A DNA stretch of 64,000 nt from the IMG/VR virus record IMGVR_UViG_3300028024_000007, positions 1,650-65,649 of that record. The stretch is one strand, 5' to 3'. The position numbers and the translations under genes are program-made. Every line of letters starts with the position of its first letter. Positions within the stretch are counted from its first letter, which is position 1. Below, in pieces: positions 1 through 64,000 of the stretch. Source of the DNA: a virus. The notes under the pieces were generated by a model, which had not been told where the DNA came from, searched no databases, and worked only from the letters and a program-made list of their open reading frames with translations.

Positions 1-62
1 TGAGCAAGGGCGGGTTCGTCGGGCGCCAGCGGAAGGCGATTGCGCAGCGGAACGCTGACTCC

Positions 63-341
63 ATGGCGCGCGCCGTGGAGCGCAACGTGGACGTCCCCCG
101 CGGCCGCCCCGTGAAGACCGGGGACGTGTCGGCCTACGCGCTCGGCGGGCACTCCAAGTGCCGCGGGACCGGCATGGTGGGCGCGGCGGAGGCGTGCTCC
201 TGCGCGACGAAGCGCTTCATGCGCGCGCACCCGGAGGTGATCGTCGTGCGGGAGGGCGACCTCCTCGGCGTATACTGGCCGCTGAAGGTGGCGGAGACCG
301 AGGCGAAAGACGGAGGTCCCGATGGCCAAGAAGGCGAGTGA
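63..341 (+). CDS. Hypothetical protein with Cys motif (frame is open back to the window start, so the true start is probably upstream)
   Basis: CRGTG..CSC motif; the frame is stop-free from position 3; stop overlaps the next gene. Confidence 0.6.
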   Translation: MARAVERNVDVPRGRPVKTGDVSAYALGGHSKCRGTGMVGAAEACSCATKRFMRAHPEVIVVREGDLLGVYWPLKVAETEAKDGGPDGQEGE

Positions 342-585
342 CCTGGGTCGGTGCTCACAGCGGCTCTGCCAGCAGAAGGCGACCGCGGCCTGCCAGTTCG
401 AGCTCCGCGGGCGGAGGGCCGGCGAGGCGTGCGGGCGCCCCTTCTGCGCGGACCACAAGGCGGGCAGGTTCTGCCTGCCGCACGGCAGGCTGGTGTACCT
501 GGAGCATATGGAGGGGATGGGGAAGGCGACCGGCGAGAGCCTCAACCGGATCGCCCGCGGGGTCCTCTCCGGTAACGCGGGATGA
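322..585 (+). CDS. Small Cys/His-rich zinc-finger-like protein
   Basis: CSQRLC, CQF, CGRPFCADH and CLPH motifs; ATGA coupling to the next ORF. Confidence 0.65.
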   Translation: MAKKASDLGRCSQRLCQQKATAACQFELRGRRAGEACGRPFCADHKAGRFCLPHGRLVYLEHMEGMGKATGESLNRIARGVLSGNAG

Positions 586-725
586 AGCGCCCGGTGGCGG
601 TCGTGTTCTGGGGAGCCGCCCTGGCGCTCTACGTGGCCGTGGGCTGGTTCGCGATGCGCGGCCCGGTGGAGCGGGCCGACCGCGCCGCCGCGCGCGCCAG
701 GGCGCAGCTGGAGGCCCGCCGGTGA
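582..725 (+). CDS. Small membrane protein (47 aa), not in the ORF track
   Basis: Hand translation MKRPVAVVFWGAALALYVAVGWFAMRG...; ATGA overlap at the 5' end and GTGA overlap at the 3' end. Confidence 0.6.
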   Translation: MKRPVAVVFWGAALALYVAVGWFAMRGPVERADRAAARARAQLEARR

Positions 726-1015
726 GGCACCGCGCCGTGGCGTTGGTCGAAGTGGCCTACGTGAACGGGCTCCAGTACGCGTCGGTCATGTTCCGGCTCG
801 AGTGCGGCCACTTCCACAACCCTCCCCTGATCGAGGTCCGGAACCTCCCGCTGGAGGTGTTCGCCCTGTCCGTCAGGGTCGCCGCCACCGGGTCGCTCCG
901 CGCGTGCCCCGAGTGCCCGGACGAGGTCCAGGTGACGAACGCATACCCGGTCCTGCCGCCGCCCCCGCCCGAGGCCCCGGGGACCATCCCCAAGACGACC
1001 AAGCGCCCGCTCTGA
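722..1015 (+). CDS. Hypothetical protein with LECGH...CPEC zinc-ribbon motif
   Basis: GTG at 722 overlaps the previous stop; this is the 3' part of track ORF 158..1015. Confidence 0.6.
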   Translation: MRHRAVALVEVAYVNGLQYASVMFRLECGHFHNPPLIEVRNLPLEVFALSVRVAATGSLRACPECPDEVQVTNAYPVLPPPPPEAPGTIPKTTKRPL

Positions 1016-1021
1016 TATCGT
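992..1021 (+). promoter_or_regulatory. Putative leaderless promoter of the muramidase gene
   Basis: AAGACG-N18-TATCGT, with ATG 7 nt later at 1029. Confidence 0.4.
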
Positions 1022-1028
1022 CAGGCCC

Positions 1029-1664
1029 ATGGCCGACGACGTCGACGTCTACATCGCAGACCTGGCGGACCCGTCCAAGGAGGGCCGCACCCGGTACGGC
1101 TACCGGGACAGCTCGTCCTCCGGGTGGTTCACCTACGCGATCGGGCAGAAGGCCGGCTCCTGGACGGAGGCCGCCACGGCGCCCTGGTGGAACTACACCG
1201 CCGGGCGCATGGCCGGCGCCGTCGAGGTGGCCAACGAGTTCAAGCGGGTGATGTCGCTCCCCCCGGGCCGCGCCGCCGCCTCGTACCAGAACCGCGGGGA
1301 GCCGGTCGTCGAGCTGCTGGACGAGGGGCCCGAGACGCTCGCCCGCCGCGCCCTGGAGCAGCGGTTCCTGCCGGCCCTGGCGGAGGTGTTCCCCGGGTTC
1401 GCGGCGCTCCCGCTGTGCGTCCGGCGCGCCCTGGTGGACATCGTCTGGAACGTCGGGCCCGGCCGCATCGCGACCTCGACCCAGACCGCCACCGGGATCC
1501 GCGCCTTCACGGTCCTCCGCCGCGAGCTCGCCGCCACCCCGCCGGACTGGGACCGCGTCGCGGCAGCCACGCACCGCCACGCGGACACGCCCCACGCCGA
1601 GGCGCGCAACGCCTGGGCGGCCGCCATGGTCCTGCAGGCCAAGGCGCCCGCCGCGGTCACGTGA
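1029..1664 (+). CDS. T4-lysozyme-like (GH24-type) muramidase; endolysin or virion lysin
   Basis: EGRTRYGYRDSSSSGWFTYAIG matches the E-x8-D-...-T catalytic arrangement. FPGFAALP..VRRALVDIVWNVG matches the conserved C-lobe helix motif. Confidence 0.7.
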   Translation: MADDVDVYIADLADPSKEGRTRYGYRDSSSSGWFTYAIGQKAGSWTEAATAPWWNYTAGRMAGAVEVANEFKRVMSLPPGRAAASYQNRGEPVVELLDEGPETLARRALEQRFLPALAEVFPGFAALPLCVRRALVDIVWNVGPGRIATSTQTATGIRAFTVLRRELAATPPDWDRVAAATHRHADTPHAEARNAWAAAMVLQAKAPAAVT

Positions 1665-1668
1665 CCCC

Positions 1669-2493
1669 GTGCCAGCCGTCGCCCTGGTAGACCCGGACCG
1701 CGTCGTCTGGGCCGCCCGCCAGAAGCTCCTCCTGGGCGCCAGGAACGACTTCCACAAGTTCGGCCCCGCCGTCGTCCGGAACGACCAGGGTGAGCCCATC
1801 CGCTACGCCCCCATCCACCTCTGGTGGATCGCCCACATCAACTATGCCTGGAGCCGCGGGAAGCACGCGGGGATCTTCGCCCCGTTCGGCCACGGCAAGA
1901 GCTCGGCGCTGTCCTGCCCGCTCCTGGCGTACCTGGTGGGCCACAACCCTCAGGAGCGCATCAAGATCGTCTGCGCCGGTGACAGCGCCGCCGCCCTCCG
2001 CATGCAGTCCGTGAAGCAGATCATGGAGTCGCCGCTCTACGGCCACGTGTTCCCGGAGGCGCGCCGGTCGAAGCGCGGCAAGTGGACCGACCACATGATG
2101 GTGGTCGAGCGGCGCGGGCACGCGATCGATCCGACGATCGAGGCGCGCGGCGTCCTGACGAAGGCCACCGGCGCTCGCGCCACGACCATCCTGTTCGACG
2201 ACATCGTGGACGCCGAGAACAGCACCACCCCGGAGAAGCGCGCCAAGAACACCCGGCTGACCGAGGTGCTCTGGATGTCCCGCCTCGAGCCCGGCGGGCG
2301 CGCCCTGGCGATCGCCACCCCGTGGGACCTGGAGGACACCTCCTACCAGCTCCGCGCGCGCCCCGACTTCTGCTGGCTCGAGCAGCGCGTGAAGGAGGAC
2401 CTGTCCGGCTACGAGCAGGACGCCCACAACGTGGGCCTGGACTACGCGGCCGAGTGCTCGCGCAACGTGGCCGAGATGCTGGCGGACCCGTAG
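1669..2493 (+). CDS. terL: Terminase large subunit, N-terminal ATPase domain only
   Basis: Walker A APFGHGKSS, Walker B ILFDDIVD, coupling motif IATPWDLED. The stop follows soon after, with no nuclease domain. Confidence 0.85.
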   Translation: MPAVALVDPDRVVWAARQKLLLGARNDFHKFGPAVVRNDQGEPIRYAPIHLWWIAHINYAWSRGKHAGIFAPFGHGKSSALSCPLLAYLVGHNPQERIKIVCAGDSAAALRMQSVKQIMESPLYGHVFPEARRSKRGKWTDHMMVVERRGHAIDPTIEARGVLTKATGARATTILFDDIVDAENSTTPEKRAKNTRLTEVLWMSRLEPGGRALAIATPWDLEDTSYQLRARPDFCWLEQRVKEDLSGYEQDAHNVGLDYAAECSRNVAEMLADP

Positions 2494-2516
2494 GGGCTCT
2501 GGCCAACATCCCCGGC

Positions 2517-2885
2517 ATGGAGAACGAACAAGAGACGTCGGCCGAGCGCGCGAAGCGCCTGTCCGACGAGGTGCAGAAGCTGGCCCCCGAGGTCGCCGCG
2601 GAGGCGGTCGCCGGCCTGGTGGGCGCCGTCATAACCTCCGCCGCCGGCCTGACGAAGGAGACCGAGCAGCACTTCCGCACGGCGGAGCGGCAGATGGACA
2701 CGGGGGCCGTCGTGTCCCTGATGGTCCAGGGCGCCCTCGCGGCAATCTGCGAGGGACACCCGGACGAGGACGTCCGCCACCGGCTCTACCGGGCCGGCCG
2801 GGCGATCGGCGACTTCATGACCGAGCGGTGGCGCTCCCAGATCGAGGAGAAGGTCGAGGCAGCGCACCGGGAGAACGCTTCGTGA
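2517..2885 (+). CDS. Hypothetical helical protein
   Basis: ATG 2517 in the frame of track ORF 2082..2885; GTGA coupling downstream. Confidence 0.65.
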   Translation: MENEQETSAERAKRLSDEVQKLAPEVAAEAVAGLVGAVITSAAGLTKETEQHFRTAERQMDTGAVVSLMVQGALAAICEGHPDEDVRHRLYRAGRAIGDFMTERWRSQIEEKVEAAHRENAS

Positions 2886-3448
2886 GCGGCAAGCCGTGCG
2901 ACGCCTGCGGTACTTACAACGACATGCACGACGGGCGCTTCCACGCGCTGTCCGATCGGGTGAAGAAGCTCGAGAACGTCTCCGTCAAGTACGAACCGCC
3001 GAGCGTCGTCGCGATGCCGCCGGGTACGTCGTTCACTCTCACGGGGAAGACGGAGCTGCCGGCGCTGAGGATGGTGATCGCTCCGAACAGGTTCCTCATC
3101 GCGACGGAGATCGAGGCGGAGCTGCTCCGCGCTCGCGAGCTCTACCCGGACAGCATCCGCCTCCCGGACGGAGTCGCTACCTGCCACGCGCGCGTGACGT
3201 ACCGGAGGATGGCGCAGGCGTGGTGCGAACGCGCGACGCGCGAGGGGATCCTCACGCACACCGACGTGTTCGACGAGGAGGTCTCGGAGGCGCTCGACGC
3301 GCGGTCGCTCGCTGACCTGCGCAAGGAGCTGATCCAGGTCGGAGCGATGACGGTGAAGTGGCTCGAGCACATCGACGAGCGCCTGGCGGCGGGCGAGGTG
3401 AACACCGCCGCGAACAAACAAGAACTGAAGGGAGGATCGAATGGGTGA
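2882..3448 (+). CDS. Protein with C-terminal MazG-like (all-alpha NTP pyrophosphatase) domain
   Basis: FDEEVSEALDA...LRKELIQVGAMTVKWLEHID resembles the EExxE...KELxQVAA motif of phage MazG-like proteins; N-terminal CDAC motif. Confidence 0.55.
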   Translation: MSGKPCDACGTYNDMHDGRFHALSDRVKKLENVSVKYEPPSVVAMPPGTSFTLTGKTELPALRMVIAPNRFLIATEIEAELLRARELYPDSIRLPDGVATCHARVTYRRMAQAWCERATREGILTHTDVFDEEVSEALDARSLADLRKELIQVGAMTVKWLEHIDERLAAGEVNTAANKQELKGGSNG

Positions 3449-3881
3449 AGACGTCGTCCGAGGCAAGAAGTACAAGAAGCAGCTCCGCGTGGAGATGACC
3501 GACAAGGAGATCGAGAAGAAGGGTCGGTCTGCCGGTCACCTCAAGAAGGAGTTCGACCAGATCAAGGCGAAGCAGAAGGCCGCCGCCGACATGTACAAGG
3601 AGGAGCTCGCGGAGGTGAAGACGAAGCTCGACGCCGTGCTCGCCGACCTCGAGGCAGGCGGTGACGAGCGCAACGTCGACTGCGTGGACGAGAAGGACTT
3701 CAAGCGCAACGTCGTGCGCACGATCCGCCTCGACACGAACGAGGTGGCGGAGACGCGCGCGCTCGCGGCGGAGGAGCGCCAGGAGATGATCGACGGCGCG
3801 GATGACGGTGAGGGGGCGCCCGCTGAAGAGGTCGCCGAGGAGAAGCCGAAGCGCAGCCGCAAGAAGAAGGCGGCGGAGTAA
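3441..3881 (+). CDS. Hypothetical coiled-coil protein
   Basis: Lys/Glu-rich heptads; RBS GGAGG upstream. Confidence 0.7.
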   Translation: MGEDVVRGKKYKKQLRVEMTDKEIEKKGRSAGHLKKEFDQIKAKQKAAADMYKEELAEVKTKLDAVLADLEAGGDERNVDCVDEKDFKRNVVRTIRLDTNEVAETRALAAEERQEMIDGADDGEGAPAEEVAEEKPKRSRKKKAAE

Positions 3882-3887
3882 ACGAAG

Positions 3888-5006
3888 ATGGGCGACACCA
3901 GCATAGAGTGGACGGACTGGTCCCAAAATGTTTTTCGCGCGCGCCTGAACGGGCGCACCGGTCACTACTGCGTGAAGGTGTCGCCTGGTTGCAAGAACTG
4001 TTACAGCTCGCGGCTCCAGCCGCGGTTCGGCCTGCCGCAGTTCCAGGAGCAGCGCGGGGAGGACGCGCCGGAGGTGTACCTCGACCCGAAGAAGCTCGGC
4101 GAGGTCCTGCGCCGGAAGAAGCCAACGAAGATCTTCTGGTGCGACATGACCGACATGTTCGGCGACTGGGTCCCGTTCGAGTGGGTCGCCGCGTGCTTCG
4201 GGGTGATGGCCGCGACGCCTCAGCACACGCACCAGGTCCTCACCAAGCGCCCTGACCGCGCGCTTGAGTTCTTCCGGTGGCTCGGGGGGATGGTCGGCGC
4301 GGACGTCAGGACCGGCCTGAAGCTCGTCGCCCCGGCGGAACCGGTGATGGGCTGCTTCATGCAGGCGAGCCGGGTGCTGGTCGACCTGCCTGGCCAAGCC
4401 GCGCTGCTCGTGGCCTGGCAGAAGCCAGTCGCGTGGCCACTCCCGAACGTGCACCTGGGGGTCAGCTGCGAGGACCGGCGCCGCGCCGACGAACGGATCC
4501 CGCTGCTCCTGAGCTGCCCGGCCGCCGTACGGTGGGTGAGCGCGGAGCCTCTCTTGGAGTCGATCGACTTCCAGCGGATCCCGGCGAACCACGCGGGAGC
4601 GCAGTGGGACATGGTCGAGGCGCTGACGGGGAAGGAGTACTCGGACGAGGAGCTGTTCCCGCTGGATGACAAGGAGGATCGCCCGGTCGCGCCGCGCATC
4701 GACTGGGTCGTCGTCGGAGGCGAGAGCGGGCAACGCGCGCGCCCCTGTGACATCGGGTGGATCGGGGACATCGTCGACCAATGCCGGGACGCCGGCGTCC
4801 CGGTGTTCGTGAAGCAGCTGGGGAAGCGCCCGGTCGACGGGTCCGTCCCGGTCAGGGTGGACTCGGTCATCGAGCCCGGGTTCGCCATGGCCGGCGGAGG
4901 GAGCGCCCCTGTGGCCTACCCGATCCGCAGCACGAAGGGCGGTGACCCGGAGGAGTGGCCGGCGGAGTTGTGCGTCCGAATGATGCCCGGGGAAGCCTGG
5001 GAATAG
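3888..5006 (+). CDS. Phage Gp37/Gp68 (DUF5131) family, radical-SAM-like protein
   Basis: TSIEWTD, CVKVSPGCKNCY, DMTDMF, QVLTKRP, LGVSCED, SAEPLL, WVVVGGESG..ARP and VFVKQLG motifs. Confidence 0.9.
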   Translation: MGDTSIEWTDWSQNVFRARLNGRTGHYCVKVSPGCKNCYSSRLQPRFGLPQFQEQRGEDAPEVYLDPKKLGEVLRRKKPTKIFWCDMTDMFGDWVPFEWVAACFGVMAATPQHTHQVLTKRPDRALEFFRWLGGMVGADVRTGLKLVAPAEPVMGCFMQASRVLVDLPGQAALLVAWQKPVAWPLPNVHLGVSCEDRRRADERIPLLLSCPAAVRWVSAEPLLESIDFQRIPANHAGAQWDMVEALTGKEYSDEELFPLDDKEDRPVAPRIDWVVVGGESGQRARPCDIGWIGDIVDQCRDAGVPVFVKQLGKRPVDGSVPVRVDSVIEPGFAMAGGGSAPVAYPIRSTKGGDPEEWPAELCVRMMPGEAWE

Positions 5007-5024
5007 CCGTCGGACGATTCCCGT

Positions 5025-5053
5025 TTGCGTTCTAGTTTTAATTACGGTAGTAT
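5025..5053 (+). promoter_or_regulatory. Strong sigma70-type promoter in an AT-rich island (probably early, leaderless)
   Basis: TTGCGT-N17-TAGTAT within an unusually AT-rich stretch; ATG 7 nt downstream at 5061. Confidence 0.7.
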
Positions 5054-5060
5054 CTAGGTC

Positions 5061-5258
5061 ATGGAAACGACGACGGAACGGAAGGTGCCCCGCCTCGCCC
5101 CCCTGGCCTTGCAGCCGGCGACTGACATCTGGTCGCACCTGGCGGCCATGGTGGTCCACTCCTCGGCCTCCACCCCCACGGTCGAGTTCGAAGACGAGCC
5201 GACCGTGACGTACGGCGAACCGGTCACGGTGGTCGAGCGCCGGGTGGTGCGGTTGTGA
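5061..5258 (+). CDS. Hypothetical protein
   Basis: Follows the promoter directly; GTGA coupling to the next ORF. Confidence 0.55.
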   Translation: METTTERKVPRLAPLALQPATDIWSHLAAMVVHSSASTPTVEFEDEPTVTYGEPVTVVERRVVRL

Positions 5259-6055
5259 ACCCCGGTATCCTGGTCCACACTGCGAAGCGGACTATCGCCG
5301 CTCGCTGCCAGCGCAGCGGGTCTCCGTGGCTAGCGCTAGAGGTGTCCCGGTACCGGAGGCGTGACGGGTGGGCCTATGCCACCGCCCGTGACCTACCTGG
5401 GGAGCGCGTGGTCGTGGTGTCCGGACCCGGTCACGTGGTGGGCCAGCCGCACTTCGACCTCCCCCTGTACGAAGCCCTGGTGAAGGCTCGATCGTCATCG
5501 GGGACGTCTCTTCCGGAGATGCCGCGCGACCCGTCTGACGGCGTCGATGGCGGCGGGTTGTCTGATGGTCCGGACGCGCTCCCGTGTGGGCACGCCGGCC
5601 CGGCGGTCGATGGGTGGTGCCCCCGGTGCGCCGCCCTGACCGGGGACGCCGAGGACGTCGCCGGCGCCGCCGCCGAGCTGCTCCGCGCGGGGCGCCTCTC
5701 CGGCCGCCTGGCGGAGGTGGCCTTCTACGACCCGCCGGGCCGGGCCGCCATGTACGCCGAGCACGAGTGGCAGGTCCGCGCCCGCCGGACCGGGGCCGTG
5801 GTCCTGGCGCACGACGCGTTCGAGGCGGCCCGGTGGTTCGTCCGGATCGAGAGCGGCCACCCGGGGTTCCGCCTCCCCCACGGCTCCTGCTTCCGGATGG
5901 CTAGTGACCTGGTCAAGGCGGAGCTCGCTTACAACCGCTGGTGCCGCAGCGAGCGGGCGGCGTACCTGTCAGCCGTGACCGACATCCACCGCGAGCGCCT
6001 GGCCCGCGCCCGGTCCGAGTTCCTCGGCCGGCTCGGCGCCCGCCCGCTGCCGTAG
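5255..6055 (+). CDS. Hypothetical protein
   Basis: Coupled ORF with a CGH..CPRC motif. Confidence 0.55.
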   Translation: MNPGILVHTAKRTIAARCQRSGSPWLALEVSRYRRRDGWAYATARDLPGERVVVVSGPGHVVGQPHFDLPLYEALVKARSSSGTSLPEMPRDPSDGVDGGGLSDGPDALPCGHAGPAVDGWCPRCAALTGDAEDVAGAAAELLRAGRLSGRLAEVAFYDPPGRAAMYAEHEWQVRARRTGAVVLAHDAFEAARWFVRIESGHPGFRLPHGSCFRMASDLVKAELAYNRWCRSERAAYLSAVTDIHRERLARARSEFLGRLGARPLP

Positions 6056-6114
6056 GATCTGCCGGGACGGCGCCGCCCGCGCTGCGCCCGGCCAACAACC
6101 CAGGAGGAGACCCC

Positions 6115-6639
6115 ATGCGAGAGAACAACCGAGCCCTGAACTTGATGTGCGCCGCCGTCGTCCTGGCGGCCTCCGGCTACGCCTTCGCCAGCGACCCAAT
6201 ACCCTACTTCCGCCCTGACCCGAAGCCGGTCATGTACGGCCCCGACCTGCCGGACCCGATGGCCACGGAGTGCTCGGCCAGGGACGCCGCCTGCATCCGC
6301 GGGCACGACTACCGGCTCCTGTCGACCGCGCTCAAGGTCCACGACCGCGCCCTGTGCTTCAAGGCCACGGACGAGGCCCGGTGCCTGGCGGTCTACGACA
6401 TGGTCGAGGGCGACGTGGTCATCCCGCTCAACCCCGTCCTGGCGGATCCCTGCGCGCAGGTCCTCCTGGTGGACGGCGGACGGGCGAAGGTCAGCTCGTC
6501 GAAGCTCGGCGTCGTCCGGTGGGTGCTGAACCGCGGATACAAGGCCGGGACGCACGTGGGCAACTGCCAGACCCAGGCCGCGCTCGAAGTGAAGGTCCCG
6601 CTGCCGGAGTGGAAGCCGATGCCCCGGAGCGCGCCGTGA
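6115..6639 (+). CDS. Predicted exported protein with signal peptide and paired Cys
   Basis: RBS AGGAGG; N-terminus MRENNRALNLMCAAVVLAASGYAFA. Confidence 0.65.
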   Translation: MRENNRALNLMCAAVVLAASGYAFASDPIPYFRPDPKPVMYGPDLPDPMATECSARDAACIRGHDYRLLSTALKVHDRALCFKATDEARCLAVYDMVEGDVVIPLNPVLADPCAQVLLVDGGRAKVSSSKLGVVRWVLNRGYKAGTHVGNCQTQAALEVKVPLPEWKPMPRSAP

Positions 6640-6902
6640 GCGACCCGGCAGAGATGTGGGTCCTCGAGTCGGACTGGGACGTGGAGAGCGGGTCTCCGCT
6701 GAACGTCGTCGACGTCGCAGGCCGCGTGGTGGCCCGGGTGGATCCGGCGTACCCGGAGGCCGCTGAGGTGGCGAGGCTGATCTCGGTCTCCCAGAAGCTG
6801 CGGGAGTTCGTCCAGGAGAGCCACTGGGTCACCAACGTGGACGTGCTGGGGCTGCTCCTGTGGATCCGCAAGGGGATCGCTCGAAAGGAGGCAAAGTCGT
6901 GA
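6636..6902 (+). CDS. Hypothetical protein
   Basis: GTGA-coupled at both ends. Confidence 0.55.
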   Translation: MSDPAEMWVLESDWDVESGSPLNVVDVAGRVVARVDPAYPEAAEVARLISVSQKLREFVQESHWVTNVDVLGLLLWIRKGIARKEAKS

Positions 6903-7366
6903 GCGACGAGCTGGGCTGGGAGGTGTCGAAGCTGCTGGCGCGCGCGGAGGCGCACGTGGAGGCGGAGGTCGGCGGGGGCCCTCCGCCTGCGCCCCCGGTG
7001 ACGGGGCTCGTCCCTGGCGACAAGGTGCTCTACCGCGGGGTCCTGATCCGCTGCGTGGAGATTCGCTGCCCGGAGACCGGTGCGCGCCGTCCTGCCTACG
7101 CCGGCTACCGCGGCGGGTACCACTGCTTCACCGCGCACGAGCAGGAGCTGGCCCGCCACCTCGCCGACGTCTCTCCGGAGGCGACCGCGTGCGTGAGCTA
7201 CGCCCACGACTACGAGTCCCTCGCCGCCTGGTGCGCCAAGCACGGGCTCGGGTGGGACTCGGCGACGGCCATGTACTTCTGCTCGGAGGGGGCGTCCCGG
7301 CTCATCGACGGCGACCCGGAGCGGTTCATGCGTCTGGTGCGCGCCCTAGCGGTGGGTGCAGCGTGA
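6899..7366 (+). CDS. Hypothetical protein
   Basis: GTG 6899 after RBS GGAGG. Confidence 0.6.
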   Translation: MSDELGWEVSKLLARAEAHVEAEVGGGPPPAPPVTGLVPGDKVLYRGVLIRCVEIRCPETGARRPAYAGYRGGYHCFTAHEQELARHLADVSPEATACVSYAHDYESLAAWCAKHGLGWDSATAMYFCSEGASRLIDGDPERFMRLVRALAVGAA

Positions 7367-8088
7367 TGCCGCCGACGGTCCGGTGGGCGCGCGTCACCGT
7401 CCCGGGGCTCGGCGACAGGGACGTCCTCTCGTTCGGATTCCGCCAGGACCTGGTCGACGCCGTGAAGATGGCTGCCCCGGGCCACGCGCGGAGGTGGGAC
7501 CCGATGGCGAAGATGTGGGTCGTCGACACTTCGTGGACGAACCTGGTGCTCGACAAGCTCAAGTCGCTCGGCGCGCGCATCGAGCCGGACAGGGGCCTCG
7601 CGAAGGTATTCGCGGCGCGAACGAAGGTGGACGCCGACGTCGAGGCGAAGGCGCGCGCGGCGGCCGATGGCGCCCCATGCAGCGGTCCAGCGGAGCCGCG
7701 GTGCACGTGCTCGAGCAACACGTCGATGGGTCCGAAGGACCACCGGCCGGGGTGCCCGTTCTTCATCCCGCCAAGGAAGTCGCCCTGGAGGGAGACGGTG
7801 TTCGAGGGTAGCTGGAAGGACTTCGAGCAGTTCATGCGGGGGGTGACGCCGGGGCGGGGGGCCGCGCGTCCGTCCCCGCCGCCGTCCCCATTCCGCCGCG
7901 GTATGCAGCCGTCCGAAGAAGACTACCGCGTCCTCGGCGTGGCGCAGTCGGCCGACCTGCAGGCGGTGAAGGCGGCGCACCGGCGCCTGGCGCTCGAGAA
8001 CCACCCGGACCGCGGCGGGGACACGCAGAAGCTGGCGCGGATCAACGTCGCCCGCGACCGCGTCGTCTTCGCGCTGGGGCAGCGATGA
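7366..8088 (+). CDS. HARP-like domain plus C-terminal DnaJ J-domain fusion
   Basis: C-terminus DYRVLGV..SAD...VKAAHRRLALENHPDRGG..QKLARINVARD has an intact HPD. N-terminus FGFRQDLVDAVKMAAPGHARRWDPMAKMWVV resembles a HARP motif. Confidence 0.8.
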   Translation: MPPTVRWARVTVPGLGDRDVLSFGFRQDLVDAVKMAAPGHARRWDPMAKMWVVDTSWTNLVLDKLKSLGARIEPDRGLAKVFAARTKVDADVEAKARAAADGAPCSGPAEPRCTCSSNTSMGPKDHRPGCPFFIPPRKSPWRETVFEGSWKDFEQFMRGVTPGRGAARPSPPPSPFRRGMQPSEEDYRVLGVAQSADLQAVKAAHRRLALENHPDRGGDTQKLARINVARDRVVFALGQR

Positions 8089-8312
8089 GCCGCCTCAATG
8101 AATTGCAGGAGGAACTTCGGCTTTTGCTGATGAAATACTCCGACGTCGTCATCGTCGCCTTCGCGCAAGAGTTCGACGTCGGGGAGCAGGTGACACACGG
8201 CCCCGTGAAGTACTTCGGGAACAGGGAAGGCTGCGAGGCGATCTTGAACGACGAGCTCCTGAAATTTATCTCTCGCCAGAATCGAACCAGGAAAATGCGG
8301 AGGAGGAATTGA
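8085..8312 (+). CDS. Hypothetical protein
   Basis: ATGA-coupled; lower-GC codons than its neighbours. Confidence 0.55.
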   Translation: MSRLNELQEELRLLLMKYSDVVIVAFAQEFDVGEQVTHGPVKYFGNREGCEAILNDELLKFISRQNRTRKMRRRN

Positions 8313-8899
8313 ACCAAGAGCCATTCGCGTGCGTGGTGGCCGACCCGCCCTGGGCGTTCTCGGACCAGCTCTCGGGGGAGAAGCGCGGCGCCGCCAGGAA
8401 CTACGACGTCATGTCGGTCGACGACCTCTGCCGCATCCCGCTCCCCCCGATCGCCGACGACGCCTACCTGTTCCTGTGGCGCGTCTCCGCGATGGTGGAG
8501 GAGGCCTACCGGGTCGTCCGGGCCTGGGGGTTCAAGCCGAAGTCGGAGGTCGTCTGGAACAAGCTGACGAAGACCGGCAAGCCCTGGTTCGGCATGGGCC
8601 ACCACGTCCGCGCCTCCCACGAGACCGCCATCCTCGCCGTGCGCGGCCGGCCGACCCGCTACAACGCCAGCACGCGGTCGTCGTTCTCCGCCCCCGTGCT
8701 CCGGCACAGCGAGAAGCCGGCGGCGTTCTACGCGCTGGTCGAGGGGCTCTGCCCGGGGCCGCGGGTCGAGCTGTTCGCCCGGGCGGAGCGCCCCGGGTGG
8801 ACGTGCCTCGGGAACGAGCTGGTCACGCCGACGGTGTTCCCGGTGGCGCAGTCCAGCCTGTTCGGAATCGGTCCGGCCAACACGGAGGGGGAGACATGA
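8309..8899 (+). CDS. MT-A70 family N6-adenine methyltransferase
   Basis: VVADPPW catalytic motif, YLFLW, GMGHHVRASHE, HSEKP and VELFAR..PGW...GNE; TTG start after AGGAGG. Confidence 0.9.
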   Translation: MNQEPFACVVADPPWAFSDQLSGEKRGAARNYDVMSVDDLCRIPLPPIADDAYLFLWRVSAMVEEAYRVVRAWGFKPKSEVVWNKLTKTGKPWFGMGHHVRASHETAILAVRGRPTRYNASTRSSFSAPVLRHSEKPAAFYALVEGLCPGPRVELFARAERPGWTCLGNELVTPTVFPVAQSSLFGIGPANTEGET

Positions 8900-9132
8900 T
8901 CGCCTGGCTGAAGAAGCTCCTCCGGCGCGAGCCACCGCCCCCGCCGCCTCCCCCCCCGGTCCTGGCCCACTGGGTCCCCGGGACGTTCGACCGATCTGCG
9001 TACTGCGGGGAGGGCGAACCGGGGGTCTACGCGGTGGACGCCCAGTCGTTCATGACGATGCGCGACCGCTGCACGCCGTGCTCGCGCGCGGCCTGGTCGA
9101 GGCTGATGGCGTACAGGACCAAGAACCGGTGA
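8896..9132 (+). CDS. Hypothetical protein with poly-Pro tract
   Basis: ATG 8896 coupled to the methyltransferase stop. Confidence 0.55.
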   Translation: MIAWLKKLLRREPPPPPPPPPVLAHWVPGTFDRSAYCGEGEPGVYAVDAQSFMTMRDRCTPCSRAAWSRLMAYRTKNR

Positions 9133-9143
9133 GGAGGTCAGTC

Positions 9144-9278
9144 ATGTGGAGAGAGCGAGACGGGTTCGGGTGGCTCGGGACGCTGAAGCTCGCGTGCGAC
9201 TTCGCGTTCGCCTGCGCGGTCGGGTCGGCTGCCGGCGCGGTCGTGGCGATCTGCTACGTGGAGATCTGGTGCAAGTGA
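9144..9278 (+). CDS. Small membrane protein
   Basis: RBS GAGGAGG; one hydrophobic segment. Confidence 0.5.
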   Translation: MWRERDGFGWLGTLKLACDFAFACAVGSAAGAVVAICYVEIWCK

Positions 9279-9288
9279 GGAGGGACTG

Positions 9289-10086
9289 ATGCCATTCCGA
9301 GACGGCGACGAGGTGGTCATGTTCGAGGGGACCGTGAACATCGACCGGCGCTCCGCCGACAAGCAGGAGCGATCCGTGCTCTGCCGCCTGCCGGACGGGA
9401 CCGAGCGGTTCGTGTCGCGGAACCAGTGCCCGAGCTACCAGAGTTTCGGGGAGCTGGACGAGGTGATCGACCTGGAGGTCTCCGCCTGGCTGGTGGGGAA
9501 GTGGGAGGAGGAGGGCCCGCCGCCGCACGCGGTGGTCCCGGGCGTGGTGGTCCTCCGCTCGAGCGAGAAGGCCATCCAGGTCCGTCTGCCGGACGGCACT
9601 GTCGCGTGGGTCCCGCTCCGGGGGATCGACAAGGACAGCCCGGTCAGCGGCGACGGCCAGCGCGGTGACCTGTGGGTCGCCGAGTGGCTCGCCAAGGCGA
9701 AGGGCTGGGGCCAGGGCGCCCCAGCCGCCAGCTCCGGCGGGGAGCGGGCCCGCCCGCGCCAGGCCAACATCGGGGACGACGCGCGGAGCGGGTACCGCGG
9801 GGATGACCTCGAGAACCCGGACCCGCACGGCGACGCGGCGGCCAAGGATGACGAGCCGGACTTCGCGGCGGGGGACGATGACCTCCCTTTTGACGAAGCC
9901 CCCGGGGGAGTCCCCGGGGGCGGAACGAACGAAGGTCTGCTTCAAGTGCCATCGGCGCAAGCGTGTCGGCCTGTTCTATCGGCATCCGAAGATGGCAGAC
10001 GGCTACCTCGGCAAGTGCAAGGTGTGCGCGAAGCGCGATGTTCGTCTGGGATACCTGGAGAACGTCGAAGCGAAGCGTGCCTATGA
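9289..10086 (+). CDS. Tandem beta-barrel-like domains plus acidic DDDLPF motif; SSB-like candidate (frame runs about 65 codons past the motif)
   Basis: Two internal repeats (VLCRLPDGTERFV...DLEVSAWL and IQVRLPDGTVAWV...DLWVAEWL), then a Gly/acidic linker ending in GDDDLPF, the usual SSB C-terminal tip. Confidence 0.55.
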   Translation: MPFRDGDEVVMFEGTVNIDRRSADKQERSVLCRLPDGTERFVSRNQCPSYQSFGELDEVIDLEVSAWLVGKWEEEGPPPHAVVPGVVVLRSSEKAIQVRLPDGTVAWVPLRGIDKDSPVSGDGQRGDLWVAEWLAKAKGWGQGAPAASSGGERARPRQANIGDDARSGYRGDDLENPDPHGDAAAKDDEPDFAAGDDDLPFDEAPGGVPGGGTNEGLLQVPSAQACRPVLSASEDGRRLPRQVQGVREARCSSGIPGERRSEACL

Positions 10087-10351
10087 TCGGGAGAGATTCA
10101 AACGGCCGGCGCGTCGGCGGTGGTCAATCGAGGCAGCGAAGAAGCAACGCGGTCTGTATCCAGATCGCTATCGTGCAAGGACCGCGGTGGGGAACGCGAT
10201 TAGGGACGGAAGGCTCGTTCGCGGTCCGTGTGAGACGTGCGGCACGGTGGTCAAAGTTGAGGCGCATCACGAGGACTACTCGAAGCCGTTACTGGTGAGG
10301 TGGTTCTGCAGGACGCACCACAGGGAACACGAAGGAAGGCTGGTCACATGA
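9878..10351 (+). CDS. HNH-like zinc-binding endonuclease
   Basis: CFKC...CKVC, then CETCG...EAHHEDYSKPLLVRWFCRTHH; lower GC than the flanks. Confidence 0.75.
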   Translation: MTSLLTKPPGESPGAERTKVCFKCHRRKRVGLFYRHPKMADGYLGKCKVCAKRDVRLGYLENVEAKRAYDRERFKRPARRRWSIEAAKKQRGLYPDRYRARTAVGNAIRDGRLVRGPCETCGTVVKVEAHHEDYSKPLLVRWFCRTHHREHEGRLVT

Positions 10352-10674
10352 AGACGCTGAAGGTCGAGCAGATGGGGACGGAGGTCCAGGGCATCAGGCT
10401 CTTGGGCGAAAGATGCAATCCTGAACCGACGCACGTTCGGATCGTGTTCCCGGGCGGCGACGTGGACGTCGCGCGCTGCGACGACGGGAGCTACTGGGTC
10501 CACGTTCGGGTGGACAGCGCGAAGGACGCGGTCGAGAGCGACGGTGGTCGCCCGGCCGGCAGGCTGGTCGACGCGCGCCTCGACGTCCGCGGGAAGCACG
10601 CCAGCGAGTGCGACGCCGGCGACTTCGCCGATCCTGGCCTGTACCACCTGGCCGTCCGGGTGGCGCGCGCGTAG
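10348..10674 (+). CDS. Hypothetical protein
   Basis: ATGA coupling. Confidence 0.6.
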   Translation: MKTLKVEQMGTEVQGIRLLGERCNPEPTHVRIVFPGGDVDVARCDDGSYWVHVRVDSAKDAVESDGGRPAGRLVDARLDVRGKHASECDAGDFADPGLYHLAVRVARA

Positions 10675-10704
10675 CAGCTCGGCGCCGTGATACCGTCTCT
10701 TCCC

Positions 10705-11355
10705 ATGGCGAAGAGAGCGACCAAGGTGGCCGTGGCGAAGGTCCAGGAGGAGGTGCGGATCGAATACGTCCGCCTCCCGGACGTCAAACCGGCGAAGCGG
10801 AACCCGAAACTGCACGACGTCCCGACGATCGTCGCGTCGATCCGGAGGTGGGGCTTCAAGGCCCCCCCGGTCGAGGACGCCGCCACGGGGAGGATCGTGG
10901 CGGGGCACGGCCGCAAGGAAGCGGTCGAGTTCATCAAGTCGGACACGCCGGGAGAAGTCCCCAGGGGCGTGAAGGTCGGGGAGGACGGCGAGTGGATGAT
11001 CCCCGTCGTGCGCGGCGGGACGTTCGAGAACGAGGCGGAGGCCGAGCAGTACCTGCTGGCCGACAACCGGCTGGTGGAGCTCGCCGGGTGGGATGAGAAG
11101 GTCCTCGGGTCCATGCTCCAGGCGGTTGCCGACCACGGCGGGGACGCGCTCGCGGCCATCGGATGGTCCGCCGACCAGGTCGCCTCCATCGCCGCGGGCT
11201 GGGACAGCGACATCACCGCCATCAGGAGCCACGGGGAGAACACCGACGGCATCCTGGCGAAGATCGTCGTGTTCTGCCCCCAGGCTGTGAAGGAGAAGGT
11301 CTCGAAGGTGGTCGCGGCGGCCGTGAAGCGGTTCCCGAAGGTGAAGATCGTTTGA
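10705..11355 (+). CDS. ParB/sulfiredoxin N-terminal-domain protein heading the DNA-modification operon
   Basis: RNPKLH...IVASIRRWGF..P, IVAGHGR..A and YLLADNRL.ELAGWD motifs. Confidence 0.85.
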   Translation: MAKRATKVAVAKVQEEVRIEYVRLPDVKPAKRNPKLHDVPTIVASIRRWGFKAPPVEDAATGRIVAGHGRKEAVEFIKSDTPGEVPRGVKVGEDGEWMIPVVRGGTFENEAEAEQYLLADNRLVELAGWDEKVLGSMLQAVADHGGDALAAIGWSADQVASIAAGWDSDITAIRSHGENTDGILAKIVVFCPQAVKEKVSKVVAAAVKRFPKVKIV

Positions 11356-12203
11356 TCGCGCCGCGTTCCGAGTCAGAGCTGCTGAACGTCCTGGTCGCGT
11401 ACCCGTACATGTCCGATCGGGTGATCAAGATCCTGTCGGACGGCCAGGAGAAGATCCGGTTCCTCCTCGACTCCGGCGCGTTCACCGCGTGGAAGGCGAA
11501 GAAGAAGATCGAGGTCGACGACTACTGCAGGTTCATCGAATCGATGCCGTTTAAGCCGTGGCGCTACTTCACGCTCGACGTGGTTGGCGACCCGGCGGGG
11601 ACGATGCGGAACTACCTCACGATGGTGAAGCGGGGCTTCAAGCCCGTGCCGATCTTCACCCGCGGCGAGGACTTATCTGTGATCGACGACTACTACGAGA
11701 CGAGTGACGTGGTCGGGGTCGGCGGACTGGTGGGGACGCCGGGGAACAAGGGCTTCGTGAACGGGGTAATGAAGCGGGTGAAGAGTCGTCGCTGCCACTG
11801 GCTGGGCTTCACCTCGGTCGAGTTCCTCAAGCACTACCGGCCGTACATGTGTGACTCGTCGACGTGGGAGGTGGCTATGTACGGCGGCTTGGTCCTGTAC
11901 GACAGGGCCGGGATGTCGGTGAAGCTGAGCAAGGCGGACTTCGCGAAGAGGCCGACGAAGCGCGTGGTGGACCTGATCAGGTCTTACGGCGTCGACCCAG
12001 CGGTGTTCGCGCGAGACGCGAGCGGCTGGTCGACGGTCGGTTCGGGGAACCGCATGGTCAACGCGATGAGCGCGGTCAGGATGTCGCTCGACGTCCAGCG
12101 ATCTCTGGGTACGCTGCTGTTCATGGCCGCGTCGGCTGGCAACGGAGACGTGGCGAGGTTACTGCACGGTTATGATTTCGAAATGAAGAGGGGGACCACA
12201 TGA
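11352..12203 (+). CDS. dpdA: TGT-fold DNA transglycosylase candidate (DpdA-like; inserts 7-deazaguanine into DNA)
   Basis: FLLDSGAFT (TGT DSGG-like), TLDVVGD, PVPIF..GED, VGVGGLV, HWLG and DSSTW motifs; coupled to queC. Confidence 0.65.
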   Translation: MIAPRSESELLNVLVAYPYMSDRVIKILSDGQEKIRFLLDSGAFTAWKAKKKIEVDDYCRFIESMPFKPWRYFTLDVVGDPAGTMRNYLTMVKRGFKPVPIFTRGEDLSVIDDYYETSDVVGVGGLVGTPGNKGFVNGVMKRVKSRRCHWLGFTSVEFLKHYRPYMCDSSTWEVAMYGGLVLYDRAGMSVKLSKADFAKRPTKRVVDLIRSYGVDPAVFARDASGWSTVGSGNRMVNAMSAVRMSLDVQRSLGTLLFMAASAGNGDVARLLHGYDFEMKRGTT

Positions 12204-12874
12204 AGACTCTGATCATCCTGTCTGGAGGCGCCGACAGCGCCGTGCTCGCGCACCACCTGGTGGACGCTGGCCACGAGCTCGAGGCCGTGTCGTTCGACTA
12301 CGGCCAGCGCCACAAGCGCGAGCTGGTGGCTGCCGCGACGGTCGCGCGCGACCTGGGGGTACCGCACCGGGTGATCGACCTCCCGGGCCTGGGCGCGCTC
12401 CTGAGCGGCTCCGCGCTCACGGACCCGAGCGTCCCGGTCCCGCACGGTCACTACGAGGCGGAGACCATGCGGCAGACCGTGGTGCCGAACCGGAACACGA
12501 TCATGCTCTCGATCGCGTGGGGCATCGCGTGCTCGTCCGGGTGCGACGCGGTCGCGCTCGGCGTCCACGCCGGCGACCACTACATCTACCCGGACTGCCG
12601 CCCCGAGTACCTCCAGGCGCTCGAGCGCGCGCTCCTCCTGGGGACCGAGGGCCACCGCAAGGAGCAGATGGGGCTGATCGCCCCGTTCCGCGACATGACG
12701 AAGCAGCAGATCGTGGCTCGCGGGCTCGAGCTCGGGGTCAAGTTCGAGCACACCTGGACCTGCTACGAGGGCGGCGCGTTCGCGTGCGGCAAGTGCGGGT
12801 CGTGCCGCGAGCGCCTGGAGGCGTTCGAGAAGTCCGGCGCCGTCGATCCGGTCGCGTACGCACCGGCGGCCTGA
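12200..12874 (+). CDS. queC: 7-cyano-7-deazaguanine (preQ0) synthase
   Basis: SGGADS, FDYGQRH, VPNRN, YPDCRPEY and TWTCY...CGKCGSC motifs. Confidence 0.97.
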   Translation: MKTLIILSGGADSAVLAHHLVDAGHELEAVSFDYGQRHKRELVAAATVARDLGVPHRVIDLPGLGALLSGSALTDPSVPVPHGHYEAETMRQTVVPNRNTIMLSIAWGIACSSGCDAVALGVHAGDHYIYPDCRPEYLQALERALLLGTEGHRKEQMGLIAPFRDMTKQQIVARGLELGVKFEHTWTCYEGGAFACGKCGSCRERLEAFEKSGAVDPVAYAPAA

Positions 12875-12887
12875 TAACGTCGCTGAC

Positions 12888-13562
12888 GTGGCGACGTCCG
12901 ACGATATCAGGGGACGGCTTGAAGCCGCCGGCCTCCCGTACCTCTCCAACGACAACGTCAGCCGGGCCGTCCAGCCGGGTGACCTGACTAGGATCGAGGA
13001 GGAGGTCGCCGGTCACGTCCGCGGCCTCCTCCGCTCCCTGGTCATCGACGTCGACCGCGACCCGGGCTCGCAGAAGACGCCCGAGCGGGTGGCCAAGATG
13101 CTGGTACGCGAGGTCATGTGCGGCCGCTACGAGCCGGTGCCGGCGGTGACCAGCTTCGAGAACACCAGGGAGCTCGACGAGGTCTACGCGGTGGGCCCGG
13201 TCGACGTGCGGTCCATGTGCTCGCACCACCTGGTCCCGGTCGTGGGGCGCGCCTGGGTGGGTGTCCTGCCGGACAGGAAGCTCATCGGCCTCTCCAAGTT
13301 CTCCCGCCTGACGTCGTGGGTGATGGCCAGGCCGCAGATGCAGGAGGAGGCGACCATCCAGCTCGCCGACCTGCTGGAGGAGATGATCGAGCCGCGCGGC
13401 CTGGCGCTGGTCGTCCGCGCGAGCCACATGTGCATGACCTGGCGGGGGGTCCGCGACTCGTCCGCGGAGATGGTCACCAGCGTCATGCGCGGGGCCTTCC
13501 TGGAGAAGCCCGCCGCGCGGGCGGAGTTCCTGGCCCTGGCGCGGCCAACACGCTCGACATGA
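12888..13562 (+). CDS. folE: GTP cyclohydrolase I
   Basis: TPERVAKM, SMCSHHLVP, GLSK, RPQMQE and HMCM..RGV...TS.MRG.F motifs. Confidence 0.97.
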   Translation: MATSDDIRGRLEAAGLPYLSNDNVSRAVQPGDLTRIEEEVAGHVRGLLRSLVIDVDRDPGSQKTPERVAKMLVREVMCGRYEPVPAVTSFENTRELDEVYAVGPVDVRSMCSHHLVPVVGRAWVGVLPDRKLIGLSKFSRLTSWVMARPQMQEEATIQLADLLEEMIEPRGLALVVRASHMCMTWRGVRDSSAEMVTSVMRGAFLEKPAARAEFLALARPTRST

Positions 13563-13978
13563 AGATCGCCATCACGAGGTACCACGACTTCTCGGCCGGT
13601 CACCGGGTCGTCGGGCACGAGGGCAAGTGCCGCAACCTGCACGGCCACAACTACAGGGCCCACTTCGACGTGGTCTCCGACCGCCTCGACGCCGTCGGCA
13701 GGGTGGTCGACTTCTCGGTCGTGAGGGACCGCCTGTGCGCGTGGCTCGAGGAGAACTGGGACCACCGCATGGTCCTGTGGGATCAGGACCCCGACCTAGC
13801 GGTGATCCGCGCGGTCGACCCGACCGTCGCGGTCGTGGGGTTCAACCCCACGGCGGAGAACCTGGCTCAGCACCTGGTGTTCGTGGTCGGCCCGGCGCAG
13901 CTCGCCGGAACGGGGTGCAGCCTCCAGGGCGTGACGCTCGAGGAGACGCGCAAGTGCGCGGCGAGCGTGACGGCGTGA
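13559..13978 (+). CDS. queD: 6-carboxy-5,6,7,8-tetrahydropterin synthase
   Basis: FSAGHR...GKCRNLHGHNY, GRVVDF and PTAENLA motifs. Confidence 0.95.
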   Translation: MKIAITRYHDFSAGHRVVGHEGKCRNLHGHNYRAHFDVVSDRLDAVGRVVDFSVVRDRLCAWLEENWDHRMVLWDQDPDLAVIRAVDPTVAVVGFNPTAENLAQHLVFVVGPAQLAGTGCSLQGVTLEETRKCAASVTA

Positions 13979-14649
13979 CCTACCCGGTGAACGAGGTGTT
14001 CCTGACTGTCCAGGGCGAGGCCGCGAACGCGGGGCTGCCGGCGGTGTTCGTGCGCCTGCAGGGCTGCTCGGTCGGTTGTGCGTTCTGCGACACCAAGCAC
14101 ACGTGGGAGCTCTCCGACCAGAACTTCGTCCCGCTCGCCAGGATGCTGGGGAAGACGGAGGTGGCGACGCCGCAGTACGCGGAGGTCGGCACCGACGACC
14201 TGGTCCAGGAGGTGGTGCGCGCGGCGCGCGGCGCGCGCCTGGTCGTCCTGACAGGCGGTGAGCCCGCCGACTACGACCTGGAGCCGCTGGCTTTTGGTCT
14301 CGAGGCGCGCGGGCTCCGCGTCCAGGTCGAGACGTCGGGGACGACGCCGGTCATGGTGACCAAGGACGCGTGGGTGACGGTCAGCCCGAAGATCCTCCAG
14401 GCCGGCGGGCTCTCCGTCGTCCGGGAGGCGGTCGAGCGGGCGGACGAGATCAAGCACCCGACCGCGACCCAGCGCCACGTGGACGAGCTCCGGGAGCTGC
14501 TGGCGATGGGGTGGCACCGGCCGGGGATCCCCGTGTGGCTCCAGCCGCTGTCGCAGTCCCCCCAGGCCACCGCCCGGTGCGTCGAGTGGTGCCGCCAGTA
14601 CGGCTGGCGCTTGTCGGTCCAGACCCACAAGTACCTGGGGCTGCGGTGA
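13975..14649 (+). CDS. queE: 7-carboxy-7-deazaguanine synthase (radical SAM)
   Basis: EVFLTVQGE, FVRLQGCSVGCAFCDT, LTGGEP, ETSG, TVSPK and WRLSVQTHK motifs. Confidence 0.96.
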   Translation: MTYPVNEVFLTVQGEAANAGLPAVFVRLQGCSVGCAFCDTKHTWELSDQNFVPLARMLGKTEVATPQYAEVGTDDLVQEVVRAARGARLVVLTGGEPADYDLEPLAFGLEARGLRVQVETSGTTPVMVTKDAWVTVSPKILQAGGLSVVREAVERADEIKHPTATQRHVDELRELLAMGWHRPGIPVWLQPLSQSPQATARCVEWCRQYGWRLSVQTHKYLGLR

Positions 14650-15965
14650 CCGACTACCGCCCCCGCCTGCTCGGGCGCCTCCCCGGGTTCTCCGACCGCG
14701 CCCTCGACCAGCACCTGGCGCTCTACGAGGGCGCCGCGCGCGAGCTCCAGGCCGCGCGCTCCCAGCTGCGCCTGGTGTCGGCGGCCGTGCCGCCCGCCGC
14801 GCTCTCGCTGCCCGCCGGTGACCTCCAGCGCGTCCTCGACACGCCGATCGGCCAGCTCCAGCTGTCGCTCGAGGGCGGCCGCCTGGGCGACGCGCTCGCC
14901 CGGCTCCGCGCCGAGACCAGGTCCAAGGGGATCACCTGGTGGCCGAACTTCTACCTGGGCGGCGACGACTTCTGGACCACGGACCGCGCCACCAGCGTGA
15001 ACCTCCCCTGGTACCTGGGGAGCGAGGCCACCTGGCGCATGGTGAACGACCGGCGCCTGAAGCTCACGGAGGACGACGTCCTGCGGATCCTCCGCCACGA
15101 GTACGCCCACGCGCTGCTCTACGCCTACGAGGGGTGGGAGGCGCCCGGCTGGGAGGAGGCCTTCGGCCCGTTCGGCGCCCCCTACCAGGACGCCTACGAG
15201 CCCGACGCGGCGGCCGCGGAGGACTACGTGGTCCACCTGTCCCGCCCCGGGCCCGGCCAGCTGGCGCACTACCCCCAGAAGCACCCGGACGAGGACTGGG
15301 CGGAGACGTTCGCCGTGTGGCTGGCGGGCGTGCGGCCCGGCGAGTACGAGGAGGGCACCGGCGCCGCCCGCAAGCTGGAGGTGGTGGCCCGCCTGGTGGT
15401 GGACCGGGGCAGGTTCTACGGCGACCCGAAGGTGACGGCGCTCGGCCGCCGCGAGCCGTACCAGCAGCTGACGGAGACGGTCGGCGACTACCTGGGGGCG
15501 CGCGCCGCCTACTCGGAGCACAGCGCCATCCTGCGCCGCCTGCCCGACCTGCACGCCGCGGTGAGGCTGCACGAGCTGCACTTCGAGAACCTGGCCCCGC
15601 CTGCCGGCGGGTACCTCGGCCTGAACACGGCGCTCCTGGCGGCCGAGGCGTTCGGCTCGACCGACGCCTGGCTGGCGGACCTGCGCGCCGCCGCCGGCAG
15701 CACGTCCGGGTGGTCCCTGGCGGCGTGGGACCCGAGGGAGCGCCGGGTCATCACCGCCCTGGTGGAGGGCGAGTCGCGCGGCGTCCCGCCCGGCTGCCAG
15801 ATCCTCCTGGCGGTCGACTGCCACGAGCACGCCTACGAGCTCGACTACGGCGCCACGGGGAAGCACCTCGGCCTGGCGGCGCAGTTCAACTGCGTGGACT
15901 GGCTCGAGGTCGAGCGGCGCCTGATGGTCGCCGCCGGCATCCCGTCAGACCTGGCGCTGGCGTAG
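14646..15965 (+). CDS. Fe/Mn superoxide-dismutase-fold protein with an inserted zinc metallopeptidase domain
   Basis: SOD N part LPGFSDRALDQHLALYEG. Insert with LRHEYAH and YPQKHPDEDWAETFAVWL. SOD C part LHELHFENL, FGS..AW, GW, and LAVDCHEHAYELDYG...VDWLEVERR. Confidence 0.75.
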   Translation: MTDYRPRLLGRLPGFSDRALDQHLALYEGAARELQAARSQLRLVSAAVPPAALSLPAGDLQRVLDTPIGQLQLSLEGGRLGDALARLRAETRSKGITWWPNFYLGGDDFWTTDRATSVNLPWYLGSEATWRMVNDRRLKLTEDDVLRILRHEYAHALLYAYEGWEAPGWEEAFGPFGAPYQDAYEPDAAAAEDYVVHLSRPGPGQLAHYPQKHPDEDWAETFAVWLAGVRPGEYEEGTGAARKLEVVARLVVDRGRFYGDPKVTALGRREPYQQLTETVGDYLGARAAYSEHSAILRRLPDLHAAVRLHELHFENLAPPAGGYLGLNTALLAAEAFGSTDAWLADLRAAAGSTSGWSLAAWDPRERRVITALVEGESRGVPPGCQILLAVDCHEHAYELDYGATGKHLGLAAQFNCVDWLEVERRLMVAAGIPSDLALA

Positions 15966-16124
15966 CTCGACCGCGTCATAACTTGACGGATCCGCGCCTG
16001 CTCGGCCGGATAGCTTGCTCTGGTATGGACCGCCACCGCGTCGCCCCCCGGAGGTCGCCGCGCGCGGCAGCCCGGCGGGGACTCGGCGGGGCCGGCCAAC
16101 ATGTCTCCCAGGAGGACGGAGACG

Positions 16125-17300
16125 ATGAGCAGCCCAGAAGAGCGAGAGGTCGAGTATCGGGAGCGATTGTTCGCCGCGCAGAAGCAGCACGCCGAGGCGA
16201 TCTTGGTGGAGGCGAAGAGGCAGTCGGTCGCGCTCGAGTCGGTCGCGAACCTGCTGGCCGAGTACGCGGTGTACATGAAGTCGAAGGAGGCGCCGGAGGA
16301 GGTGGAGTTCATCGGTTCGGCGATCCTGGAAAGGGTCGAGAAGATGCGTAAGACGCCGCACCGGTTCACCCTCCTGGACGCGAGCGACACCAGCGTCATC
16401 AGGTGCCTCGTCTGCCACCTCCCGAAGGGGATCATCGCCCACGACTTCAATCGCGCCGGCGGCGTCGAGGTCAAGCTGACGAACGCTTCGGTGCAGGCGG
16501 GATCTCCGAAGTGCGTCGAGTGCGGCACGCCGGAGTACGTCGTGCCGGGATTGTCGATGGCATCGTCGACGTGGCTGTGTCGCAGGTGCGGGTGGGCGAG
16601 CGTAGACGGGCTGACGTGGTGCCAGCCGCCGAAGTCAGCGAATACGATTGTTGAGCAAGACCAAGACGTCGCGTCCGTCACGAATGACCTGACCGAGGCA
16701 CACGTCGGAATCTCCGGTGCGATCTTCGACCTCCAGCAGCAGCACCTATTGGTCCCCGAGCAATTGTCGAAGGCGCGGCGCCACATCGACCTGGCGATCG
16801 ACGTCATCAACGACAAGCTGGTCACCAGGGTCAAGGACGCGGAGAAGCGCGCGAGGGAGAACCAAGAAGACCGCTCGCAGGCGCTGCGCGTCCTCGACGA
16901 AGTCCGCGACAAGCGAGACGCGCTCGCCGCGAAGAACAATGCGTTGTTCGCGGACTACGAGGCCCTGCTGGTCATCCATGCGCAGCTCACGCGGTCCGCC
17001 AAAGACCACGACGCCCGCGTCGAGCAGCTCCTGGCGTCCGAGAGCGCGGCGCTCGAGAAGGTCGCCGCCGCGGAGCAGCGCGTCCGTCACGCGAGCGCGA
17101 CGTGCGAGCGCGCCATCGCCGACGCGCTCCACCTTGCCAGGGAGCGCGAGGGCGCCGTCATCAAGGAGCGCGCTCGCGTGACTGACGCGGTCGTCGCAGA
17201 ATACGAGCGGATGAGGAACGCGGGCCGGATGTTCCAGTTCGACGTGGCGGACATCCGCATGGCGGCCGCGCCGGACTACGTCCCGGTGAAGGCGCTCTGA
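16125..17300 (+). CDS. Hypothetical protein with CxxC pairs and a long coiled coil
   Basis: CLVC, CVEC and CRRC pairs; helical C-terminal half; RBS AGGAGG. Confidence 0.65.
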   Translation: MSSPEEREVEYRERLFAAQKQHAEAILVEAKRQSVALESVANLLAEYAVYMKSKEAPEEVEFIGSAILERVEKMRKTPHRFTLLDASDTSVIRCLVCHLPKGIIAHDFNRAGGVEVKLTNASVQAGSPKCVECGTPEYVVPGLSMASSTWLCRRCGWASVDGLTWCQPPKSANTIVEQDQDVASVTNDLTEAHVGISGAIFDLQQQHLLVPEQLSKARRHIDLAIDVINDKLVTRVKDAEKRARENQEDRSQALRVLDEVRDKRDALAAKNNALFADYEALLVIHAQLTRSAKDHDARVEQLLASESAALEKVAAAEQRVRHASATCERAIADALHLAREREGAVIKERARVTDAVVAEYERMRNAGRMFQFDVADIRMAAAPDYVPVKAL

Positions 17301-17428
17301 TGCTCCGCGCGGCCACCCTCGTCGTGGTGATACTGGTGCTCGCCTGCCAGGTGGTGGACATCTGGTTCACCGTGACGTCGGTGCGTCGCCTGGAGGCCCG
17401 CGTGGCGGCCGTCGAGGCGTGCGAGTGA
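17300..17428 (+). CDS. Small membrane protein (42 aa), not in the ORF track
   Basis: MLRAATLVVVILVLACQVVDIWF...; TGATG overlap upstream and GTGA overlap downstream. Confidence 0.55.
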   Translation: MLRAATLVVVILVLACQVVDIWFTVTSVRRLEARVAAVEACE

Positions 17429-17796
17429 GGCCCCTGGTCGTCCTCCTGCTCCTGTCCGCCTGCGGTGTGGATGCCATGCCGTTCGGCGGGGCGACCGGCG
17501 CCACCCCGGGGAAGCTCTCCCGCGGGGCGGCCGGGGCCGCGGGGGGCGAGGAGGGCGGCCGCGCCGGTACCGCGCCGGTGTCCAGCGGAGGCGCCCCGGG
17601 TGGGTCTGCGGGTACCGGAGCAGGTCCCGGGGGATCCGTGGGGGCGCCTCCACTGGGTACCGGCGGATCGGTCGGTTCGACGGGTGGGACGCCGGGGGCG
17701 AGCGGATCCGGAGGCTCCGTACCGCCAGGTACGGGCGGCGACCAGGGTGTCTGCTACGACACGAACGGCAACCTCGGCACCTGCCCGCGCCCCTGA
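17425..17796 (+). CDS. Gly/Ser/Thr-rich lipoprotein
   Basis: Lipobox LLLLSAC; GTGGS-type low-complexity region; C-terminal Cys pair. Confidence 0.7.
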   Translation: MRPLVVLLLLSACGVDAMPFGGATGATPGKLSRGAAGAAGGEEGGRAGTAPVSSGGAPGGSAGTGAGPGGSVGAPPLGTGGSVGSTGGTPGASGSGGSVPPGTGGDQGVCYDTNGNLGTCPRP

Positions 17797-17880
17797 GGGG
17801 CGCGCAGGAGCCCGCCGGTACGTCCGGACGCCCGGGACGAGAACGCCCCGTACGGCGCGAACCGGTGAGCCAGGCGCCCC

Positions 17881-17909
17881 TTGCCGTATCGGCCGCCGTA
17901 CCCCAAGGT
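17881..17909 (+). promoter_or_regulatory. Putative leaderless promoter
   Basis: TTGCCG-N17-CAAGGT, with ATG 7 nt later at 17917. Confidence 0.5.
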
Positions 17910-17916
17910 GGGGGCC

Positions 17917-18072
17917 ATGATCATCCTCATCCCCCTCCTGGCCTGCATCGTCGGCGTCCTGGTCTACGCCCTGGCCTCGAACCCCAAGGTCCAGGAGATG
18001 GGGCGCCTGGCGTTCGGCGCCGGCCTCCTGGTGACGCTCTGGGAGGTCGCCGGGCACGTCCTGCGGCTGTAG
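17917..18072 (+). CDS. Small two-TM membrane protein
   Basis: Two hydrophobic segments in 51 aa. Confidence 0.6.
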   Translation: MIILIPLLACIVGVLVYALASNPKVQEMGRLAFGAGLLVTLWEVAGHVLRL

Positions 18073-18085
18073 TACCCTCGGGGGC

Positions 18086-18868
18086 ATGAGGGCCGTCCCC
18101 AAGCTCCAGCTGCCCGAGCTCCCCCGGTGGGAGGAGAAGTTCCCGCTCGAGGTTCTCCAGGCGAAGGCCAGCGGTCGCGAGGTGGGCGGCTCGGCCATGT
18201 GGCTCCAGGGGTTCCGGATGCAGGTGGTGAAGCCAGGGGACCTGAAGTTCCCCAGCTTCCCGTCCTGCCTGTCCCCCGGCCTGGTCCTGTCCGAGGTGTG
18301 GCGCCGCGCGCTGCCGACCTACGTGGGGGTCGACCTCTCCAGCGCCAGCCGCCCCGGCAACTTCATCGTGGCGGTGGCGGTCGACACGGCGAACGGAATC
18401 CGGATCCCCGTGGAGGCCAGGGCCGGCGCCTGGAGCTCCCCGGAGACGGCCGAGGTCCTGACGGACGTCTGCTCCCACCACCCGAACCTCCAGTACGTGA
18501 TGGTCGAGAACAACGCCTACCAGGAGGCGATCATCGACTGGGTCAAGAAGGGCAAGTCGGCCTTCCCCTGGTGGAACAAGGTCGAGGCCCACACGACCGG
18601 GCGGAACAAGGCCGACCCCGCGTTCGGCCTCCCCGGGCTCGAGGTGGAGTTCGCGAACCACAGCTGGGCGTTCCCGAGCGGCGAGTGGGAGGGGCACGAG
18701 ACGGGGCACGACTGCGCCTGGTGCGTGCTCTCCCGCGAGTTCCGGCTCTACCCGAAGTACAGCACCTCCGACGGCATCATGGCGACGTGGTTCTGCAAGG
18801 CGGCCATCGACCGCTGGTGGCGCCCCGGCTCCTCCCGCAGTGCGAAGCGCGACCACAACGTGCGATAG
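18086..18868 (+). CDS. terL: Terminase large subunit, C-terminal lid plus RNase H-like nuclease domain as a separate gene
   Basis: PRWEEKFPLEVL...MWLQGF (LWPE-type lid), YVGVDLS, VMVENNAYQEAI, GRNKAD and YPKYSTSDGIMA (FPxxxHDDxxDA-like). Has its own -10-like TACCCT 7 nt before the ATG. Confidence 0.8.
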   Translation: MRAVPKLQLPELPRWEEKFPLEVLQAKASGREVGGSAMWLQGFRMQVVKPGDLKFPSFPSCLSPGLVLSEVWRRALPTYVGVDLSSASRPGNFIVAVAVDTANGIRIPVEARAGAWSSPETAEVLTDVCSHHPNLQYVMVENNAYQEAIIDWVKKGKSAFPWWNKVEAHTTGRNKADPAFGLPGLEVEFANHSWAFPSGEWEGHETGHDCAWCVLSREFRLYPKYSTSDGIMATWFCKAAIDRWWRPGSSRSAKRDHNVR

Positions 18869-18901
18869 ACAGCGTGGTCGTTCCGTTGTATCCGTCGAGG
18901 T

Positions 18902-19138
18902 GTGGCAGACGAGGACCGTCGGAACGTCGTGCGGGCGCTGAAGACCCCGAACACCGACCACGTCCGCGACGGCGTCCAGGCGCTGGCCCAGATCTCCGAC
19001 GACCCCGACACGCGCGGCGTCCTGATCGCGGTGATCGCGCAGAACGGCAGCGTCACCGTCTACCCGTTCGGCGACTGCAAGAATCAGGACTCGGCGTTCG
19101 TCGCCGCCACCCTGCTCGGCCACGTGATCCAGTCATGA
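18902..19138 (+). CDS. Hypothetical protein
   Basis: Track ORF; RBS GAGG; coupled to the next gene. Confidence 0.55.
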   Translation: MADEDRRNVVRALKTPNTDHVRDGVQALAQISDDPDTRGVLIAVIAQNGSVTVYPFGDCKNQDSAFVAATLLGHVIQS

Positions 19139-19284
19139 TCAAGAGGGTCGACGGGAAGTATCACCTCGTGTCGAAGAAAAAGGATCCGAAGACCGGGCGC
19201 CACAGGAACCTCGGGACGTTCGCGACCAAGGCCGAGGCCGTGAAGCACGAGCAGCAGGTCGAGTACTTCAAGAGGTCGAAGTAG
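19135..19284 (+). CDS. Small basic phage protein
   Basis: MIKRVDGKYHLVSKK...NLGTFATKAEAVKHEQQVEYFK; ATGA coupling. Confidence 0.65.
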   Translation: MIKRVDGKYHLVSKKKDPKTGRHRNLGTFATKAEAVKHEQQVEYFKRSK

Positions 19285-19285
19285 C

Positions 19286-19603
19286 GTGGCGAAGAAGCGG
19301 AAGAAGGGTCGCGAGCTGCGCATCGACGAGGTGGCCCCGGCGATCTTGCCGCTCGAGGTGCCGGTCAGGAAGTGGCGCTTCGACGTCGGTCCCGAGCGGC
19401 GCGCGTTCGTGTTCGCGATCGAGCACGCCGACCGGCTGAAGCTCTCTCACCTGAAGCTCGAGCAGATGGCGCAGGTGCTCGGCAACCTGGTGCACCCGCA
19501 CTTCTCGGCGCTGCTCGTGGTGCAGCCCGGCGCGAAGCTGTCGGTGTACGAGGTGGTAGATCCGTGCAATCCTCCGAAGCATGTCGCAGCAGCCGAAGGA
19601 TAG
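19286..19603 (+). CDS. Hypothetical protein
   Basis: Fills the gap between coupled neighbours; genome-like codon use. Confidence 0.55.
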   Translation: MAKKRKKGRELRIDEVAPAILPLEVPVRKWRFDVGPERRAFVFAIEHADRLKLSHLKLEQMAQVLGNLVHPHFSALLVVQPGAKLSVYEVVDPCNPPKHVAAAEG

Positions 19604-19886
19604 GTACCCGGTGAAGCTCGAGGTCTTCGACGTCGTCCTGATCAAGAAGGAGGTCGGGGAGCACGCCGCCGCGGAGGACGACTTCAAGCGCGTCCGGGTG
19701 GAGGCGGAGAGCTCGCTGGCCGCGCAGTCCCACGCCGACGTGGAGAAGGCGCTCCCCGAGGCGCCGGGCTGGCGGGTGATGTTCGTGGCGCCGCCTGGCG
19801 TGACGACCGAGCCGGAGATGCAGGCGCGCCAGCGCGCGCACACGTCCTCCTGGCGGCCCGACCGGGAGAAGGTCAAGTTCGTCTGA
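19581..19886 (+). CDS. Hypothetical protein
   Basis: Track ORF overlapping the previous stop. Confidence 0.55.
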   Translation: MSQQPKDRYPVKLEVFDVVLIKKEVGEHAAAEDDFKRVRVEAESSLAAQSHADVEKALPEAPGWRVMFVAPPGVTTEPEMQARQRAHTSSWRPDREKVKFV

Positions 19887-19961
19887 CGCCCGGCCCGCTC
19901 CTGGTCGCGGTGACCAGGGTGCGCGCCGGGTTCCTGGACGTCTCGATAGCGGAGGTGACCG

Positions 19962-20423
19962 GTGGCCAAGATGTTCCACAAGTACGACGCCGGGGCGATG
20001 GCGAAGGCCATGGAGCGGATCCGGGAGGGCGCCGACAGCGGATCGCAGGTCCAGCGGCCGCAGTTCGACCCGAAGGAGCGCGCCGAACTGCTCCGCCGCG
20101 CCTCTGACGGCAAGAGCCCGGAGGCCATGCGCCGGGTCCTCGAGCACCACGGGTTCCGGTTCTACCCGGCCGAACTGGTGGCCGAGGCAGCGCTCATGGC
20201 CGGGACCGAGATGGTCACCGCCCCGGGCGAGGCGGCCCCGGAGGTCGAGGGCCAGTGGCGGCACGTCGGCCTGCGCCTGGCGCTGACCCCCAGCGACCTG
20301 GTGGCGAACTACGCCAGCCACGAGGACCTGGACCGCTGGGTGAAGCAGGAGAAGCTCGAGCGCCGGCTGACCAGAGCGCGGGTGGGTAAGGCGGAGCGCC
20401 GCCTGGTGGTGGCGCGGTCATGA
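19962..20423 (+). CDS. Hypothetical protein
   Basis: GTG after RBS GGAGG. Confidence 0.6.
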   Translation: MAKMFHKYDAGAMAKAMERIREGADSGSQVQRPQFDPKERAELLRRASDGKSPEAMRRVLEHHGFRFYPAELVAEAALMAGTEMVTAPGEAAPEVEGQWRHVGLRLALTPSDLVANYASHEDLDRWVKQEKLERRLTRARVGKAERRLVVARS

Positions 20424-20806
20424 GCGGCGACCTGGAGCGCCAGGTACAGCTGGGGCCGATCTGCGAGGAGACCGGCGTCTACGCGTCCCGGTGCGAGCAC
20501 TGCGGTGCTGAGCCGATGAACGCCGCGGTCGCCAGCGTGATCCCGCCGTCCAGTCCAACGTCGGAGGACGCCTGCAACCAGATGCGCGCCGAGCTCCTCG
20601 CCATCGAGAAGCGCGTGCGGCAGATGGCCTTCGGTGGCGCGGAAGGGCCCCCGGTACTTTACGGCGAGGCTCACGCGCAGGCCGTCCTCGCCGTGCGCCA
20701 CCTGGAGGACGCGAGGATGCGCCTCGGCAAGGTCATCCAGTACGCGGTGGGCGGCGGCGTGTCCTGCTTCGATTCGGGGCGCAAGCCGGCCGACGACGGG
20801 CGATGA
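20420..20806 (+). CDS. Hypothetical phage protein
   Basis: ATGA-coupled; C-terminal HLEDARMRLGKVIQY..GGVSCFD. Confidence 0.65.
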   Translation: MSGDLERQVQLGPICEETGVYASRCEHCGAEPMNAAVASVIPPSSPTSEDACNQMRAELLAIEKRVRQMAFGGAEGPPVLYGEAHAQAVLAVRHLEDARMRLGKVIQYAVGGGVSCFDSGRKPADDGR

Positions 20807-21132
20807 GCGCTCCCGTCGTGAAGCTCCAGATCCCCGACGGCGTGGAGGTCTCGGACGGCTACCACACGTTCGGGGAGCTGTACGAGCACCGGATCGCGCT
20901 GTACCTGGCTCTCTGCCGCACGCGCTCCGACGCCTGGAAGAGCCGGGTCCACTCCGACGGGACGGCGTTCCTGGGCTGGTTCATCGTCGGCATCGGGGCC
21001 GAGCCGGGCCAGCAGGTCACCTACCACCTGCCGCTCTCGCGGTGGGACGAGGCGGACGTGCCGGAGCGGGCGCCGCCGCCGTTCGACGGGCACACGTCCG
21101 CCGACGTCCTGGTCAGGCTGCGCCAGCTGTGA
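20803..21132 (+). CDS. Conserved-looking phage protein (SDGYHTF...FDGHT motif type)
   Basis: SDGYHTFGELYEHR, AWKSR.HSDG, GWFIVGI, TYHLP and FDGHTSADVL.RL motifs. Confidence 0.7.
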   Translation: MSAPVVKLQIPDGVEVSDGYHTFGELYEHRIALYLALCRTRSDAWKSRVHSDGTAFLGWFIVGIGAEPGQQVTYHLPLSRWDEADVPERAPPPFDGHTSADVLVRLRQL

Positions 21133-21323
21133 GCGGCCCGCCGGAGTTCGTGGAGATCCCCGCCTCCACGGCCGGGTGGGAGCCACCCCAGGAGTACCCG
21201 CTGGCGCTCGGGCTGCCGGCCCCGGTGGACTTCGACAGGAAGCTCCGCGGCCCGCGCTGGCTCCGGTGGCTCCTGGCCTGGGCGGCGGACACTGTCTTGC
21301 GATACCTCGGCCGACCCGGATAG
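21129..21323 (+). CDS. Hypothetical protein
   Basis: GTGA-coupled; its TAG stop forms part of the portal -10 element. Confidence 0.5.
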   Translation: MSGPPEFVEIPASTAGWEPPQEYPLALGLPAPVDFDRKLRGPRWLRWLLAWAADTVLRYLGRPG

Positions 21324-21326
21324 CCT
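21297..21326 (+). promoter_or_regulatory. Putative leaderless promoter of the portal gene
   Basis: TTGCGA-N18-TAGCCT, with ATG 6 nt later at 21333. Confidence 0.55.
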
Positions 21327-21332
21327 GACCGG

Positions 21333-23141
21333 ATGTCGTTCCTCCCGTCCGGCGCCCCGGTCCTGGCCCCATTCGTCATGAAGCCGGAGGAGGCGGTGGC
21401 CTTCCTCGAGCAGAACGCGCTCCCGCCCTACACGTCCGACGAGCGGTACCTCCAGCTCGACCGGTACGAGGCCCACTGGCGCGGCTGCCAGTACGACCAC
21501 CAGAGCGTCGACTGGTGGGGCATGAACGCCGACGACTACGAGACCGTCAGCCCGCGCGTGGCCGTCCCCCAGGGGTTCGTGCAGCCGGCCCAGCTGGTCC
21601 TGAACACCCGGCAGAAGCGCCCGAGCATCGAGACGGGCGCCTGCGCCACGGTGGTCGAGGGCTACACGGACCTGATGATGTCCGAGCAGGCGGCGCCCCG
21701 GACCATCGTGGAGGGTGATCCGGACACGGAGGCGATGCTCCTGGCGCTCCAGGAGAAGATGCACTGGCTCCCGAAGTGGACCCACGCCCGCGACCTGGGC
21801 GGCGCGGTGGGCTCGGTCCTGGTGACGGTGGCGGCGCGCGCCGGCCAGATGGACATGGAGGTCCACAACACGAAGTGCGTGGTCCCCCTGTGGCGGAACC
21901 GGCGCCAGCTGAAGCCGGCCGCCGTCCTGATCTTCAAGGTCGTCGTGGTCCAGGAGGACGAGCTCGACGACAAGGACCGGAAGACCGGGAACAAGACCCC
22001 CGTGGAGTACGTCCACCGGCGGATCATCTCGGAGGCCGAGGACGTGGTCTACCGCCCCATAAAGGCGTCCGACCCGAACACGTGGGACTGGGTCCGGGTG
22101 GAGGCGCTCTGCTCCCGCCACGACCTTGGGGTGTTCCCCGGGGTGTGGATCCAGAACACCGCGGCCGACGACGACAAGGACGGCCTGGCCGACTGCGAGG
22201 GCGCCTGGAAGACGGTCGACGCGCTCGACCGCCTGCTCTCCCAGGTGAACAAGGGCGAGCTCGCCACGGTCGACCCCAGCCTGGTCATCAGCGACGACCC
22301 GAAGATGAAGGAGGCCGGACCGGTCAGCCGCAGCAGCGACAACACCGTCGAGCTGTCCGAGAAGGGCACCGCCAAGTTCCTCGAGGTCACGGGCACCGGC
22401 CTGGCGTCCGCGATGTCGTTCGCCGAGCAGCTGGAGCGGTGGATCTCCCGGCGCACCGGCTACGTGTTCGCCGAGCCGGACAAGGTCGCCGGCGCGGCGG
22501 CCAGCTCCCTGGCTATCCGCCTGATGTTCAGGCCCATGATCCAGCGCGCCGACAAGAAGCGCGGCCAGTACGGGCCTGCCATGGTCGAGCTGCTGAAGGT
22601 CGTGGAGAAGATCGTCCGCGGGTTCGCGGCCCAGCGGATCCCCCTGCCGCCGGCGGAGGACGGGCGGGAGCGAGTGGGCGTGCCGACGCTCGAGCTCGAC
22701 CCGCGCCGCATGCCGGACGGGACCATGCAGGCCCACCGGCTTGGGAAGGGCGGCGTGATCCAGGTGAAGTGGGGCCCGTACTTCAACAAGGGCCCGGCCG
22801 AGGAGGGCGTCGACATCACGAACGCGGTGGCGGCTAAGAACGGCGGGCTCATCGACCGGCGGACCGCCGCGTCCCACGTGGCCGAGTCCGTGTTCCAGGT
22901 CCGCGACCTCGACGCCATGCTGGCGAAGGTCGAGACCGAGCAGGCCTCCGAGGTGGACGCCATGATGGCGGCCGCGGGCGGCGGGGTGACCGGCGTGGCC
23001 CTGGCGGACCTCCAGCGGTCGAGCTCGGCGGCGGGTGGTCAGAACGGCGCGGGGAAGACCCCGCTGCTCGGGAAGGACCACGCCGACCTGCGCAAGGAGG
23101 CCATGGGGAGCCAGGGCGCGGGCGACTCTGAGGTCAGCTAG
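21333..23141 (+). CDS. Portal protein (SPP1-like)
   Basis: 602 aa; sits between terminase and the gpF-like gene; mainly helical portal-like organisation (e.g. ASSLAIRLMFRPMIQRADKKR..YG). Confidence 0.75.
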   Translation: MSFLPSGAPVLAPFVMKPEEAVAFLEQNALPPYTSDERYLQLDRYEAHWRGCQYDHQSVDWWGMNADDYETVSPRVAVPQGFVQPAQLVLNTRQKRPSIETGACATVVEGYTDLMMSEQAAPRTIVEGDPDTEAMLLALQEKMHWLPKWTHARDLGGAVGSVLVTVAARAGQMDMEVHNTKCVVPLWRNRRQLKPAAVLIFKVVVVQEDELDDKDRKTGNKTPVEYVHRRIISEAEDVVYRPIKASDPNTWDWVRVEALCSRHDLGVFPGVWIQNTAADDDKDGLADCEGAWKTVDALDRLLSQVNKGELATVDPSLVISDDPKMKEAGPVSRSSDNTVELSEKGTAKFLEVTGTGLASAMSFAEQLERWISRRTGYVFAEPDKVAGAAASSLAIRLMFRPMIQRADKKRGQYGPAMVELLKVVEKIVRGFAAQRIPLPPAEDGRERVGVPTLELDPRRMPDGTMQAHRLGKGGVIQVKWGPYFNKGPAEEGVDITNAVAAKNGGLIDRRTAASHVAESVFQVRDLDAMLAKVETEQASEVDAMMAAAGGGVTGVALADLQRSSSAAGGQNGAGKTPLLGKDHADLRKEAMGSQGAGDSEVS

Positions 23142-23155
23142 CCAACACAGTGGTC

Positions 23156-23410
23156 ATGAAGACAGCATTGGAACTGCTAGGGGATGACTCGCATACGTTC
23201 TTGTGCCTTACGTCGACGGTGTCTGGTCCGTTCGGTGAGTCGATGGGAAAGATGATGGAGCTCGTCGCGGAGAGGGCCCGCGCGGAGATGCGCGACGCCA
23301 TCGTGTCGGAGATGTCGCTCATCGGAGTGGGGACGTGCAGTCTGCTGGACCTCTCCGACTCGATCATCGAATTCGGGCGCAGGGTTCATGCGCTTCCGGT
23401 GAAGCCATGA
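23156..23410 (+). CDS. Hypothetical protein, paralog of the N-terminal half of the next gene
   Basis: Begins MKTALELLGDD; nucleotide start nearly identical to 23407. Confidence 0.6.
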   Translation: MKTALELLGDDSHTFLCLTSTVSGPFGESMGKMMELVAERARAEMRDAIVSEMSLIGVGTCSLLDLSDSIIEFGRRVHALPVKP

Positions 23411-23925
23411 AGACAGCACTGGAACTGATCGGGAAGGATGCGGCGGCGCGGTGCCATGAGTCGATCGTGCCGCTGCTCGAGCTGGTCGCGTTCCACGCGC
23501 GCGTCGAGATGCGCGCGTTGGCAGCGACGCGCGCAAGGGTGACGGCGGCATGTGCGATTGACGCCGGAGAGATCCCCGCCGCGATCATGCAGCTACCGGT
23601 GGACAACGGTGTGGACACCGCGTACGTGATGTCGACTCCGTCAGCGATCGCTGCGATGCGCGTCGAACGCGCTGCGAACGAAGCGGAGGAGGTACCCGAG
23701 CGGAAGCACGCGCACTACTTCAAGGCGACGCCGTTCGCGGAGGTGGACGTCTACCGCGTCCTCCTGCTGTTCGGCGTGACGGACCCGTGCCTGCAGCACG
23801 CGCTGAAGAAGCTCCTGGTGGCGGGCGGGCGTGGCGCCGGGAAGGACATCCGGCAGGACGTCGCGGAGGCGGTCGACACGCTGGTGAGGTGGCAGGAGAT
23901 GCGCGCGGAAGAAGGTGCGGCGTGA
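23407..23925 (+). CDS. Hypothetical protein with a conserved-looking phage C-terminal domain
   Basis: HYFK...VDVYRVL.LFGVTDPCLQHALKKLLVAGGRG..KD...DV.EAVDTL.RW motif. Confidence 0.7.
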   Translation: MKTALELIGKDAAARCHESIVPLLELVAFHARVEMRALAATRARVTAACAIDAGEIPAAIMQLPVDNGVDTAYVMSTPSAIAAMRVERAANEAEEVPERKHAHYFKATPFAEVDVYRVLLLFGVTDPCLQHALKKLLVAGGRGAGKDIRQDVAEAVDTLVRWQEMRAEEGAA

Positions 23926-24065
23926 ACCACGACGGGATCCTCATCGCTGGCCTCGCGATGATGAACGCGGCGGCTCTGGTCGCGTGGATCACGTACGCGA
24001 TCGACAACGCGAGCAAGCGCATCGCGCGTGCGATCCTCGAAGCGAACAAGAAGGACGCGCCGTGA
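23922..24065 (+). CDS. Small membrane protein
   Basis: One hydrophobic segment; GTGA coupling at both ends. Confidence 0.55.
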   Translation: MNHDGILIAGLAMMNAAALVAWITYAIDNASKRIARAILEANKKDAP

Positions 24066-24406
24066 AGGTCGTCTACGTCGCGGGCCCATTCACTGCTCCG
24101 ACCGCGTGGGGCATCGAGCAGAACGTCCGCGTGGCGGAGGAGGCTGGACTGCGCGTCGCGGAGATGGGCGCGTCGGCGCTCGTCCCGCACACGATGGGTC
24201 GCCACTTGGTCGGCACCATCACGCCGGCGTACTGGTACGAGGCGACGCTCGCGCTGATGCTGAAGTGCGACGCCGTGCTGACGGTCGACGCGTGGGGGTC
24301 TTCGAATGGAGCGACGAACGAGGTGCTGGTCGCGCGCGAGAAGGGGATCCCCGTGTTCGAGTGGTTCGCCGAGCTCGCGCTGTGGCTGACGAAGGGGGCC
24401 GCGTGA
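24062..24406 (+). CDS. Nucleoside 2-deoxyribosyltransferase-like (DUF4406/DUF1937 type) protein
   Basis: VYVAGPFT, PH, CDAVL...W..SNGA..E...A..KGIPVF motifs. Confidence 0.75.
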   Translation: MKVVYVAGPFTAPTAWGIEQNVRVAEEAGLRVAEMGASALVPHTMGRHLVGTITPAYWYEATLALMLKCDAVLTVDAWGSSNGATNEVLVAREKGIPVFEWFAELALWLTKGAA

Positions 24407-24816
24407 TCGTCGCCGCGTCGTTCGAGGGGGCGCTGGTGGTGAGCACCCCGGACGCCCCGCTCACCTGGCGCCCAGGGGCGAAGGACTTCGTCCTGGCGGT
24501 GGCCGCCGCCGGCGGGCGCCTGGTGGTGGTCTCCGCCGCCGCGGTCCAGGAGGCGGAGGTCCTGCCGGGCGACGCGGAGGACTGGGCGCGCACCGGCCGC
24601 GTCCCGGCCGCAACCTCCCTGCGCTGGACCGACCAGCAGCGGATGCGGGCCTTCCTGCAGATCGAGGGCGCGTGGCCGCTCGTCCGCGTCTGGGAGGGTC
24701 AGGGCATGCCCCCCTGCCAGCTGTACGTCGACGTCTGGTCCGAGGGGCCCGACTTCATCCGCCTGGCCCGCGAGCTCGGTTTCTTGGTACCTGTGTCACC
24801 GCCCAACCAACCGTAA
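24403..24816 (+). CDS. Degenerate HAD-like protein
   Basis: AASFEGALV aligns with xxDFDGTLV but lacks both Asp; RPGA..F..A....LVVVSA and LYVD also present. Confidence 0.45.
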   Translation: MIVAASFEGALVVSTPDAPLTWRPGAKDFVLAVAAAGGRLVVVSAAAVQEAEVLPGDAEDWARTGRVPAATSLRWTDQQRMRAFLQIEGAWPLVRVWEGQGMPPCQLYVDVWSEGPDFIRLARELGFLVPVSPPNQP

Positions 24817-24826
24817 GGAGGATCCC

Positions 24827-25480
24827 ATGTTGAAGAGAGCGATCGTCAGTCTGTCCCTGCTCGCCGCCGCCGCTGGGTGCGACGGTGGTGGCACGTCCGT
24901 CTCGGGCCCCGCGCACGACGCGATGTGCGCGATGAACCCGCTCGCGGTGTCGTGCAATACCAGCTCCTCCGCCGCCGCCGAGGAGGAAGCGAAGCAGGGG
25001 TCGGTGTTCGGCCCCCCGAACTTCGCGTCGGACTGGACGGCGCTGTGGGGTCTCTACAGCTGCGTGCCAGGGAACTTTTTCTCGATGGGCGGGCGGACTC
25101 GCACGTACAACGCTGGTGGAGGGTTCGGCGACTGGTACACGAGTTACGAGGACACCAACGTTGGCATCGCGTGGGGGTTCACCGAGAAGCTGACGGTGGC
25201 GCCGAGGATGAAGCTGACAGAGGCGATGGACGGCCCCTATCACGTCCTGTACAACGCCGGACCGCTGCCATACACCAGCGGCGTGTGCGTAAAGAGCACC
25301 GACCCGTTCAATCCCGGGTGTACCCCAGCGGCGATCCCGGTGTACGGGACGTGGATCTACGCTCCGAACGAGCGCCCCGACTACCCTGCCGGCGTACAGA
25401 TCATCACGATCGACCCGCAGAGCCCGGACCCGACAAAGGGGGCCTGCAACCAGCGCGTCCAGTTCGTCGTTCCGCTCTGA
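24827..25480 (+). CDS. Lipoprotein of unknown function
   Basis: Lipobox LLAAAAGC; RBS AAGGAGG; Cys pairs. Confidence 0.7.
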   Translation: MLKRAIVSLSLLAAAAGCDGGGTSVSGPAHDAMCAMNPLAVSCNTSSSAAAEEEAKQGSVFGPPNFASDWTALWGLYSCVPGNFFSMGGRTRTYNAGGGFGDWYTSYEDTNVGIAWGFTEKLTVAPRMKLTEAMDGPYHVLYNAGPLPYTSGVCVKSTDPFNPGCTPAAIPVYGTWIYAPNERPDYPAGVQIITIDPQSPDPTKGACNQRVQFVVPL

Positions 25481-25484
25481 GCGG

Positions 25485-25667
25485 TCAGTCCCCCAGGTCG
25501 ACGTGCTCGACCAGGACCCAACCGTCGTCCGTCATGGCGAACGGGAAACCACCGTAGCTGACGACCTCCTCGGCCCTGACCTCCCGGTCGGGGCCGTTGA
25601 CGTTGAAGGGGTAGAGCGGCCGCTCCGAGAGCCGCGGGCGGATGAGGACGTCCTGCTGGTTTGGCAT
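25485..25667 (-). CDS. Small hypothetical protein, the only credible minus-strand gene
   Basis: MPNQQDVLIRPRL...GWVLVEHVDL fills the gap exactly; its stop is convergent with the lipoprotein stop 4 nt away. Confidence 0.5.
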   Translation of the reverse strand: MPNQQDVLIRPRLSERPLYPFNVNGPDREVRAEEVVSYGGFPFAMTDDGWVLVEHVDLGD

Positions 25668-25787
25668 GGGCGCGTCGAGGTGCAAGTGGCGGACCTACAC
25701 GCGACCCCGCGCGGGATGCGGACCGCGCCCCCCGGGCCGGGTCACGCGGTCGTAGCGCGCGTCCCGGCCGTGCTACCGTCTCGTGGC

Positions 25788-26264
25788 ATGGGGATCGACA
25801 GGGACCAGCTCGGGAAGTGGGCGGGCCGCAAGGTCCGCTCTAGCGCCTCTCCGGCCGCGCCAGAGCCCGCCAGGCAGCCGGCGGCGGCATCCCTGCCCGC
25901 CCCCCCTCCCGGGTACACCTACGCGTTCCACGGGGGTGTACCGATGCTCGTACCGCTCCCCGCCGGGATGCCCGACGCGCCGGTGATGTCCTTCCCGTCC
26001 CACCCGAACGTCGTCCCGATCCGCCCGCGGACCCGGAACGCCAAGCTGGTCCGCCCGCTCTCGAAGGACGGGGTCGTGATCCCCGACCCGTGGGACGCGG
26101 CGCTCGCGAACCTCCCCGACCTGGCCCCCGCGCCGCAGACCGCCGCCTACTTCGAGGCGTTCGCGACCGAGCCCGAGGCGCCTGTCCAAGCGCAGCACCA
26201 GGCGATGGACAACCCGTTCGGCCGGGCCCCCCTGCAGTTCGGATCATCCGACCTCAAGAAGTAG
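25788..26264 (+). CDS. Pro-rich hypothetical protein
   Basis: ATG 25788, 8 nt after TACCGT. Confidence 0.6.
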   Translation: MGIDRDQLGKWAGRKVRSSASPAAPEPARQPAAASLPAPPPGYTYAFHGGVPMLVPLPAGMPDAPVMSFPSHPNVVPIRPRTRNAKLVRPLSKDGVVIPDPWDAALANLPDLAPAPQTAAYFEAFATEPEAPVQAQHQAMDNPFGRAPLQFGSSDLKK

Positions 26265-26278
26265 TAGGGTCCTGGGTC

Positions 26279-26503
26279 ATGAAGCCAACCGTCGCAAGGA
26301 TCGTCCATTACCACTCGTACGGGACCCCGAACGGTGAGTTCAAGCCGGCGCCGCGCGCCGCGATCATCGCCGAGGTGCACGAGGACGAGGAGTGCAGCGT
26401 CGTCGTGATGAACCCCCAGGGGTTGTTCTTCAACCGGGTCAAGCACGCCCCCGGGGACGTCCCGACGCCGGGCTGCTGGAACTGGCCGCCCCGGGAGGCG
26501 TGA
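26279..26503 (+). CDS. Conserved-looking small phage protein
   Basis: MKPTVARIVHY...AAIIAEV...NPQGLFF...WNWPPR pattern. Confidence 0.7.
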   Translation: MKPTVARIVHYHSYGTPNGEFKPAPRAAIIAEVHEDEECSVVVMNPQGLFFNRVKHAPGDVPTPGCWNWPPREA

Positions 26504-26817
26504 TGGACCTGCAGGAGGCGAGGGGTTGGGCCGAGGCCGTCCTGCGGGAGCCGCAGCACGCTGGCAAGGAGGTGGACGGCGAGCTGGTCGAGTCGTTCGC
26601 CAGGCTCCTCTCCGAGCGCGTCCAGGAGGACCGGGCGGTCCGCCGGTTCATCGGCGCCAGGAACATCATGGCGGCCGCGTTCATGGCCGATGAGGGGCTC
26701 CGCCAGGCCTACGTTGCGAACGTGGCCATGCTCCTGCACGACCGGTTCGGCGTCACCGGGTACGAGCAGCGGAACGCGGCGGCCATCGCCGTCCTGGACC
26801 TGATCTTCGCGGGCTGA
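26503..26817 (+). CDS. Hypothetical protein
   Basis: TGATG coupling. Confidence 0.6.
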   Translation: MDLQEARGWAEAVLREPQHAGKEVDGELVESFARLLSERVQEDRAVRRFIGARNIMAAAFMADEGLRQAYVANVAMLLHDRFGVTGYEQRNAAAIAVLDLIFAG

Positions 26818-26839
26818 ACCAAGAGGAGGAGCGAATCCC

Positions 26840-27142
26840 ATGAGTATGAAGATTCTCAGGAACGTTGTCGGTGACGCGGTGGCGAGCGCACTGGGGGAGG
26901 TGACGAGCATCGTCTGCCGTCTCATCCGCGGTGACGCGGTTGCGCGAGCGTGTGAGAAGTCAGACCTGTCGATGCGCGAGCGCTGCGATCTCAACGTTCA
27001 CCTGCAGTGCAAGGCGAAGCGCGTGAGCGGCGGTGACGAGTACTTCTGCCCGCGCGACGCGGGTCACGAGGAGTACGCGATCTCGCACCACTGGATGCTG
27101 GACGAGGCCCTCGCGCACCGGAAGCGCAGCGCCGCGGGCTGA
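26840..27142 (+). CDS. Hypothetical Cys/His-containing protein
   Basis: RBS GAGGAGG; C...HLQC...YFC....H motif. Confidence 0.55.
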   Translation: MSMKILRNVVGDAVASALGEVTSIVCRLIRGDAVARACEKSDLSMRERCDLNVHLQCKAKRVSGGDEYFCPRDAGHEEYAISHHWMLDEALAHRKRSAAG

Positions 27143-27146
27143 GCAC

Positions 27147-28067
27147 GTGGCCGTCTCCGCCATCCGCCGGATCATCGACCTGCACCGGCGCCAGCTGTTC
27201 GGCCTGGTGGAGATCCGCGGCGTGGAGCGCCTGCGCCCCTCGTACGACCATGCCCGGGTGGAGCTCGAGCGGAAGCTGAAGCACCTGGTGCGCGGCGGGA
27301 AGGGCCAGACGTTCCAGGCCCACCACGTCCGCCAGGTGCTGGCCCAGGTGGTGGGCGCCGTGCACGAGGTACAGAAGGGGATCGTGACCCGGCTCGAGGA
27401 CACGGGGCGGGTGGCGGCCGACCTGGCCCCGCGCCACCTCATCTCGGCCATCGAGCAGCTCCAGGAGCACTTCAAGGGGGCGACCCCGGTGCTCCAGCCG
27501 CGCCAGGCGGCGGTGTTCCAGCGCGCCTACGAGGGCCGCGCGCCGTCGCTCCTCGACCACTACGAGAGCTCGTCCCGGCTCTACGGCCCGCCCGTGATCG
27601 CGAAGGTCCGGGACCAGCTGACGCTCTCCGTGCTCCAGGGAGAGGGCGTGGACGAGGCGGTCGACCGGGTGGCCGGGGCGACCGGCCTGGTGGCCGACCA
27701 GCGCTGGCGGGCGGAGCGGATCGTCAGGACGGAAAGTTCGTTCAGTTACGGGGTGGCGACGCAGATTGGAATGGACGAGCTATCGAAGCAGACCCCGCAG
27801 ATGCTGAAGCGCTTGGTGGCGACACTCGACGATCGAACCGGCGAGGACTCCAAGGAACTGAACGGCCAGACGGTGCCAGTCGACCAGCCGTTCGTGTGGG
27901 TCGTGAAGGACTCGAAGGGAAGTCCGACCGGGAAGGTGGTCAGGTACATGCAGCCTCCCGGGAGACCCAACGACAGAGAGCTTAGTATCCCGTGGTTTTC
28001 GAACTGGCCAGCCTCGGTTTCTCTCGATCACTCTGGGCCGGTTGAGCCGACGACTCGCGGACTATAG
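27147..28067 (+). CDS. Minor head / head morphogenesis protein (Mu gpF / SPP1 gp7-like)
   Basis: RAERIVRTE, VATLDDRT, LNGQTVPVDQPF and PPGRPNDR motifs; downstream of the portal. Confidence 0.85.
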   Translation: MAVSAIRRIIDLHRRQLFGLVEIRGVERLRPSYDHARVELERKLKHLVRGGKGQTFQAHHVRQVLAQVVGAVHEVQKGIVTRLEDTGRVAADLAPRHLISAIEQLQEHFKGATPVLQPRQAAVFQRAYEGRAPSLLDHYESSSRLYGPPVIAKVRDQLTLSVLQGEGVDEAVDRVAGATGLVADQRWRAERIVRTESSFSYGVATQIGMDELSKQTPQMLKRLVATLDDRTGEDSKELNGQTVPVDQPFVWVVKDSKGSPTGKVVRYMQPPGRPNDRELSIPWFSNWPASVSLDHSGPVEPTTRGL

Positions 28068-28101
28068 CAGAACGAGAGCGCGGCCGTGGTATCGTGGCTG
28101 G

Positions 28102-28806
28102 ATGGACACGAGGAAGGTTCGGCCGGAGAGGCGGAAGTCGTTCGACTTGGCGGAGGCCCTTCGCCTGTACGGAGAAGGGAAGTCGTTCGCCTCGGTAGGG
28201 CACGACCTGGGGGTCGCCGGAGGGGTCGTCAGGAAGCGCTTACTGGAAGCGGGGGTCCAGCCGCGATCGAGGAACGGCTACTCGAGCTACCCCGGCGAGG
28301 TCGTGTTACGGAAGCTGTACCTGGAGAGGAGAATGAGCACCAGGGAGGTCGGTGCGGAGCTCGGCACGGATGCCACGACCATCAGGTTCTGGCTCAAGAT
28401 GGCTGGGATCGGGACCAGGACGATCTCGCAGGCCAAGGCGGGTAAGCCGGCGTCGCGCGCTTCGATCGCGGCCAGCGTGAAGAGTCGGAGGAAGTACGTG
28501 CGGGCTGGCATGCCGACCGTCGGTTACAAGGTTGACGGGTACGGGTATCTCGCGCGCTACGTACCGGATCATCCGATGGCTGACAGGGCCGGGTACGTGA
28601 AAGAGCACCGGCTCGTCATGGCAAAGAAGCTCGGGAGATCGCTCGGGCGTGAAGAGATCGTCCACCACGTGAACGGCGACGTCACGGACAACAACCCGTT
28701 GAACCTAGAGCTGACGACGATCTCGGAGCACATGAGGCACCACTCCAAGGACAGGGTTCGCGTCAACGGTCAGTTCGCCAGGAAGCGCGCCCGCTCCGTT
28801 CCTTGA
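28102..28806 (+). CDS. HNH homing endonuclease with N-terminal HTH-like domains
   Basis: YVKEHRLVM..KLGR.L...EIVHHVNGDVTDNNPLNLEL...EH..HH; lower GC; ATG 28102 is 6 nt after TATCGT. Confidence 0.9.
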   Translation: MDTRKVRPERRKSFDLAEALRLYGEGKSFASVGHDLGVAGGVVRKRLLEAGVQPRSRNGYSSYPGEVVLRKLYLERRMSTREVGAELGTDATTIRFWLKMAGIGTRTISQAKAGKPASRASIAASVKSRRKYVRAGMPTVGYKVDGYGYLARYVPDHPMADRAGYVKEHRLVMAKKLGRSLGREEIVHHVNGDVTDNNPLNLELTTISEHMRHHSKDRVRVNGQFARKRARSVP

Positions 28807-28832
28807 CACCCGCCGCGCGCGCAGCGCATCCT
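28803..28832 (+). promoter_or_regulatory. Putative leaderless promoter
   Basis: TTGACA-N18-CATCCT, with ATG 6 nt later at 28839. Confidence 0.6.
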
Positions 28833-28838
28833 CGGCGA

Positions 28839-29273
28839 ATGGCCAACGAGTTCGACGCTGCCGACGCCCAGAACTGGGCGAAGGAACGGGGCAAGAAGAA
28901 GGGCGCCGGAGCCGTGGGCGGCGCGGCCGCCGCCGGCGCGGACGACGAGGACGCCGCGGTAGACGACGAGGACGCGGCCGCCGACGGGCCGATGTCTCTC
29001 GGCGACCAGCTGCGCGCGGTGGCCGGGGCGATCGGGGACGGCCTCGACGTCCTGAAGGACAACGCCCTCCCGGCGGCCGACGCGAAGAAGTTCCGCAAGC
29101 GCCTGGACAAGGTCATCGAGGACATGGGCGAGACGGCCGACGAGCTCACGGAGTTCGCGGACGACTACGACAAGGCCCACGCCGATGACGAGAAGCCCGG
29201 CGACAGGGCCGACGACGAGGAGCCGGACGACGACGAGGACGACGAGGACGAAGACGCCGGGTCGGAGGACTGA
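28839..29273 (+). CDS. Highly acidic hypothetical protein
   Basis: Asp/Glu tracts in the middle and at the C-terminus. Confidence 0.7.
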   Translation: MANEFDAADAQNWAKERGKKKGAGAVGGAAAAGADDEDAAVDDEDAAADGPMSLGDQLRAVAGAIGDGLDVLKDNALPAADAKKFRKRLDKVIEDMGETADELTEFADDYDKAHADDEKPGDRADDEEPDDDEDDEDEDAGSED

Positions 29274-29276
29274 CCC

Positions 29277-29483
29277 GTGCCGCTCCCGTACAGAACGCCG
29301 GGTACCGCGCCGGTCCAGGACCGGGTGGTGGTGACCGAGGTGGTCCGCGACCCCATCGTCGACGACTTCGCCGACGGCCGGGTCCTGCAGAACCAGCGCG
29401 AGGCCTCGGGCGGGCTCTCCGACTCCGACCCCGAGAACCCGGTCCGCGACCCGATCCCCTACAAGAACCTCCGGAGGAAGTGA
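29277..29483 (+). CDS. Small protein ending NPVRDPIPYKNLRRK
   Basis: Track ORF; motif shared with 29685..29846. Confidence 0.6.
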   Translation: MPLPYRTPGTAPVQDRVVVTEVVRDPIVDDFADGRVLQNQREASGGLSDSDPENPVRDPIPYKNLRRK

Positions 29484-29485
29484 CC

Positions 29486-29653
29486 ATGCCGACACCCAGG
29501 GAGATCGCCATCAGCTCCGGCGCCGCCGGCCAGCTCGAGGAGAAGGCCGAGAAGTTCGTGAAGGAGCAGGAGCAACCGCGCGACCGCGACCCGCGCGCCA
29601 ACCCGCGCAACCCTGCGAAGCAGCCGGCCCCCGTCCGCGTCACCCGCGGCTGA
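29486..29653 (+). CDS. Small protein (55 aa), not in the ORF track
   Basis: ATG after GGAGG; hand translation MPTPREIAISSGAAGQLEEKAEKF... Confidence 0.55.
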   Translation: MPTPREIAISSGAAGQLEEKAEKFVKEQEQPRDRDPRANPRNPAKQPAPVRVTRG

Positions 29654-29684
29654 ACCACAACCCCTCTCGAGAAGGAGCGCCACC

Positions 29685-29846
29685 ATGTCCGACACTAACC
29701 CGATCGACGCCTACGACCGCGAGCACGGCAAGCCCGGCAGCCAGCCGGACGCGAAGCCGATCTCCGAGGCCGAGGCCTGGGGCACGACCCTGAACCCGGT
29801 CCGCGAGACGCCGACCCCGTTCAAGAACGTCCGCGAAGTCGGCTGA
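29685..29846 (+). CDS. Small protein (53 aa) ending NPVRETPTPFKNVREVG, not in the ORF track
   Basis: ATG after AAGGAG; hand translation. Confidence 0.6.
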   Translation: MSDTNPIDAYDREHGKPGSQPDAKPISEAEAWGTTLNPVRETPTPFKNVREVG

Positions 29847-29850
29847 CCGC

Positions 29851-30237
29851 ATGGGGCAGCCGGTCATAGTCCAGGTCACCGGGGCCGCCACGCTCGCGCC
29901 AGCCGTGAGCATGGGGGGCCCGACCCTGTTCGACACGATGCAGGTCACGGTGAACGCGGCCTACGGCGCATCCAAGGCTGGCCGCCCGAGCATCAACGCG
30001 CCGAGTACGCCGTTCGTGATCCCGCTCGAGGGCGTCGTGAAGGTCCGCTTCTTCGCGTTCCAGACGCAGATGCCGATGAAGCTCCTGGTCACGTCCCCGA
30101 ACGGCGGGGTGGACCAGGTGATCCCCTGCTCCGACCGGTTCGTGATCCACGCTCCCGGGGCGGGCGACGAGATGACCGCCCTGAAGGTCGTGGGCGTCGG
30201 CGACATCGCGTACATGATCGCGGGCGACGCCGCCTGA
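29851..30237 (+). CDS. Beta-rich putative virion protein, paralog of 62816..63430
   Basis: LLVTSPNGGVDQVIPCSD...GDEMTALKVVGVGDIAYMIAGD closely matches the 62816 product. Confidence 0.7.
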   Translation: MGQPVIVQVTGAATLAPAVSMGGPTLFDTMQVTVNAAYGASKAGRPSINAPSTPFVIPLEGVVKVRFFAFQTQMPMKLLVTSPNGGVDQVIPCSDRFVIHAPGAGDEMTALKVVGVGDIAYMIAGDAA

Positions 30238-30253
30238 GGGAGCAGTCGCCGTC

Positions 30254-30607
30254 GTGACGACGGTGGGCCCGTCCGAGGTGGTGACCGATCTGCACCTGTC
30301 GGTTGGTGACGCCCCGTGGACGTCTGCAGACCGCGGCCTGTTCGCGGTGATGTTTTCAGGGCAGCTCTCCGTCCGTCGCCGTCGCGACGACCCGTACGAC
30401 CTGGCGCTCCCGCGCGCGGCGACGTACCTCGCCGCGCGCTACGCGGGCGGGCGCGACATGGTCCTGCACCTGACGACGGACGACGGGGTGGCGCTCCTCC
30501 CGGTGTCCGGGACGGTCATCCTCCCCGGCACGAGCGTCACGGGGGTAGCGGTGTCAGGGCTGGGCGAGCTCGAGCTCCTGGTGCTCCGCGACGTGTCGGT
30601 TCCTTGA
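30254..30607 (+). CDS. Beta-rich putative virion protein, distant paralog of 29851 and 62816
   Basis: SADRGLFAV vs AQDSGLFAV; similar C-terminal strand pattern. Confidence 0.55.
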   Translation: MTTVGPSEVVTDLHLSVGDAPWTSADRGLFAVMFSGQLSVRRRRDDPYDLALPRAATYLAARYAGGRDMVLHLTTDDGVALLPVSGTVILPGTSVTGVAVSGLGELELLVLRDVSVP

Positions 30608-30633
30608 CAGCCGGTCGCGGCGTGCAGCAGTCT
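30604..30633 (+). promoter_or_regulatory. Putative promoter upstream of the head decoration-like gene
   Basis: TTGACA-N18-CAGTCT, followed by RBS AGGAG. Confidence 0.6.
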
Positions 30634-30676
30634 GGTCGGCGAGCGCGCATCTCAAACGTCCACCAGGAGATAGAAC

Positions 30677-31087
30677 ATGGCAGCCGAAACCACCCTCCGA
30701 GACAGCCTCAACACGGTCGATCCGAACCGACTCGCCGAGGTCCTCCGGCTGATGGGTTTCGGGGAGATGCTTAACCTGCTCCTGTCGGCCCTGACGGCGA
30801 CCGAGACCGGCGTCACCGTGACGGCGAACGTCGCGACGCTGGCCAACGTGCCGTCCTCGTTCGTCCTGATCAACGGGACCGCCGGCACCTCGACCGGGAT
30901 CAAGACCCTCCGCCAGGGCGCGATCTCCGGCCCGAACGCCGTCCCCCCCGTGGCCGGCGAGGCCGTGTGGGACGGCGCGAAGAAGGTCCTCTTCTCCACC
31001 GCCGACGCGATCACGACGGCGGCCTTCACGTACGCCACCGCGGCGAACGTGTCCCGCAGCATCCTGGCCCAGCCGCTCGACAAGTAA
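30677..31087 (+). CDS. Probable head decoration / structural protein
   Basis: Thr/Ala-rich beta pattern; lies just upstream of scaffold and capsid. Confidence 0.55.
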   Translation: MAAETTLRDSLNTVDPNRLAEVLRLMGFGEMLNLLLSALTATETGVTVTANVATLANVPSSFVLINGTAGTSTGIKTLRQGAISGPNAVPPVAGEAVWDGAKKVLFSTADAITTAAFTYATAANVSRSILAQPLDK

Positions 31088-31247
31088 CCCGACGAGGCGG
31101 CGCGCCAGTGCCCGGGGCACCCCGGGCGCGCCGCCTCCAGCCGAGCAGCGGGATCCCCGGGTAGGGGTCGCGAGTCCCTCCCCCACGCCCCCGCCGGGCG
31201 GTCATTCCGGCGCCTACTGACCCGAGGGACCGGAAGAGAAACGTCCG

Positions 31248-32063
31248 ATGGCCGACCAAGTAACGATCCCAGGCACCGCCCCCGTCGTCCCGCCAGTCAC
31301 GCCCGCCGTGACGCCGCCACCGGCGGGAGACCCGCCCCCGCCCGCCGCGGTGGTCCCGCCGGCAGCGGTGGTACCGCCCCCCGCGGTGACGCCGCCCCCC
31401 GCGACCCCTCCCGCCGCCGCCCCGGAGGCCAAGAAGGTGTTCCGGATCCCCCAGGCGAAGCTGGAGGCGCGCGTGGGGCGCGAGGCCGAGAAGCGGATCC
31501 AGAAGGAGCTTGGCTGCACGCTCGAGGAGGCCAAGGAGCTCCTCGCCAAGAGCAAGGCCAAGGGCGGCGGCGCCCCGGAGGGCGAGACGGAGGCCGAGCG
31601 GATCGCCCGCCTCGAGAAGAAGGCCGAGCGCGAGCGCGAGCGCGGCGACAAGTGGAAGTCCCGCCTGCAGCGCACGCGCGCCTCGCACGGCGCCGAGGTG
31701 TTCGAGCTGAACCTGCGCCACGCGGCGCTCGTGTCCGGCGTCCTCGACGACCACGTGGACTTCGCGCTCGACCGGTACCAGAAGCACGTCCAGGCGGACG
31801 GCGCCGACAAGGCGCAGGAGCCGCGCGCGTTCTTCGCCGGGCTGCGGGGGAAGTACCCCTACCTGTTCGGCAGCAGCGCCGCCCCCGTCGCCCCCGAGGT
31901 GGTCAAGGTGCCCGCGTCGACGGCGGCGCCGGAGAGCACGGCGCCCGGCGGCGGGCCGCCCGAGACGGCCGCCAAGCCCGTCGAGAAACCGGTCAACGTC
32001 GACGACATGAGTCCGGAAGAGTTCCGGCGCTACACGAGGCGCAACCACAACTACGGGGGCTGA
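31248..32063 (+). CDS. Capsid scaffolding protein
   Basis: Pro-rich N-terminus and charged coiled coil; immediately upstream of the major capsid gene. Confidence 0.7.
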   Translation: MADQVTIPGTAPVVPPVTPAVTPPPAGDPPPPAAVVPPAAVVPPPAVTPPPATPPAAAPEAKKVFRIPQAKLEARVGREAEKRIQKELGCTLEEAKELLAKSKAKGGGAPEGETEAERIARLEKKAERERERGDKWKSRLQRTRASHGAEVFELNLRHAALVSGVLDDHVDFALDRYQKHVQADGADKAQEPRAFFAGLRGKYPYLFGSSAAPVAPEVVKVPASTAAPESTAPGGGPPETAAKPVEKPVNVDDMSPEEFRRYTRRNHNYGG

Positions 32064-32066
32064 TTC

Positions 32067-32096
32067 TTGACGGCGGAGACGCCGTACAGGCAAGGT
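32067..32096 (+). promoter_or_regulatory. Putative promoter of the major capsid gene
   Basis: TTGACG-N18-CAAGGT, then RBS AAGGAG. Confidence 0.6.
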
Positions 32097-32119
32097 TTCC
32101 ACCAAGGAGATGAACGAAC

Positions 32120-33493
32120 ATGGCTGACCAGCTTTCCGTCGCATTCAACCCGAGCGTCGTCGCGACCATCCAGGACCGGACGCTGCAGCGCATGTTCCGG
32201 GACGCCCTGTTCCCGCGCCTGCTGTTCCGCATGGAGGCCACCGCCGAGCTCTGGGCGATGAACCTCGGCGGATCGCAGACGTTCACCCGGCGCGGCCTGG
32301 TGAAGCCGAAGACCCGGCCCCAGACGGCCGGCTTCGACCCGTCTCCCAAGATCGTCCCCACCGAGCAGTGGGACGCCACCGCGGCCCAGTGGGCGGACAC
32401 CGTCGACACGCACATGCCGACCAGCTACCTGACGCTGGCCAGCCAGTACCTGTCGAACATGCAGGCCCTCGGGATGCAGTCCGGCCAGTCGATCAACCGC
32501 GTCGTCCGGGACAAGCTCTACAACGCCTACGTCTCGGGCAACTCGGTGGTCGACGTCGCGCAGACCTCGACCAACACCACGGTCCACGTGGCGAACCTGG
32601 TCGGGTTCACGCGCCAGCTGTTCCAGGGTCGCCCCCAGCTGGTCAGCTCGACCAACCCGATCGGGATCACGATCCCCGCGCAGGCCGGCGGGTCGTACTC
32701 CGGTCAGGTCACCGGGTTCACCGCCGACACGGCCGGCGACGAGGTCCACGGCGGGACGCTCACCATCACCCCGGCGCTGGCCGGCAACGTGGCGGCGCGC
32801 TCGGCCATCCTCGCGACGAACGGGACCGCCCTGGTCTACTCGGGCGGCGGGACGTCGGTCGACGACATCTCCTCGGCCGACCAGCTCACGCTGGCGGACG
32901 TGCGGACCGCGGTGGCGAAGCTCCGGTTCAACAACATCCCGACCCACGAGGACGGCGCCTACCACGTCCACCTCGACCCCACGTCGGAGAACCAGATCTT
33001 CGGTGACAACGAGTTCCAGCGGCTGAACCAGTCGCTGCCCGACGGGATCCACTACCGCGAGTTCGCGGCCGGGTACCTGCTGAACTGCGCGTTCTACCGG
33101 AACAACGAGGCACCCTTCGTGACGACCTGCGACCCGGACGTCGTGAACGGCGCGACGCACGGGTTCGAGGTGACGAACGGTGCCAGCGTGAACATCCACC
33201 GCCCGATCTTCACGGGCCAGGGCGCCATCGAGGAGAAGTACCTCGACGAGTCCCGCTACATCAGCGAGGCCGGCGTGATGGGAAAGATCGGGGAGTTCGC
33301 CGTCACCAACGGCGGCGTCCAGGTCATGACCGAGCGGATCCGCCTGGTGCTCCGTTCGCCGCAGGACCGCCTGCAGCAGGTCACCAGCTCCAGCTGGTCC
33401 ATAAGCGGAGACTGGCCCGTGCCTTCGGATGCTCTGGCCACTTCCAGCCCGGCGGTGTTCAAGCGCGCGGTCTGCGTGATCCACGGCGAGTAA
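32120..33493 (+). CDS. Major capsid protein (HK97 fold, with a beta-rich insertion)
   Basis: 457 aa; follows the scaffold; strong RBS; Thr/Asn-rich codon-optimal sequence; followed by a terminator; YHVHLDP motif. Confidence 0.8.
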   Translation: MADQLSVAFNPSVVATIQDRTLQRMFRDALFPRLLFRMEATAELWAMNLGGSQTFTRRGLVKPKTRPQTAGFDPSPKIVPTEQWDATAAQWADTVDTHMPTSYLTLASQYLSNMQALGMQSGQSINRVVRDKLYNAYVSGNSVVDVAQTSTNTTVHVANLVGFTRQLFQGRPQLVSSTNPIGITIPAQAGGSYSGQVTGFTADTAGDEVHGGTLTITPALAGNVAARSAILATNGTALVYSGGGTSVDDISSADQLTLADVRTAVAKLRFNNIPTHEDGAYHVHLDPTSENQIFGDNEFQRLNQSLPDGIHYREFAAGYLLNCAFYRNNEAPFVTTCDPDVVNGATHGFEVTNGASVNIHRPIFTGQGAIEEKYLDESRYISEAGVMGKIGEFAVTNGGVQVMTERIRLVLRSPQDRLQQVTSSSWSISGDWPVPSDALATSSPAVFKRAVCVIHGE

Positions 33494-33511
33494 CGCCAGC
33501 GCCTGAGAGAG

Positions 33512-33551
33512 CGGCCGTCCCGGGGAGACCCAGGGCGGCCGTTTCTATTTT
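33512..33551 (+). terminator. Rho-independent terminator
   Basis: CGGCCGTCCCGGG-GAGA-CCCAGGGCGGCCG stem with a GNRA loop, followed by TTTCTATTTT. Confidence 0.85.
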
Positions 33552-33588
33552 GGCGACAGGCGGCGCGCGCGGGCGTACCGTCTCCGTC

Positions 33589-33996
33589 ATGCAGGAAGTA
33601 ATCGAGATGGTCGAACGCGCTCTCCACCGCATCGACCACGTGCTCATGACCGTGGAGGGCATCGCCAGGAAGGTAGAAATCATGTCGCAGCAGATGAACG
33701 ACCTCGAGACCCAGATCTCCCAGCTCACCGCCCAGGTCGCGGCCAGCGTGACCGTGGAGCAGTCGGCGCTCACCCTGATCCAGGGGATCAACGCCCAGCT
33801 GTCCGCTGCCGGGACCGACGCGACGAAGCTCGCTGACCTGCGGTCGCAGCTGATGGGGAGCGCCGAGGCGCTCTCCGCCGCCGTCGCCGCCAACACGGTG
33901 GCCGTCACGCCGGCTCCCGCCCCGGCCCCCGATCCCGCGCCGGCTCCCGCCGCGGACCCGGTGCCCCCGGCCCCCGAAGCGCCGCCCTCGACCTGA
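33589..33996 (+). CDS. Coiled-coil protein with a Pro/Ala-rich tail
   Basis: TVEQSALTLIQGI..QL..AGTDATKL...LSAAVAANT; ATG 7 nt after TACCGT. Confidence 0.65.
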   Translation: MQEVIEMVERALHRIDHVLMTVEGIARKVEIMSQQMNDLETQISQLTAQVAASVTVEQSALTLIQGINAQLSAAGTDATKLADLRSQLMGSAEALSAAVAANTVAVTPAPAPAPDPAPAPAADPVPPAPEAPPST

Positions 33997-34001
33997 CCCG
34001 C

Positions 34002-34030
34002 TTGACGGTCCGCGCCCGGGGACCCAGTCT
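34002..34030 (+). promoter_or_regulatory. Putative promoter
   Basis: TTGACG-N17-CAGTCT, then RBS AGGAGG. Confidence 0.55.
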
Positions 34031-34080
34031 CAGGGGCGCGGACCGCGCAATCTCGCGCCACCCCGCACCAGGAGGACGCG

Positions 34081-34383
34081 ATGGATGAACCGAAGAAGAA
34101 CCCGCTCGGCGGCGGTCGCCCGAACCAGCAGCAGGACCTGACGAACGAGGCGCAGCCCCCCGCCCCGGCGAAGGCCGCGAAGCCCGCGGCGAAGGTGGCG
34201 GCGAACGAGGGCTGGTTCATCGTGAAGAAGGGCGGCGTCGTCTCCCGGCAGCACGGGCAGATGAAGCTCCCGGAGGGCGAGGTGATCCACTCCTCGTCCT
34301 ACGACCCGGCGAAGCTCCGCCAGGCCGGCATCCAGCTCGAGGCGTGCGAAGCGCCCGAGTGGCACACGGCGGCGCAGGGCTGA
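34081..34383 (+). CDS. Hypothetical protein (head-neck region)
   Basis: RBS AGGAGG. Confidence 0.65.
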   Translation: MDEPKKNPLGGGRPNQQQDLTNEAQPPAPAKAAKPAAKVAANEGWFIVKKGGVVSRQHGQMKLPEGEVIHSSSYDPAKLRQAGIQLEACEAPEWHTAAQG

Positions 34384-34442
34384 CGGGGGCGGGCGGGGGC
34401 CGACACTCGCCAGCCGACCCCCGCCCCTGCTAGGGTGATCCG

Positions 34443-34868
34443 ATGGCCGAGAACACCGCCATCCTGAGCCAGGAGGAGAAGACGTCGGTCCTCCTCCACA
34501 TGGGCTACCAGGCCCAGCAGATGGCCTCCGCGTCGATGTCTCTGGGCATCCCGTCCGCGACCCAGCCGATGTTCCTGGTGGCGTCCGCTCTCGAGCGGAT
34601 CCCCGAGTCGGCGGTGGGTGAGCTCCGGCGCACCCTGGGCCACCTCGAGCGGATAAAGGTCCGCCTGATGGACATCGTCGAGCAGCTGGACGTGAGCGAG
34701 ATCGGGAACATCAAGCTCCGCGAGGACGCGACCAACGCGCTCGAGCGCGAGTACAACCGGTGGGCCCAGCGGCTCTCAAACTTGCTCGGCGCGCCCCTGA
34801 ACCCGTACGCTGAGCGCTACGCGACGACGGCCGGGGTGGGCGCGTCTCGACCAGTCATCCACTTCTGA
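34443..34868 (+). CDS. Probable head-tail adaptor
   Basis: Helical 141 aa; position after the capsid gene. Confidence 0.55.
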   Translation: MAENTAILSQEEKTSVLLHMGYQAQQMASASMSLGIPSATQPMFLVASALERIPESAVGELRRTLGHLERIKVRLMDIVEQLDVSEIGNIKLREDATNALEREYNRWAQRLSNLLGAPLNPYAERYATTAGVGASRPVIHF

Positions 34869-34881
34869 GGAGCAACGGCAG

Positions 34882-35382
34882 ATGAACACACGGCGAATCA
34901 TCGACAAGAACAACGGGACCACTCGGACCGAGCGTTGCAATGAGCCGGCCCTCGAGACGGCGAACGCGCGGTTCGAGCAGATCGGCCAGTTCCGCGTCGA
35001 CTCCCTGGCGGCCAGCCAGGCGGGCGTCGCCGAAAAGTACCAGGGGATCGACGCGAACGCCCAGACCAGCTTCGTGGCGGGGCGCGCCGGCCACATCGTC
35101 GGCCTGGCCTGGACCCTGAGCACCGCGGTCACTGCCGGCGTGTGTACGGCCCGCGCGACGATCGCCGGCACCGCCGTGGGTGACACCGCGAACCTCGCGG
35201 CCCCCGCGACGTCGACCTCCGGCACGCTGCAGTTCGGGGTCCCGGTCGCCTTCAACGCCGGCGACAAGCTCGGCGTGAAGCACACGACTGACGGCAGCTT
35301 CACCCCGACGCCGCACGTTGGCGTCGACCTGCTCATTCGCTGGACCTCGGTCGAGCCGTCGGTCCCCGAGCAGCTCGCCTGA
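34882..35382 (+). CDS. Beta-sandwich virion structural protein
   Basis: RBS GAGGAG; Thr/Ala/Gly-rich strands; FNAGDKLGV motif. Confidence 0.55.
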   Translation: MNTRRIIDKNNGTTRTERCNEPALETANARFEQIGQFRVDSLAASQAGVAEKYQGIDANAQTSFVAGRAGHIVGLAWTLSTAVTAGVCTARATIAGTAVGDTANLAAPATSTSGTLQFGVPVAFNAGDKLGVKHTTDGSFTPTPHVGVDLLIRWTSVEPSVPEQLA

Positions 35383-35399
35383 AGCGAGGGTAGGACCCC

Positions 35400-36014
35400 G
35401 TGTCGGCCGACCGGACACAGACGGGCGTCCCGGGGTCCCAGATCCCCGAGGCGTCCGGGCAGCTCGAGGGGCCGCGCGTCGACCAGGTGGCCGACACGCT
35501 GGCCTGGCGGCTGACCGGCGTGGTCGACCGGGTCCGCCGCCTCAACTCGAAGTTCGGGATCCGCCGCTGGCGCGTCTACCTGGTCCACGTGGAGTGGACG
35601 GGCGGGCGCCGGGGCAGCGGCGAGCAGAGGGAGATCTCCCGCCGGGAGATCGTCCCGCCACCGCGGGTCCGCGACGTCGACAGCATCCGCCGGGTGGTGC
35701 AGCCGACCGGGACGATCGAGGACGGCGAGGTCATCGTCGACGAGATCTCCAACCGGTTCACCGAGGACGACCTGATGGGCCGGACCCCGGACCTGCAGGA
35801 CCCTGTCCTCCAGCGGACGTCACGGCGGGCGGTGGACTTCTTCTACGAGATGGTCGAGCTGCGGCCGTCGCAGCCGAAACCGGCCCGCCGGCGGTTCAGC
35901 CCACCGGTGGCGGTGCCCGAGCTCCAGCGCGACGGGCTCGGGTGGGTGGTCACGATCACGAAGCAGGACTACGACCGCGGCCGGAACGGCGGCACCCGCC
36001 GGGAGGACTTCTGA
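35400..36014 (+). CDS. Probable head closure / stopper protein
   Basis: Gene order; G.IEDGEVIVDEIS pattern. Confidence 0.5.
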   Translation: MSADRTQTGVPGSQIPEASGQLEGPRVDQVADTLAWRLTGVVDRVRRLNSKFGIRRWRVYLVHVEWTGGRRGSGEQREISRREIVPPPRVRDVDSIRRVVQPTGTIEDGEVIVDEISNRFTEDDLMGRTPDLQDPVLQRTSRRAVDFFYEMVELRPSQPKPARRRFSPPVAVPELQRDGLGWVVTITKQDYDRGRNGGTRREDF

Positions 36015-36015
36015 C

Positions 36016-36525
36016 GTGCCGGGCCAGGTCTACAGTTTCTCAGAGATGGCGAAGGTCTACCGCGAGCACGACCGCACGGTTGAGGACGCCGTGAAGGTCA
36101 TCCGCAAGACGGTGAAGGTCAGCGGCCCCCGGCGAGTCCAGGAGGTGATCTCCGCCCTGGCCAGGAAGCCGGTGGACCGCGGGACCTACCGGCGCAGCTT
36201 CCAGTACGAGGACATCGAGGGCGGAGCGACGGTCTACAACTCCGCGCCCTACGCCGCGGTCATCGAGTACGGGCGCCGCAAGGGGGCGAAGGGCCCGCCG
36301 CTGAAGGTCCTGATGGAGTGGGTCGTGCGGAAGAAGCTCGTGGCCGGCGGCCGGAAGGCGAACCAGTCAGACGTCAGGGGCGTCGCCTGGCTCATCCAGC
36401 GCGCGATCAAGCGTCGGGGGATCCCCGGGCGCCACGTCCTGGGGATCGCCTCGCGGAACATCCAGGCGGACGTGCGGCAGGCCCTGCGAGCGGAGCTAGG
36501 AGGCGGCGGTGCCCATAACCCGTGA
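36016..36525 (+). CDS. HK97 gp10-like tail completion / neck protein
   Basis: NSAPYAAVIEYGRR...PP...L.EWV.RK...AW.IQRAI.RRGIP motif. Confidence 0.75.
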   Translation: MPGQVYSFSEMAKVYREHDRTVEDAVKVIRKTVKVSGPRRVQEVISALARKPVDRGTYRRSFQYEDIEGGATVYNSAPYAAVIEYGRRKGAKGPPLKVLMEWVVRKKLVAGGRKANQSDVRGVAWLIQRAIKRRGIPGRHVLGIASRNIQADVRQALRAELGGGGAHNP

Positions 36526-37150
36526 GCAGTTCTCCCGGATCCGCCGGTGCGACCTGGAGACGGCCATGGCGCGCGCCCTGGTGGAGCTGGTCCGGGGCCG
36601 GTCGTTCACGGCGCCGGGCGGCCCGGTCCGCCTGCTCGAGGTGTACGAGGAGTGGCCGGACCTGAACGACGGGAACGTGGCGCCGGCGGCGTGCGTCCTG
36701 CCGGACGGCGACCTGACGATCTCCGCCCCCCAGGCCACCCCGGCACTGATGGAGGACACCTGGGAGCGCCAGGGCGAGCCCGGGTTCGGGCTCTACAAGC
36801 TCGGCGAGGGGACGAAGGACTTCCTCCTGGAGGTCCGCGCGTCCTCCCCGGAGGAGCGGTCGGCCGTCGTGGGCGGGCTGGAGGACCTCCTGGCGGTCGA
36901 CCCGGAGGTGCTCATGACGGACCAGGGCACGCGCTACGGGGTCGTCGTCGAGCTCGGGGACTACTACCGCGTCCCGGCCCGGTTCACGCTCCTCAGCTCG
37001 CGCAAGCTGGACGACAGCGACAGCGCGGCCAAGAACATCGAGGAGGCGCAGCTGGTGGTCCGGTGCGACGCCCCGAAGGTCATCGTGGGTCCGGTGCAGC
37101 CGTTCAAGCTCAACCTCGTCGTGTCGACCGGCGAGGGGCCGATTCCTTGA
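36509..37150 (+). CDS. Probable tail terminator
   Basis: Directly upstream of the sheath gene. Confidence 0.55.
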   Translation: MPITREQFSRIRRCDLETAMARALVELVRGRSFTAPGGPVRLLEVYEEWPDLNDGNVAPAACVLPDGDLTISAPQATPALMEDTWERQGEPGFGLYKLGEGTKDFLLEVRASSPEERSAVVGGLEDLLAVDPEVLMTDQGTRYGVVVELGDYYRVPARFTLLSSRKLDDSDSAAKNIEEAQLVVRCDAPKVIVGPVQPFKLNLVVSTGEGPIP

Positions 37151-37176
37151 CGCCCGTTTCACGGGTAGTCCAGGAT
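37147..37176 (+). promoter_or_regulatory. Putative promoter of the tail sheath gene
   Basis: TTGACG-N18-CAGGAT, then RBS GGAGG. Confidence 0.6.
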
Positions 37177-37194
37177 GGTCCGCGGAGGCCGTAG

Positions 37195-38901
37195 ATGGCA
37201 TTTGTCCTGCGCCGCGACACCACGCCGACCCTAGCCGAGATCACGGCCGTCCCTCAGATCGTCATCATCGACGACACCGGCCCGGTCATCTCGATCGGGA
37301 CCGCCCCCGGCATCTGCGTCTGCATCGGGGAGTTCGTGAAGGGCCCCTTCGTCCCCACCGAGATCGGATCGTCCGGCGAGCAGGCCGCCCTGTTCGGCGG
37401 GACCGTCTACAAGTACTTCAGCCAGTCCTCCGCCGGCATCCAGGACGGCTCGGCCGACGTGACCCTCTCCTCCATCGGCTACGCGCCGTGGAACGGCAAC
37501 GGCAACCTGTCGCTGCTGAAGAAGCCATTCCGCCGGCTGGCGCTCCTGCGCGTCGACCACGAGGCCGTGACGGCGGACGCCGGGACGACCAAGGCCGCGC
37601 TCTCGCTGACCGTGACGGTGGCGTCGGTGGACCAGGACGGGTCCAGCAACACGAACAAAGACATCGTCCTCCCCGCCGGCGCACGGTTCGGCTCCTCGAG
37701 CACGTTCGCCGCGTCGACCCGGGTGTTCGCGCTCTCCGGCGACTACACGATCCCCAAGGGGACCGCGCTGACGACGAACGCCGTGACCATCACGGCGCCG
37801 TGCTTCCCGATCCGCGTGGTCGAGCCGGTGGTGGCGACGGCCATCGCGGCGATCGCCAACGTGCTGGACCCCGCGCTCCCGAACGTGGCGGCCGGGACCA
37901 CCATCACCGCCGTGAACAACGCGACGGTGCTCTGGCCCCAGGGCGCCGGGACGACGCTGGCGGCGCGGCTCGAGGCGCAGTACCTGGCGGCCATCAACAA
38001 GACGATCCCCGGCGACGGCGACGTGACCCCGAACATCGTGGTCAACTGGTCGGCCCGCCGGACCTCGGCGATCCGCGTGGCCCTGGTGGCGAACGCGGTG
38101 GCCTGCTCGGAGATGGGCCGCGGGAGGATGGCGGTGGTGGCGGCGGACCCGGCGGCCGACGGGACGGTGGCCTCGGCCTCCGCCGCGAAGACCGCGGCCA
38201 TCGGCCTGGCCGGGTCGGACGGCTACGCCCAGCCGGCGGACCGCGCGGTCATCACCTTCCCCCACCGGAAGATCACCGTGCCGGACTTCGGGTCGGTGAA
38301 CGTGACGACCGACTCCTGCTCGGCCATGGCAGCGACCCTCTCGAACATGCCGGAGGAGCAGAACCCCGGCCAGGCGAACGTCTACATCCAGGACATCACG
38401 GAGCTGGAGGACGCGTTCAAGAACAGCCCCCTGGAGAAGACCGACCACGCGAACCTGATCCGCGCGGGCGTCTGCGCGCTCTACAAGGACCGCGCGACCG
38501 GCTGGCAGTGGATGCAGGGCGTGACGGCGGCGAACAGCGCGTCCTACCCGACCCGCACCAGCATCAAGCGCCGGCGCATGGCGGACTTCATCCAGGACAG
38601 CCTGGCGGAGCAGGCCGCCCCGTACCTCAAGAGCCCCGCGACCACCGACCGGGTGGACGCCCTGGTGGCCGAGAACATCGCGTTCCTCGAGCTCCTGCTG
38701 GCGACGGCGACGCCGTCGGCGCAGCGGATCGCCGAGTACAAGGTCGACCCCGACGGCGGGAACACGAGCGCCCTCATCGCGCTCGGGATCCGCACCATCC
38801 TGGTCTACGTCCGCATCCTGCCGACGAACGACTACATCGTCTACCGGACCCAGATCGGGGAGACGGTCGTCATCCCGGTCACCGTCCAGGCCGCCGCCTG
38901 A
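37195..38901 (+). CDS. Contractile tail sheath protein
   Basis: IGEFVKGP..PT.I.S near the N-terminus; C-terminal I..RRMADFIQDSL, RIAEY.VD...N...LIALGI..I.VYVR...T.DYIV. Confidence 0.9.
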   Translation: MAFVLRRDTTPTLAEITAVPQIVIIDDTGPVISIGTAPGICVCIGEFVKGPFVPTEIGSSGEQAALFGGTVYKYFSQSSAGIQDGSADVTLSSIGYAPWNGNGNLSLLKKPFRRLALLRVDHEAVTADAGTTKAALSLTVTVASVDQDGSSNTNKDIVLPAGARFGSSSTFAASTRVFALSGDYTIPKGTALTTNAVTITAPCFPIRVVEPVVATAIAAIANVLDPALPNVAAGTTITAVNNATVLWPQGAGTTLAARLEAQYLAAINKTIPGDGDVTPNIVVNWSARRTSAIRVALVANAVACSEMGRGRMAVVAADPAADGTVASASAAKTAAIGLAGSDGYAQPADRAVITFPHRKITVPDFGSVNVTTDSCSAMAATLSNMPEEQNPGQANVYIQDITELEDAFKNSPLEKTDHANLIRAGVCALYKDRATGWQWMQGVTAANSASYPTRTSIKRRRMADFIQDSLAEQAAPYLKSPATTDRVDALVAENIAFLELLLATATPSAQRIAEYKVDPDGGNTSALIALGIRTILVYVRILPTNDYIVYRTQIGETVVIPVTVQAAA

Positions 38902-38924
38902 TTTCAAAAGAGAGGAGCTGAGCA

Positions 38925-39368
38925 GTGGCTGACGAACTGAGGGTCAAGGGGCAGGAGATGCAGATCCGCCTCACCAAGGGCGGGGAGCTCCTCCGGACCA
39001 TCACCGCCATCGAGAGCCTGACGCTCACCCTGAAGGTGGACATCATCCGCAAGGGGTACCAGGGCGAGACCATCGACCGGCGCGACGACATCTACCGCGG
39101 CGTCGGCGTGGAGATCGCGATCGACGCCGAGTCGCCGGACGTGATCGACCTGCTGACGGCCATCCGCGACCGGGCGGCCCGCCGCACGGCCAACGCGAAC
39201 GTCCAGATCAACCTGACGTTCAGCATCAACTTCCTCCAGAAGCGCGCCCGCATCACGGTCCCGGACCTGATGTTCCAGGACCCGAGCCTCACCAGCTCGG
39301 GCCGCGACGCGTACATCTCCCTGCGGCTCTCCGGCGAGGGGCAAGACTTCATCCCCATCGGGCAGTAG
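38925..39368 (+). CDS. Tail tube protein
   Basis: 147 aa beta-rich protein right after the sheath. Confidence 0.8.
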   Translation: MADELRVKGQEMQIRLTKGGELLRTITAIESLTLTLKVDIIRKGYQGETIDRRDDIYRGVGVEIAIDAESPDVIDLLTAIRDRAARRTANANVQINLTFSINFLQKRARITVPDLMFQDPSLTSSGRDAYISLRLSGEGQDFIPIGQ

Positions 39369-39418
39369 CATCGGAGCCCTGGTCCCCATCCCGGGCGACC
39401 TGAAAGGGGCACGAGAAG

Positions 39419-39799
39419 ATGAGCGACCGAGGGAGTCTGGAACCGAAGCTTCTGGCGAGGCCGGTGCTGTCAGCGACGATCCCGGAGGCGGCGCGCGCCT
39501 TCCCGGACACGGACGTGAAGACGTTCAAGATGCGCGCGCCGACCCTGCAGAACGAGATCGACGCCGCCCGGGCGGCCGCGCTCCAGGGGGGGACGGACGT
39601 CTCCCTGAAGGCGGAGGTCATCCGCCGGTGCGTGTTCGAGATCAACGGGGTCGAGGTGAAGGACTTCGACTGGCTCGAGGGCCAGAGCCAGCAGGTCCGG
39701 ATGTTCCTCGACCTCGCCATGGCCAAGCTCACCAGCACCGGCCTCGGCAAGGAGGAGACGGACGCTTTTTTAGCCGGGATGTCGATCGGAATCGGGTGA
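39419..39799 (+). CDS. Tail assembly chaperone (G)
   Basis: Between tube and tape measure; slippery site near its 3' end. Confidence 0.75.
   Translation: MSDRGSLEPKLLARPVLSATIPEAARAFPDTDVKTFKMRAPTLQNEIDAARAAALQGGTDVSLKAEVIRRCVFEINGVEVKDFDWLEGQSQQVRMFLDLAMAKLTSTGLGKEETDAFLAGMSIGIG
39766..39772 (+). other. -1 programmed ribosomal frameshift site T TTT TTA
   Basis: XXXYYYZ heptamer in register (GCT TTT TTA). A -1 shift enters the frame of the ORF ending at 39972. Confidence 0.8.
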
Positions 39800-39972
39800 C
39801 CGTGGAGAGGTTCGACGCGACCCGGTTCGAGCGCGACTGCTTCAACCGGATCGCGTACATCTGCCGCTACGCCCACGTCCCCATGGTCGAGGTCCTGTCC
39901 CTGACCCGCCGCGACGCCGACCTCCTGCAGCGCGCCCTGTCCGGCATCGTCCAGGAGGAGAACGGGAAGTAA
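39796..39972 (+). CDS. Tail assembly chaperone, frameshift extension (T part of GT)
   Basis: RIAYICRYAHVPMVEVLSLTRRD...L...IVQEEN; ends 1 nt before the tape measure ATG. Confidence 0.7.
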   Translation: MTVERFDATRFERDCFNRIAYICRYAHVPMVEVLSLTRRDADLLQRALSGIVQEENGK

Positions 39973-39973
39973 C

Positions 39974-41713
39974 ATGGGCGAGCACGAGACGAGGGAAGTC
40001 AGGACCGAGTTCACCGCGGAGGACAAGGGCCTCCGCGGGCAGCTCTCCCAGATCTCCGGAGCGTTCGCCCACGCCGGCCACCAGACCGAGGGACTGCGCG
40101 ACCGGATCCGCGACTTCCGCAAGGAGCAGGGACTGACGACGGTCGCCGTCCTGGGCCTGGGCTACGGGATCGGGTCGGTGTTCGAGCGCATCAAGGAGGA
40201 GAACGCCGAGTTCGGCCGCGCGACGAAGGGCATCGCCGGCGTCCTGTCCGGCGCGCTGAAGTTCGACGAGGGGACCACCGAGGTGAACCGCTACACGCGG
40301 TCCCTGGCCCTGGCCAAGGATGTCACGGAGGAGCTCGAGCACACGGCCGGCCGGTTCAACCTCCAGTTCACCGACGTCGCTGAGGTCTACAAGAAGACCG
40401 CGCTCGCCGCCGGTAGCATGGGCCTCTCCCAGAAGCAGGTCATGGAGCTGACGGAGAAGACGTCGGCATCCGCGGCCCGGTTCCAGATCCAGGGCGGCGA
40501 CGCCGTCAACACCGTGGTCCGGGCCCTCCGGACGGGCGGCGTCCGCGGCACGGACGAGTTCTCCATCTCCCTGGACCGCCTCCTGAAGCGCATGGGGAAC
40601 CTGAAGAAGATGAACCAGGAGCAGCGCTTCGGCGCCATCCAGAAGGCGCTCGGTGGGTCGGTGGAGATCGCCGACGTCATGGCCGGTGGGATCGGCGGCG
40701 CCGTCAGCCGGGCCCGGATGGTGATCGGTGAGACGCTCCGCGACCTGACGTCCCCCGTGTTCAAGGAGGTCGCCACCCGCCTCGAGTCCTGGGTGAAGCA
40801 CCTGCGCGAGGCACGCGCCGGGGCGAAGCCACTGATCGACGAGTTCTCCGGGAAGCTCCTGTCCGCGTTCAAGACGCTCGCCGACATCACGTCCACGCTC
40901 AAGGAGCACTGGATGTCGATCGGCGCGGTGGTCGCCGGGATGAAGGTCGGCGGCCTCCTGACCGGCATCGCCGGGGCGCTCGGGAGCGCCGGCGGCGCGC
41001 TCGGCGGCGGCGGCCCCCTGGGCTACCTGGGGGGCAAGCTCGGCGGGCTGGGGGGGATCGCCGGGTCCCTCGGCGCGCTGGCCCCGGCGCTGGGTGGGAT
41101 CGTGACGGCGGCCGCCCTGGCGTCCATCGCCCTGAAGGGCGTCTACGACGAGTGGCAGGGGCGGAAGAAGCAGGCCGCCGACCTCGGCGGGTTCTTCTCC
41201 GAGATGGGGAAGGTCGCCGAAACGCAGCAGTACATGCAGAAGCACCTCGGTCTGTCCTCCGACCAGGCGCAGGCGGGGAAGGACTTCGCCGCGACGCACG
41301 CGGCGGCGGCGGCGGAGATCTTGAAGGCCAAGGGCCTGTTCGAGAACGGCGCCCTGGCGGTGGAGAAGTTCAACGGCGTGGTCGACTCGATGAGCGACGA
41401 CGTCCGGAAGAAGTTCGCCGAGTCCCTGGGGCTGAAGGGCCTGGGCGACGTGTCGAGCGGGATGCTCGGTGCGGCCGCGACCGAGCTGTTCCAGAAGACC
41501 TACAAGCCGGTCGTGGCTGGCGCCGGCGCGGACGACGCGAACCGGAAGTTCGCGAAGCAGGTGGTGAACAACAACTTCACGGGCGGCATCCACGTCACCT
41601 GGAAGAACGAGGAGACGGACCCCGACCGGGTGTTCGTCCGGTTCATCGACCACATCGAGAACTACACCAGCCGCCGGACCCAAGCGGTGACGGCGGACCC
41701 GCTGTCGGAGTAG
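39974..41713 (+). CDS. Tape measure protein
   Basis: Helical Ala/Gly-rich sequence with central hydrophobic GGxLG repeats; follows the chaperone. Confidence 0.85.
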   Translation: MGEHETREVRTEFTAEDKGLRGQLSQISGAFAHAGHQTEGLRDRIRDFRKEQGLTTVAVLGLGYGIGSVFERIKEENAEFGRATKGIAGVLSGALKFDEGTTEVNRYTRSLALAKDVTEELEHTAGRFNLQFTDVAEVYKKTALAAGSMGLSQKQVMELTEKTSASAARFQIQGGDAVNTVVRALRTGGVRGTDEFSISLDRLLKRMGNLKKMNQEQRFGAIQKALGGSVEIADVMAGGIGGAVSRARMVIGETLRDLTSPVFKEVATRLESWVKHLREARAGAKPLIDEFSGKLLSAFKTLADITSTLKEHWMSIGAVVAGMKVGGLLTGIAGALGSAGGALGGGGPLGYLGGKLGGLGGIAGSLGALAPALGGIVTAAALASIALKGVYDEWQGRKKQAADLGGFFSEMGKVAETQQYMQKHLGLSSDQAQAGKDFAATHAAAAAEILKAKGLFENGALAVEKFNGVVDSMSDDVRKKFAESLGLKGLGDVSSGMLGAAATELFQKTYKPVVAGAGADDANRKFAKQVVNNNFTGGIHVTWKNEETDPDRVFVRFIDHIENYTSRRTQAVTADPLSE

Positions 41714-41716
41714 TCT
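41687..41716 (+). promoter_or_regulatory. Putative leaderless promoter overlapping the tape measure stop
   Basis: GTGACG-N18-TAGTCT, with ATG 7 nt later. Confidence 0.5.
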
Positions 41717-41723
41717 GGGCAGC

Positions 41724-42905
41724 ATGCCCGGCGCAGAGCTCGACTCGCAGGCAGGCGCCTTCCAGATCCGCGTCCTGGAGGGCGAGCTGTCAGTGGCCCA
41801 GCTCCAGCCCGGGGAGACGGCCGGCGTCATCAAGCTCTCCGGGCGGGCCGGCCCGCTCCAGGGGCTGGTCTACGAGGGGAGCCACCGGGTCAAGACGACC
41901 TACTACCCCGGCAACCAGAACGGCTCCCAGCAGGCGCTCGGCGCCACGGACAAGCCCATGGTGGTGGCGGGCGAGTGGAACGACCGGTTCCTGGGCGACG
42001 GCGCGGCCATGGGGCTGATGAACCTCCTCGACGACGTGCGGGCGCGCGGCGTGTCGGTGGAGGTCTCCTGGGGCGGGGCCATCTCCGGCTCGAGCGCGAC
42101 GGGGTCGGCGCTGGTGCGGGTGGGCGTCATCACGAACGCGAAGTTCAGCCCGGTCCGGGTCCAGGACGTCCCCTGGGAGCTGACGTTCGAGTGGCGCGGC
42201 CGCGGGACGCCGACGGCGCCCGCCATCACGGCGACCCCGAAGCTCAACCCGCGCCAGGACGTGGCCGACGCCACGGACGACCTGGAGATGTCCTCGGCCA
42301 TGTGGACGGCCTACTCGCAGGGCCCGGTGAGCCAGGTGGGGTTCTCCCAGCTGGTGGAGCAGGTGATGGCGAACGCCCAGGACTCGATCGAGACGGCGGT
42401 GGCGGCGCTGCAGAGCGGCCAGTCGGCCATCCAGGCGGCGACCGTGATCCCCACGCAGGCGGCGCTCCGGATGATCGGGGCGGCCGAGGACGCGGTGGCG
42501 TCGGTGAGGCTCATGGAGCGGACGCTGCTCGAGACGCCCCTCCTACTGGTGGAGGTGCGCGACAGCGCGCTCGACCTCCTGCGCGTGACGGACGACGTGT
42601 TCACGCAACTGCTGCAGCACGGCCAGTCGAAGGAGACCTGCCTGCGCGTGCGGGACGGCGTGGTCGACCTGGTCGAGCCGGACGTGGTGGCGGCGGTGGA
42701 CGCGCCGGCGGGGACGTCCTACCGCGACCTGGCGCTCCGCTACTACGGCGACCCGGACCTCGGGTGGGCGATCGCGCAGTTCAACGACGCGGACGGGATG
42801 TCCGTCCCATCGCAGCCGGACGGGCCCGGGGACACGCCCCCCCGCCCGACGTACATCCCCCGCGTGCAGCCCGGCGCGACGTCGGACCTGCGGGCCCAGT
42901 GCTGA
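41724..42905 (+). CDS. Tail tube initiator / baseplate protein with C-terminal LysM-like domain
   Basis: GTSYRDLALRYYGDPDLGWAIAQFN...YIP motif. Confidence 0.7.
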   Translation: MPGAELDSQAGAFQIRVLEGELSVAQLQPGETAGVIKLSGRAGPLQGLVYEGSHRVKTTYYPGNQNGSQQALGATDKPMVVAGEWNDRFLGDGAAMGLMNLLDDVRARGVSVEVSWGGAISGSSATGSALVRVGVITNAKFSPVRVQDVPWELTFEWRGRGTPTAPAITATPKLNPRQDVADATDDLEMSSAMWTAYSQGPVSQVGFSQLVEQVMANAQDSIETAVAALQSGQSAIQAATVIPTQAALRMIGAAEDAVASVRLMERTLLETPLLLVEVRDSALDLLRVTDDVFTQLLQHGQSKETCLRVRDGVVDLVEPDVVAAVDAPAGTSYRDLALRYYGDPDLGWAIAQFNDADGMSVPSQPDGPGDTPPRPTYIPRVQPGATSDLRAQC

Positions 42906-42912
42906 GGTCGGA

Positions 42913-45081
42913 GTGGGGCTGACCGACGCGACCGCCCCGGTGGGCCTGGCGACCGACCAGGCCGCGCGCCAGGGCGTGAAGTACGTCTACCGGCCGGCGC
43001 TGGTGGCGCGCCTGACGATCCGGCTGGAGGACTTCGGCAACGACGACGGTCCGATCGCGCTGCAGGAGGGGGCGCCCCCGAAGTCCAAGGCGGCGCGCGC
43101 GGCGGTCGCGGCCTCGTTCGCGGCCGGGCTCCAGGCGATCCGCCGCGCCTCGGGCGACGCGGACATCCGCGCGGACGCCGAGGCGATCCGGACGCGGAAG
43201 CGGGCGGCGGCCGGCCGGTCGGACCGGATGGGGGCGGCGGACGCGGCGGCGCCGCTCAACGTCCCCGGCGACGACCTGACGATCCAGGTGGCGGTGGTAC
43301 CGATCGGCCTGTCGCTCGAGCTGCAGGGGTTCAAGACGGCGGACCACCTGTCGATCCAGATCCCCCTCGGCGACTTCCCCGTGGTTCCGGACATCGTCCG
43401 GGCCGTCCTGGTGGAGGTGTTCTTCGGGACGGTGGCGGCCGACGACTACACCGACCCGACCCGGTGGATCCCCCAGCTGTTCCACACGGCGCCGGTGTTC
43501 CGCGGCTACGCGGAGGAGGAGGACATCGAGGCGTCCGACTCCGACCTCCAGCTGACGATCGACGCGCACAGCCTGGAGAAGCGCCTGATGGAGGCGAAGT
43601 TCGACCCGTTCGCCAAGGAGCGCCGGGTGGCGGCCGGCGGAGAGGACCTGGCCGACTACGTCCGGAAGATCCTGGCGGTGGTCCCCGAGTTCAACGGCAG
43701 CCTGGGGAGCGCCATCGGCGTCCGGTACTTCCCGAACGTCGACCCGGCCAAGGCGCCCCGGATCGACGGGAAGCGCCTGAAGCGGTCGCTCCAGAGCGCC
43801 CAGTCGCGCGCGGCCGCCGGCGGCGCCGTCCAGGGGGGGCTGCCCCCGGGCATGGACCCCGGCGCCGACCCGGGCGGCGGGACGCCCGCCGGCGTGGGCT
43901 ACCCGACCCCGGCCCCGACCACGGAGATCACGGTGTGGGACCTGGTCACGCGCGCCTGCCTGCTCTCCGGGATGATCCCGATCTACGACCCGTCGATCGT
44001 GGTCACGGAGCCCGACGGGTCGGTCAACCCGATCGGCGCGAACAGCATCCTGATCGTCCCGCCGCAGAACATCAAGGAGACACCCCAGGGCGGCCTCACG
44101 ATCCCCGGCGGACCGGCCGACGGGTTCTCCCGCCAGGTGACGCTCGGCGGGACGAGCGAGGTCACGACCCAGGTGCGGCTGCTCGTGTGGGGGAAGAACC
44201 TGCGCAAGTACAAGATGGGCAGGAAGTACGGGCGCAACAGCCGCGTCCCGCGCGTCCGGGTCATCTGCCACAACCCCGACGGCCGCCCCGGGGAGCGGAC
44301 GCTCGAGGCCGTGTTCCCCAAGACGCCGCGCGCCACCGCCGTCAGCGCGGCCGGGACGGGCGCCGCCGGCGCCGCGCAGGGGCACCAGCCGATCGAGGAG
44401 GAGGTGGTCCGGGTGGTCCGAGAGATCCGCTCGAAGGAGGACCTGGAGCGGATCGCGGTCGCGCTCTACCACCTCATCAGCCAGCACGAGGTCACCGCGA
44501 CCATCGAGACGGACGAGCTGTCGAGCTACATCGACCCCACCCGGCCCGAGAGCCACAACGAGAATCCCGACCTGCTCCGGCTCCGCCCGGGGGCGTGCGT
44601 CCGCGTCATGGTGGCGCGCTCGGTCGAGGACCCGGCCTCGGGCGACGTCGCCACGGACGGGCTCTCCCAGCTCATGGACCGGCGGAGCAACCCGGCGTTC
44701 CTCCGCAAGGCGCTTCTCGACAACCCGAACAGCCAGGCCTACATCGCCGCCGGCCAGCGCCCGGCCCTCGAGCGGGCCCTGGCCCGGATCGACGCCGCCT
44801 ACCAGACCGCCAAGCTGACCGACTGGTTCTACGTCCGCTCCGTGTGCTACCGGTGGAGCGCGGACGAGGGGTTCCAGCTCACGATCGAGCTCGCCGGGTA
44901 CCAGGAGGCCAGGAACAACCCCGCGTCGCTCTCAGCGCAGGACAAGGCGTCTGACGACCACTACAAGGCGAGGGTCAGCGGCAAGAAGCCGGACGCCCGC
45001 GCGGCCGCCCTGGAGGCGAACAAGGACCAGGTCCTCCTCCGCCTGGCCCAGGCCGCCGTCCGGCGGGGTGGCACGCCGTGA
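42913..45081 (+). CDS. Baseplate hub protein (gp27/gpD-like)
   Basis: Size and position; LRLRPG..V.V and WFYVRSVCYRWS..EGF..TIEL motifs. Confidence 0.65.
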   Translation: MGLTDATAPVGLATDQAARQGVKYVYRPALVARLTIRLEDFGNDDGPIALQEGAPPKSKAARAAVAASFAAGLQAIRRASGDADIRADAEAIRTRKRAAAGRSDRMGAADAAAPLNVPGDDLTIQVAVVPIGLSLELQGFKTADHLSIQIPLGDFPVVPDIVRAVLVEVFFGTVAADDYTDPTRWIPQLFHTAPVFRGYAEEEDIEASDSDLQLTIDAHSLEKRLMEAKFDPFAKERRVAAGGEDLADYVRKILAVVPEFNGSLGSAIGVRYFPNVDPAKAPRIDGKRLKRSLQSAQSRAAAGGAVQGGLPPGMDPGADPGGGTPAGVGYPTPAPTTEITVWDLVTRACLLSGMIPIYDPSIVVTEPDGSVNPIGANSILIVPPQNIKETPQGGLTIPGGPADGFSRQVTLGGTSEVTTQVRLLVWGKNLRKYKMGRKYGRNSRVPRVRVICHNPDGRPGERTLEAVFPKTPRATAVSAAGTGAAGAAQGHQPIEEEVVRVVREIRSKEDLERIAVALYHLISQHEVTATIETDELSSYIDPTRPESHNENPDLLRLRPGACVRVMVARSVEDPASGDVATDGLSQLMDRRSNPAFLRKALLDNPNSQAYIAAGQRPALERALARIDAAYQTAKLTDWFYVRSVCYRWSADEGFQLTIELAGYQEARNNPASLSAQDKASDDHYKARVSGKKPDARAAALEANKDQVLLRLAQAAVRRGGTP

Positions 45082-45863
45082 GGGCCCGGTCCATCCCGGC
45101 CCGCCGCGCCCTGGACATGACGCGGTTCGCGGAGGGGCTCCGGTCCGCCGGGCTCGACCTGCGCCACTGGGTCAGCTACGCGACCGTGGCGGTGGTGGAC
45201 GACGCCACCGGCAAGCCCGACTTCACGAACCGGAACGCCGTCGTCGTCACCCCGAGCGGCGCCGAGGTGGACCTGGTACTCGAGCCCAGCATGCACCCGG
45301 TGACGGCGCGCTGGGGCTGGGGCGGCGGCCGGGCCCACTTCCACTGCCCGCTCGAGCCGGGGGACCAGGTGATCGTCGGGTTCCCGGACGGCGACGTGTC
45401 GATGGTCCCCCAGGTCCTGGCCGCCGTGACCGGCGCCTCGGCGCCCATGCCGGTGGGGGACGACGGGCTCCCCCTGTTCAAGAACGACCGGGTCCTGCTC
45501 CACGCGCGCGGCGTCCCGGTCGAGATCGTGACGGACGGCGGGTCGCGCGTCCTGCTCGAGGCCGGCGGCGCCGTCCAGGTTGAGAACAAGAACGGGACGG
45601 TCCGGATCGATCCGGACGGGACGGTCCGCCTGCACGGCGCCGGCGCCCAGGAGGCGTTCCTGAAGGGCTCCACCTACCGCCAGGCGGAGGCCCAGCTGAA
45701 CGGTGAGGGTACCGGCCTGGCGGGGGCCTTCGCCGCGCTCCAGGCGGCTGCCGTGGGCCCGCTGGCGGCCCTGCAGCCCGGGTTCGCCACCGCCCACGCC
45801 GCGCTCCTCGCGTTCGAGGCGCAGGCCTCCCAGTTCTTGTCGAGCGCAATCAAAGGCGAGTAG
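45078..45863 (+). CDS. Baseplate central spike (gpV/gp5-like)
   Basis: OB-fold PLEPGDQVIVGFPDGD, followed by short beta repeats (VQVENKNGTVRIDPDGTVRLHG). Confidence 0.8.
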   Translation: MRARSIPARRALDMTRFAEGLRSAGLDLRHWVSYATVAVVDDATGKPDFTNRNAVVVTPSGAEVDLVLEPSMHPVTARWGWGGGRAHFHCPLEPGDQVIVGFPDGDVSMVPQVLAAVTGASAPMPVGDDGLPLFKNDRVLLHARGVPVEIVTDGGSRVLLEAGGAVQVENKNGTVRIDPDGTVRLHGAGAQEAFLKGSTYRQAEAQLNGEGTGLAGAFAALQAAAVGPLAALQPGFATAHAALLAFEAQASQFLSSAIKGE

Positions 45864-45866
45864 TCT
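45837..45866 (+). promoter_or_regulatory. Putative leaderless promoter overlapping the spike stop
   Basis: TTGTCG-N18-TAGTCT, with GTG 6 nt later. Confidence 0.55.
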
Positions 45867-45872
45867 CGGGCC

Positions 45873-46736
45873 GTGGCCCTGAAGTCAGCCGGATACGGTC
45901 GCGAGGCGTACGGTGACCCGTTCGGGGGCGGCGGCCCGATCAGCGTCGTCCGGGCGCTGGCGGTGGCGGGCCAGGTCGTCCGGGTGACGTTCTCCGAGGA
46001 GCCGCTCCACCGGACCCCCGCGGGCGCGCGCGACGCGCTCAACGTCGCGAACTACGTGTTCTCCGTGGTCGACGGCCAGGCCACCGCGCCGGCGGCGGTC
46101 GGGGTGAGCCGCGACCTGGTGGTGGGCCCGGCCTACGGCGTGGGCAACGGGACCGACGCCGGGGACGAGCGGGCCCTCGACGTCCACGTGGACCGGCAAC
46201 TGGTCGTGGGGATCCGCTACCGGGTGTTCGTAAAGAACGTCGACAGTCTGGTCGGCGGGGAGATCGGCGCGCCGTACACCGCCGACTTCAGCGGTGTCAC
46301 GCTCCTCCAGGAGACCCAGCGCCCCCAGCGGCGCCAGGACCTGACCGACTTCCTGAGCGTCCAGGGCCACTGGGTGATCGACGACGGCGGCGACGTCGTC
46401 CCCGAACCGCCCCAGGTCGACGCACCCGACGTCGGCATCCGGAAGCGGGTCCTGCGGCGCCTCGGGACCAGCCGCGGGGCGTTCTCGTTCCTCTCCGGGT
46501 ACGGCCTGCGCATCCCGCTGAAGGGCGTGGCCACGACCGCCAAGATGTCCGAGCTCCGGGACGAGGCCGGCCCCCAGCTCCGCCGCGAGCCGGAGGCGCA
46601 GGACGTCTCCGTCTCGGTCTCCGTGAGCGGCCTGGGCGTGACCACGGTGGACGCCCGGATCAAGACCAGGAAGACCGGGGTCGTCCCCGTGAAGCTCGCC
46701 GTCGACCAGGCGGGACAGGTGGTGTCCGTTGGGTGA
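45873..46736 (+). CDS. Baseplate wedge protein with C-terminal gp25/gpW-like domain
   Basis: IRKRVLRRLGTSRGAFSFLSGYG...L..EPE...VSVSV motif. Confidence 0.7.
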   Translation: MALKSAGYGREAYGDPFGGGGPISVVRALAVAGQVVRVTFSEEPLHRTPAGARDALNVANYVFSVVDGQATAPAAVGVSRDLVVGPAYGVGNGTDAGDERALDVHVDRQLVVGIRYRVFVKNVDSLVGGEIGAPYTADFSGVTLLQETQRPQRRQDLTDFLSVQGHWVIDDGGDVVPEPPQVDAPDVGIRKRVLRRLGTSRGAFSFLSGYGLRIPLKGVATTAKMSELRDEAGPQLRREPEAQDVSVSVSVSGLGVTTVDARIKTRKTGVVPVKLAVDQAGQVVSVG

Positions 46737-46765
46737 CCTGCACGTAACGAAGGGAGGGTAGGCAA

Positions 46766-47875
46766 ATCGGCGACCTCCCAAATCGCAGTGATTTATTCGC
46801 TATCGGCAGGCGCTACATAGTCACGGCGCCGAACACGCGGATCAACCCGCTGGTCGTCGACGTCGAGGGATCCGACGTCAACCTTGTAGTCGGCCAGTCG
46901 TCGCTCATGGGCGAGGCCATCGTCGCCAGCTGGGCGAAGTGCATGCGTGACCTGTTCGTCGACACCGCCCGCGGCGCGGCGCTCGACCGGATCGCGTTCG
47001 ACCGCTTCGGCGTCACGCGCAAGCCGGCGTCCGCCGCCACCGTCGACATCAACCTCCACCGCACGAGCGCGGCCGCGGGCGGCGGGACCGTCGCGGCGGG
47101 TACGCGCCTGACGACCGCCTCGGGGTCGGTGTTCGCGGTCGAGGTCGACGTGGTGTTCGGGCCGACCGACCTGTCCAAGAACGCGCCGTCCGTGGCGCAG
47201 GTCGTCGGGCCTTCGATGAACGTCCCGGCGGGGACGGCCTGGGTGATCTCCGACTCCCTGTTCGACCCGTCGATCGTCGCGACCAACTCGACCAACCCGG
47301 CGGCGGGCGGGTCCGACGCGGAGAGCGACGCGCAGTTCCGGGGTCGGATCCGGAGCTACTTCCTGACGCTCCGGCGCGCCACGGTGGGGGCCATCCAGTA
47401 CGCCGCCACCACGATCCCCGGCGTCTCCGTCTCGAGCGCGTACGAGATCGTGAACCCGGGGAACGCGCTGCCCGCCGGGGCGGTCGAGCTCATCATCGGC
47501 GACGACGACGGCAACGCCTCGTCCGACATGCTCCAGTCCGTCCGAGACATCCTCCTGCAGTTCCGGGCCTGCGGGATCCCCGTGTTCCTCTCGGGCGGCG
47601 ACGTGGCCTTCGAGAGCGTCGTCTACAAGCTCGGGTTCGCCCCCGGCGTGGACACCATCCGCGCCGCGAACGAGGTCCGCTCGGTGGTGGTCGCCATGGC
47701 CCAGTTCCTGAACCCGGGGCAGCGGCTCCTGCGGTCCGACCTGATCGGGGCGGCCCGGTCGGTCCCCGGCGTGGTCGTCGCGGACGACGCGCTGGTGGCC
47801 CCGGTCGGGGACATCATCCCGGACGACAACCAGCAGCTCCTCCGCGTGCGCCCAGAGGACGTGTCGTTCACGTGA
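46766..47875 (+). CDS. Baseplate J-like protein (probable non-canonical ATC start; the track starts it at 46907)
   Basis: A.GAALDR...FG.TRK.A..AT, AAGGSDAESD..FR.R and GAVELII.D motifs. The in-frame extension from 46766 follows a GGAGG RBS. Confidence 0.85.
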   Translation: MGDLPNRSDLFAIGRRYIVTAPNTRINPLVVDVEGSDVNLVVGQSSLMGEAIVASWAKCMRDLFVDTARGAALDRIAFDRFGVTRKPASAATVDINLHRTSAAAGGGTVAAGTRLTTASGSVFAVEVDVVFGPTDLSKNAPSVAQVVGPSMNVPAGTAWVISDSLFDPSIVATNSTNPAAGGSDAESDAQFRGRIRSYFLTLRRATVGAIQYAATTIPGVSVSSAYEIVNPGNALPAGAVELIIGDDDGNASSDMLQSVRDILLQFRACGIPVFLSGGDVAFESVVYKLGFAPGVDTIRAANEVRSVVVAMAQFLNPGQRLLRSDLIGAARSVPGVVVADDALVAPVGDIIPDDNQQLLRVRPEDVSFT

Positions 47876-48099
47876 GCGCGGTCGTACTCGCGGCGGTCTT
47901 CGAGACGGAGGAGAGCGCCATGGCCTTCGCGCGCGAGGGCGCCGGCCAGCTCCTGGGCGTGACGGTCGTCAGGAACCGGCCGTCCGCGGCGTGCTGCTAC
48001 TGCCGGGACGGCACGTGCGTCCAGCTGATCCAGACGTACGGGCCGTCGGCGGAGAGCCCGGACGGGTTCGACGTCGTCGTCCACGACCAGGTAGGCTGA
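47872..48099 (+). CDS. Small hypothetical protein inside the baseplate cluster
   Basis: GTGA-coupled; CCYC...C motif. Confidence 0.5.
   Translation: MSAVVLAAVFETEESAMAFAREGAGQLLGVTVVRNRPSAACCYCRDGTCVQLIQTYGPSAESPDGFDVVVHDQVG
48068..48097 (+). promoter_or_regulatory. Putative leaderless promoter
   Basis: TCGACG-N18-TAGGCT, with ATG 6 nt later. Confidence 0.5.
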
Positions 48100-48103
48100 G
48101 CCG

Positions 48104-49522
48104 ATGGCGCTCCCCGAGACCGCCGACAGCCTGCTCGAGCTACTCCGCGCGAACACGGACGAGTTCGGCTGGCTGCAGCCGCTCCTCGACGACCCCGACT
48201 CGGCCGCGCTGGTGGGGGCGACGGTGGCGATCTTCGGCCGCCTGGGGCCGGCGGTCCTGCACAACCGGGACGCGGCCCTGATCTCGGCGTGCTCGGCCGG
48301 GCAGCACGGGACGTGCCAGGTGACGATGACTCGCGCCGGCGGCTCGTCCGGGACGATCCCACACGGCTACCCGTTCGTCGACCAGCGCGGGTGCCGGGCG
48401 ATCACGCAGACGGACGTCCCGGTGGTGATCGGCCAGACGACCGTCGTCCTGCAGCTCGAGACCGTCCGGCAGACCGAGCTCGTCAACACGGCGGATGACC
48501 CCGGGTTCGAAGTCGCCCCGGACGCCCCCGGTGTCATCGCCAACTTCTCGATCAGCAACCTGATCGGGCCGGTCGGCGACCCGGCCAACGGCGGCGGGAC
48601 GTTCGTCGCGGTCGCGTCGTCCACCCCGATCCAGGGCGGGGCGGCGGACTACCTGACCGTCCACGGCGACGAGCGCGGGGCGCTCCGCCAGACGGGCGAG
48701 ACCGAGTCGGACTACCGGGCCCGGATCCGCAACGTCCCCGACGCGGTGTCGCCGGTCGCGGTGGCCGACGTGGTCGGGGCCACCGGCCAGGTCGACGGCG
48801 TCCCCACGTTCCGCGTGCTCGAGCCGTTCCGGGACCTGGCGACCCCCGCGCTGAAGGAGCTGCATCACCTGGGCAGCTTCGACACGGTCGCATTCGACGC
48901 CACCCCGGCGCCTGGGAACGCCGACTTCCTGGACGACGACGAGCTCGAGCTCGGGGACCGGCGCACGATCCGCGCCTACTTCCGGGTCCAGGGCCAGGAC
49001 TACGCGCGCGACGTCGGGATGCTGGCGATGTTCTACGAGGACGGGTACTACGACGACCCGATCCACGGGTACGCGGACGCGTGGATCGGGTTCCCGCCGG
49101 AGGTCCTGGCCGGCATCCTGTCGATGCTCCGCGCGGTCCAGGGCGCGAAGGCGGGGGGCGTCAACTTCGACGTCTACATGCGCGACCCGGACGTGGTCTA
49201 CGGCGTGGGCGCGACGACCAGCGCGACCCTGACCCAGGTGTTCGACCTCATCGCCCCGGCGTTCGACTCGTGGATGATCATGGAAGTGACGGCCGGGGTC
49301 GACTCGCCGAACCCGGTCCCGGCGTCGGCCTGGAACCTGTTCTTCACGCTCATCGACAACTCCACGATCTCGATCGACGGCAGCGGGTACGGGACGGTGC
49401 GCGTGCCGGTGGCGGTCGGCAAGGCCGTCCACCGCGTCCAGGGGTCGGTGAAGTCCGACGGGTCCACGGCCGTGAACCTGGTGATGACCATGCGCGTCCA
49501 CCTGATGTACGGCCTGTACTGA
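48104..49522 (+). CDS. Baseplate wedge / gpI-like protein
   Basis: RQTGETESDYRARI...D.VSP.A motif; follows baseplate J. Confidence 0.65.
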   Translation: MALPETADSLLELLRANTDEFGWLQPLLDDPDSAALVGATVAIFGRLGPAVLHNRDAALISACSAGQHGTCQVTMTRAGGSSGTIPHGYPFVDQRGCRAITQTDVPVVIGQTTVVLQLETVRQTELVNTADDPGFEVAPDAPGVIANFSISNLIGPVGDPANGGGTFVAVASSTPIQGGAADYLTVHGDERGALRQTGETESDYRARIRNVPDAVSPVAVADVVGATGQVDGVPTFRVLEPFRDLATPALKELHHLGSFDTVAFDATPAPGNADFLDDDELELGDRRTIRAYFRVQGQDYARDVGMLAMFYEDGYYDDPIHGYADAWIGFPPEVLAGILSMLRAVQGAKAGGVNFDVYMRDPDVVYGVGATTSATLTQVFDLIAPAFDSWMIMEVTAGVDSPNPVPASAWNLFFTLIDNSTISIDGSGYGTVRVPVAVGKAVHRVQGSVKSDGSTAVNLVMTMRVHLMYGLY

Positions 49523-49534
49523 CCGGCCCGGAGA

Positions 49535-49564
49535 TAGACAGGCCGTCGGGCGATCGCTTAGCCT
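49535..49564 (+). promoter_or_regulatory. Putative leaderless promoter
   Basis: TAGACA-N18-TAGCCT, with ATG 7 nt later. Confidence 0.55.
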
Positions 49565-49571
49565 CGGTCGC

Positions 49572-51038
49572 ATGGGCGGATCTCACTTCTCCCGGGTCAA
49601 CGAGAACGCGCGAGAGCAGGTCCTCTCGGGCGACCTCAACCGCGGCCTGGACCTGCACTCCCGGGAGATCCAGGACTCCCTGGCCTACCTGAGCTCGGAC
49701 TTCGACAGCAACGCGCCGTTCTCCGGCGCCATCCAGCTCCCGCCCGTCACCGGCGACGCCGGCGGGTTCACGGCGACGGTGGGCGCCGGGCGCGGGTTCT
49801 CGTGGGACCCGACGTTCCCCGGCCTGACCGCCGACGACAGCGCCTACCTGGTCCTCCGGTGGGCGTCCACGCTGCTGACGTTCGCCTCCCCCGACAGCAC
49901 GAACGGGCGCATCGACGTGATCTGCGGGACCGTCACCGGGCAGGACACCGACCTGCAGAGCCGGAACATCCTGGTCGACCCGACCACGCGGTCCATCACG
50001 CCGAACAACGTGTTCAAGACCAGCAACCCGCTGACCGTGCTCTCCGTCGTGACGGGGACTGCGGCCGGGTCGCCGCAGGGCCCGACGATCCCCGCCCACC
50101 TGGTCCCGATCTACGAGGTGTACGTGCCGCCCGGCGTGGCGAACGCCTCGTTCTTCAGGTTCTTCCCGCGCCTCTGGCGCAAGGCGCTCTACCCGATGAG
50201 CGCGATCAACACCGTCGTGTCCGACTGCAAGCTGCTCTGGGACATGACCGTCGACCCGGCCTCCGTCGCCGCCGAGATGTCGATGAACAACAACGCCAAG
50301 CACGCGGCGATCATCGACGGGGAGATGATCACGTGGACCGGGTCTCCCAAGGTCGTCCAGGACTCGACGGCCAACCCGTTCGGCAGCGCCGCCCCAGCGA
50401 CGGCCGCGCGCCCCTACTACGTCTACCTGTGCGCCGGCCGCAACCAGCCGCAGCTCGCGCTCGGCGGGACGGGCCTGCTGGCGGGCGCCCTGCCGCTCCC
50501 GGTGGTGCTCGTCGAGAGCACCGTACCCCCAGACCCGAACGGTCGCCCGTCCGGGACCATCACCACGCCGCGCGGCACGACGCAGCGGGGGGCGCTCTAC
50601 GTGGGGCTCGGGTTCGTCTACCGCGGGACCACGAACCGCCAGAACTGCATCCAGGCGGGTGGCATCACGTGGGCGGCGCGCGGCGTCCTGGAGGCTCTCG
50701 CCAGCGCGACGTCCCCCACGGTGTTCCTGTCCATCCCCGCTCCCACCAGCCACTCCGACCTGACTGCGAAGGTGCGCTGCGTCCTCAGTTCAACCGGCGC
50801 GCAGATCAACGCCGGCATCTCGATCAACCCGTCGGCTGCCGGCGTCCCCGCCGGCACGGGGCTGGGCACGATCGACGAGGAGGCGATCGGGGCCTCCGGG
50901 GTCATCGGATTCGTGCGCACGCTCGACATCCCGCTGGGAGTGGGGTCCAACGGGATCGCCTGGCTCACGTACAACGCCAGCAACGTCGGCTTCACGATCC
51001 TCGGGTACTCCCACGGCGTCCACCGGCTGGCGGGCTAA
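49572..51038 (+). CDS. Baseplate-proximal fibre attachment protein
   Basis: RIDVI and P.IPA..VPIYEVYVP motifs; position between wedge and fibres. Confidence 0.6.
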   Translation: MGGSHFSRVNENAREQVLSGDLNRGLDLHSREIQDSLAYLSSDFDSNAPFSGAIQLPPVTGDAGGFTATVGAGRGFSWDPTFPGLTADDSAYLVLRWASTLLTFASPDSTNGRIDVICGTVTGQDTDLQSRNILVDPTTRSITPNNVFKTSNPLTVLSVVTGTAAGSPQGPTIPAHLVPIYEVYVPPGVANASFFRFFPRLWRKALYPMSAINTVVSDCKLLWDMTVDPASVAAEMSMNNNAKHAAIIDGEMITWTGSPKVVQDSTANPFGSAAPATAARPYYVYLCAGRNQPQLALGGTGLLAGALPLPVVLVESTVPPDPNGRPSGTITTPRGTTQRGALYVGLGFVYRGTTNRQNCIQAGGITWAARGVLEALASATSPTVFLSIPAPTSHSDLTAKVRCVLSSTGAQINAGISINPSAAGVPAGTGLGTIDEEAIGASGVIGFVRTLDIPLGVGSNGIAWLTYNASNVGFTILGYSHGVHRLAG

Positions 51039-51044
51039 CCGGAC

Positions 51045-53381
51045 ATGGCGTTCGAGAACTGCAGAATCCAGAGCACCAGGAACGGTTCCGGCCTGACGGT
51101 CGGCTACCGCGAGGACCTGGAGCAGGCCGACGTCCTGGCGCTGTCCCTGACGAGCACGGTCGGCGTGAGCTCGGTCCGGTGGGAGATCGCCGGGAGGCCG
51201 GAGTTCTCGGTCGCCGGCGGCACCGGGTCCAACCCGTGGCCCCTGGCGTCCGCGCTCACCGCCTCGTTCACCGTCGACCTGGACAACGGCGGCGTCCACC
51301 GGGACGGGACGTACACCGTCTGGGCGACCATCAACCCCGGGTCCCCCGGTGAGACTCGGAAGACGTGCATCTTCCGCCGCTTGACCGGCCTGACGATCCC
51401 CGCTCCCGGTGGCCAGACGGTCCCCCTGGCGAAGCTCGGACCCTTCGAGTCGCTCGAGGACACGTCGGTGCACAACCTCCTGGCCGGCTGGGCGACGATG
51501 CTCAACCGCTGGCTCGAGCTGCTGCGCGGAGGAGGAGGCGGAGGAGGAGGCGGCGTCGCATCAGTCAGCGCCGGCACGGGCATCTCGATCACGGGGACCG
51601 CGACGAACCCGATCGTCAACAACACCGGCGTCCTCCTGGTCACGGCAGGCACTGGCATCTCCGTCACCGGGACCGTAGCCGTCCCGATCGTGAACAACAC
51701 GGGCGTCCTGTCGGTCGCTGCCGGGACGAACGTCACCGTCACGGGCACGGCCCAGAACCCGATCATCAATGCCTCCGCCGGCGGCGTCCTCACCGTCACG
51801 GCCGGTCCCGGCATCAGCATCACGGGGTCGGGCGCCAACCCCATCGTCAACAACACCGGGGTCCTGTCGATCACGGCCGGGGTCAACATCTCCCTGGGTG
51901 GTACGGCGCAGAACCCGATCATCAACGCCGCCGGGGGCGGGGGCGGGGGCGCCAACCCGACGCTGTTCCGGCGCTCGAACATCGCCGGCATGATCGGGAT
52001 CGACGCCTCCGTGTTCCTGACCTCCGACGCGCACATCTGCGAGGTCCTCACCGTCGGCGACTACTACAAGTACGTCCCCGGGACCACGCTGACCCCTGAT
52101 GGGATCACGGTGATCAACAACACCGGCGGCGGCGGCGGCCAGTGGCAGCGGCTCCTGATCCCCAACCTGGCCTGGCGCGCGCAGGCCACCTGGTCCATCG
52201 ACGAGGGGAACATCAGCACCCTGGCGAGCGACGAGAACACCGGCGTCGACGACACGCACCCCCTGCGCACCGGCGCGGAGTTCGCGCGGCGCATGGGACG
52301 CTGCGTGCTACCGCAGGTCACGACGATCCGCTGGATGAGCGACACCACGCACTACTCGCTGGACCTGTCCGGCATCAACGCTGGCGCGCAGTCCGCGGCG
52401 GGCACGCTCACGGCGGCCTTCCCGCTGGTCATCGTCGGCGTGACGACGCTCGTCCGCGCGGGCACCTTCAGCGCGGTGTCTCAGGTCGGACCGTGGGAGC
52501 TGGTCGACTCCTCACTGGGGACGTCGTGGGCCGCGTCCGCGTGCCTCTCCACGTCGGCGTCGTCCAGGTTCATCCGCACGCCGGACGGGGCGAAGCACGC
52601 CTTCATGGGGTACGAGCCACTCGCCAAGACGGTGGACACGTCCCCCACGACCGGGTACTCGAACACCTACGCCTTCGGGTCTGACGGCACGCCCGTGGCC
52701 ACGTTCGTCATCGAGGACTCGTACGAGGTGATCAACGTGCCGAAGTTCCCGCGCGTCAAGCCGCCGCAGTCCATCCCCGACTCCCACGGGACGGACATCG
52801 CGGGCTGCTACTTCATCTACCTCGACATGCAGGACGTCTTTGGCGGCTCGAACGAGTACCGGATGTGCGGCTGGCGCGCGGCCTCCGCGCTGAGCTGCGA
52901 GGTGCGCGGCGGCAAGCACGTCCTGCGCGGCTGCGGGTTCACGTTCGGCGGCACCGTGCAGGGGTCACAGGCGTGCTCCCTGAACAGGTCGATCGTCCTG
53001 GGAGACTTCCAGTTCGTGGACTGGGCTGGCGACTCGAGCGGCCAGGCCAACGTCGTCGCGAACAACGGCACCGTGTCGGTGACCCATGGCAGCAGGGGGC
53101 GCCTGGGCGTCGTGCACGCGTACGACTGCGCGTTCGTCCCCCTCACGGTCAGCAGCAGGTCGAACCCTGTCCTAGACGAGGTGCGCGGGTCTGGAAACTT
53201 TGACCTGATCATCAACGTCCAGGACACGGACTGCTCCGTGTCCTGCCCGCAGTCGGCCGCGTTCTTCCACGCGACGACGGCCGCCGCGCACCCGATCAAG
53301 ATCGTCGGCAAGACGTTCGACTACGCCGACCTCCCGGTCGTCCGCCTCTCGAAGAACGCCTCCATCACGGTGACCACCTGA
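51045..53381 (+). CDS. Tail fibre / receptor-binding protein 1 (modules A-R5-B-C1)
   Basis: Poly-Gly hinge, five 25-27 aa repeats, shared B module, and a beta-helix-like C-terminus. Confidence 0.75.
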   Translation: MAFENCRIQSTRNGSGLTVGYREDLEQADVLALSLTSTVGVSSVRWEIAGRPEFSVAGGTGSNPWPLASALTASFTVDLDNGGVHRDGTYTVWATINPGSPGETRKTCIFRRLTGLTIPAPGGQTVPLAKLGPFESLEDTSVHNLLAGWATMLNRWLELLRGGGGGGGGGVASVSAGTGISITGTATNPIVNNTGVLLVTAGTGISVTGTVAVPIVNNTGVLSVAAGTNVTVTGTAQNPIINASAGGVLTVTAGPGISITGSGANPIVNNTGVLSITAGVNISLGGTAQNPIINAAGGGGGGANPTLFRRSNIAGMIGIDASVFLTSDAHICEVLTVGDYYKYVPGTTLTPDGITVINNTGGGGGQWQRLLIPNLAWRAQATWSIDEGNISTLASDENTGVDDTHPLRTGAEFARRMGRCVLPQVTTIRWMSDTTHYSLDLSGINAGAQSAAGTLTAAFPLVIVGVTTLVRAGTFSAVSQVGPWELVDSSLGTSWAASACLSTSASSRFIRTPDGAKHAFMGYEPLAKTVDTSPTTGYSNTYAFGSDGTPVATFVIEDSYEVINVPKFPRVKPPQSIPDSHGTDIAGCYFIYLDMQDVFGGSNEYRMCGWRAASALSCEVRGGKHVLRGCGFTFGGTVQGSQACSLNRSIVLGDFQFVDWAGDSSGQANVVANNGTVSVTHGSRGRLGVVHAYDCAFVPLTVSSRSNPVLDEVRGSGNFDLIINVQDTDCSVSCPQSAAFFHATTAAAHPIKIVGKTFDYADLPVVRLSKNASITVTT
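51552..51935 (+). repeat. Five coding tandem repeats, consensus GVLSITAGTGISVTGTxxNPIVNNT
   Basis: Read directly from the translation. Confidence 0.9.
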
Positions 53382-53382
53382 C

Positions 53383-55512
53383 ATGGGCTACGTAACCTCA
53401 GACGGCGAGAAGCTCCGCGGTGAGGCTGTCACGGCCGCCGCGACGGACAAGTTCCACTTCCCCCTCTACGACCAGTCGCTCCGGGGCGCGGACATCACCT
53501 CGGCCGCCGGCGGCGTGATCGGTGGCGCCGGCGCCGAGGAGTACTTCCACGTCAACGTAGCCACGACGACGATCACCTACTACGACACGACGTTCCTGCT
53601 CGACGGGAAGGAGATCGTCCTCTACTTCGTTGGCAACCAGACCCTGGTGCACAACGGGTCATCTCCGCCCGGTGGCACCGTCTTGTTTGATCTGTCCGCC
53701 GGGGTCAGCGCCAGCGTGCTCAACGGGCAGACGCTCATCCTCCGGTACGACGCCACCCTGGCGCGGATGGTCCAGATCGGAGGAACCGTCGGGTCGTCTG
53801 GCGGCGCCCCCGGGGTCCTGTCTATCAGCGCCGGGCCAGGCATATCGATCACGGGGACGGGGACCGTCCCCGTCGTGAACAACACCGGAGTCCTGTCGAT
53901 CACGGCTGGCGCCGGCATCAGCGTCACGGGGACGGGCGCCAACCCCGTGGTGACGAACACGGGCGTCCTGTCGATCACGGCTGGCACGAACGTCTCCCTG
54001 GGCGGGACGGCCCAGAACCCGATCATCAACGCGGCGACGGGCGGCGGCCCGGTCACCCCCGTGCTGTACCGCCGCCCCAACATCGCCGGGATGGTGGGCA
54101 TCGACGCCAGCGCCTTCTTGACCTCCGACGCGCACATCTGCGAGGTGCTCTCCGTCGGTGACTTCTACCGCTACACGCCCTCCACGACGATCCCCCAGAC
54201 GGACGGGATCAACGCCGTGCTCAACACCGGCGGCGGCGGCGGCCAGTGGGTCCGGATGAACATCCCGAACCTGATCTTCCAGCAAGCCACGTACTGGGCG
54301 ATCGACCCCAGCAACTCGACGGGCGTGGCCAGCGACGAGAACGACGGCTGGGGCACGTCGCAGGCCGCAGCCGACGCAGTCCCGCTGCTGACGCGCGCGG
54401 AGCTGAACCGGCGCCTGGTGGGCGTGGACGCGCCGACCACGCGCATCTTCCACCTCCTGTCGAGCGAGACGACCCTGTCCGGATCCGACGTCCTGACGAA
54501 CCTCAAGAGTGGTCACGGGCAGGGATTCCCGATCTTCATCGGGAAGAAGACCCAGGTCGGGAGCGACTACACGGTGACCGCGTACGCCGCCGCGGTCCCG
54601 GCCAGCAACACCGGCTTTCTCCTGTCGGCCACCGGTCTCGGCGCCGGCGGCAACGTCGGGAAGCTAGTCACCAACGCCGCGGAGACGAAGTGGGCGTTCA
54701 TCAAGTCGAGCTTGGGCGCGAACCAGGTGCGCATCCAGCAGCCAGACGCCTGGGACACGATCTCCCAGTCGGGATCTTTCTCGGCCCCATTCTCGGTCGG
54801 CGAGACTGTGCGCGTGTGGAACCTGCCCGTCCTGCGTAATTTTCCCTTCTCGCATCAGGTCATGTCCGCGGCGATCGAGACGTGCGAGATCCAAGGTCGC
54901 AACTCCAACGTAGGAGACCTGGGGATCGCCGAGTTCGGCAACGACCTGTTCGTCGCGCACTCGATCATAAATGGCGTTACGATCGCGAAGAATGGTGGGT
55001 TCGGCGGCGCGATCATCGGGAGCCTCTTCTCGAAGAACTTCAGCTCCTTCAGCGGTGACGGGCAGACGACTCTCGTCGGCGTAGGCGTCCTCGGACTCAG
55101 CGTCGTGTTCACTGGCGGGACGATCCTCGCGACTCAGGCGCCACTAGACCTGGAGAACTCCAGCCTGCAGTTCCAGCACGACGCCTACATATCCGTAGAC
55201 GGATCGGGAGCGGTCTCAGCCTTTAACGTCCCGAACACGGTGTCGGGTGGGCACATGATCTCTTGCTCGCGGTGTGCTCGATTCATCGCCACCGTAGGAG
55301 CGACTCCGTTCTACGGATCCGGAAACTCCGCGAAGATACTCCAGGGGTCGCTCGGAACGGTGTCTCAGTTACCACCTGCCACGACGACCGTCGCGACCAG
55401 TGACGCCTCTCCGATCACACTGGCGGGCGCCACGTACACGGTCTCCCAGATCCCGATCATGGACCTGTCGACGCTGTCCGGGATCGGCCTCGGGGCAGGA
55501 ATAGGAGGCTGA
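53383..55512 (+). CDS. Tail fibre / receptor-binding protein 2 (modules D-R3-B-C2)
   Basis: Shares D with 55514 and B with 51045; distinct C-terminus. Confidence 0.75.
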   Translation: MGYVTSDGEKLRGEAVTAAATDKFHFPLYDQSLRGADITSAAGGVIGGAGAEEYFHVNVATTTITYYDTTFLLDGKEIVLYFVGNQTLVHNGSSPPGGTVLFDLSAGVSASVLNGQTLILRYDATLARMVQIGGTVGSSGGAPGVLSISAGPGISITGTGTVPVVNNTGVLSITAGAGISVTGTGANPVVTNTGVLSITAGTNVSLGGTAQNPIINAATGGGPVTPVLYRRPNIAGMVGIDASAFLTSDAHICEVLSVGDFYRYTPSTTIPQTDGINAVLNTGGGGGQWVRMNIPNLIFQQATYWAIDPSNSTGVASDENDGWGTSQAAADAVPLLTRAELNRRLVGVDAPTTRIFHLLSSETTLSGSDVLTNLKSGHGQGFPIFIGKKTQVGSDYTVTAYAAAVPASNTGFLLSATGLGAGGNVGKLVTNAAETKWAFIKSSLGANQVRIQQPDAWDTISQSGSFSAPFSVGETVRVWNLPVLRNFPFSHQVMSAAIETCEIQGRNSNVGDLGIAEFGNDLFVAHSIINGVTIAKNGGFGGAIIGSLFSKNFSSFSGDGQTTLVGVGVLGLSVVFTGGTILATQAPLDLENSSLQFQHDAYISVDGSGAVSAFNVPNTVSGGHMISCSRCARFIATVGATPFYGSGNSAKILQGSLGTVSQLPPATTTVATSDASPITLAGATYTVSQIPIMDLSTLSGIGLGAGIGG
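53812..54038 (+). repeat. Three copies of the same coding repeat
   Basis: Translation; 53912-53951 is identical to 56025-56064 (40 bp). Confidence 0.9.
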
Positions 55513-55513
55513 G

Positions 55514-56593
55514 ATGGCCGTCACCATCATCACCCGCGGGGAGAACATCCAGGGAGGCAACGTCTCGGCGGCCAGCCTTCGCAAGGACGACTTCCAGATC
55601 AACGAGCAGCACCTGCACGGCCTCGACATCGCGTCCGGGACCACGCTCGCTCCGGCAGGCCCGCAGGAGTACTTCCACGTCACCGGGACCAGCACGACCA
55701 GCTTCTACAACAACGCATTCCTGCTGGACGGCCAGCAGGTCGTCCTCTACTTCGTCTCCGCGCTGACGCTGAACCACAACGCCGGCGGCGGCGGTGTCAG
55801 CCAGGCTGCATTCGTCCTGTCGTCCGGGGCGAACGCATCGGTAGCCGCTGGGCAGTCAGCCACCTTCCGGTTCGAGAACGCCACCAACAAGATGGTCCAG
55901 GTCGGTGGCGTCCTGGGCAGTTCCAGCGGCGTCGTGTCCGTCGGCGCGGGCACGGGCATCTCCGTCACGGCAGGGTCCAACCCGATCGTCAGCAACACCG
56001 GCGTCCTGGCCGTGACCCACGGGACCGGCATCAGCGTCACGGGGACGGGCGCCAACCCCGTGGTCAACAACACCGGGGTCCTGTCGGTCATCAGCGGGAC
56101 CGGCATCAGCAGTTCCGGCGGGCAGAACCCCGTCATCACGAACACCGGCATCATCGGCCTAGTCCCTACCGCCGGGGTGGACTCCACGGGTGGGCAGAAC
56201 CCGATCATCTCGGCCCACATAAAGGGGCTGCTGCAGCTCGGCGGGCTGATCCCGAGCATGGGGTCAACGACGATCTGGTTCTACGGGGGGAACTTCGCGT
56301 CCCCCACGCGCTTCGAGTTCCCGATCGAGTCGTTCATGGCGAACGGCGCCACCACGTGCTTCCTCCGCGGGTACGTTGCCGACTTCGTGGGCCCCGACGC
56401 GGTGGTCATCCTCACCGTCAACGGGGCCGTCGTGTCCGGCTCCGCCCACGGCATCGGCGTCAGCAGCATCGGAGGGGCGATCGCCCTCGGGCCGCTGACC
56501 ATCCCGGCCGGGGTCAATCGCGGCATGGGCCTCGCCATAATCCCGATCAGCTCCAGCGGCTGCGCCTACGCCGCCACGGTCGAATTCAACTAA
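55514..56593 (+). CDS. Tail fibre protein 3 (modules D-R4-E)
   Basis: D module EYFHV...FLLDG..VLYFV, repeats, and a short beta-sandwich tip. Confidence 0.75.
   Translation: MAVTIITRGENIQGGNVSAASLRKDDFQINEQHLHGLDIASGTTLAPAGPQEYFHVTGTSTTSFYNNAFLLDGQQVVLYFVSALTLNHNAGGGGVSQAAFVLSSGANASVAAGQSATFRFENATNKMVQVGGVLGSSSGVVSVGAGTGISVTAGSNPIVSNTGVLAVTHGTGISVTGTGANPVVNNTGVLSVISGTGISSSGGQNPVITNTGIIGLVPTAGVDSTGGQNPIISAHIKGLLQLGGLIPSMGSTTIWFYGGNFASPTRFEFPIESFMANGATTCFLRGYVADFVGPDAVVILTVNGAVVSGSAHGIGVSSIGGAIALGPLTIPAGVNRGMGLAIIPISSSGCAYAATVEFN
55928..56215 (+). repeat. Four copies of the same coding repeat (last one degenerate)
   Basis: Read directly from the translation. Confidence 0.85.
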
Positions 56594-56602
56594 GCTACCC
56601 CC

Positions 56603-57304
56603 GTGATCGTGGTTCTCACGGACCCCCGGCGCGGCGAGCACCTGGCTGCCACGCTGGCCTCGGTCGACTCGTCGGCGACCTCGGAGCTCCGCGTGGTCCT
56701 GGTCGACGGCGCATCCAACTCCGTGACCGTCAGGCCGGGGTGGGTCGTGGTCGGCGCGCCGAAGCCGCCGGGGAGGCCGCGCACGGAGAACCGGTGGTCG
56801 ACGTGGGCCGCCTTCGAAGCGGCGGTCGCGGCCGGCGAGGACCTGCTGTTCTTCGAGGACGACGTGGTCGGGTGCCCGAACGCGGTCCGCTACGCGGAGG
56901 AGCTGCCCGTCCCGAGGGACTGCGCGTGGCTCTCCCTGTACGCGCCCTGGGGGGACATCTCGTTCCCGCACGGGATCTGGCGGCGCCCCGCCGCGCAGTT
57001 CGTGTTCTGCCAGGCCCTCAAGGTCCCCCTGGCCACCTGCCGGGAGTTGGCCGGCGCCCGCGCCGAGATGGAGGCCCACGCGCTGGGAGGTTCCGACGAG
57101 TGCATGGCGGCGGTCGGCGGGCGCCGCGACTGGCTGGTCGGGTACCACTACCCGGGTCTGTTCCAGCACGTCGGGCACGCGTCCCTGGTGAGCGCGGACC
57201 GGACGCTGATGGGGCCGCGCAGCTCCCGGGCGTGGCTCTGCGACGTGGACGCGATGCGCCTCCGGCGGCAGCCCGGGTCCGCGCTCCCGGACCACTTCCG
57301 GTGA
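56603..57304 (+). CDS. GT-A fold glycosyltransferase-like protein
   Basis: LLFFEDDV acidic motif and C-terminal LFQHVG..SLV. Confidence 0.65.
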   Translation: MIVVLTDPRRGEHLAATLASVDSSATSELRVVLVDGASNSVTVRPGWVVVGAPKPPGRPRTENRWSTWAAFEAAVAAGEDLLFFEDDVVGCPNAVRYAEELPVPRDCAWLSLYAPWGDISFPHGIWRRPAAQFVFCQALKVPLATCRELAGARAEMEAHALGGSDECMAAVGGRRDWLVGYHYPGLFQHVGHASLVSADRTLMGPRSSRAWLCDVDAMRLRRQPGSALPDHFR

Positions 57305-58302
57305 GGCGCTTCTGCGCCAACCCGTTCGAGCACCTGGAGGTCATGCCGGACGGGACGGCCTACGCCTGCTGCCCCGGGTGGCAACCGCGCCCGATCGGCA
57401 ACGTGGTGGACGAGGGACCGCGCGCCGTGTGGGAGGGCCTCTACGCGCGGGACGTGCGCATCTCGGTCCTGGACGGATCGTTCCGGCGCTGCAAGGCGTG
57501 CCCGTTCCTGGCGACCTCGACCGGGCCCGTGCAGCAGGTGGCCGAGGACGCGGACCTGTCCGCCTACCCCCTGGTCCCCCCCGGACCGCGCTACCTGAAC
57601 CTGGCGGTGGACCTGGCCTGCAACCTGGCCTGCCCCAGCTGCCGGGTGGCGCCCCACCGGTCCAGTCCTGCCGACCGGGACCGCGTGCGGCGGGTCCAGG
57701 CAGCCGCCCTGTCGGAGGGGATCCTGGAGGGGCTGGACTGGCTGTCCGTCAGCGGCAGCGGCGACCCGTTCGCCAGCGCCCCCCACCTGGAGCTGCTCCG
57801 TACGCTCTCCCCCGCGCGCTTGCCGGGCCTGAAGCTCCGCCTGCACACCAACGGCCTGCTGCTGGACGAGACCGCCTGGGCGGGCCTGGGAGAGGCCAGG
57901 GAGATGGTCCGGGCCATCGAGGTGTCGGTGGACGCCGCAACCCCGGAGACCTACGCGGTGAACCGCGGCGGGGACTGGGGCGTGCTCCAGCGCAACCTGG
58001 CGTTCGTCGCCGGCCTGCGCCGCGGTGGGCCGCTGGAGACGCTGCAGCTGTCGTTCGTGACGCAGGCGAACAACTGGCGCGAGGCGCCCGCGTTCGTGGA
58101 GATGGGCCGCGGGCTCGGCGCCGACGCGGTCCTGTTCACCGCGCTGCGGAACTGGGGGACGTTCCGGGAGGAGGACTTCGCGGCCCGGGCGGTGCACCTC
58201 CCCGAGCACCCGGAGCGGGACGCGATGCGCGCCCTGTTCGCGCGGGAGCCGCTCTCCGCGCCGCCGGCGCTGGTGGGCGGGCTGCTCGACCCGGCCCCGT
58301 GA
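57301..58302 (+). CDS. Radical SAM protein with N-terminal SPASM/twitch-like Cys cluster
   Basis: CANPF..LEVMPDG..YACC...IGNV...C..CP; CNLACPSC (CxxxCxxC); GDPF, HTNGLLL and VSVDAAT.ETY motifs. Confidence 0.85.
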   Translation: MRRFCANPFEHLEVMPDGTAYACCPGWQPRPIGNVVDEGPRAVWEGLYARDVRISVLDGSFRRCKACPFLATSTGPVQQVAEDADLSAYPLVPPGPRYLNLAVDLACNLACPSCRVAPHRSSPADRDRVRRVQAAALSEGILEGLDWLSVSGSGDPFASAPHLELLRTLSPARLPGLKLRLHTNGLLLDETAWAGLGEAREMVRAIEVSVDAATPETYAVNRGGDWGVLQRNLAFVAGLRRGGPLETLQLSFVTQANNWREAPAFVEMGRGLGADAVLFTALRNWGTFREEDFAARAVHLPEHPERDAMRALFAREPLSAPPALVGGLLDPAP

Positions 58303-58315
58303 TATCCTGCCCGGC

Positions 58316-58651
58316 ATGAGGGTGCTCGGGTACCAGCTGAACTGGGGACAAGCCAAGGACGCCGTCGCCACCGGGCACTTCGTCCGCCACGCGCACTGGT
58401 GCGCGAACAAGCCGATCCCCCAGCCCGACTACGTCGGGCCCACGGCGGCCGGCGCCGCCGAGGACGGGAAGATGGCGGTCTACACGGACGACGGGACCAA
58501 GATCCACGCCTGGGAGCCCGGCGCCGACGAGCTCGCCTCCTCCGATTGGCAGGTCGTGGACCTCGAGCGCAAGCCCGGGGAGCCCCGGCTCGTCGTGCCG
58601 GCGACCGAGATGCCCGCGCCGCCGCGCGCCAAGCGCCGCCGCAAGGCTTGA
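58316..58651 (+). CDS. DUF2829-like (Tad2-type) protein
   Basis: LNWGQA..AV..G..VR..HW and WEPGADELASSDWQVV match the DUF2829 pattern. Confidence 0.6.
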   Translation: MRVLGYQLNWGQAKDAVATGHFVRHAHWCANKPIPQPDYVGPTAAGAAEDGKMAVYTDDGTKIHAWEPGADELASSDWQVVDLERKPGEPRLVVPATEMPAPPRAKRRRKA

Positions 58652-58677
58652 CGGCCGCGCGCGGGCGGGAGCACGAT
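58648..58677 (+). promoter_or_regulatory. Putative leaderless promoter
   Basis: TTGACG-N18-CACGAT, with ATG 6 nt later at 58684. Confidence 0.6.
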
Positions 58678-58683
58678 GGGCGA

Positions 58684-59130
58684 ATGAACAGGATCATCGC
58701 CGCCGCCTTCGCCCTCGCGCTCATGTCCGCCACCATGGCCGCACCAGGGTGCGCACTGTTCAAGCCGGTCGTCAGCAACCTCCCGCACGCCGTGGCCTAC
58801 GCGCAGGACGCCGAGCTGATCTTGACCGGCCTCGAGACCTTCGAGAGGGGGTACTTCGTCGTCAGCCCGAACCCGGCGCTGCAGGCCAAGGTCGAGAAGG
58901 GGATCTCCGACGCCCGGGTGGCGCTCGACGCCGGGATCCGGATCTGCGACGGGACGACCGAGCTGACGAACGCTCAGGTCGACCTGGCGTTCGCCGACTT
59001 CAAGTCCGCCTACACCAGCCTGGTGGCCCTCCTCGGCCCCCTCGGCGTGAGGCGCGCGACCCCGGGATCGCCCATGGGCGCCGTCCGCGGCGGCTACGTG
59101 GCCCCGGACCCGCTGATCCTCGGGCGGTGA
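58684..59130 (+). CDS. Lipoprotein (possible spanin component)
   Basis: Signal peptide with lipobox-like APGC; helical mature part. Confidence 0.65.
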   Translation: MNRIIAAAFALALMSATMAAPGCALFKPVVSNLPHAVAYAQDAELILTGLETFERGYFVVSPNPALQAKVEKGISDARVALDAGIRICDGTTELTNAQVDLAFADFKSAYTSLVALLGPLGVRRATPGSPMGAVRGGYVAPDPLILGR

Positions 59131-59480
59131 TGGCAGACGTCGCGCGCGTCCAGGAGGAACAACGGGTCGCTGACGACGTCATGTCGCTGGCGGCCGCGCT
59201 CGGGTTCGCGTGCCCCCCCCTCGCCATCGGCGCCGCCGCGGTCAAGGCGCTGGTGGACGTCGGGTTCGGGATCTTCCTCGGCCGGGCTCGGGAGGCCGCG
59301 GAGGACATGCGGCGCGAGCAGGCGGCCGGCCAGGCGGCGGCGGTGAGCTCGGCGGTGACGGAGGCGTTGGCCCACCAGAAACTGACGTGCGGCGCGGCCC
59401 TGCCGGGGCGTGACGCCAGGGTGTTCCACGGCGCTGACTGCGCCACCTCGGTCGGATGCGGAAGGGAGATCGCAGGATGA
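59130..59480 (+). CDS. Membrane-associated protein
   Basis: Hydrophobic LAAALGFACPPLAIGAAAVKALV segment; TGATG coupling. Confidence 0.55.
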   Translation: MADVARVQEEQRVADDVMSLAAALGFACPPLAIGAAAVKALVDVGFGIFLGRAREAAEDMRREQAAGQAAAVSSAVTEALAHQKLTCGAALPGRDARVFHGADCATSVGCGREIAG

Positions 59481-59650
59481 GCAAAGTCGTCGGCCTGGTC
59501 GGGATGGTGGCGCTCGCGCTGGCGTGCGCGCTCGTCGGAAGCTGCTACAAGGGCGACCCGCCCTGCAACCCCAGCACGGTCGACTGGCCGCGCTGCGACC
59601 CGACCCAGCCGTCCTGGGGGGCCAAGGCCGACGGCGGGGTGCGCGAATGA
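59477..59650 (+). CDS. Small lipoprotein
   Basis: Lipobox LVGSC; Pro/Cys-rich mature part. Confidence 0.6.
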   Translation: MSKVVGLVGMVALALACALVGSCYKGDPPCNPSTVDWPRCDPTQPSWGAKADGGVRE

Positions 59651-60444
59651 GGGCCCTCGGGTACCGCCGCGCCCCCGGCGGGGGTCCGCGCGACCGCGAC
59701 GCCCGCCACCACCTGGGCACGGCGCCCGCGCCGACGACGTCTGACCTGCGCCCGATCTTCGGGCCCGCGGTCGACCAGCTCGCCCTCTCGTCGTGCGTCG
59801 CGAACGCGATCGCCGACTCGGTGCGCGCGGTGCAAGTCCGGCTCGGCGCTGACCCGGGGAGGGCGCAGCTGCTCTCGCGCCTCGCGCTCTACTGGCTAGC
59901 GCGCGCGGAGACCGGCGAGCAGGACGTGGACCAGGGGTCGTTCATCCACCTGGCGTTCCAGGCGCTCAACACGTTCGGGTTCGCGCCCGAGTCCGCGTGG
60001 CCGTACACGGACGCCGGGGAGAAGTGGAAGCAGAAGCCGCCGCTGTTCGCGCTCGAGTCAGCCTTCGACCAGCGCGACGACAAGCGCCCCGAGGTCGACT
60101 ACCGCCGCATCCTGAGCTCGGGCGGCGGCCTGGTGGACGACGTCAAGCGCGCCCTCGGCGGCGGCATGCCGGTGGTGTTCGGCGTCGAAGTCACCGAGGC
60201 GTTCGTCAACGCCGACCTCGGGCCGACCGGAATCGCCCAGGCACCAGGCCCCGGAGACGCGATCGCCGGCGGCCACTGCATGCTGCTCGGCGGCCACACG
60301 CCAGACTACGCCTGGGCCCGGACGAGCTGGGGCGACGGGGTGTTCGATCACGGCTGGTTCAAGATCGCCTGGGACTACCTCGAGGTGTCGGAGGACACGT
60401 GGATGATTGCTTCCTGTCCGCTTTATTCCGAGGGGTCCCTGTGA
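59647..60444 (+). CDS. Papain-like (C1A) cysteine peptidase
   Basis: DLR...VDQLALSSCVANA (Q and C), GGHCML (H), RTSWG and GWF.I.WDY motifs. Confidence 0.85.
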   Translation: MRALGYRRAPGGGPRDRDARHHLGTAPAPTTSDLRPIFGPAVDQLALSSCVANAIADSVRAVQVRLGADPGRAQLLSRLALYWLARAETGEQDVDQGSFIHLAFQALNTFGFAPESAWPYTDAGEKWKQKPPLFALESAFDQRDDKRPEVDYRRILSSGGGLVDDVKRALGGGMPVVFGVEVTEAFVNADLGPTGIAQAPGPGDAIAGGHCMLLGGHTPDYAWARTSWGDGVFDHGWFKIAWDYLEVSEDTWMIASCPLYSEGSL

Positions 60445-60689
60445 GGCTCGCGGCTATCCTGGTGGTTCTCGGGTGCGTCGCGACCGTACCGCCGCCCGCT
60501 CCCCCGCTCGTCACCGGGTCCCCGACCTGCGCGACTGCGTGCGCCAACATCACCCGCCTCGGGTGCGCCAACAAGTCCGCCCAGTGCGTCCCGGCCTGCG
60601 AGAACGCCCAGGCCTCCGGGATCATCTCGTACGACGTCATGTGCATCACGTCTGCCGAGACGTGCGCCGCGGTTGACATCTGCCAGTAG
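60441..60689 (+). CDS. Cys-rich small lipoprotein
   Basis: Lipobox VVLGC; CATAC, CVPAC and further Cys residues. Confidence 0.65.
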   Translation: MRLAAILVVLGCVATVPPPAPPLVTGSPTCATACANITRLGCANKSAQCVPACENAQASGIISYDVMCITSAETCAAVDICQ

Positions 60690-60718
60690 GAGCCGCACCG
60701 CAGCGTCGGACCGCATGG

Positions 60719-60748
60719 TAGACGGCGCGCCCGGAGCTGGTGCATCAT
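60719..60748 (+). promoter_or_regulatory. Putative leaderless promoter of the holin gene
   Basis: TAGACG-N18-CATCAT, with ATG 7 nt later. Confidence 0.55.
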
Positions 60749-60755
60749 CGGCCAG

Positions 60756-61202
60756 ATGAACAAGTTCCTGGTCGAGACCGTCCTCCCCGCGCTCGGTTCG
60801 ATCCTGGCGGCCCTGGTGCCGCTCGCGGTCTGGGAGCTGAAGAAGTTCATCGCCGCGAAGACCAAGAACGAGCAGCTGCGGGGCGTGCTCGACCGGCTCG
60901 CGGACGCGGCCTCCGACGTGGTCCGCGACGTCTCGGCGACCACCTACAAGGAGCTGTCCGCGCGCGCCAAGGACGGCCAGCTCACGCCGGAGGACCGCGA
61001 GTACCTCCGCGGCGTCGCCGTGAAGCGCCTCCGCGAGGTCGCCACGAAGGAGATCGTCGACCTCGCGAAGCTGAACGGCCTGGACGTCGTCCAGATGACG
61101 ACGACCCTGCAGGGGAAGATCGAGGCCGCCGTCGACGAGATGAAGCTCGCTCACGTGGCGGCGGCGAACGCGGTCCCGGTCGCCCCCGTGGCGGGGGCCT
61201 GA
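60756..61202 (+). CDS. Holin (LL-H-like, single TM)
   Basis: N-terminal TM; KDGQLT.E motif; C-terminal IEAAVDEMK. Confidence 0.65.
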   Translation: MNKFLVETVLPALGSILAALVPLAVWELKKFIAAKTKNEQLRGVLDRLADAASDVVRDVSATTYKELSARAKDGQLTPEDREYLRGVAVKRLREVATKEIVDLAKLNGLDVVQMTTTLQGKIEAAVDEMKLAHVAAANAVPVAPVAGA

Positions 61203-61206
61203 CGGG

Positions 61207-61902
61207 GTGGGCGAGGAGGAGGTCACCCCGGCGGAGTCGCGGCGGCCGCGCCGGACATCGTCGCGCCTGCAGAGTCTCCGCGACAGCGAGGGCTACCACC
61301 GGTTCCTCGACAAGGCGCTCTGGCCACTGCTGACGACGCTCGGCATGCTGGCGATCGCTCGCATCCAGCACGGCGTCACGACCAGCGCGGTCGACGAGAA
61401 GACCGACAAGGTCAAGACCGAGGTCAAGGCCGAGGTCAAAGCTGAAGCCAAGGCGACGGCCAAGACCGAGGCGAAGACGGAGACCGCCAGCGTGGTGGGC
61501 GGCGTGTGGTCGGGCCTCGCCGACCCGCTGAACAAACTGCAGACGAGGGTCGAGGCCTGCGAGGCTCGCCTCATCGCGGTCGAGAAGACGCAGAAGGCGC
61601 AGAGCGCGATCGAGGTCGCCCTGGCGCACGACTTCGTGGTCGAAGGCCACCCGGCGGCGCTCCGCCGAATCGACGCTGGACTGGTCAAGGACGTGAAGGC
61701 CAACGCCGCGAAGAACAGCAAGGAGCTCGAGGCTCGGCGCAAGAAGCCGGTCCCCGCGCTCAAGCCGCTACCGCTCCTCCTGCCCGTCGCCCCGGCGTCC
61801 ATCAGGCTAACGCCGGCACCGGACAAAAACGACCATCCGACAGTGGCGCCGGTGGTGCCGACCGCACCGCAGAATCTCGACGCCGGATTGGGCAAGGGGT
61901 GA
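61207..61902 (+). CDS. Membrane-anchored coiled-coil protein (possible inner spanin)
   Basis: TM ALWPLLTTLGMLAIA, KTEVKAEVKAEAK repeats and a Pro-rich tail; directly after the holin. Confidence 0.55.
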   Translation: MGEEEVTPAESRRPRRTSSRLQSLRDSEGYHRFLDKALWPLLTTLGMLAIARIQHGVTTSAVDEKTDKVKTEVKAEVKAEAKATAKTEAKTETASVVGGVWSGLADPLNKLQTRVEACEARLIAVEKTQKAQSAIEVALAHDFVVEGHPAALRRIDAGLVKDVKANAAKNSKELEARRKKPVPALKPLPLLLPVAPASIRLTPAPDKNDHPTVAPVVPTAPQNLDAGLGKG

Positions 61903-61963
61903 CGGACGTGGTTACCCTGTTCAGCAGGCCAGATGCGCATCTCCAAACCGCCGGCAGGGAGTC

Positions 61964-62353
61964 ATGAATGATGGGCAGCCTCGCAACGGTAGTGCGGGAT
62001 CTGGTGACAGGGCGGCGCGCCTCGCGGAAGCAAATCGGAGGCTCGAGGACAACCAAGAGAGCCGACGGCACTGGCGCCGTGTCCGGGCCCTCCTCGACAC
62101 TCTCAGCGAGATTCAAGGCTCAGCTGTCGGAGCTCAGGGAGTCGACCGAGCTACGACTCTCCGCCTTTTCGCGGACGCCTTAGACGAGCTCATGCCGACG
62201 CTCGCGGCGCAGGGACCCCTGGCGCGCGCGGAGGCCATCGACCTCGACCGCGGGCGCGACGCTACTCCGCCTCCGACCGAGGAGACCAGCGAGACGCGCC
62301 GGGCCAGGCGCGAGCGCGGCGAGGACTCCCGCCCCGGCCGCAAGCGGGCCTGA
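61964..62353 (+). CDS. Hypothetical protein
   Basis: RBS GGGAG; followed by a promoter motif. Confidence 0.55.
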   Translation: MNDGQPRNGSAGSGDRAARLAEANRRLEDNQESRRHWRRVRALLDTLSEIQGSAVGAQGVDRATTLRLFADALDELMPTLAAQGPLARAEAIDLDRGRDATPPPTEETSETRRARRERGEDSRPGRKRA

Positions 62354-62356
62354 TCC

Positions 62357-62386
62357 TTGACGGTCGGCGGCCTCCCGACCGATGCT
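62357..62386 (+). promoter_or_regulatory. Putative promoter
   Basis: TTGACG-N18-GATGCT. Confidence 0.55.
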
Positions 62387-62406
62387 GGCGCGGTGCCCGA
62401 GGCGCG

Positions 62407-62811
62407 ATGACACCGGCCAGGATCCCACTCCCGTCGCGGGATGACATCCCGCGTCCCGTGGCCTCCCCGGAGGTCCCGCCGGCCGCGGACATCGAGGTCA
62501 CGGAGTTCGAGGACATGCCGACGAACCTCGAGCGCCGGTGCCCCGGGTGCAGCAAGAAGTTCCTCGAGCTAGAGGGCGACTTCGGGATCCCCGTGACGCA
62601 CGCTGCGGCCTGGGGGCCGCCCTACGACGGCGCGTGCCGCGGCAGCCGGGATCCCGGCGGGTGGTACTGGTGCAAGAGCCCGGTCGAGCCGGCCGCGCGT
62701 CCCGGGGACGGGCGCCTGGTGCTCCCGCAGAAGATGGAGGTCTTCTTCCTGCCGGACCGCCGGAAGACCGAGACCCCGGTGGTCGTCGACCAGCGCGCGA
62801 AGAAGGGATGA
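62407..62811 (+). CDS. Hypothetical protein with CxxC...H...C zinc motif
   Basis: CPGC...H...CRGS...WC residues. Confidence 0.55.
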   Translation: MTPARIPLPSRDDIPRPVASPEVPPAADIEVTEFEDMPTNLERRCPGCSKKFLELEGDFGIPVTHAAAWGPPYDGACRGSRDPGGWYWCKSPVEPAARPGDGRLVLPQKMEVFFLPDRRKTETPVVVDQRAKKG

Positions 62812-62815
62812 CCAG

Positions 62816-63430
62816 ATGTCCAGCAAGCTGACCGTGAGCGGCCTCGCCTCCGTGACCCCGTCGACCCCGTGCGGGTCGACCCACTCGTCGTCCACGATCG
62901 AGCTCGACGTCGCTTGCAGGAACTACGCGGCCCAGGACTCCGGCCTGTTCGCCGTCAGCGGCACGTCCGAGGCTCCTCACCTGCTCGCCCCCGGCGGCGT
63001 CGGCGCGATCCGCTTCCTGATGATCCGGTCCGTCGACCGCGCGGCGATGGTCGCCCTCCTGACCAGCGCGACCGGCGGCGTCGACCAGGCGTGGCCGTTC
63101 TCGGACGTGCTCTACCTGCACGTCCCGTCCCCCGGAGATCCGATCTTGGCGGCGAAGATCGTGGGGACCGGGACCATCGAGTACGTCGCCGCCGGCGACA
63201 CGGCCGCTGGTGGGGGCGGCTCTCCGGTCCTGCGCGGCGGGTTCGTCGGGTCGTTCGACTCGACGGCGCTCCTCACCGCCACCGACGCCAGCGTCTATAT
63301 CCCCGGGGCGACCCTGGCTCGCGTCCGGAACATCGGCTACTACACGCTCGACCCGCGCGGGACCAACCCCGACGACGGCTCGTCCTTCTTGGCGTCGTCC
63401 ATCTCCGGCCTCCAGTGGGTGCTCACATGA
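62816..63430 (+). CDS. Beta-rich protein paralogous to 29851, with a C-terminal extension resembling fibre module B
   Basis: TSATGGVDQAWPFSD...GDPILAAKIVGTGTIEYVAAGD, then GGGG and a DASV/YY/PDDG/QW pattern. Confidence 0.7.
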   Translation: MSSKLTVSGLASVTPSTPCGSTHSSSTIELDVACRNYAAQDSGLFAVSGTSEAPHLLAPGGVGAIRFLMIRSVDRAAMVALLTSATGGVDQAWPFSDVLYLHVPSPGDPILAAKIVGTGTIEYVAAGDTAAGGGGSPVLRGGFVGSFDSTALLTATDASVYIPGATLARVRNIGYYTLDPRGTNPDDGSSFLASSISGLQWVLT

Positions 63431-64000
63431 AGAAGTGGCAAGAGCTCGCGGTCCTCGGCGTCGTGCTCGCCCTCGGGGTAGCGGCGACGGCGATCCCCGT
63501 GGCCGCCCCCGACTCCACGCTCATCTGCGACGGGATCGCCACAGGAGTGTCCCAGCTGGCGACCGCCTCCGTCGCGGGCCGGCCGTCGTTCTCGACGCGC
63601 GCCTGGGTCGCCAGCGTGAAGGACTGGTTCATCCTCGAGCCGGCTGGAGCGACGACTCCCGTCCCCATGGTGCACGTCAGGGCTCCGGACGGCAGGGACT
63701 GGTCACGCCAGGGCGTCCAGAGCCTGGAGTGGCTGACGCAAGGCACGTGGAGCGTCGACGAGAGCAACGCCACCGGTCTCGCGAATGACGAAAATACCTG
63801 CGCCGATGATCTGCACCCGTGTCTGACCGTTGACGAACTCTTACGCCGAATAGGGAAGCTATCGAGTTACACGTCGGACATCGTCGTGCGCTGGTTGAGT
63901 GACACCACGCGCCTGAGCATCAACCTCTCCGGGATCGTCCCGGGGAACCTCTCGATCGGTTCCATGGCGCCGACACTCGTATTCGTGGGCGTGCCTACGG
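63427..64000 (+). CDS. Signal-peptide-bearing paralog of the fibre post-B domain (partial, runs off the window; absent from the ORF track)
   Basis: Hand translation MKKWQELAVLGVVLALGVAATA...WLTQGTWSVDESNATGLANDENTCADDLHPCLTVDELLRR...RWLSDTT; no stop before 64000. Confidence 0.75.
   Translation, partial: MKKWQELAVLGVVLALGVAATAIPVAAPDSTLICDGIATGVSQLATASVAGRPSFSTRAWVASVKDWFILEPAGATTPVPMVHVRAPDGRDWSRQGVQSLEWLTQGTWSVDESNATGLANDENTCADDLHPCLTVDELLRRIGKLSSYTSDIVVRWLSDTTRLSINLSGIVPGNLSIGSMAPTLVFVGVPT

Follow-up and report, generated by a model that had tools for sequence, protein, structure and literature searches.

Can the large subunit of a phage terminase (TerL) be made as two proteins? To our knowledge, terminase motors have been studied, by structure and in single-molecule experiments, only with a one-chain TerL. 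In the one-chain enzyme, cross-talk between the ATPase and the nuclease passes through a covalent linker. The question is raised by a 64-kb window, the whole stretch of DNA analysed here, which belongs to the complete genome (92.8 kb, 70% GC) of an uncultured myovirus from soil, known from metagenomes only. This phage encodes TerL as two separate conserved genes, one for the motor ATPase and one for the DNA cutter, 15.6 kb apart.

The Two Halves of TerL

The two open reading frames named in a first-pass annotation of the window are both present on the plus strand, at 1669–2493 and 18086–18868, and every motif quoted there is found in their products. The ATPase half (274 aa) is a free-standing gene with its stop codon at 2491–2493, and its product has the Walker A (APFGHGKSS, residues 71–79), Walker B (ILFDD, 174–178) and coupling motif III (ATPWDLED, 216–223) of a TerL ATPase domain. 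The nuclease half (260 aa), also free-standing, has its own start at 18086, leaving 15,592 nt between the two genes; its motifs are PRWEEKFPLEVL at residue 13, WLQGF at 39, GVDLS at 81, VENNAYQ at 140, NKAD at 174 and PKYSTSDG at 223. Third-position GC is 0.97 in the ATPase half and 0.98 in the nuclease half, a strong coding signature in both frames. The two domains are thus not carried on one polypeptide here, nor are they in 11 relatives.

The halves had been described as complementary and non-overlapping, and they match adjoining parts of a single profile, phrog_38 (terminase large subunit, 760 positions): the ATPase half matches profile positions 267–467 (E = 1.7e-28) and the nuclease half positions 488–683 (E = 7.3e-8), the latter bearing out the nuclease identity of the 18086 product. 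In Pfam, the ATPase half has only a sub-threshold match, to Terminase_6N, and the nuclease half has no match. The AlphaFold model of the ATPase half (pLDDT 92.3) has its best fold match in PhiV-1 TerL (8dgc chain E, residues 2–263; VIA Z 22.0, rmsd 2.5, 229 aligned residues) and also matches the T4 gp17 ATPase (Z 18.4). The nuclease half, modelled with pLDDT 85.8, has an RNase H-like domain with three catalytic acidic residues, D83, E141 and D229, which are invariant in 36 relatives. Residues 49–247 of the model align with VIA Z scores of 14–17 to the terminase nucleases of D6E, G20c, HSV (pUL15), T4 (gp17, 359–561) and SPP1 (Z 14.2 for 8dgc chain E), whereas RuvC-type resolvases reach only Z<10. 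By sequence, a profile of the nuclease family found no solved structure, and tblastn matched no cultured phage with either the nuclease half or a relative with adjacent halves as query.

One-chain TerLs of the T7 type (PhiV-1 8dgc chain E, T7 gp19, phrog_38) share their motifs with both halves but are one polypeptide, whereas the chain studied here is cut in what is an ~18-residue linker in fused relatives. Relative to these, there are ~23 extra residues overall, the ATPase chain having gained a C-terminal helix and the nuclease chain an N-terminal head.

Genes between and around the Halves

The ATPase half lies between recombination genes and a region of variable cargo (2494–18085, plus strand, 15.6 kb), for which a GC3-based gene call gives ~27 co-oriented genes, close to the ~28 previously counted. 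PHROG matches in this region include a DNA methyltransferase (8309–8899) and a ParB-like protein (10705–11355). Further matches are to a DpdA-like protein (11352–12203), QueC (12242–12874), GTP cyclohydrolase (12888–13562), QueD (13559–13978) and QueE (13954–14649), and the region holds a 7-deazaguanine DNA-modification cluster. A 439-aa gene (14646–15965, plus strand) matches Pfam Sod_Fe_C (E = 2.5e-10) and, weakly, the metallopeptidase family Peptidase_Mx (E = 4e-4); in relatives L102–L107 and L112, homologues of it precede the nuclease half by 0.2–2.5 kb. The cargo is otherwise kept only in the closest relative, and the other relatives carry different content.

The nuclease half is located 2.5 kb upstream of the portal gene (21333–23141, plus strand; phrog_64, E = 4.7e-8), which begins the structural module. 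Downstream of the portal are genes for head morphogenesis (27147–28067), the major head protein (32120–33493), tail sheath (37195–38901) and baseplate wedge (46907–47875). A large number of genes in this genome lack a functional assignment. No small terminase was identified. The gene directly 5' of the ATPase half (1029–1664, plus strand) was considered for this role and rejected because it looks like a lysozyme; it has no Pfam or PHROG match, and the likeness is a lead from ESM Atlas (feature score 0.94 to phage lysozyme/pesticin clusters, TM 0.77).

Integrity of the Locus

The two-gene layout is neither a misassembly nor a product of decay. A 35-kb contig made by a second assembler from the likely source run covers positions 1000–19500 with no differences. 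As the first-pass annotation had reported, introns, inteins and repeats are missing at the junctions: no Rfam family reaches its gathering score and no tRNA occurs within the 64-kb window, the two junctions have nothing longer than 10 nt in common, and only 23 + 18 residues extend beyond the parts that align to a fused relative. Assembled contigs of four runs yielded no rejoined DNA form of the halves and no credible joint linking the two genes; the apparent joints in them have sides of 20–56 nt and are located elsewhere, typical noise from contigs of other organisms. Nor does the genome hold an intact terL elsewhere, as judged by tblastn, PHROGs on ORFs of at least ~230 aa and a P-loop scan. 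The ATPase half is its only packaging-type P-loop gene, the others encoding a DnaC-like loader, a UvsX-like recombinase and SbcC.

Neither the −10-like element described before the nuclease gene nor independent regulation of the halves is supported. A consensus scan of 900–19200 gave no sigma-70-type promoter, and terminator counts were no higher than those in shuffled sequence. The nuclease gene starts 13 nt past the stop codon of a small membrane-protein gene.

Relatives and History of the Split

The same break recurs in relatives. In 10 of 11 related IMG/VR genomes, the ATPase half is upstream and the nuclease half downstream, 8.1–16.8 kb apart (39–78% identity in the nuclease half); in the 11th, the order is reversed, with the nuclease half 1.07 kb upstream of the ATPase half, indicating that fixed gene linkage is not required. 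Compared with the nearest relative, the ATPase half is 69% and the nuclease half 78% identical, and few genes in the region are conserved as well as these two. Walker A, Walker B and motif III are retained in all IMG/VR relatives examined, wherever the alignment covers them. In more distant relatives the halves form neighbouring cistrons whose stop and start codons overlap (GTGA or ATGA), or they lie 0.5–1.7 kb apart, and still more distant ones have fused ORFs of 490–720 aa. Of the 150 best cluster representatives that the nuclease profile matched, 73 are of stand-alone size (340 aa or less). In the tree, the fused and the split state are interleaved, and the fused label needs at least four changes on starred branches.

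In one relative (G008), the stand-alone ATPase half has a LAGLIDADG intein inserted precisely at the P-loop (GK|C...HN|T). P-loop intein sites of this kind are typical of active, essential proteins. A sister group differs: 9 of 25 stand-alone ATPase-family proteins lack the GK[ST] of Walker A as well as the DD of Walker B, and one of these occupies the same syntenic position as gene 1669–2493. In at least one lineage, therefore, the ATPase-fold half cannot be an ATP-burning motor, and the clade may have a second, unseen ATPase. Two contigs with Walker-less halves, of 13.7 and 24.8 kb, bear no nuclease half; a scan of IMG/VR found no complete genome with a Walker-less half, and a metagenome scan gave only already known genomes. 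A 561-aa neighbour of a Walker-less half (DUF8224, phrog_1735) was considered as a replacement terminase and rejected, having no P-loop and no PDB relative.

Comparison with Known Two-Gene and Interrupted Terminases

The first-pass annotation took introns, inteins and splicing to be the only interruptions of terL. This premise fails, and with it the novelty of a two-gene terminase as such, since cultured Arthrobacter phages of clusters AT and AY, which form plaques, have annotated genes for an ATPase domain and a nuclease domain that stand apart from each other (PMC5513430; PMC11920828). The precedent surfaced through a tblastn match of a distant relative; literature searches with phrases for split terminases had returned, beyond irrelevant papers, intron and intein cases only. 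The phages of cluster AT (Kelleziovirus: Kitkat, KellEzio, BeatusComedenti and DanielleIgnace) have genes annotated as "terminase large subunit, ATPase domain" and "nuclease domain", which, like those of the phage studied here, share a strand, the ATPase gene leading, with other, unrelated genes in between and the nuclease gene close to the portal. In profile alignments, the Kitkat nuclease-domain protein (residues 68–310) pairs with family positions 12–244 (hhalign probability 96.9%) and the ATPase-domain protein (42–239) with family positions 44–235 (91%), ranges that place the break at the same inter-domain point in both phages. The gap in Kitkat is 1.9 kb with six genes, however, as against 15.6 kb with ~27 genes, and the AT genomes are 58 kb with an actinobacterial host, whereas the phage studied here is a 93-kb myovirus. 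Identity between Kitkat and the studied family is only ~20%, and Kitkat sits on an unreliably placed branch of 2.3 substitutions that joins other long branches, so that descent of both from a single split ancestor would be conjecture. In cluster AY (e.g., BillyTP), which is likened here by description only, the two genes are consecutive, as in the relatives with adjacent halves and unlike the separated genes of the studied phage. Separate ATPase-domain and nuclease-domain genes without a splicing element are common to the studied phage and both clusters, and the studied phage is an extreme case of this known two-gene layout.

Interrupted terL genes are of another kind. In Lelliottia phage phD2B, K1E and Jug phages, terL appears as two or more ORFs owing to group I introns, homing endonucleases or inteins (PMC4246154, PMC12880540). 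There splicing, of RNA or of protein, reunites the pieces around a selfish insert of ~1 kb, whereas the insert in the studied phage is 15.6 kb of ordinary genes and the break has no intron or intein. In herpesviruses, the terminase ATPase/nuclease gene UL15 is divided into two exons around other genes, which are spliced into one mRNA encoding one protein, pUL15. The pUL15 nuclease has a fold similar to that of the nuclease half (Z 15.8), but nothing comparable to UL15-type splicing is seen in the phage.

A Putative Two-Chain Enzyme

The best reading of the pair is an enzyme assembled in trans, as suggested by the conserved split in relatives together with a model of the complex. When the two chains were modelled together, the ipSAE was 0.82 (median of three runs), compared with 0.00 for the best control; by counts that are approximate because our own alignments were used, 58 of 80 solved complexes attain this mark, as do 2 of 110 mismatched pairs. 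In the model, residues 2–47 of the nuclease chain lie against ATPase residues 45–52, 70–75 (P-loop), 217–221 (motif III) and 232–264. The score may echo the solved one-chain TerLs known to the model, and it is a measure of likeness and not of binding. Residues 19–80 of the nuclease chain align to the inter-domain segment 279–340 of a fused relative, and P13, L24 and G42, within the first 47 residues, are nearly invariant across the nuclease family.

The N-terminal ~47 residues of the nuclease chain (18086–18226, plus strand) are thus a predicted docking segment, similar to a lid or linker, for the ATPase chain. The earlier proposal that the nuclease chain supplies the ATPase lid is upheld in part: the segment does dock at the P-loop and motif III in the model, but part of the lid/subdomain II is on the ATPase chain itself, as its fold alignments reach residue ~340 of T4 gp17 and residue ~233 of P74-26. 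The idea of a two-subunit motor working in trans agrees with the complementary halves, the conserved split and the complex model, apart from the independent regulation that was attached to it.

We consider it quite probable that the two chains are translated separately, assemble noncovalently and act as an ordinary TerL of the T7 type, and that the split is old; that the halves physically associate and function as one motor is what we infer from the data above. The ATPase chain (1669–2493) and the nuclease chain (18086–18868) would be made separately and would assemble without a covalent link, with the first ~47 nuclease residues packing on the ATPase near its P-loop, motif III and C-terminal helix as a stand-in for the inter-domain linker. 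The ATPase of the pair would then translocate DNA and the nuclease would cut the concatemer. Historically, the inter-domain cut would be old and the halves would at first have been adjacent, translationally coupled cistrons. Once the cistrons were independent, gene insertion and rearrangement could have moved the halves apart, and in the clade of the studied phage the gap would have become a slot for variable cargo.

Alternative Explanations

The two products might act separately, with no stable complex, the ATPase alone serving as a portal-bound translocase like those of the phi29 type, which have no active nuclease, and the nuclease as a free endonuclease called in just for the initiation and termination of packaging. 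The genes do lie in different modules, the ATPase gene after recombination genes and beside the lysozyme-like gene and the nuclease gene at the head of the structural module; the distance and even the order of the halves differ among relatives; and the sister group retains an ATPase-fold half without Walker motifs, indicating that the halves can evolve apart. Separate action is nevertheless unlikely, because the complex model sets the pair apart from the controls and gives a coherent interface to the otherwise unexplained first 47 nuclease residues, a conserved segment that equals the inter-domain segment of fused relatives. It is likewise doubtful that the halves are expressed at different times and that the ATPase-fold half has a second, ATP-independent role, for example as a scaffold for DNA delivery. 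On this reading the split would have allowed the halves to lead separate lives in the clade, the ATPase half being coded among genes for recombination and DNA modification and the nuclease half among head genes. The scaffold would hand over DNA, once modified or processed, for packaging. This role, if real, would explain continued selection on the ATPase half in the sister lineage after loss of both Walker motifs, and the packaging motor would be powered in a way so far undescribed.

It is very unlikely that a broken terL has left one half, or both, as a mere remnant and that another unrecognised enzyme packages the DNA. Decay of the ATPase half seems to be tolerated somewhere, as the Walker-less halves indicate, and the genes without assigned function leave room for such an enzyme; yet in the studied genome all catalytic motifs and the coding signature are intact, both halves are among the genes most conserved with the nearest relative, the three ATPase motifs persist in the IMG/VR relatives examined wherever the alignment extends over them, and tblastn, PHROGs on ORFs of at least ~230 aa and the P-loop scan found no further terminase-like gene. 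Rejoining of the halves, by a trans-splicing intron, a split intein or excision of the 15.6-kb block from DNA, is scarcely credible. Introns, homing endonucleases and inteins are the known interruptions of terL, and the intein of G008 shows that such elements reach this family, though it is inside the ATPase half and not at the break. Against rejoining, the window has no Rfam intron, the extra residues at the break are far too few for split-intein halves, stop and start codons overlap in relatives with adjacent halves, no repeats flank the block, no contig joins the genes credibly, and the block varies in content among relatives, unlike a single element.

Implications

If the halves form one enzyme, natural two-chain terminases show that the covalent linker is dispensable, and they would be natural material for studying what restrains the nuclease during translocation and what switches it on at termination. 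Compared with the Arthrobacter phages, what is new is a large uncultured clade of ~80–93-kb myoviruses in which the halves can be 8–17 kb apart and their order can even be reversed, as well as the 15.6-kb distance in the studied phage and the variable cargo that fills it, in this case a 7-deazaguanine DNA-modification cluster. Phages with a two-gene TerL also carry a warning for annotation: as neither half reaches the Pfam threshold, software that expects a single intact TerL will report these phages as incomplete or as having no terminase.

The only hint of a host comes from an 88-kb contig of a relative that was binned with a Myxococcales MAG, and the host might perhaps be myxobacterial.

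Two terminase halves encoded by separate genes

The ORFs at 1669-2493 (274 aa) and 18086-18868 (260 aa), which the first-pass annotation had described as the ATPase and nuclease halves of a large terminase subunit (TerL), are present as described and contain all the motifs it quoted. Third-position GC is 0.97 and 0.98, respectively, indicating that both are true coding frames. The products match different parts of phrog_38, the PHROG terminase large subunit profile, at positions 267-467 for the ATPase half (E 1.7e-28) and 488-683 for the nuclease half (E 7.3e-8). In Pfam, the ATPase half gives only Terminase_6N (E 0.051) and the nuclease half gives no match.

The ATPase-half model (pLDDT 92.3) is superposed on PhiV-1 TerL (8dgc_E; Z 22.0, rmsd 2.5, 229 residues aligned, model 10-248 on chain 2-263) and on the ATPase domains of T4 gp17, HK97 and P74-26 (Z 16.5-18.4). 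Terminase nucleases are the top Foldseek matches of the nuclease-half model (pLDDT 85.8); by VIA-align, its residues 49-247 score Z 14-17 with these enzymes (D6E, 17.0; G20c and HSV pUL15, 15.8; T4 gp17 359-561, 15.4), and RuvC-type resolvases reach at most Z 9.9. Nuclease-half residues D83, E141 and D229 are invariant in a 36-member family alignment. The presence of two separate terminase-half genes is confirmed.

A 35,210-bp Logan contig, which is the output of a second assembler from the probable source run and probably of the same sample as the record, spans 1000-19500 with 0 differences, ruling out an assembly artefact. No Rfam families or tRNAs are found in the 64-kb window, and the two junctions have no repeat in common beyond one 10-nt GC-rich word. 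On the fused 525-aa terminase of a relative (L038), the ATPase half covers residues 32-260 and the nuclease half residues 279-486, placing the break in a linker of about 18 residues; the residues private to the split form number 23 and 18, much shorter than the halves of a split intein. Tblastn of the genome detects neither half a second time, and PHROG searches with ORFs of at least ~230 aa give no other terminase. Other canonical P-loops in the genome belong to DnaC-like, UvsX-like and SbcC genes, and one more, near the end of the portal gene, is probably a chance occurrence. Overall, searches of the contig, genome and window revealed no misassembly, no intact terL elsewhere and no element that could rejoin the halves.

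Relatives and origin of the split

Relatives with the same break, which the first-pass annotation had proposed to look for, are found, and the split is kept across the IMG/VR genomes examined. In the nearest relative (93,289 bp), the halves are 69% (ATPase, 19805-20611) and 78% (nuclease, 2207-2986) identical to those in the window and lie on one strand with 16.8 kb between them. Ten further IMG/VR genomes (60-89 kb; nuclease halves 39-67% identical) contain one stand-alone ATPase half apiece, located upstream in nine of them at distances of 13.8, 15.3, 10.5, 13.6, 13.0, 14.2, 8.1, 13.2 and 15.8 kb. The order is reversed in the remaining genome, G007 (L107 / L026), where the nuclease gene precedes the ATPase gene by 1.07 kb on the same strand; a Sod_Fe_C-type gene precedes the nuclease half in this genome. 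Walker A, Walker B and motif III are kept in all ATPase halves of these relatives where the alignment covers them. In the relative G008 (L108:518-2518; GC content 47%), an intein of LAGLIDADG type interrupts the stand-alone ATPase half precisely at the P-loop (GK|C ... HN|T), so that the frame reaches 666 aa.

Stand-alone halves in a big protein database number 69 for the nuclease (143-293 aa) and 25 for the ATPase (248-282 aa), all of them without a Pfam domain and without an informative name. An exhaustive search with the nuclease profile returns 3,387 proteins at E <=1e-3, of which 416 reach E <=1e-30. Among the best 150 representatives, 73 are of stand-alone size (<=340 aa, the match beginning at the N-terminus), some of which may be fragments, and 73 are fused (>420 aa, the match in the C-terminal half). 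The split is old and widespread.

The 80 IMG/VR loci compared form a graded series from fused to adjacent to far apart. Distant relatives, whose nuclease identity does not exceed about 38%, encode both domains in one ORF of 490-720 aa. Several loci are two-cistron intermediates (L017, L020, L034, L036, L040 and L078; GC 45-66%) in which the first stop codon overlaps the second start codon (GTGA or ATGA) or the cistrons overlap by 8-158 nt; such overlap is the usual sign of translational coupling. The gap between the halves is 0.5 kb at locus L035, 1.7 kb at L030 and 8-17 kb in the clade around the window. In the nuclease-domain tree, these states interleave, the fused label needing at least four changes on well-supported branches, which suggests that splitting happened more than once; adjacent-split and reversed forms nest in the far-split group (98% SH-aLRT), and re-fusing or re-approaching possibly occurred too. 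The halves behave as independent genes.

The possible novelty of a two-gene TerL does not hold, the layout itself being already annotated. Tblastn from a distant adjacent-split relative leads to the Arthrobacter phages Kitkat, KellEzio, BeatusComedenti and DanielleIgnace, whose records annotate a 'terminase large subunit, nuclease domain'. Kitkat gene 4 (1607-2389) carries the annotation 'terminase large subunit, ATPase domain', and the nuclease domain is gene 11 (4303-5289); they are separated by six genes, one for a RusA-like resolvase and five small ones, with the portal further on, at 7067. Profile alignment ties both Kitkat proteins to the families of the halves in the window at 96.9% (nuclease) and 91% (ATPase) probability with about 20% identity, and the break is at the same point. 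Free-standing two-gene TerLs are therefore already known in viable cultured phages, noted in annotation only; the literature searched contains no biochemical study of them. What is new is the extreme variant, with a 15.6-kb gap, halves in different gene modules and a large uncultured clade.

Predicted assembly of the two chains

Complex modelling of both chains, the kind of check proposed for the pair, gives ipSAE 0.82 (three runs 0.82, 0.83 and 0.79) with a best control of 0.00. In the calibration of the method, 58 of 80 solved complexes and two of 110 mismatched pairs attain this mark; these counts apply only approximately here, because custom alignments were supplied, and the score may reflect one-chain TerL structures already known to the model. 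The confident interface includes only residues 2-47 of the nuclease chain and, on the ATPase chain, residues 45-52, 70-75 (P-loop), 217-221 (motif III) and 232-264, the last taking in part of the terminal helix 259-272. On this prediction, the nuclease-chain head would both complete the ATPase domain and anchor the nuclease to it, in place of the covalent linker of one-chain TerL. The idea that the nuclease chain supplies the ATPase lid is only partly supported: this head is predicted to dock by the P-loop and motif III, but it may not be the canonical lid, the ATPase chain itself aligning to about residue 340 of gp17 and 233 of P74-26.

The halves quite probably form a two-chain TerL held together non-covalently, which would function like a standard T7-type terminase, and the mechanism offered by the first-pass annotation would be largely right. 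The main rival, two enzymes that act independently, is improbable. A caveat to the claim that the ATPase half is always a motor comes from the 25 stand-alone members of the ATPase family: in nine of them (P0082-85, P0087-91), a 3-residue deletion removes GK[ST] of Walker A, and Walker B reads FN[AS] or FDS in place of FDD. These nine are still strongly conserved among themselves (66% mean column identity) and constitute a sister group of putative pseudo-ATPase terminase halves, which is the basis for an improbable reading in which the ATPase-fold half would have an ATP-independent role. Walker-less halves are encoded at L113:7356-8159 and L123:6780-7592, and one is at the syntenic position of the ATPase half, after SbcD and SbcC; no complete genome with such a half was found in IMG/VR and metagenome scans. 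The non-covalent two-chain TerL is the preferred reading for the pair in the window.

Genome context and genes between the halves

The window corresponds to bases 1650-65649 of a single virus record (92,779 bp, 70% GC). The ends of this record overlap by 131 bp, and an SbcC-like gene spans them (91406-92779 joined to 5-442; L087, L088), indicating a complete genome that is circular or circularly permuted. By a GC3-signal gene call of the whole genome, 138 of 140 genes are on one strand. PHROG matches to the portal (21333-23141, + strand), head-morphogenesis gene (27147-28067), major head protein (32120-33493), tail sheath (37195-38901), tape measure (39974-41713) and baseplate wedge (46907-47875) indicate a myovirus. 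The remaining third of the genome encodes a DnaB-like helicase, DnaC-like loader, UvsX-like recombinase, SSB and SbcCD.

The genes between the halves are not conserved. Among the relatives, only the nearest has the block of methyltransferase, ParB-like, DpdA-like, QueC, GTP cyclohydrolase, QueD and QueE genes; other relatives have little in common besides a 439-aa gene with a Sod_Fe_C match upstream of the nuclease half. This gene (14646-15965), whose product ends in a Sod_Fe_C domain and weakly matches a metallopeptidase, is one of few staying near the nuclease half across relatives. The ParB-like, DpdA-like transglycosylase, QueC, GTP cyclohydrolase, QueD and QueE genes lie in a row at 10705-14649, which predicts 7-deazaguanine-modified phage DNA.

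Three ORFs just 5' of the nuclease half (17300-18072) are candidate lysis genes of spanin or holin type: one encodes a membrane peptide of 42 aa, another (17419-17796) is Gly-rich and has a Cys and a lipoprotein-like signal, and the third encodes a small membrane protein with two helices. The gene that precedes the ATPase half (1029-1664) is lysozyme-like in appearance. An HNH endonuclease gene (28102-28806) is directly 3' of the head-morphogenesis gene; in some cos phages, HNH proteins beside packaging genes help cut DNA. Residues ~317-408 of a 742-aa helicase (L086:9191-11419; genome 74191-76419) match HNH endonuclease profiles and, faintly, an intein-bearing terminase profile, suggesting an inserted element. 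The source appears to be a soil metagenome. The only host hint for the 70% GC clade is a relative contig of whole-phage size (L115; CAZPUH010000492.1, 87,962 bp) binned in an uncultured Myxococcales MAG.

Follow-up and report, generated by a model that had tools for sequence, protein, structure and literature searches.

The locus analyzed here raises the question of why a phage would carry a zinc peptidase inside a superoxide dismutase (SOD) fold, and whether the deazaguanine operon that ends at the start of this gene explains its existence. The window examined is a 64,000-nucleotide stretch of DNA from an uncultured, high-GC phage, and the product of the nested gene, P0001, is 439 amino acids long. 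The motifs on which the original prediction was built all lie where it had placed them in the translation: DQHLALY at residues 21 to 27, HEYAH at 151 to 155, QKHPDEDWAETFAVW at 211 to 225, LHELHFENL at 308 to 316, DCHEHAY at 391 to 397, and DYG at 400 to 402. The N terminus of P0001 agrees with that of its homologues in alignment, GC3 in its reading frame is 0.88, and its start is translationally coupled to queE through a 4-nt overlap (GTGA), as had been proposed. The features of the gene are as follows.

14646-15965, plus strand: whole gene for P0001, a SOD fold with a nested, putative zincin peptidase (domain matches, AF2 model, homologues)
14646-14649, plus strand: GTGA, where the GTG start (14646-14648) overlaps the queE TGA (14647-14649)
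14646-14780, plus strand: SOD helix α1, residues 1-45, with the codon for ligand His23 at 14712-14714 (model helix 17-43; match to P0272)
14781-15515, plus strand: inserted domain predicted to be a zincin peptidase, residues ~46-290 (identity to P0051; domain-only model)
15096-15110, plus strand: HEYAH, putative zinc-binding and catalytic motif, residues 151-155 (invariant H151, E152, and H155)
15267-15311, plus strand: HYPQKHPDEDWAETF block, residues 208-222, with Glu216 or Glu220 as candidate third zinc ligand
15516-15962, plus strand: SOD helix α2 and C-terminal α/β domain, residues 291-439 (HMMER, Sod_Fe_C, site conservation)
15570-15572, 15816-15818, and 15828-15830, plus strand: codons for ligands His309, Asp391, and His395, respectively

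An AF2 model of the whole protein has a pLDDT of 91.7 and a pTM of only 0.69. In this model, residues 1 to 45 together with residues ~291 to 432 rebuild a complete two-domain Fe/Mn-SOD fold, which confirms the predicted topology at the level of modeled structure: the model superposes on the Aquifex Fe-SOD 1coj_A (Z 24.1, rmsd 2.1, 193 of 211 residues, across model residues 1 to 432), and a Foldseek search matched it to many SODs with an E-value of 5e-9. The same two-part arrangement is evident by BLAST, wherein a stand-alone SOD-like protein (P0272) aligns with residues 8 to 48 (E 3e-5) and 302 to 426 (E 3e-20) of P0001, and the gap between both segments is 17 residues in P0272 versus 253 in P0001. 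The structural match and the two-segment match show that the peptidase is an internal domain insertion, as originally proposed, and not an end-to-end fusion. The length of the insert, previously given as about 220 amino acids, was measured as approximately 245 to 250. In a tree of the peptidase sequences, a single branch (96/82) has all the non-nested sequences on the same side, which is consistent with one insertion event at the origin of the nested form.

The inserted segment (residues 45 to 283) shares 45% identity with P0051, a phage peptidase that stands alone. The Pfam model Peptidase_Mx matches residues 136 to 226 of P0001 with an E-value of 4e-4 and 20.3 bits, under the Pfam cut-off of 27, and several relatives score above this cut-off (28.6 for the L016 protein, 29.3 for P0051, and 34.4 for P0102). 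As anticipated for an HExxH motif with a downstream glutamate, H151, E152, H155, E216, and E220 are invariant in 39 of 39 family members, as are H208, Y209, Q211, K212, H213, and D215 in the homologue alignment; either Glu216 or Glu220 is a candidate for the third zinc ligand. The block at residues 208 to 222 is conserved in stand-alone peptidase relatives too. A domain-only model of the insert (pLDDT 90.7, pTM 0.89) is predicted to have a zincin fold, with structural matches to anthrax lethal factor (1yqy, Z 8.8), PPEP-3 (9g0j, Z 8.4), and 4l7a (Z 7.1), and nearly every match listed is a zinc metalloprotease or related metallohydrolase. We infer from the conserved residues that the insert is proteolytically active. 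A SprT/ArdC-like DNA-protein-crosslink or anti-restriction protease was considered as the nearest kind and rejected, as the Pfam E-value is just 0.11 and the Z scores (4.3 to 4.7) fall well under those of the M34-like matches. The literature searched contained no characterized Peptidase_Mx member, and the family name was found only in an unrelated paper.

The surrounding SOD part is recognized by Pfam Sod_Fe_C at residues 333 to 425 (E 2.5e-10) and by NCBIfam SOD models at residues 292 to 425 (E 2e-16). Sod_Fe_N (PF00081), which describes the hairpin that is split here by ~245 residues, has no match in P0001 at E-values up to 1. His309, Asp391, and His395 align by HMMER to the ligands of the Mycobacterium tuberculosis Fe-SOD (1gn4/1ids), and His23, conserved in 37 of 39 members, was assigned as a ligand through a helix-1 match to stand-alone SOD-like proteins. 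All four metal-ligand positions (His, His, Asp, His) are retained in the P0001 alignment, as had been claimed. The ligand quartet is HHDH in 31 of the 39 family members and HHCH in five, and P0024 and P0026 have lost every SOD ligand while retaining the peptidase. Since the metal ligands are kept in ~92% of members, the SOD site clearly matters for something and may still support genuine dismutase or redox chemistry.

The outer sphere of the dismutase presents a different picture. The position of Tyr34 (8 residues past His23) is Ala in P0001 and is Tyr in none of the 39 members, with the register taken from an ungapped motif comparison in which a one-residue shift is possible, and the neighboring position is Tyr in only six. 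In helix 1 of P0001, only HxxxY (HLALYE) stands in place of the HxxxHH motif. The water-coordinating position, which is His145 in the M. tuberculosis enzyme, is Glu376 in P0001, and among the 39 members it is His in 15, Gly in nine, Asp in five, Asn in five, and Glu in P0001 itself. A Gln or His that coordinates water is the key catalytic-centre residue of the SodFM enzymes (PMC10172142). Because these outer-sphere residues (Tyr34 and the water-coordinating position) are not conserved, a canonical superoxide-scavenging role for P0001 is doubtful, and efficient dismutase chemistry has probably been lost in the family.

These features bear on the possibility that P0001 is bifunctional, with an active Fe- or Mn-SOD clearing superoxide during infection and an independent protease joined to it only for co-expression or co-localization. 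The top sequence match of P0001, 1gn4, is the H145E mutant of the M. tuberculosis SOD, which reportedly still binds metal. This would suit the idea, as would the ligand quartet with its Cys-for-Asp variant and a fold with almost no distortion (rmsd 2.1 across 193 residues). The His found at the water-coordinating position in 15 of 39 members is likewise of the SodFM3/4 type, but the outer-sphere residues that define SodFM catalysis are not conserved (PMC10172142). Moreover, HxxxHH has become HxxxY, the nearest stand-alone relatives are an uncharacterized divergent branch that also lacks a Sod_Fe_N match, and nesting would be an odd route to mere co-expression. We regard two independent activities as unlikely.

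A homodimer prediction for P0001 scored 0.72, and the best control scored 0.00; among proteins with solved structures, 20 of 30 pairs of one chain attained this mark of 0.72, compared with one of 23 single chains. The confident contacts are all in the SOD part (residues 41 to 45, 289 to 311, and 336 to 389), with none in the peptidase, and the canonical bridging residues Glu394, His395, and Tyr397 are missing from the predicted interface. The model suggests that P0001 self-associates through its SOD-like part.

The nested architecture occurs in ~44 clusters at 90% identity and in 27 to 29 clusters at 50% identity among 1.84 billion representatives, all of them viral or metagenomic, and the 57 members of the corresponding ESM Atlas cluster are 100% viruses. 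A bacterial or prophage origin was rejected, as no full-length nested form was found in 185,579 species genomes, where matches extended no further than query position 334. No cultured relative was recovered from 50,697 phage records by megablast of positions 12000 to 17000 and tblastn of P0001, no PHROG family matches P0001, and the literature searched describes no Fe/Mn SOD whose hairpin encloses another enzyme. P0001 represents a short form, consisting of the SOD-peptidase unit. Among the long relatives, some end in a PI3/PI4-kinase-like domain (P0133 at 39.4 bits, P0135, P0141, and an 836-amino-acid protein of L017) and others have a DRAT-like ADP-ribosyltransferase domain (P0136, P0137, P0139, and P0128), both of which P0001 lacks. 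Others (P0012, P0024, P0037, and P0010) have Cys-rich C-terminal extensions, in which Pfam found no match; a HiPIP-like iron-sulfur module, suspected from the Cys spacing, gained no support. Pfam likewise had no match in the extensions of P0125, P0131, and P0127. The open reading frame at 16101 to 17300 was considered as a detached long-form extension and rejected, since blastp matched it to no such extension; it has no homologue among 30 viral loci.

We propose that P0001 is a phage-specific effector module with two metal centres that acts on host proteins, combining a self-associating SOD-like scaffold with a specific zincin protease, and we assign this reading a probability of about 0.5. 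The divergent Fe/Mn-SOD-like fold would serve mainly as the scaffold, probably still binding metal, and the loop of the N-terminal helical hairpin would carry a zincin endopeptidase with an intact catalytic site, projecting from the hairpin tip. The SOD-peptidase unit may target host proteins for host takeover or counter-defence, and it would be a reusable N-terminal module to which related phages append kinase-like, ADP-ribosyltransferase-like, or Cys-rich domains. Both the protease activity and the host targets are suggested by conservation and by the fused domains of relatives, not by P0001 itself. The nearest stand-alone copies hint at Myxococcota as candidate hosts. Of the two functions originally offered, the one that best fits the evidence is a peptidase for which the SOD acts as scaffold or sensor. 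Few metalloenzymes are as well studied as Fe/Mn SODs, and the nested family would be an uncharacterized class of phage effector modules, because it is found only in uncultured phages, its protease site is perfectly kept and its metal site mostly so, and some members have gained kinase- or ADP-ribosyltransferase-like domains. If so, nature has turned a rigid oligomeric enzyme fold into a scaffold or switch, an example of interest for engineering proteins by inserting domains.

The genes that flank P0001 in this phage are listed below.

10687-11355, plus strand: ParB-like gene, at the start of the upstream operon (10687-14649)
ending at 12203, plus strand: DpdA-like gene
12200-12874, plus strand: QueC gene
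12888-13562, plus strand: FolE gene
~13571-13978, plus strand: QueD gene (G000 15220-15621 corresponds to window 13571-13972)
~13970-14649, plus strand: QueE gene
18086-18868, plus strand: terminase nuclease-half gene (phrog_38, positions 488-683 of 760)
21333-23141, plus strand: portal gene, part of the conserved neighborhood (phrog_64, synteny)

No promoter-like sites or plus-strand terminators were found between positions 10000 and 18200. A signal-free stretch of this kind fits one transcription unit and is not evidence for such a unit.

The family-wide neighbor of the nested gene is the terminase-nuclease/portal module: a terminase nuclease gene lies ~0.1 to 8 kb (mostly <3 kb) downstream of the homologue in 17 of 17 full-length viral loci (L002 to L018). 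This synteny may stem from common descent and not from function, as the members are one clade of related myophages. It invites the explanation that the protein is virion-associated, either carried inside the capsid and ejected together with the DNA, in the style of T4 Alt or MuF-fusion toxins, or acting as a head-morphogenesis protease. In L002 to L018 the nested gene is upstream of terminase-nuclease, ParB, and portal genes, stand-alone phage peptidases are encoded just downstream of terminase and portal genes in L019 to L029, and the fusions to ADP-ribosyltransferase and kinase domains are reminiscent of effectors that phages are known to inject. However, P0001 matches no PHROG head or packaging family, the synteny is confined to one phage clade, and in this phage the gene is coupled translationally to a metabolic operon rather than to structural genes. 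Furthermore, known prohead proteases are serine or herpesvirus-like enzymes and not zincins. A virion-associated role is quite improbable.

A variant of the effector-module proposal would make the SOD-like metal centre a sensor of redox state or metal with allosteric control over the inserted protease, as a natural domain-insertion switch. This arrangement would account for the retention of the ligands alongside a drifting dismutase outer sphere, and if it were true, the effector would be active only upon a changed superoxide, iron, or manganese status of the infected cell, for example in an oxidative abortive-infection response. We consider such gating a slim possibility.

The leading idea of the original prediction was that a working SOD, possibly redox-gating the protease, guards the oxygen-labile 4Fe-4S radical-SAM enzyme QueE and the deazaguanine pathway. 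In favor of this idea, the preQ0 pathway and DpdA lie directly upstream, P0001 retains all four ligands, and the closest relative (L002) has the same 4-nt overlap with queE, as ATGA. In L006 the upstream gene encodes another iron enzyme, an Fe(II)/2OG oxygenase of the Tet/JBP type. Yet dpdA, queC, folE, queD, and queE adjoin the nested gene in only this phage and L002 among 18 viral loci, no Que genes are present within 10 kb in the other 16, and QueC and QueE are missing from five relatives of 86 to 100% completeness. A search with phrog_887 (DpdA) was uninformative, with no match in the relatives or in the control genomes. Elsewhere the upstream gene encodes an MT-A70 protein, Dam, SSB, or a papain-like protease. 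Protection of QueE is also at odds with a Tyr34 position that is never Tyr, with a water-coordinating residue that is Glu in P0001 and frequently Gly in its relatives, and with the two members that lack every ligand and still keep the peptidase, and it leaves the invariant protease and the kinase and ADP-ribosyltransferase fusions unexplained. We judge this role very unlikely. The claimed coupling to the deazaguanine operon as the protein's reason for being does not hold across the family, as the architecture is largely unlinked to modification genes; the link is a local arrangement and not family-defining. For studies of phage DNA modification, adjacency to queE and translational coupling in one lineage should not be equated with membership in a deazaguanine system. 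Under the effector-module proposal, the preQ0/DpdA cassette would simply have been placed directly upstream in this phage and one close relative, with P0001 translated in tandem with queE.

An assembly chimera or a wrongly called reading frame fusing unrelated genes is effectively refuted: the architecture recurs in 44 clusters at 90% identity and, with collinear alignments at 37 to 62% identity, across dozens of independent metagenomes. The frame-specific GC3 and the high confidence of the AF2 model speak against it as well.

Among known systems, the tetrameric SodFM3 and SodFM4 SODs (1coj, 1ids/1gn4, Pyrobaculum 1p7g, and Aeropyrum 3ak2) have in common with P0001 the whole two-domain fold, 29 to 31% identity over its C-terminal part, three His and one Asp ligands, long N-terminal helices, and, in 15 of 39 relatives, a C-terminal His-type water-coordinating residue. 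Unlike them, P0001 is phage-encoded, with a hairpin interrupted by ~245 residues, no detectable Sod_Fe_N, HxxxY in place of HxxxHH, and Glu at the water position, and the nested family lacks Tyr34 and in some members has lost all ligands. The nearest relatives of both SOD segments (37 to 41% identity) are stand-alone SOD-like proteins of ~240 amino acids from Deltaproteobacteria and Nitrospirae MAGs (P0264 to P0277), which share the GFS...HLAL helix 1, the AVRLHEL(Y/H)F helix 2, and a match to Sod_Fe_C only. These uncharacterized bacterial proteins differ in their contiguous hairpin and twin-arginine-like leader or export signal.

The insert resembles Peptidase_Mx proteins (PF15887; 4l7a and phage copies P0046 to P0058) in its HExxH motif, its HYxQKHPDEDWAE block, and its fold (Z 7.1 to 4l7a, 170 residues aligned), whereas the stand-alone proteins lack SOD parts and end in a C-terminal region of their own (~110 amino acids). 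Its best structural matches are the catalytic domain of anthrax lethal factor and the Pro-Pro endopeptidases (MEROPS M34-like; Z 8.8, 8.4, and 7.5), which share HExxH and a downstream Glu, with identity of only 11 to 17% and Z scores at the margin of significance. This likeness suggests a site-specific endopeptidase and does not establish M34-like membership.

Multi-domain phage effectors include the T4 ADP-ribosyltransferases Alt, ModA, and ModB, the T7 kinase Gp0.7, and the MuF-fusion toxins. The long relatives recall T4 Alt, T7 Gp0.7, and the MuF toxins in their ADP-ribosyltransferase- and kinase-like domains and in the location of the gene near packaging genes; the family has no sequence homology to these effectors, and P0001 is the short form, without such domains. 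Finally, the mitoribosomal proteins mS42 and mS43 and the plastid RNA-polymerase subunits PAP4 and PAP9 are non-catalytic SOD-fold proteins that match the P0001 model with Z scores of 17.6 to 19.7. They are eukaryotic and organellar and have no nested enzyme, whereas the phage family mostly keeps its ligands, and they provide precedents for the use of the Fe/Mn-SOD fold as a structural module.

The source IMG/VR virus record is 92.8 kb long and rated complete, and the part that forms the window has a G+C content of ~70%, carries myovirus-type sheath, major head, portal and tape-measure genes, and has all its recognisable genes on the + strand. The flagged gene and those preceding it are as follows.

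Upstream of 14646, + strand: ParB-like, DpdA-like transglycosylase, QueC, FolE, QueD and QueE genes
~13571-13978, + strand: QueD (PTPS, E 3.5e-25), between FolE and QueE, in its own frame, which differs from that of the long ORF 13627-14649
14646-15965, + strand: flagged ORF, encoding the 439-aa protein P0001

The fact that QueD is read in another frame than the long ORF places the real QueE start near 13970. The preQ0 pathway (FolE, QueD, QueE, QueC) plus DpdA is complete upstream of the P0001 gene, whose GTG start overlaps the TGA stop of QueE, read as GTGA. Directly downstream lies a coding-like ORF (16101-17300, 399 aa, GC3 0.89). Neither Pfam nor PHROG gives a match to it, and none of the 30 related viral loci, the closest relative included, has a homologue. 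Further on, the match of ORF 18086-18868 (260 aa) to the large terminase is limited to the C-terminal, nuclease part (phrog_38 positions 488-683 of 760), and every related locus likewise keeps this half as a gene of its own. Positions 27033-28067 encode a minor head protein of the MuF/SPP1 gp7 kind, which matches several PHROG families for head morphogenesis at E 1e-9 to 6e-11.

The original prediction described P0001 as a superoxide dismutase (SOD) with a zinc peptidase nested inside it, and the motifs it quoted were all found where it had placed them. Pfam detects Sod_Fe_C at residues 333-425 (E 2.5e-10) and, below its cut-off, Peptidase_Mx at residues 136-226 (E 4e-4), with no match to Sod_Fe_N; NCBIfam SOD models extend back to residue 292. 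An AlphaFold2 model made with 39 homologues as input (mean pLDDT 91.7) was subjected to exhaustive structural comparison, wherein model residues 1 to 432 align with the entire Aquifex Fe-SOD 1coj_A (Z 24.1, rmsd 2.1, 193 of 211 residues). This alignment indicates that helix 1 (17-43), helix 2 (291-314) and the C-terminal domain rebuild a normal SOD. Residues ~55-265 match zincin peptidases. Folded alone, the insert reaches a pLDDT of 90.7 and a pTM of 0.89, and this model matches anthrax lethal factor (Z 8.8), the Pro-Pro endopeptidases PPEP-3 (Z 8.4) and PPEP-2 (Z 7.5), the Certhrax LF-like domain (Z 7.7) and the Peptidase_Mx structure 4l7a (Z 7.1); nearly all the remaining matches listed for it are zinc proteases too.

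Stand-alone relatives of each part bear out the same arrangement. The nearest SOD-like proteins (P0264-P0277, ~240 aa) match P0001 residues 8-48 and 302-426, and the spacing between these two segments is 17 residues in the stand-alone proteins versus 253 in P0001. A stand-alone phage peptidase (P0051) is 45% identical to residues 45-283. The nesting is real, and sequence comparison independently agrees with structure. P0264-P0277 are metagenomic, from Deltaproteobacteria and Nitrospirae MAGs. They carry a twin-arginine-like leader (DRRxFLxGLAG), with Sod_Fe_C as the only match and none to Sod_Fe_N, and look like a divergent, apparently exported, uncharacterised SOD-like branch.

In an alignment of 39 sequences, the peptidase site (H151, E152, H155, Y159, H208, Y209, H213, D215, E216 and E220) is invariant. 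The SOD ligands His23 and His309 are each kept in 37 sequences, His395 in 36 and Asp391 in 32 (Cys in five), and two proteins (P0024 and P0026) have lost all four ligands and retained the peptidase. The gateway Tyr34 position is Tyr in none of the 39, and the HxxxHH motif reads HLALYE in P0001. Among SodFM enzymes, the four metal ligands are universal and the water-coordinating Gln/His is the key residue of the catalytic center; SodFM3/4 enzymes are tetramers that use a C-terminal His in this role (PMC10172142). At the site that aligns with His145, the water-coordinating residue of M. tuberculosis SOD, P0001 has Glu, and across the family the residue is His in 15, Gly in nine, Asp in five and Asn in five. 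With ligands mostly kept and an outer sphere that has drifted, the phage SOD part would have been freed from dismutase constraint; judged from these residues, the family looks like a SodFM3/4-type fold in which metal binding is kept and dismutase chemistry is no longer constrained. A general bifunctional SOD-protease, which the widely kept ligands would suit, is improbable.

A P0001 homodimer prediction passed its controls, with a score of 0.72 (best control, 0.00). Such a score is attained by 20 of 30 proteins whose solved structure is a one-chain pair and by 1 of 23 whose structure is a single chain, counts that apply only approximately here because the prediction used an alignment made for this analysis. 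All confident predicted contacts fall within the SOD part, which supports a putative scaffold role for it. The predicted contacts omit the canonical Glu-His-Tyr bridge, and the interface may be another SodFM3/4 tetramer contact, or wrong.

Neighborhoods were compared by tblastn of window proteins on the 30 viral loci. In all 17 loci with a full-length nested homologue (L002-L018), the terminase nuclease-half gene lies ~0.1-8 kb downstream, mostly <3 kb, and a ParB-like gene and a portal gene come next wherever the stored DNA reaches far enough. Stand-alone phage peptidase genes (L019-L029) lie directly after terminase and portal. Such surroundings might bring to mind a virion-associated protein, a reading we rate slightly below the bifunctional enzyme. 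Terminase and portal homologues common to all these phages indicate one clade, and the synteny may be inherited instead of functional.

Genes upstream of the homologue vary, as in these five loci.

L005:8166-8705: MT-A70 methyltransferase
L006:8329-9150: Tet/JBP dioxygenase
L017:6229-6945: Dam
L015: SSB
L013: papain-like protease

This variety points to a slot often occupied by DNA-modification cargo, not by iron-sulfur enzymes specifically, and suggests a variable cargo site. Only the closest relative (L002, 61% identity) has DpdA, QueC, FolE and QueE beside the homologue, which overlaps queE by 4 nt (ATGA). No Que gene was found by tblastn within 10 kb of the homologue in L003-L018, and QueC and QueE are absent from the entire sequence of five relatives rated 86-100% complete. 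The deazaguanine link is therefore local to the window phage and L002. The proposed coupling to this operon holds as co-translation with QueE in the window lineage, which is a fact; a SOD part guarding QueE is unsupported as a family function and the least favored of these three alternatives, although P0001 could still benefit QueE locally in that lineage.

The SOD-peptidase proteins are a rare, viral family. Forty-four clusters (90% identity) span 80% or more of P0001 at 37-62% identity, the whole architecture appears in 27-29 clusters when 1.84 billion 50%-identity representatives are searched with a profile, and all 57 members of the ESM Atlas cluster are viral. Among 185,579 prokaryotic species (one genome each), the nested form was not found; there were peptidase-only relatives, none extending past query residue 334. 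A search of phage records found no cultured phage carrying a nested protein. An assembly artefact is excluded as the origin of the architecture, which recurs across the family. In the peptidase-domain tree, a single well-supported branch (96/82) has all the non-nested sequences to one side of it, a pattern that agrees with one insertion event; P0052, the sole nominally stand-alone sequence on the nested side, is from a contig of 1.5 kb and probably truncated. Peptidase-only copies on Myxococcota, Polyangia and 'Deltaproteobacteria' MAG contigs (L032-L036) are nearly identical to viral stand-alone copies and interleaved with them in this tree. Such copies could be of phage or prophage origin, and they are a hint that the wider phage group has Myxococcota hosts.

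Many relatives far exceed P0001 in length (560-1054 aa), with the SOD-peptidase unit as their constant N-terminal part. The genes L017:9974-12484 and L016:9977-12463 have 828-836 codons. A C-terminal kinase domain, PI3/PI4-kinase-like or HipA-like, is present in P0133 (39.4 bits), P0135, P0141 and the 836-aa L017 protein, and a C-terminal DRAT-like ADP-ribosyltransferase domain in P0136, P0137, P0139 and P0128, where scores of 25-35 bits equal or exceed the cut-off. Cys-rich C-terminal modules of ~130 aa (P0012, P0024, P0029 and P0037; shorter in P0007, P0008 and P0010) are appended to the unit with CxxC...C...CC-x-x-W type spacing, have no Pfam match, and may bind metal or iron-sulfur clusters. 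The second alternative of the original prediction, a peptidase on a SOD scaffold or sensor, fits the evidence. We give a probability of roughly one-half to P0001 being a self-associating SOD-like scaffold with a specific zincin, acting as an effector module directed at the host. Phages classically modify host proteins by protease, kinase and ADP-ribosyltransferase activities.
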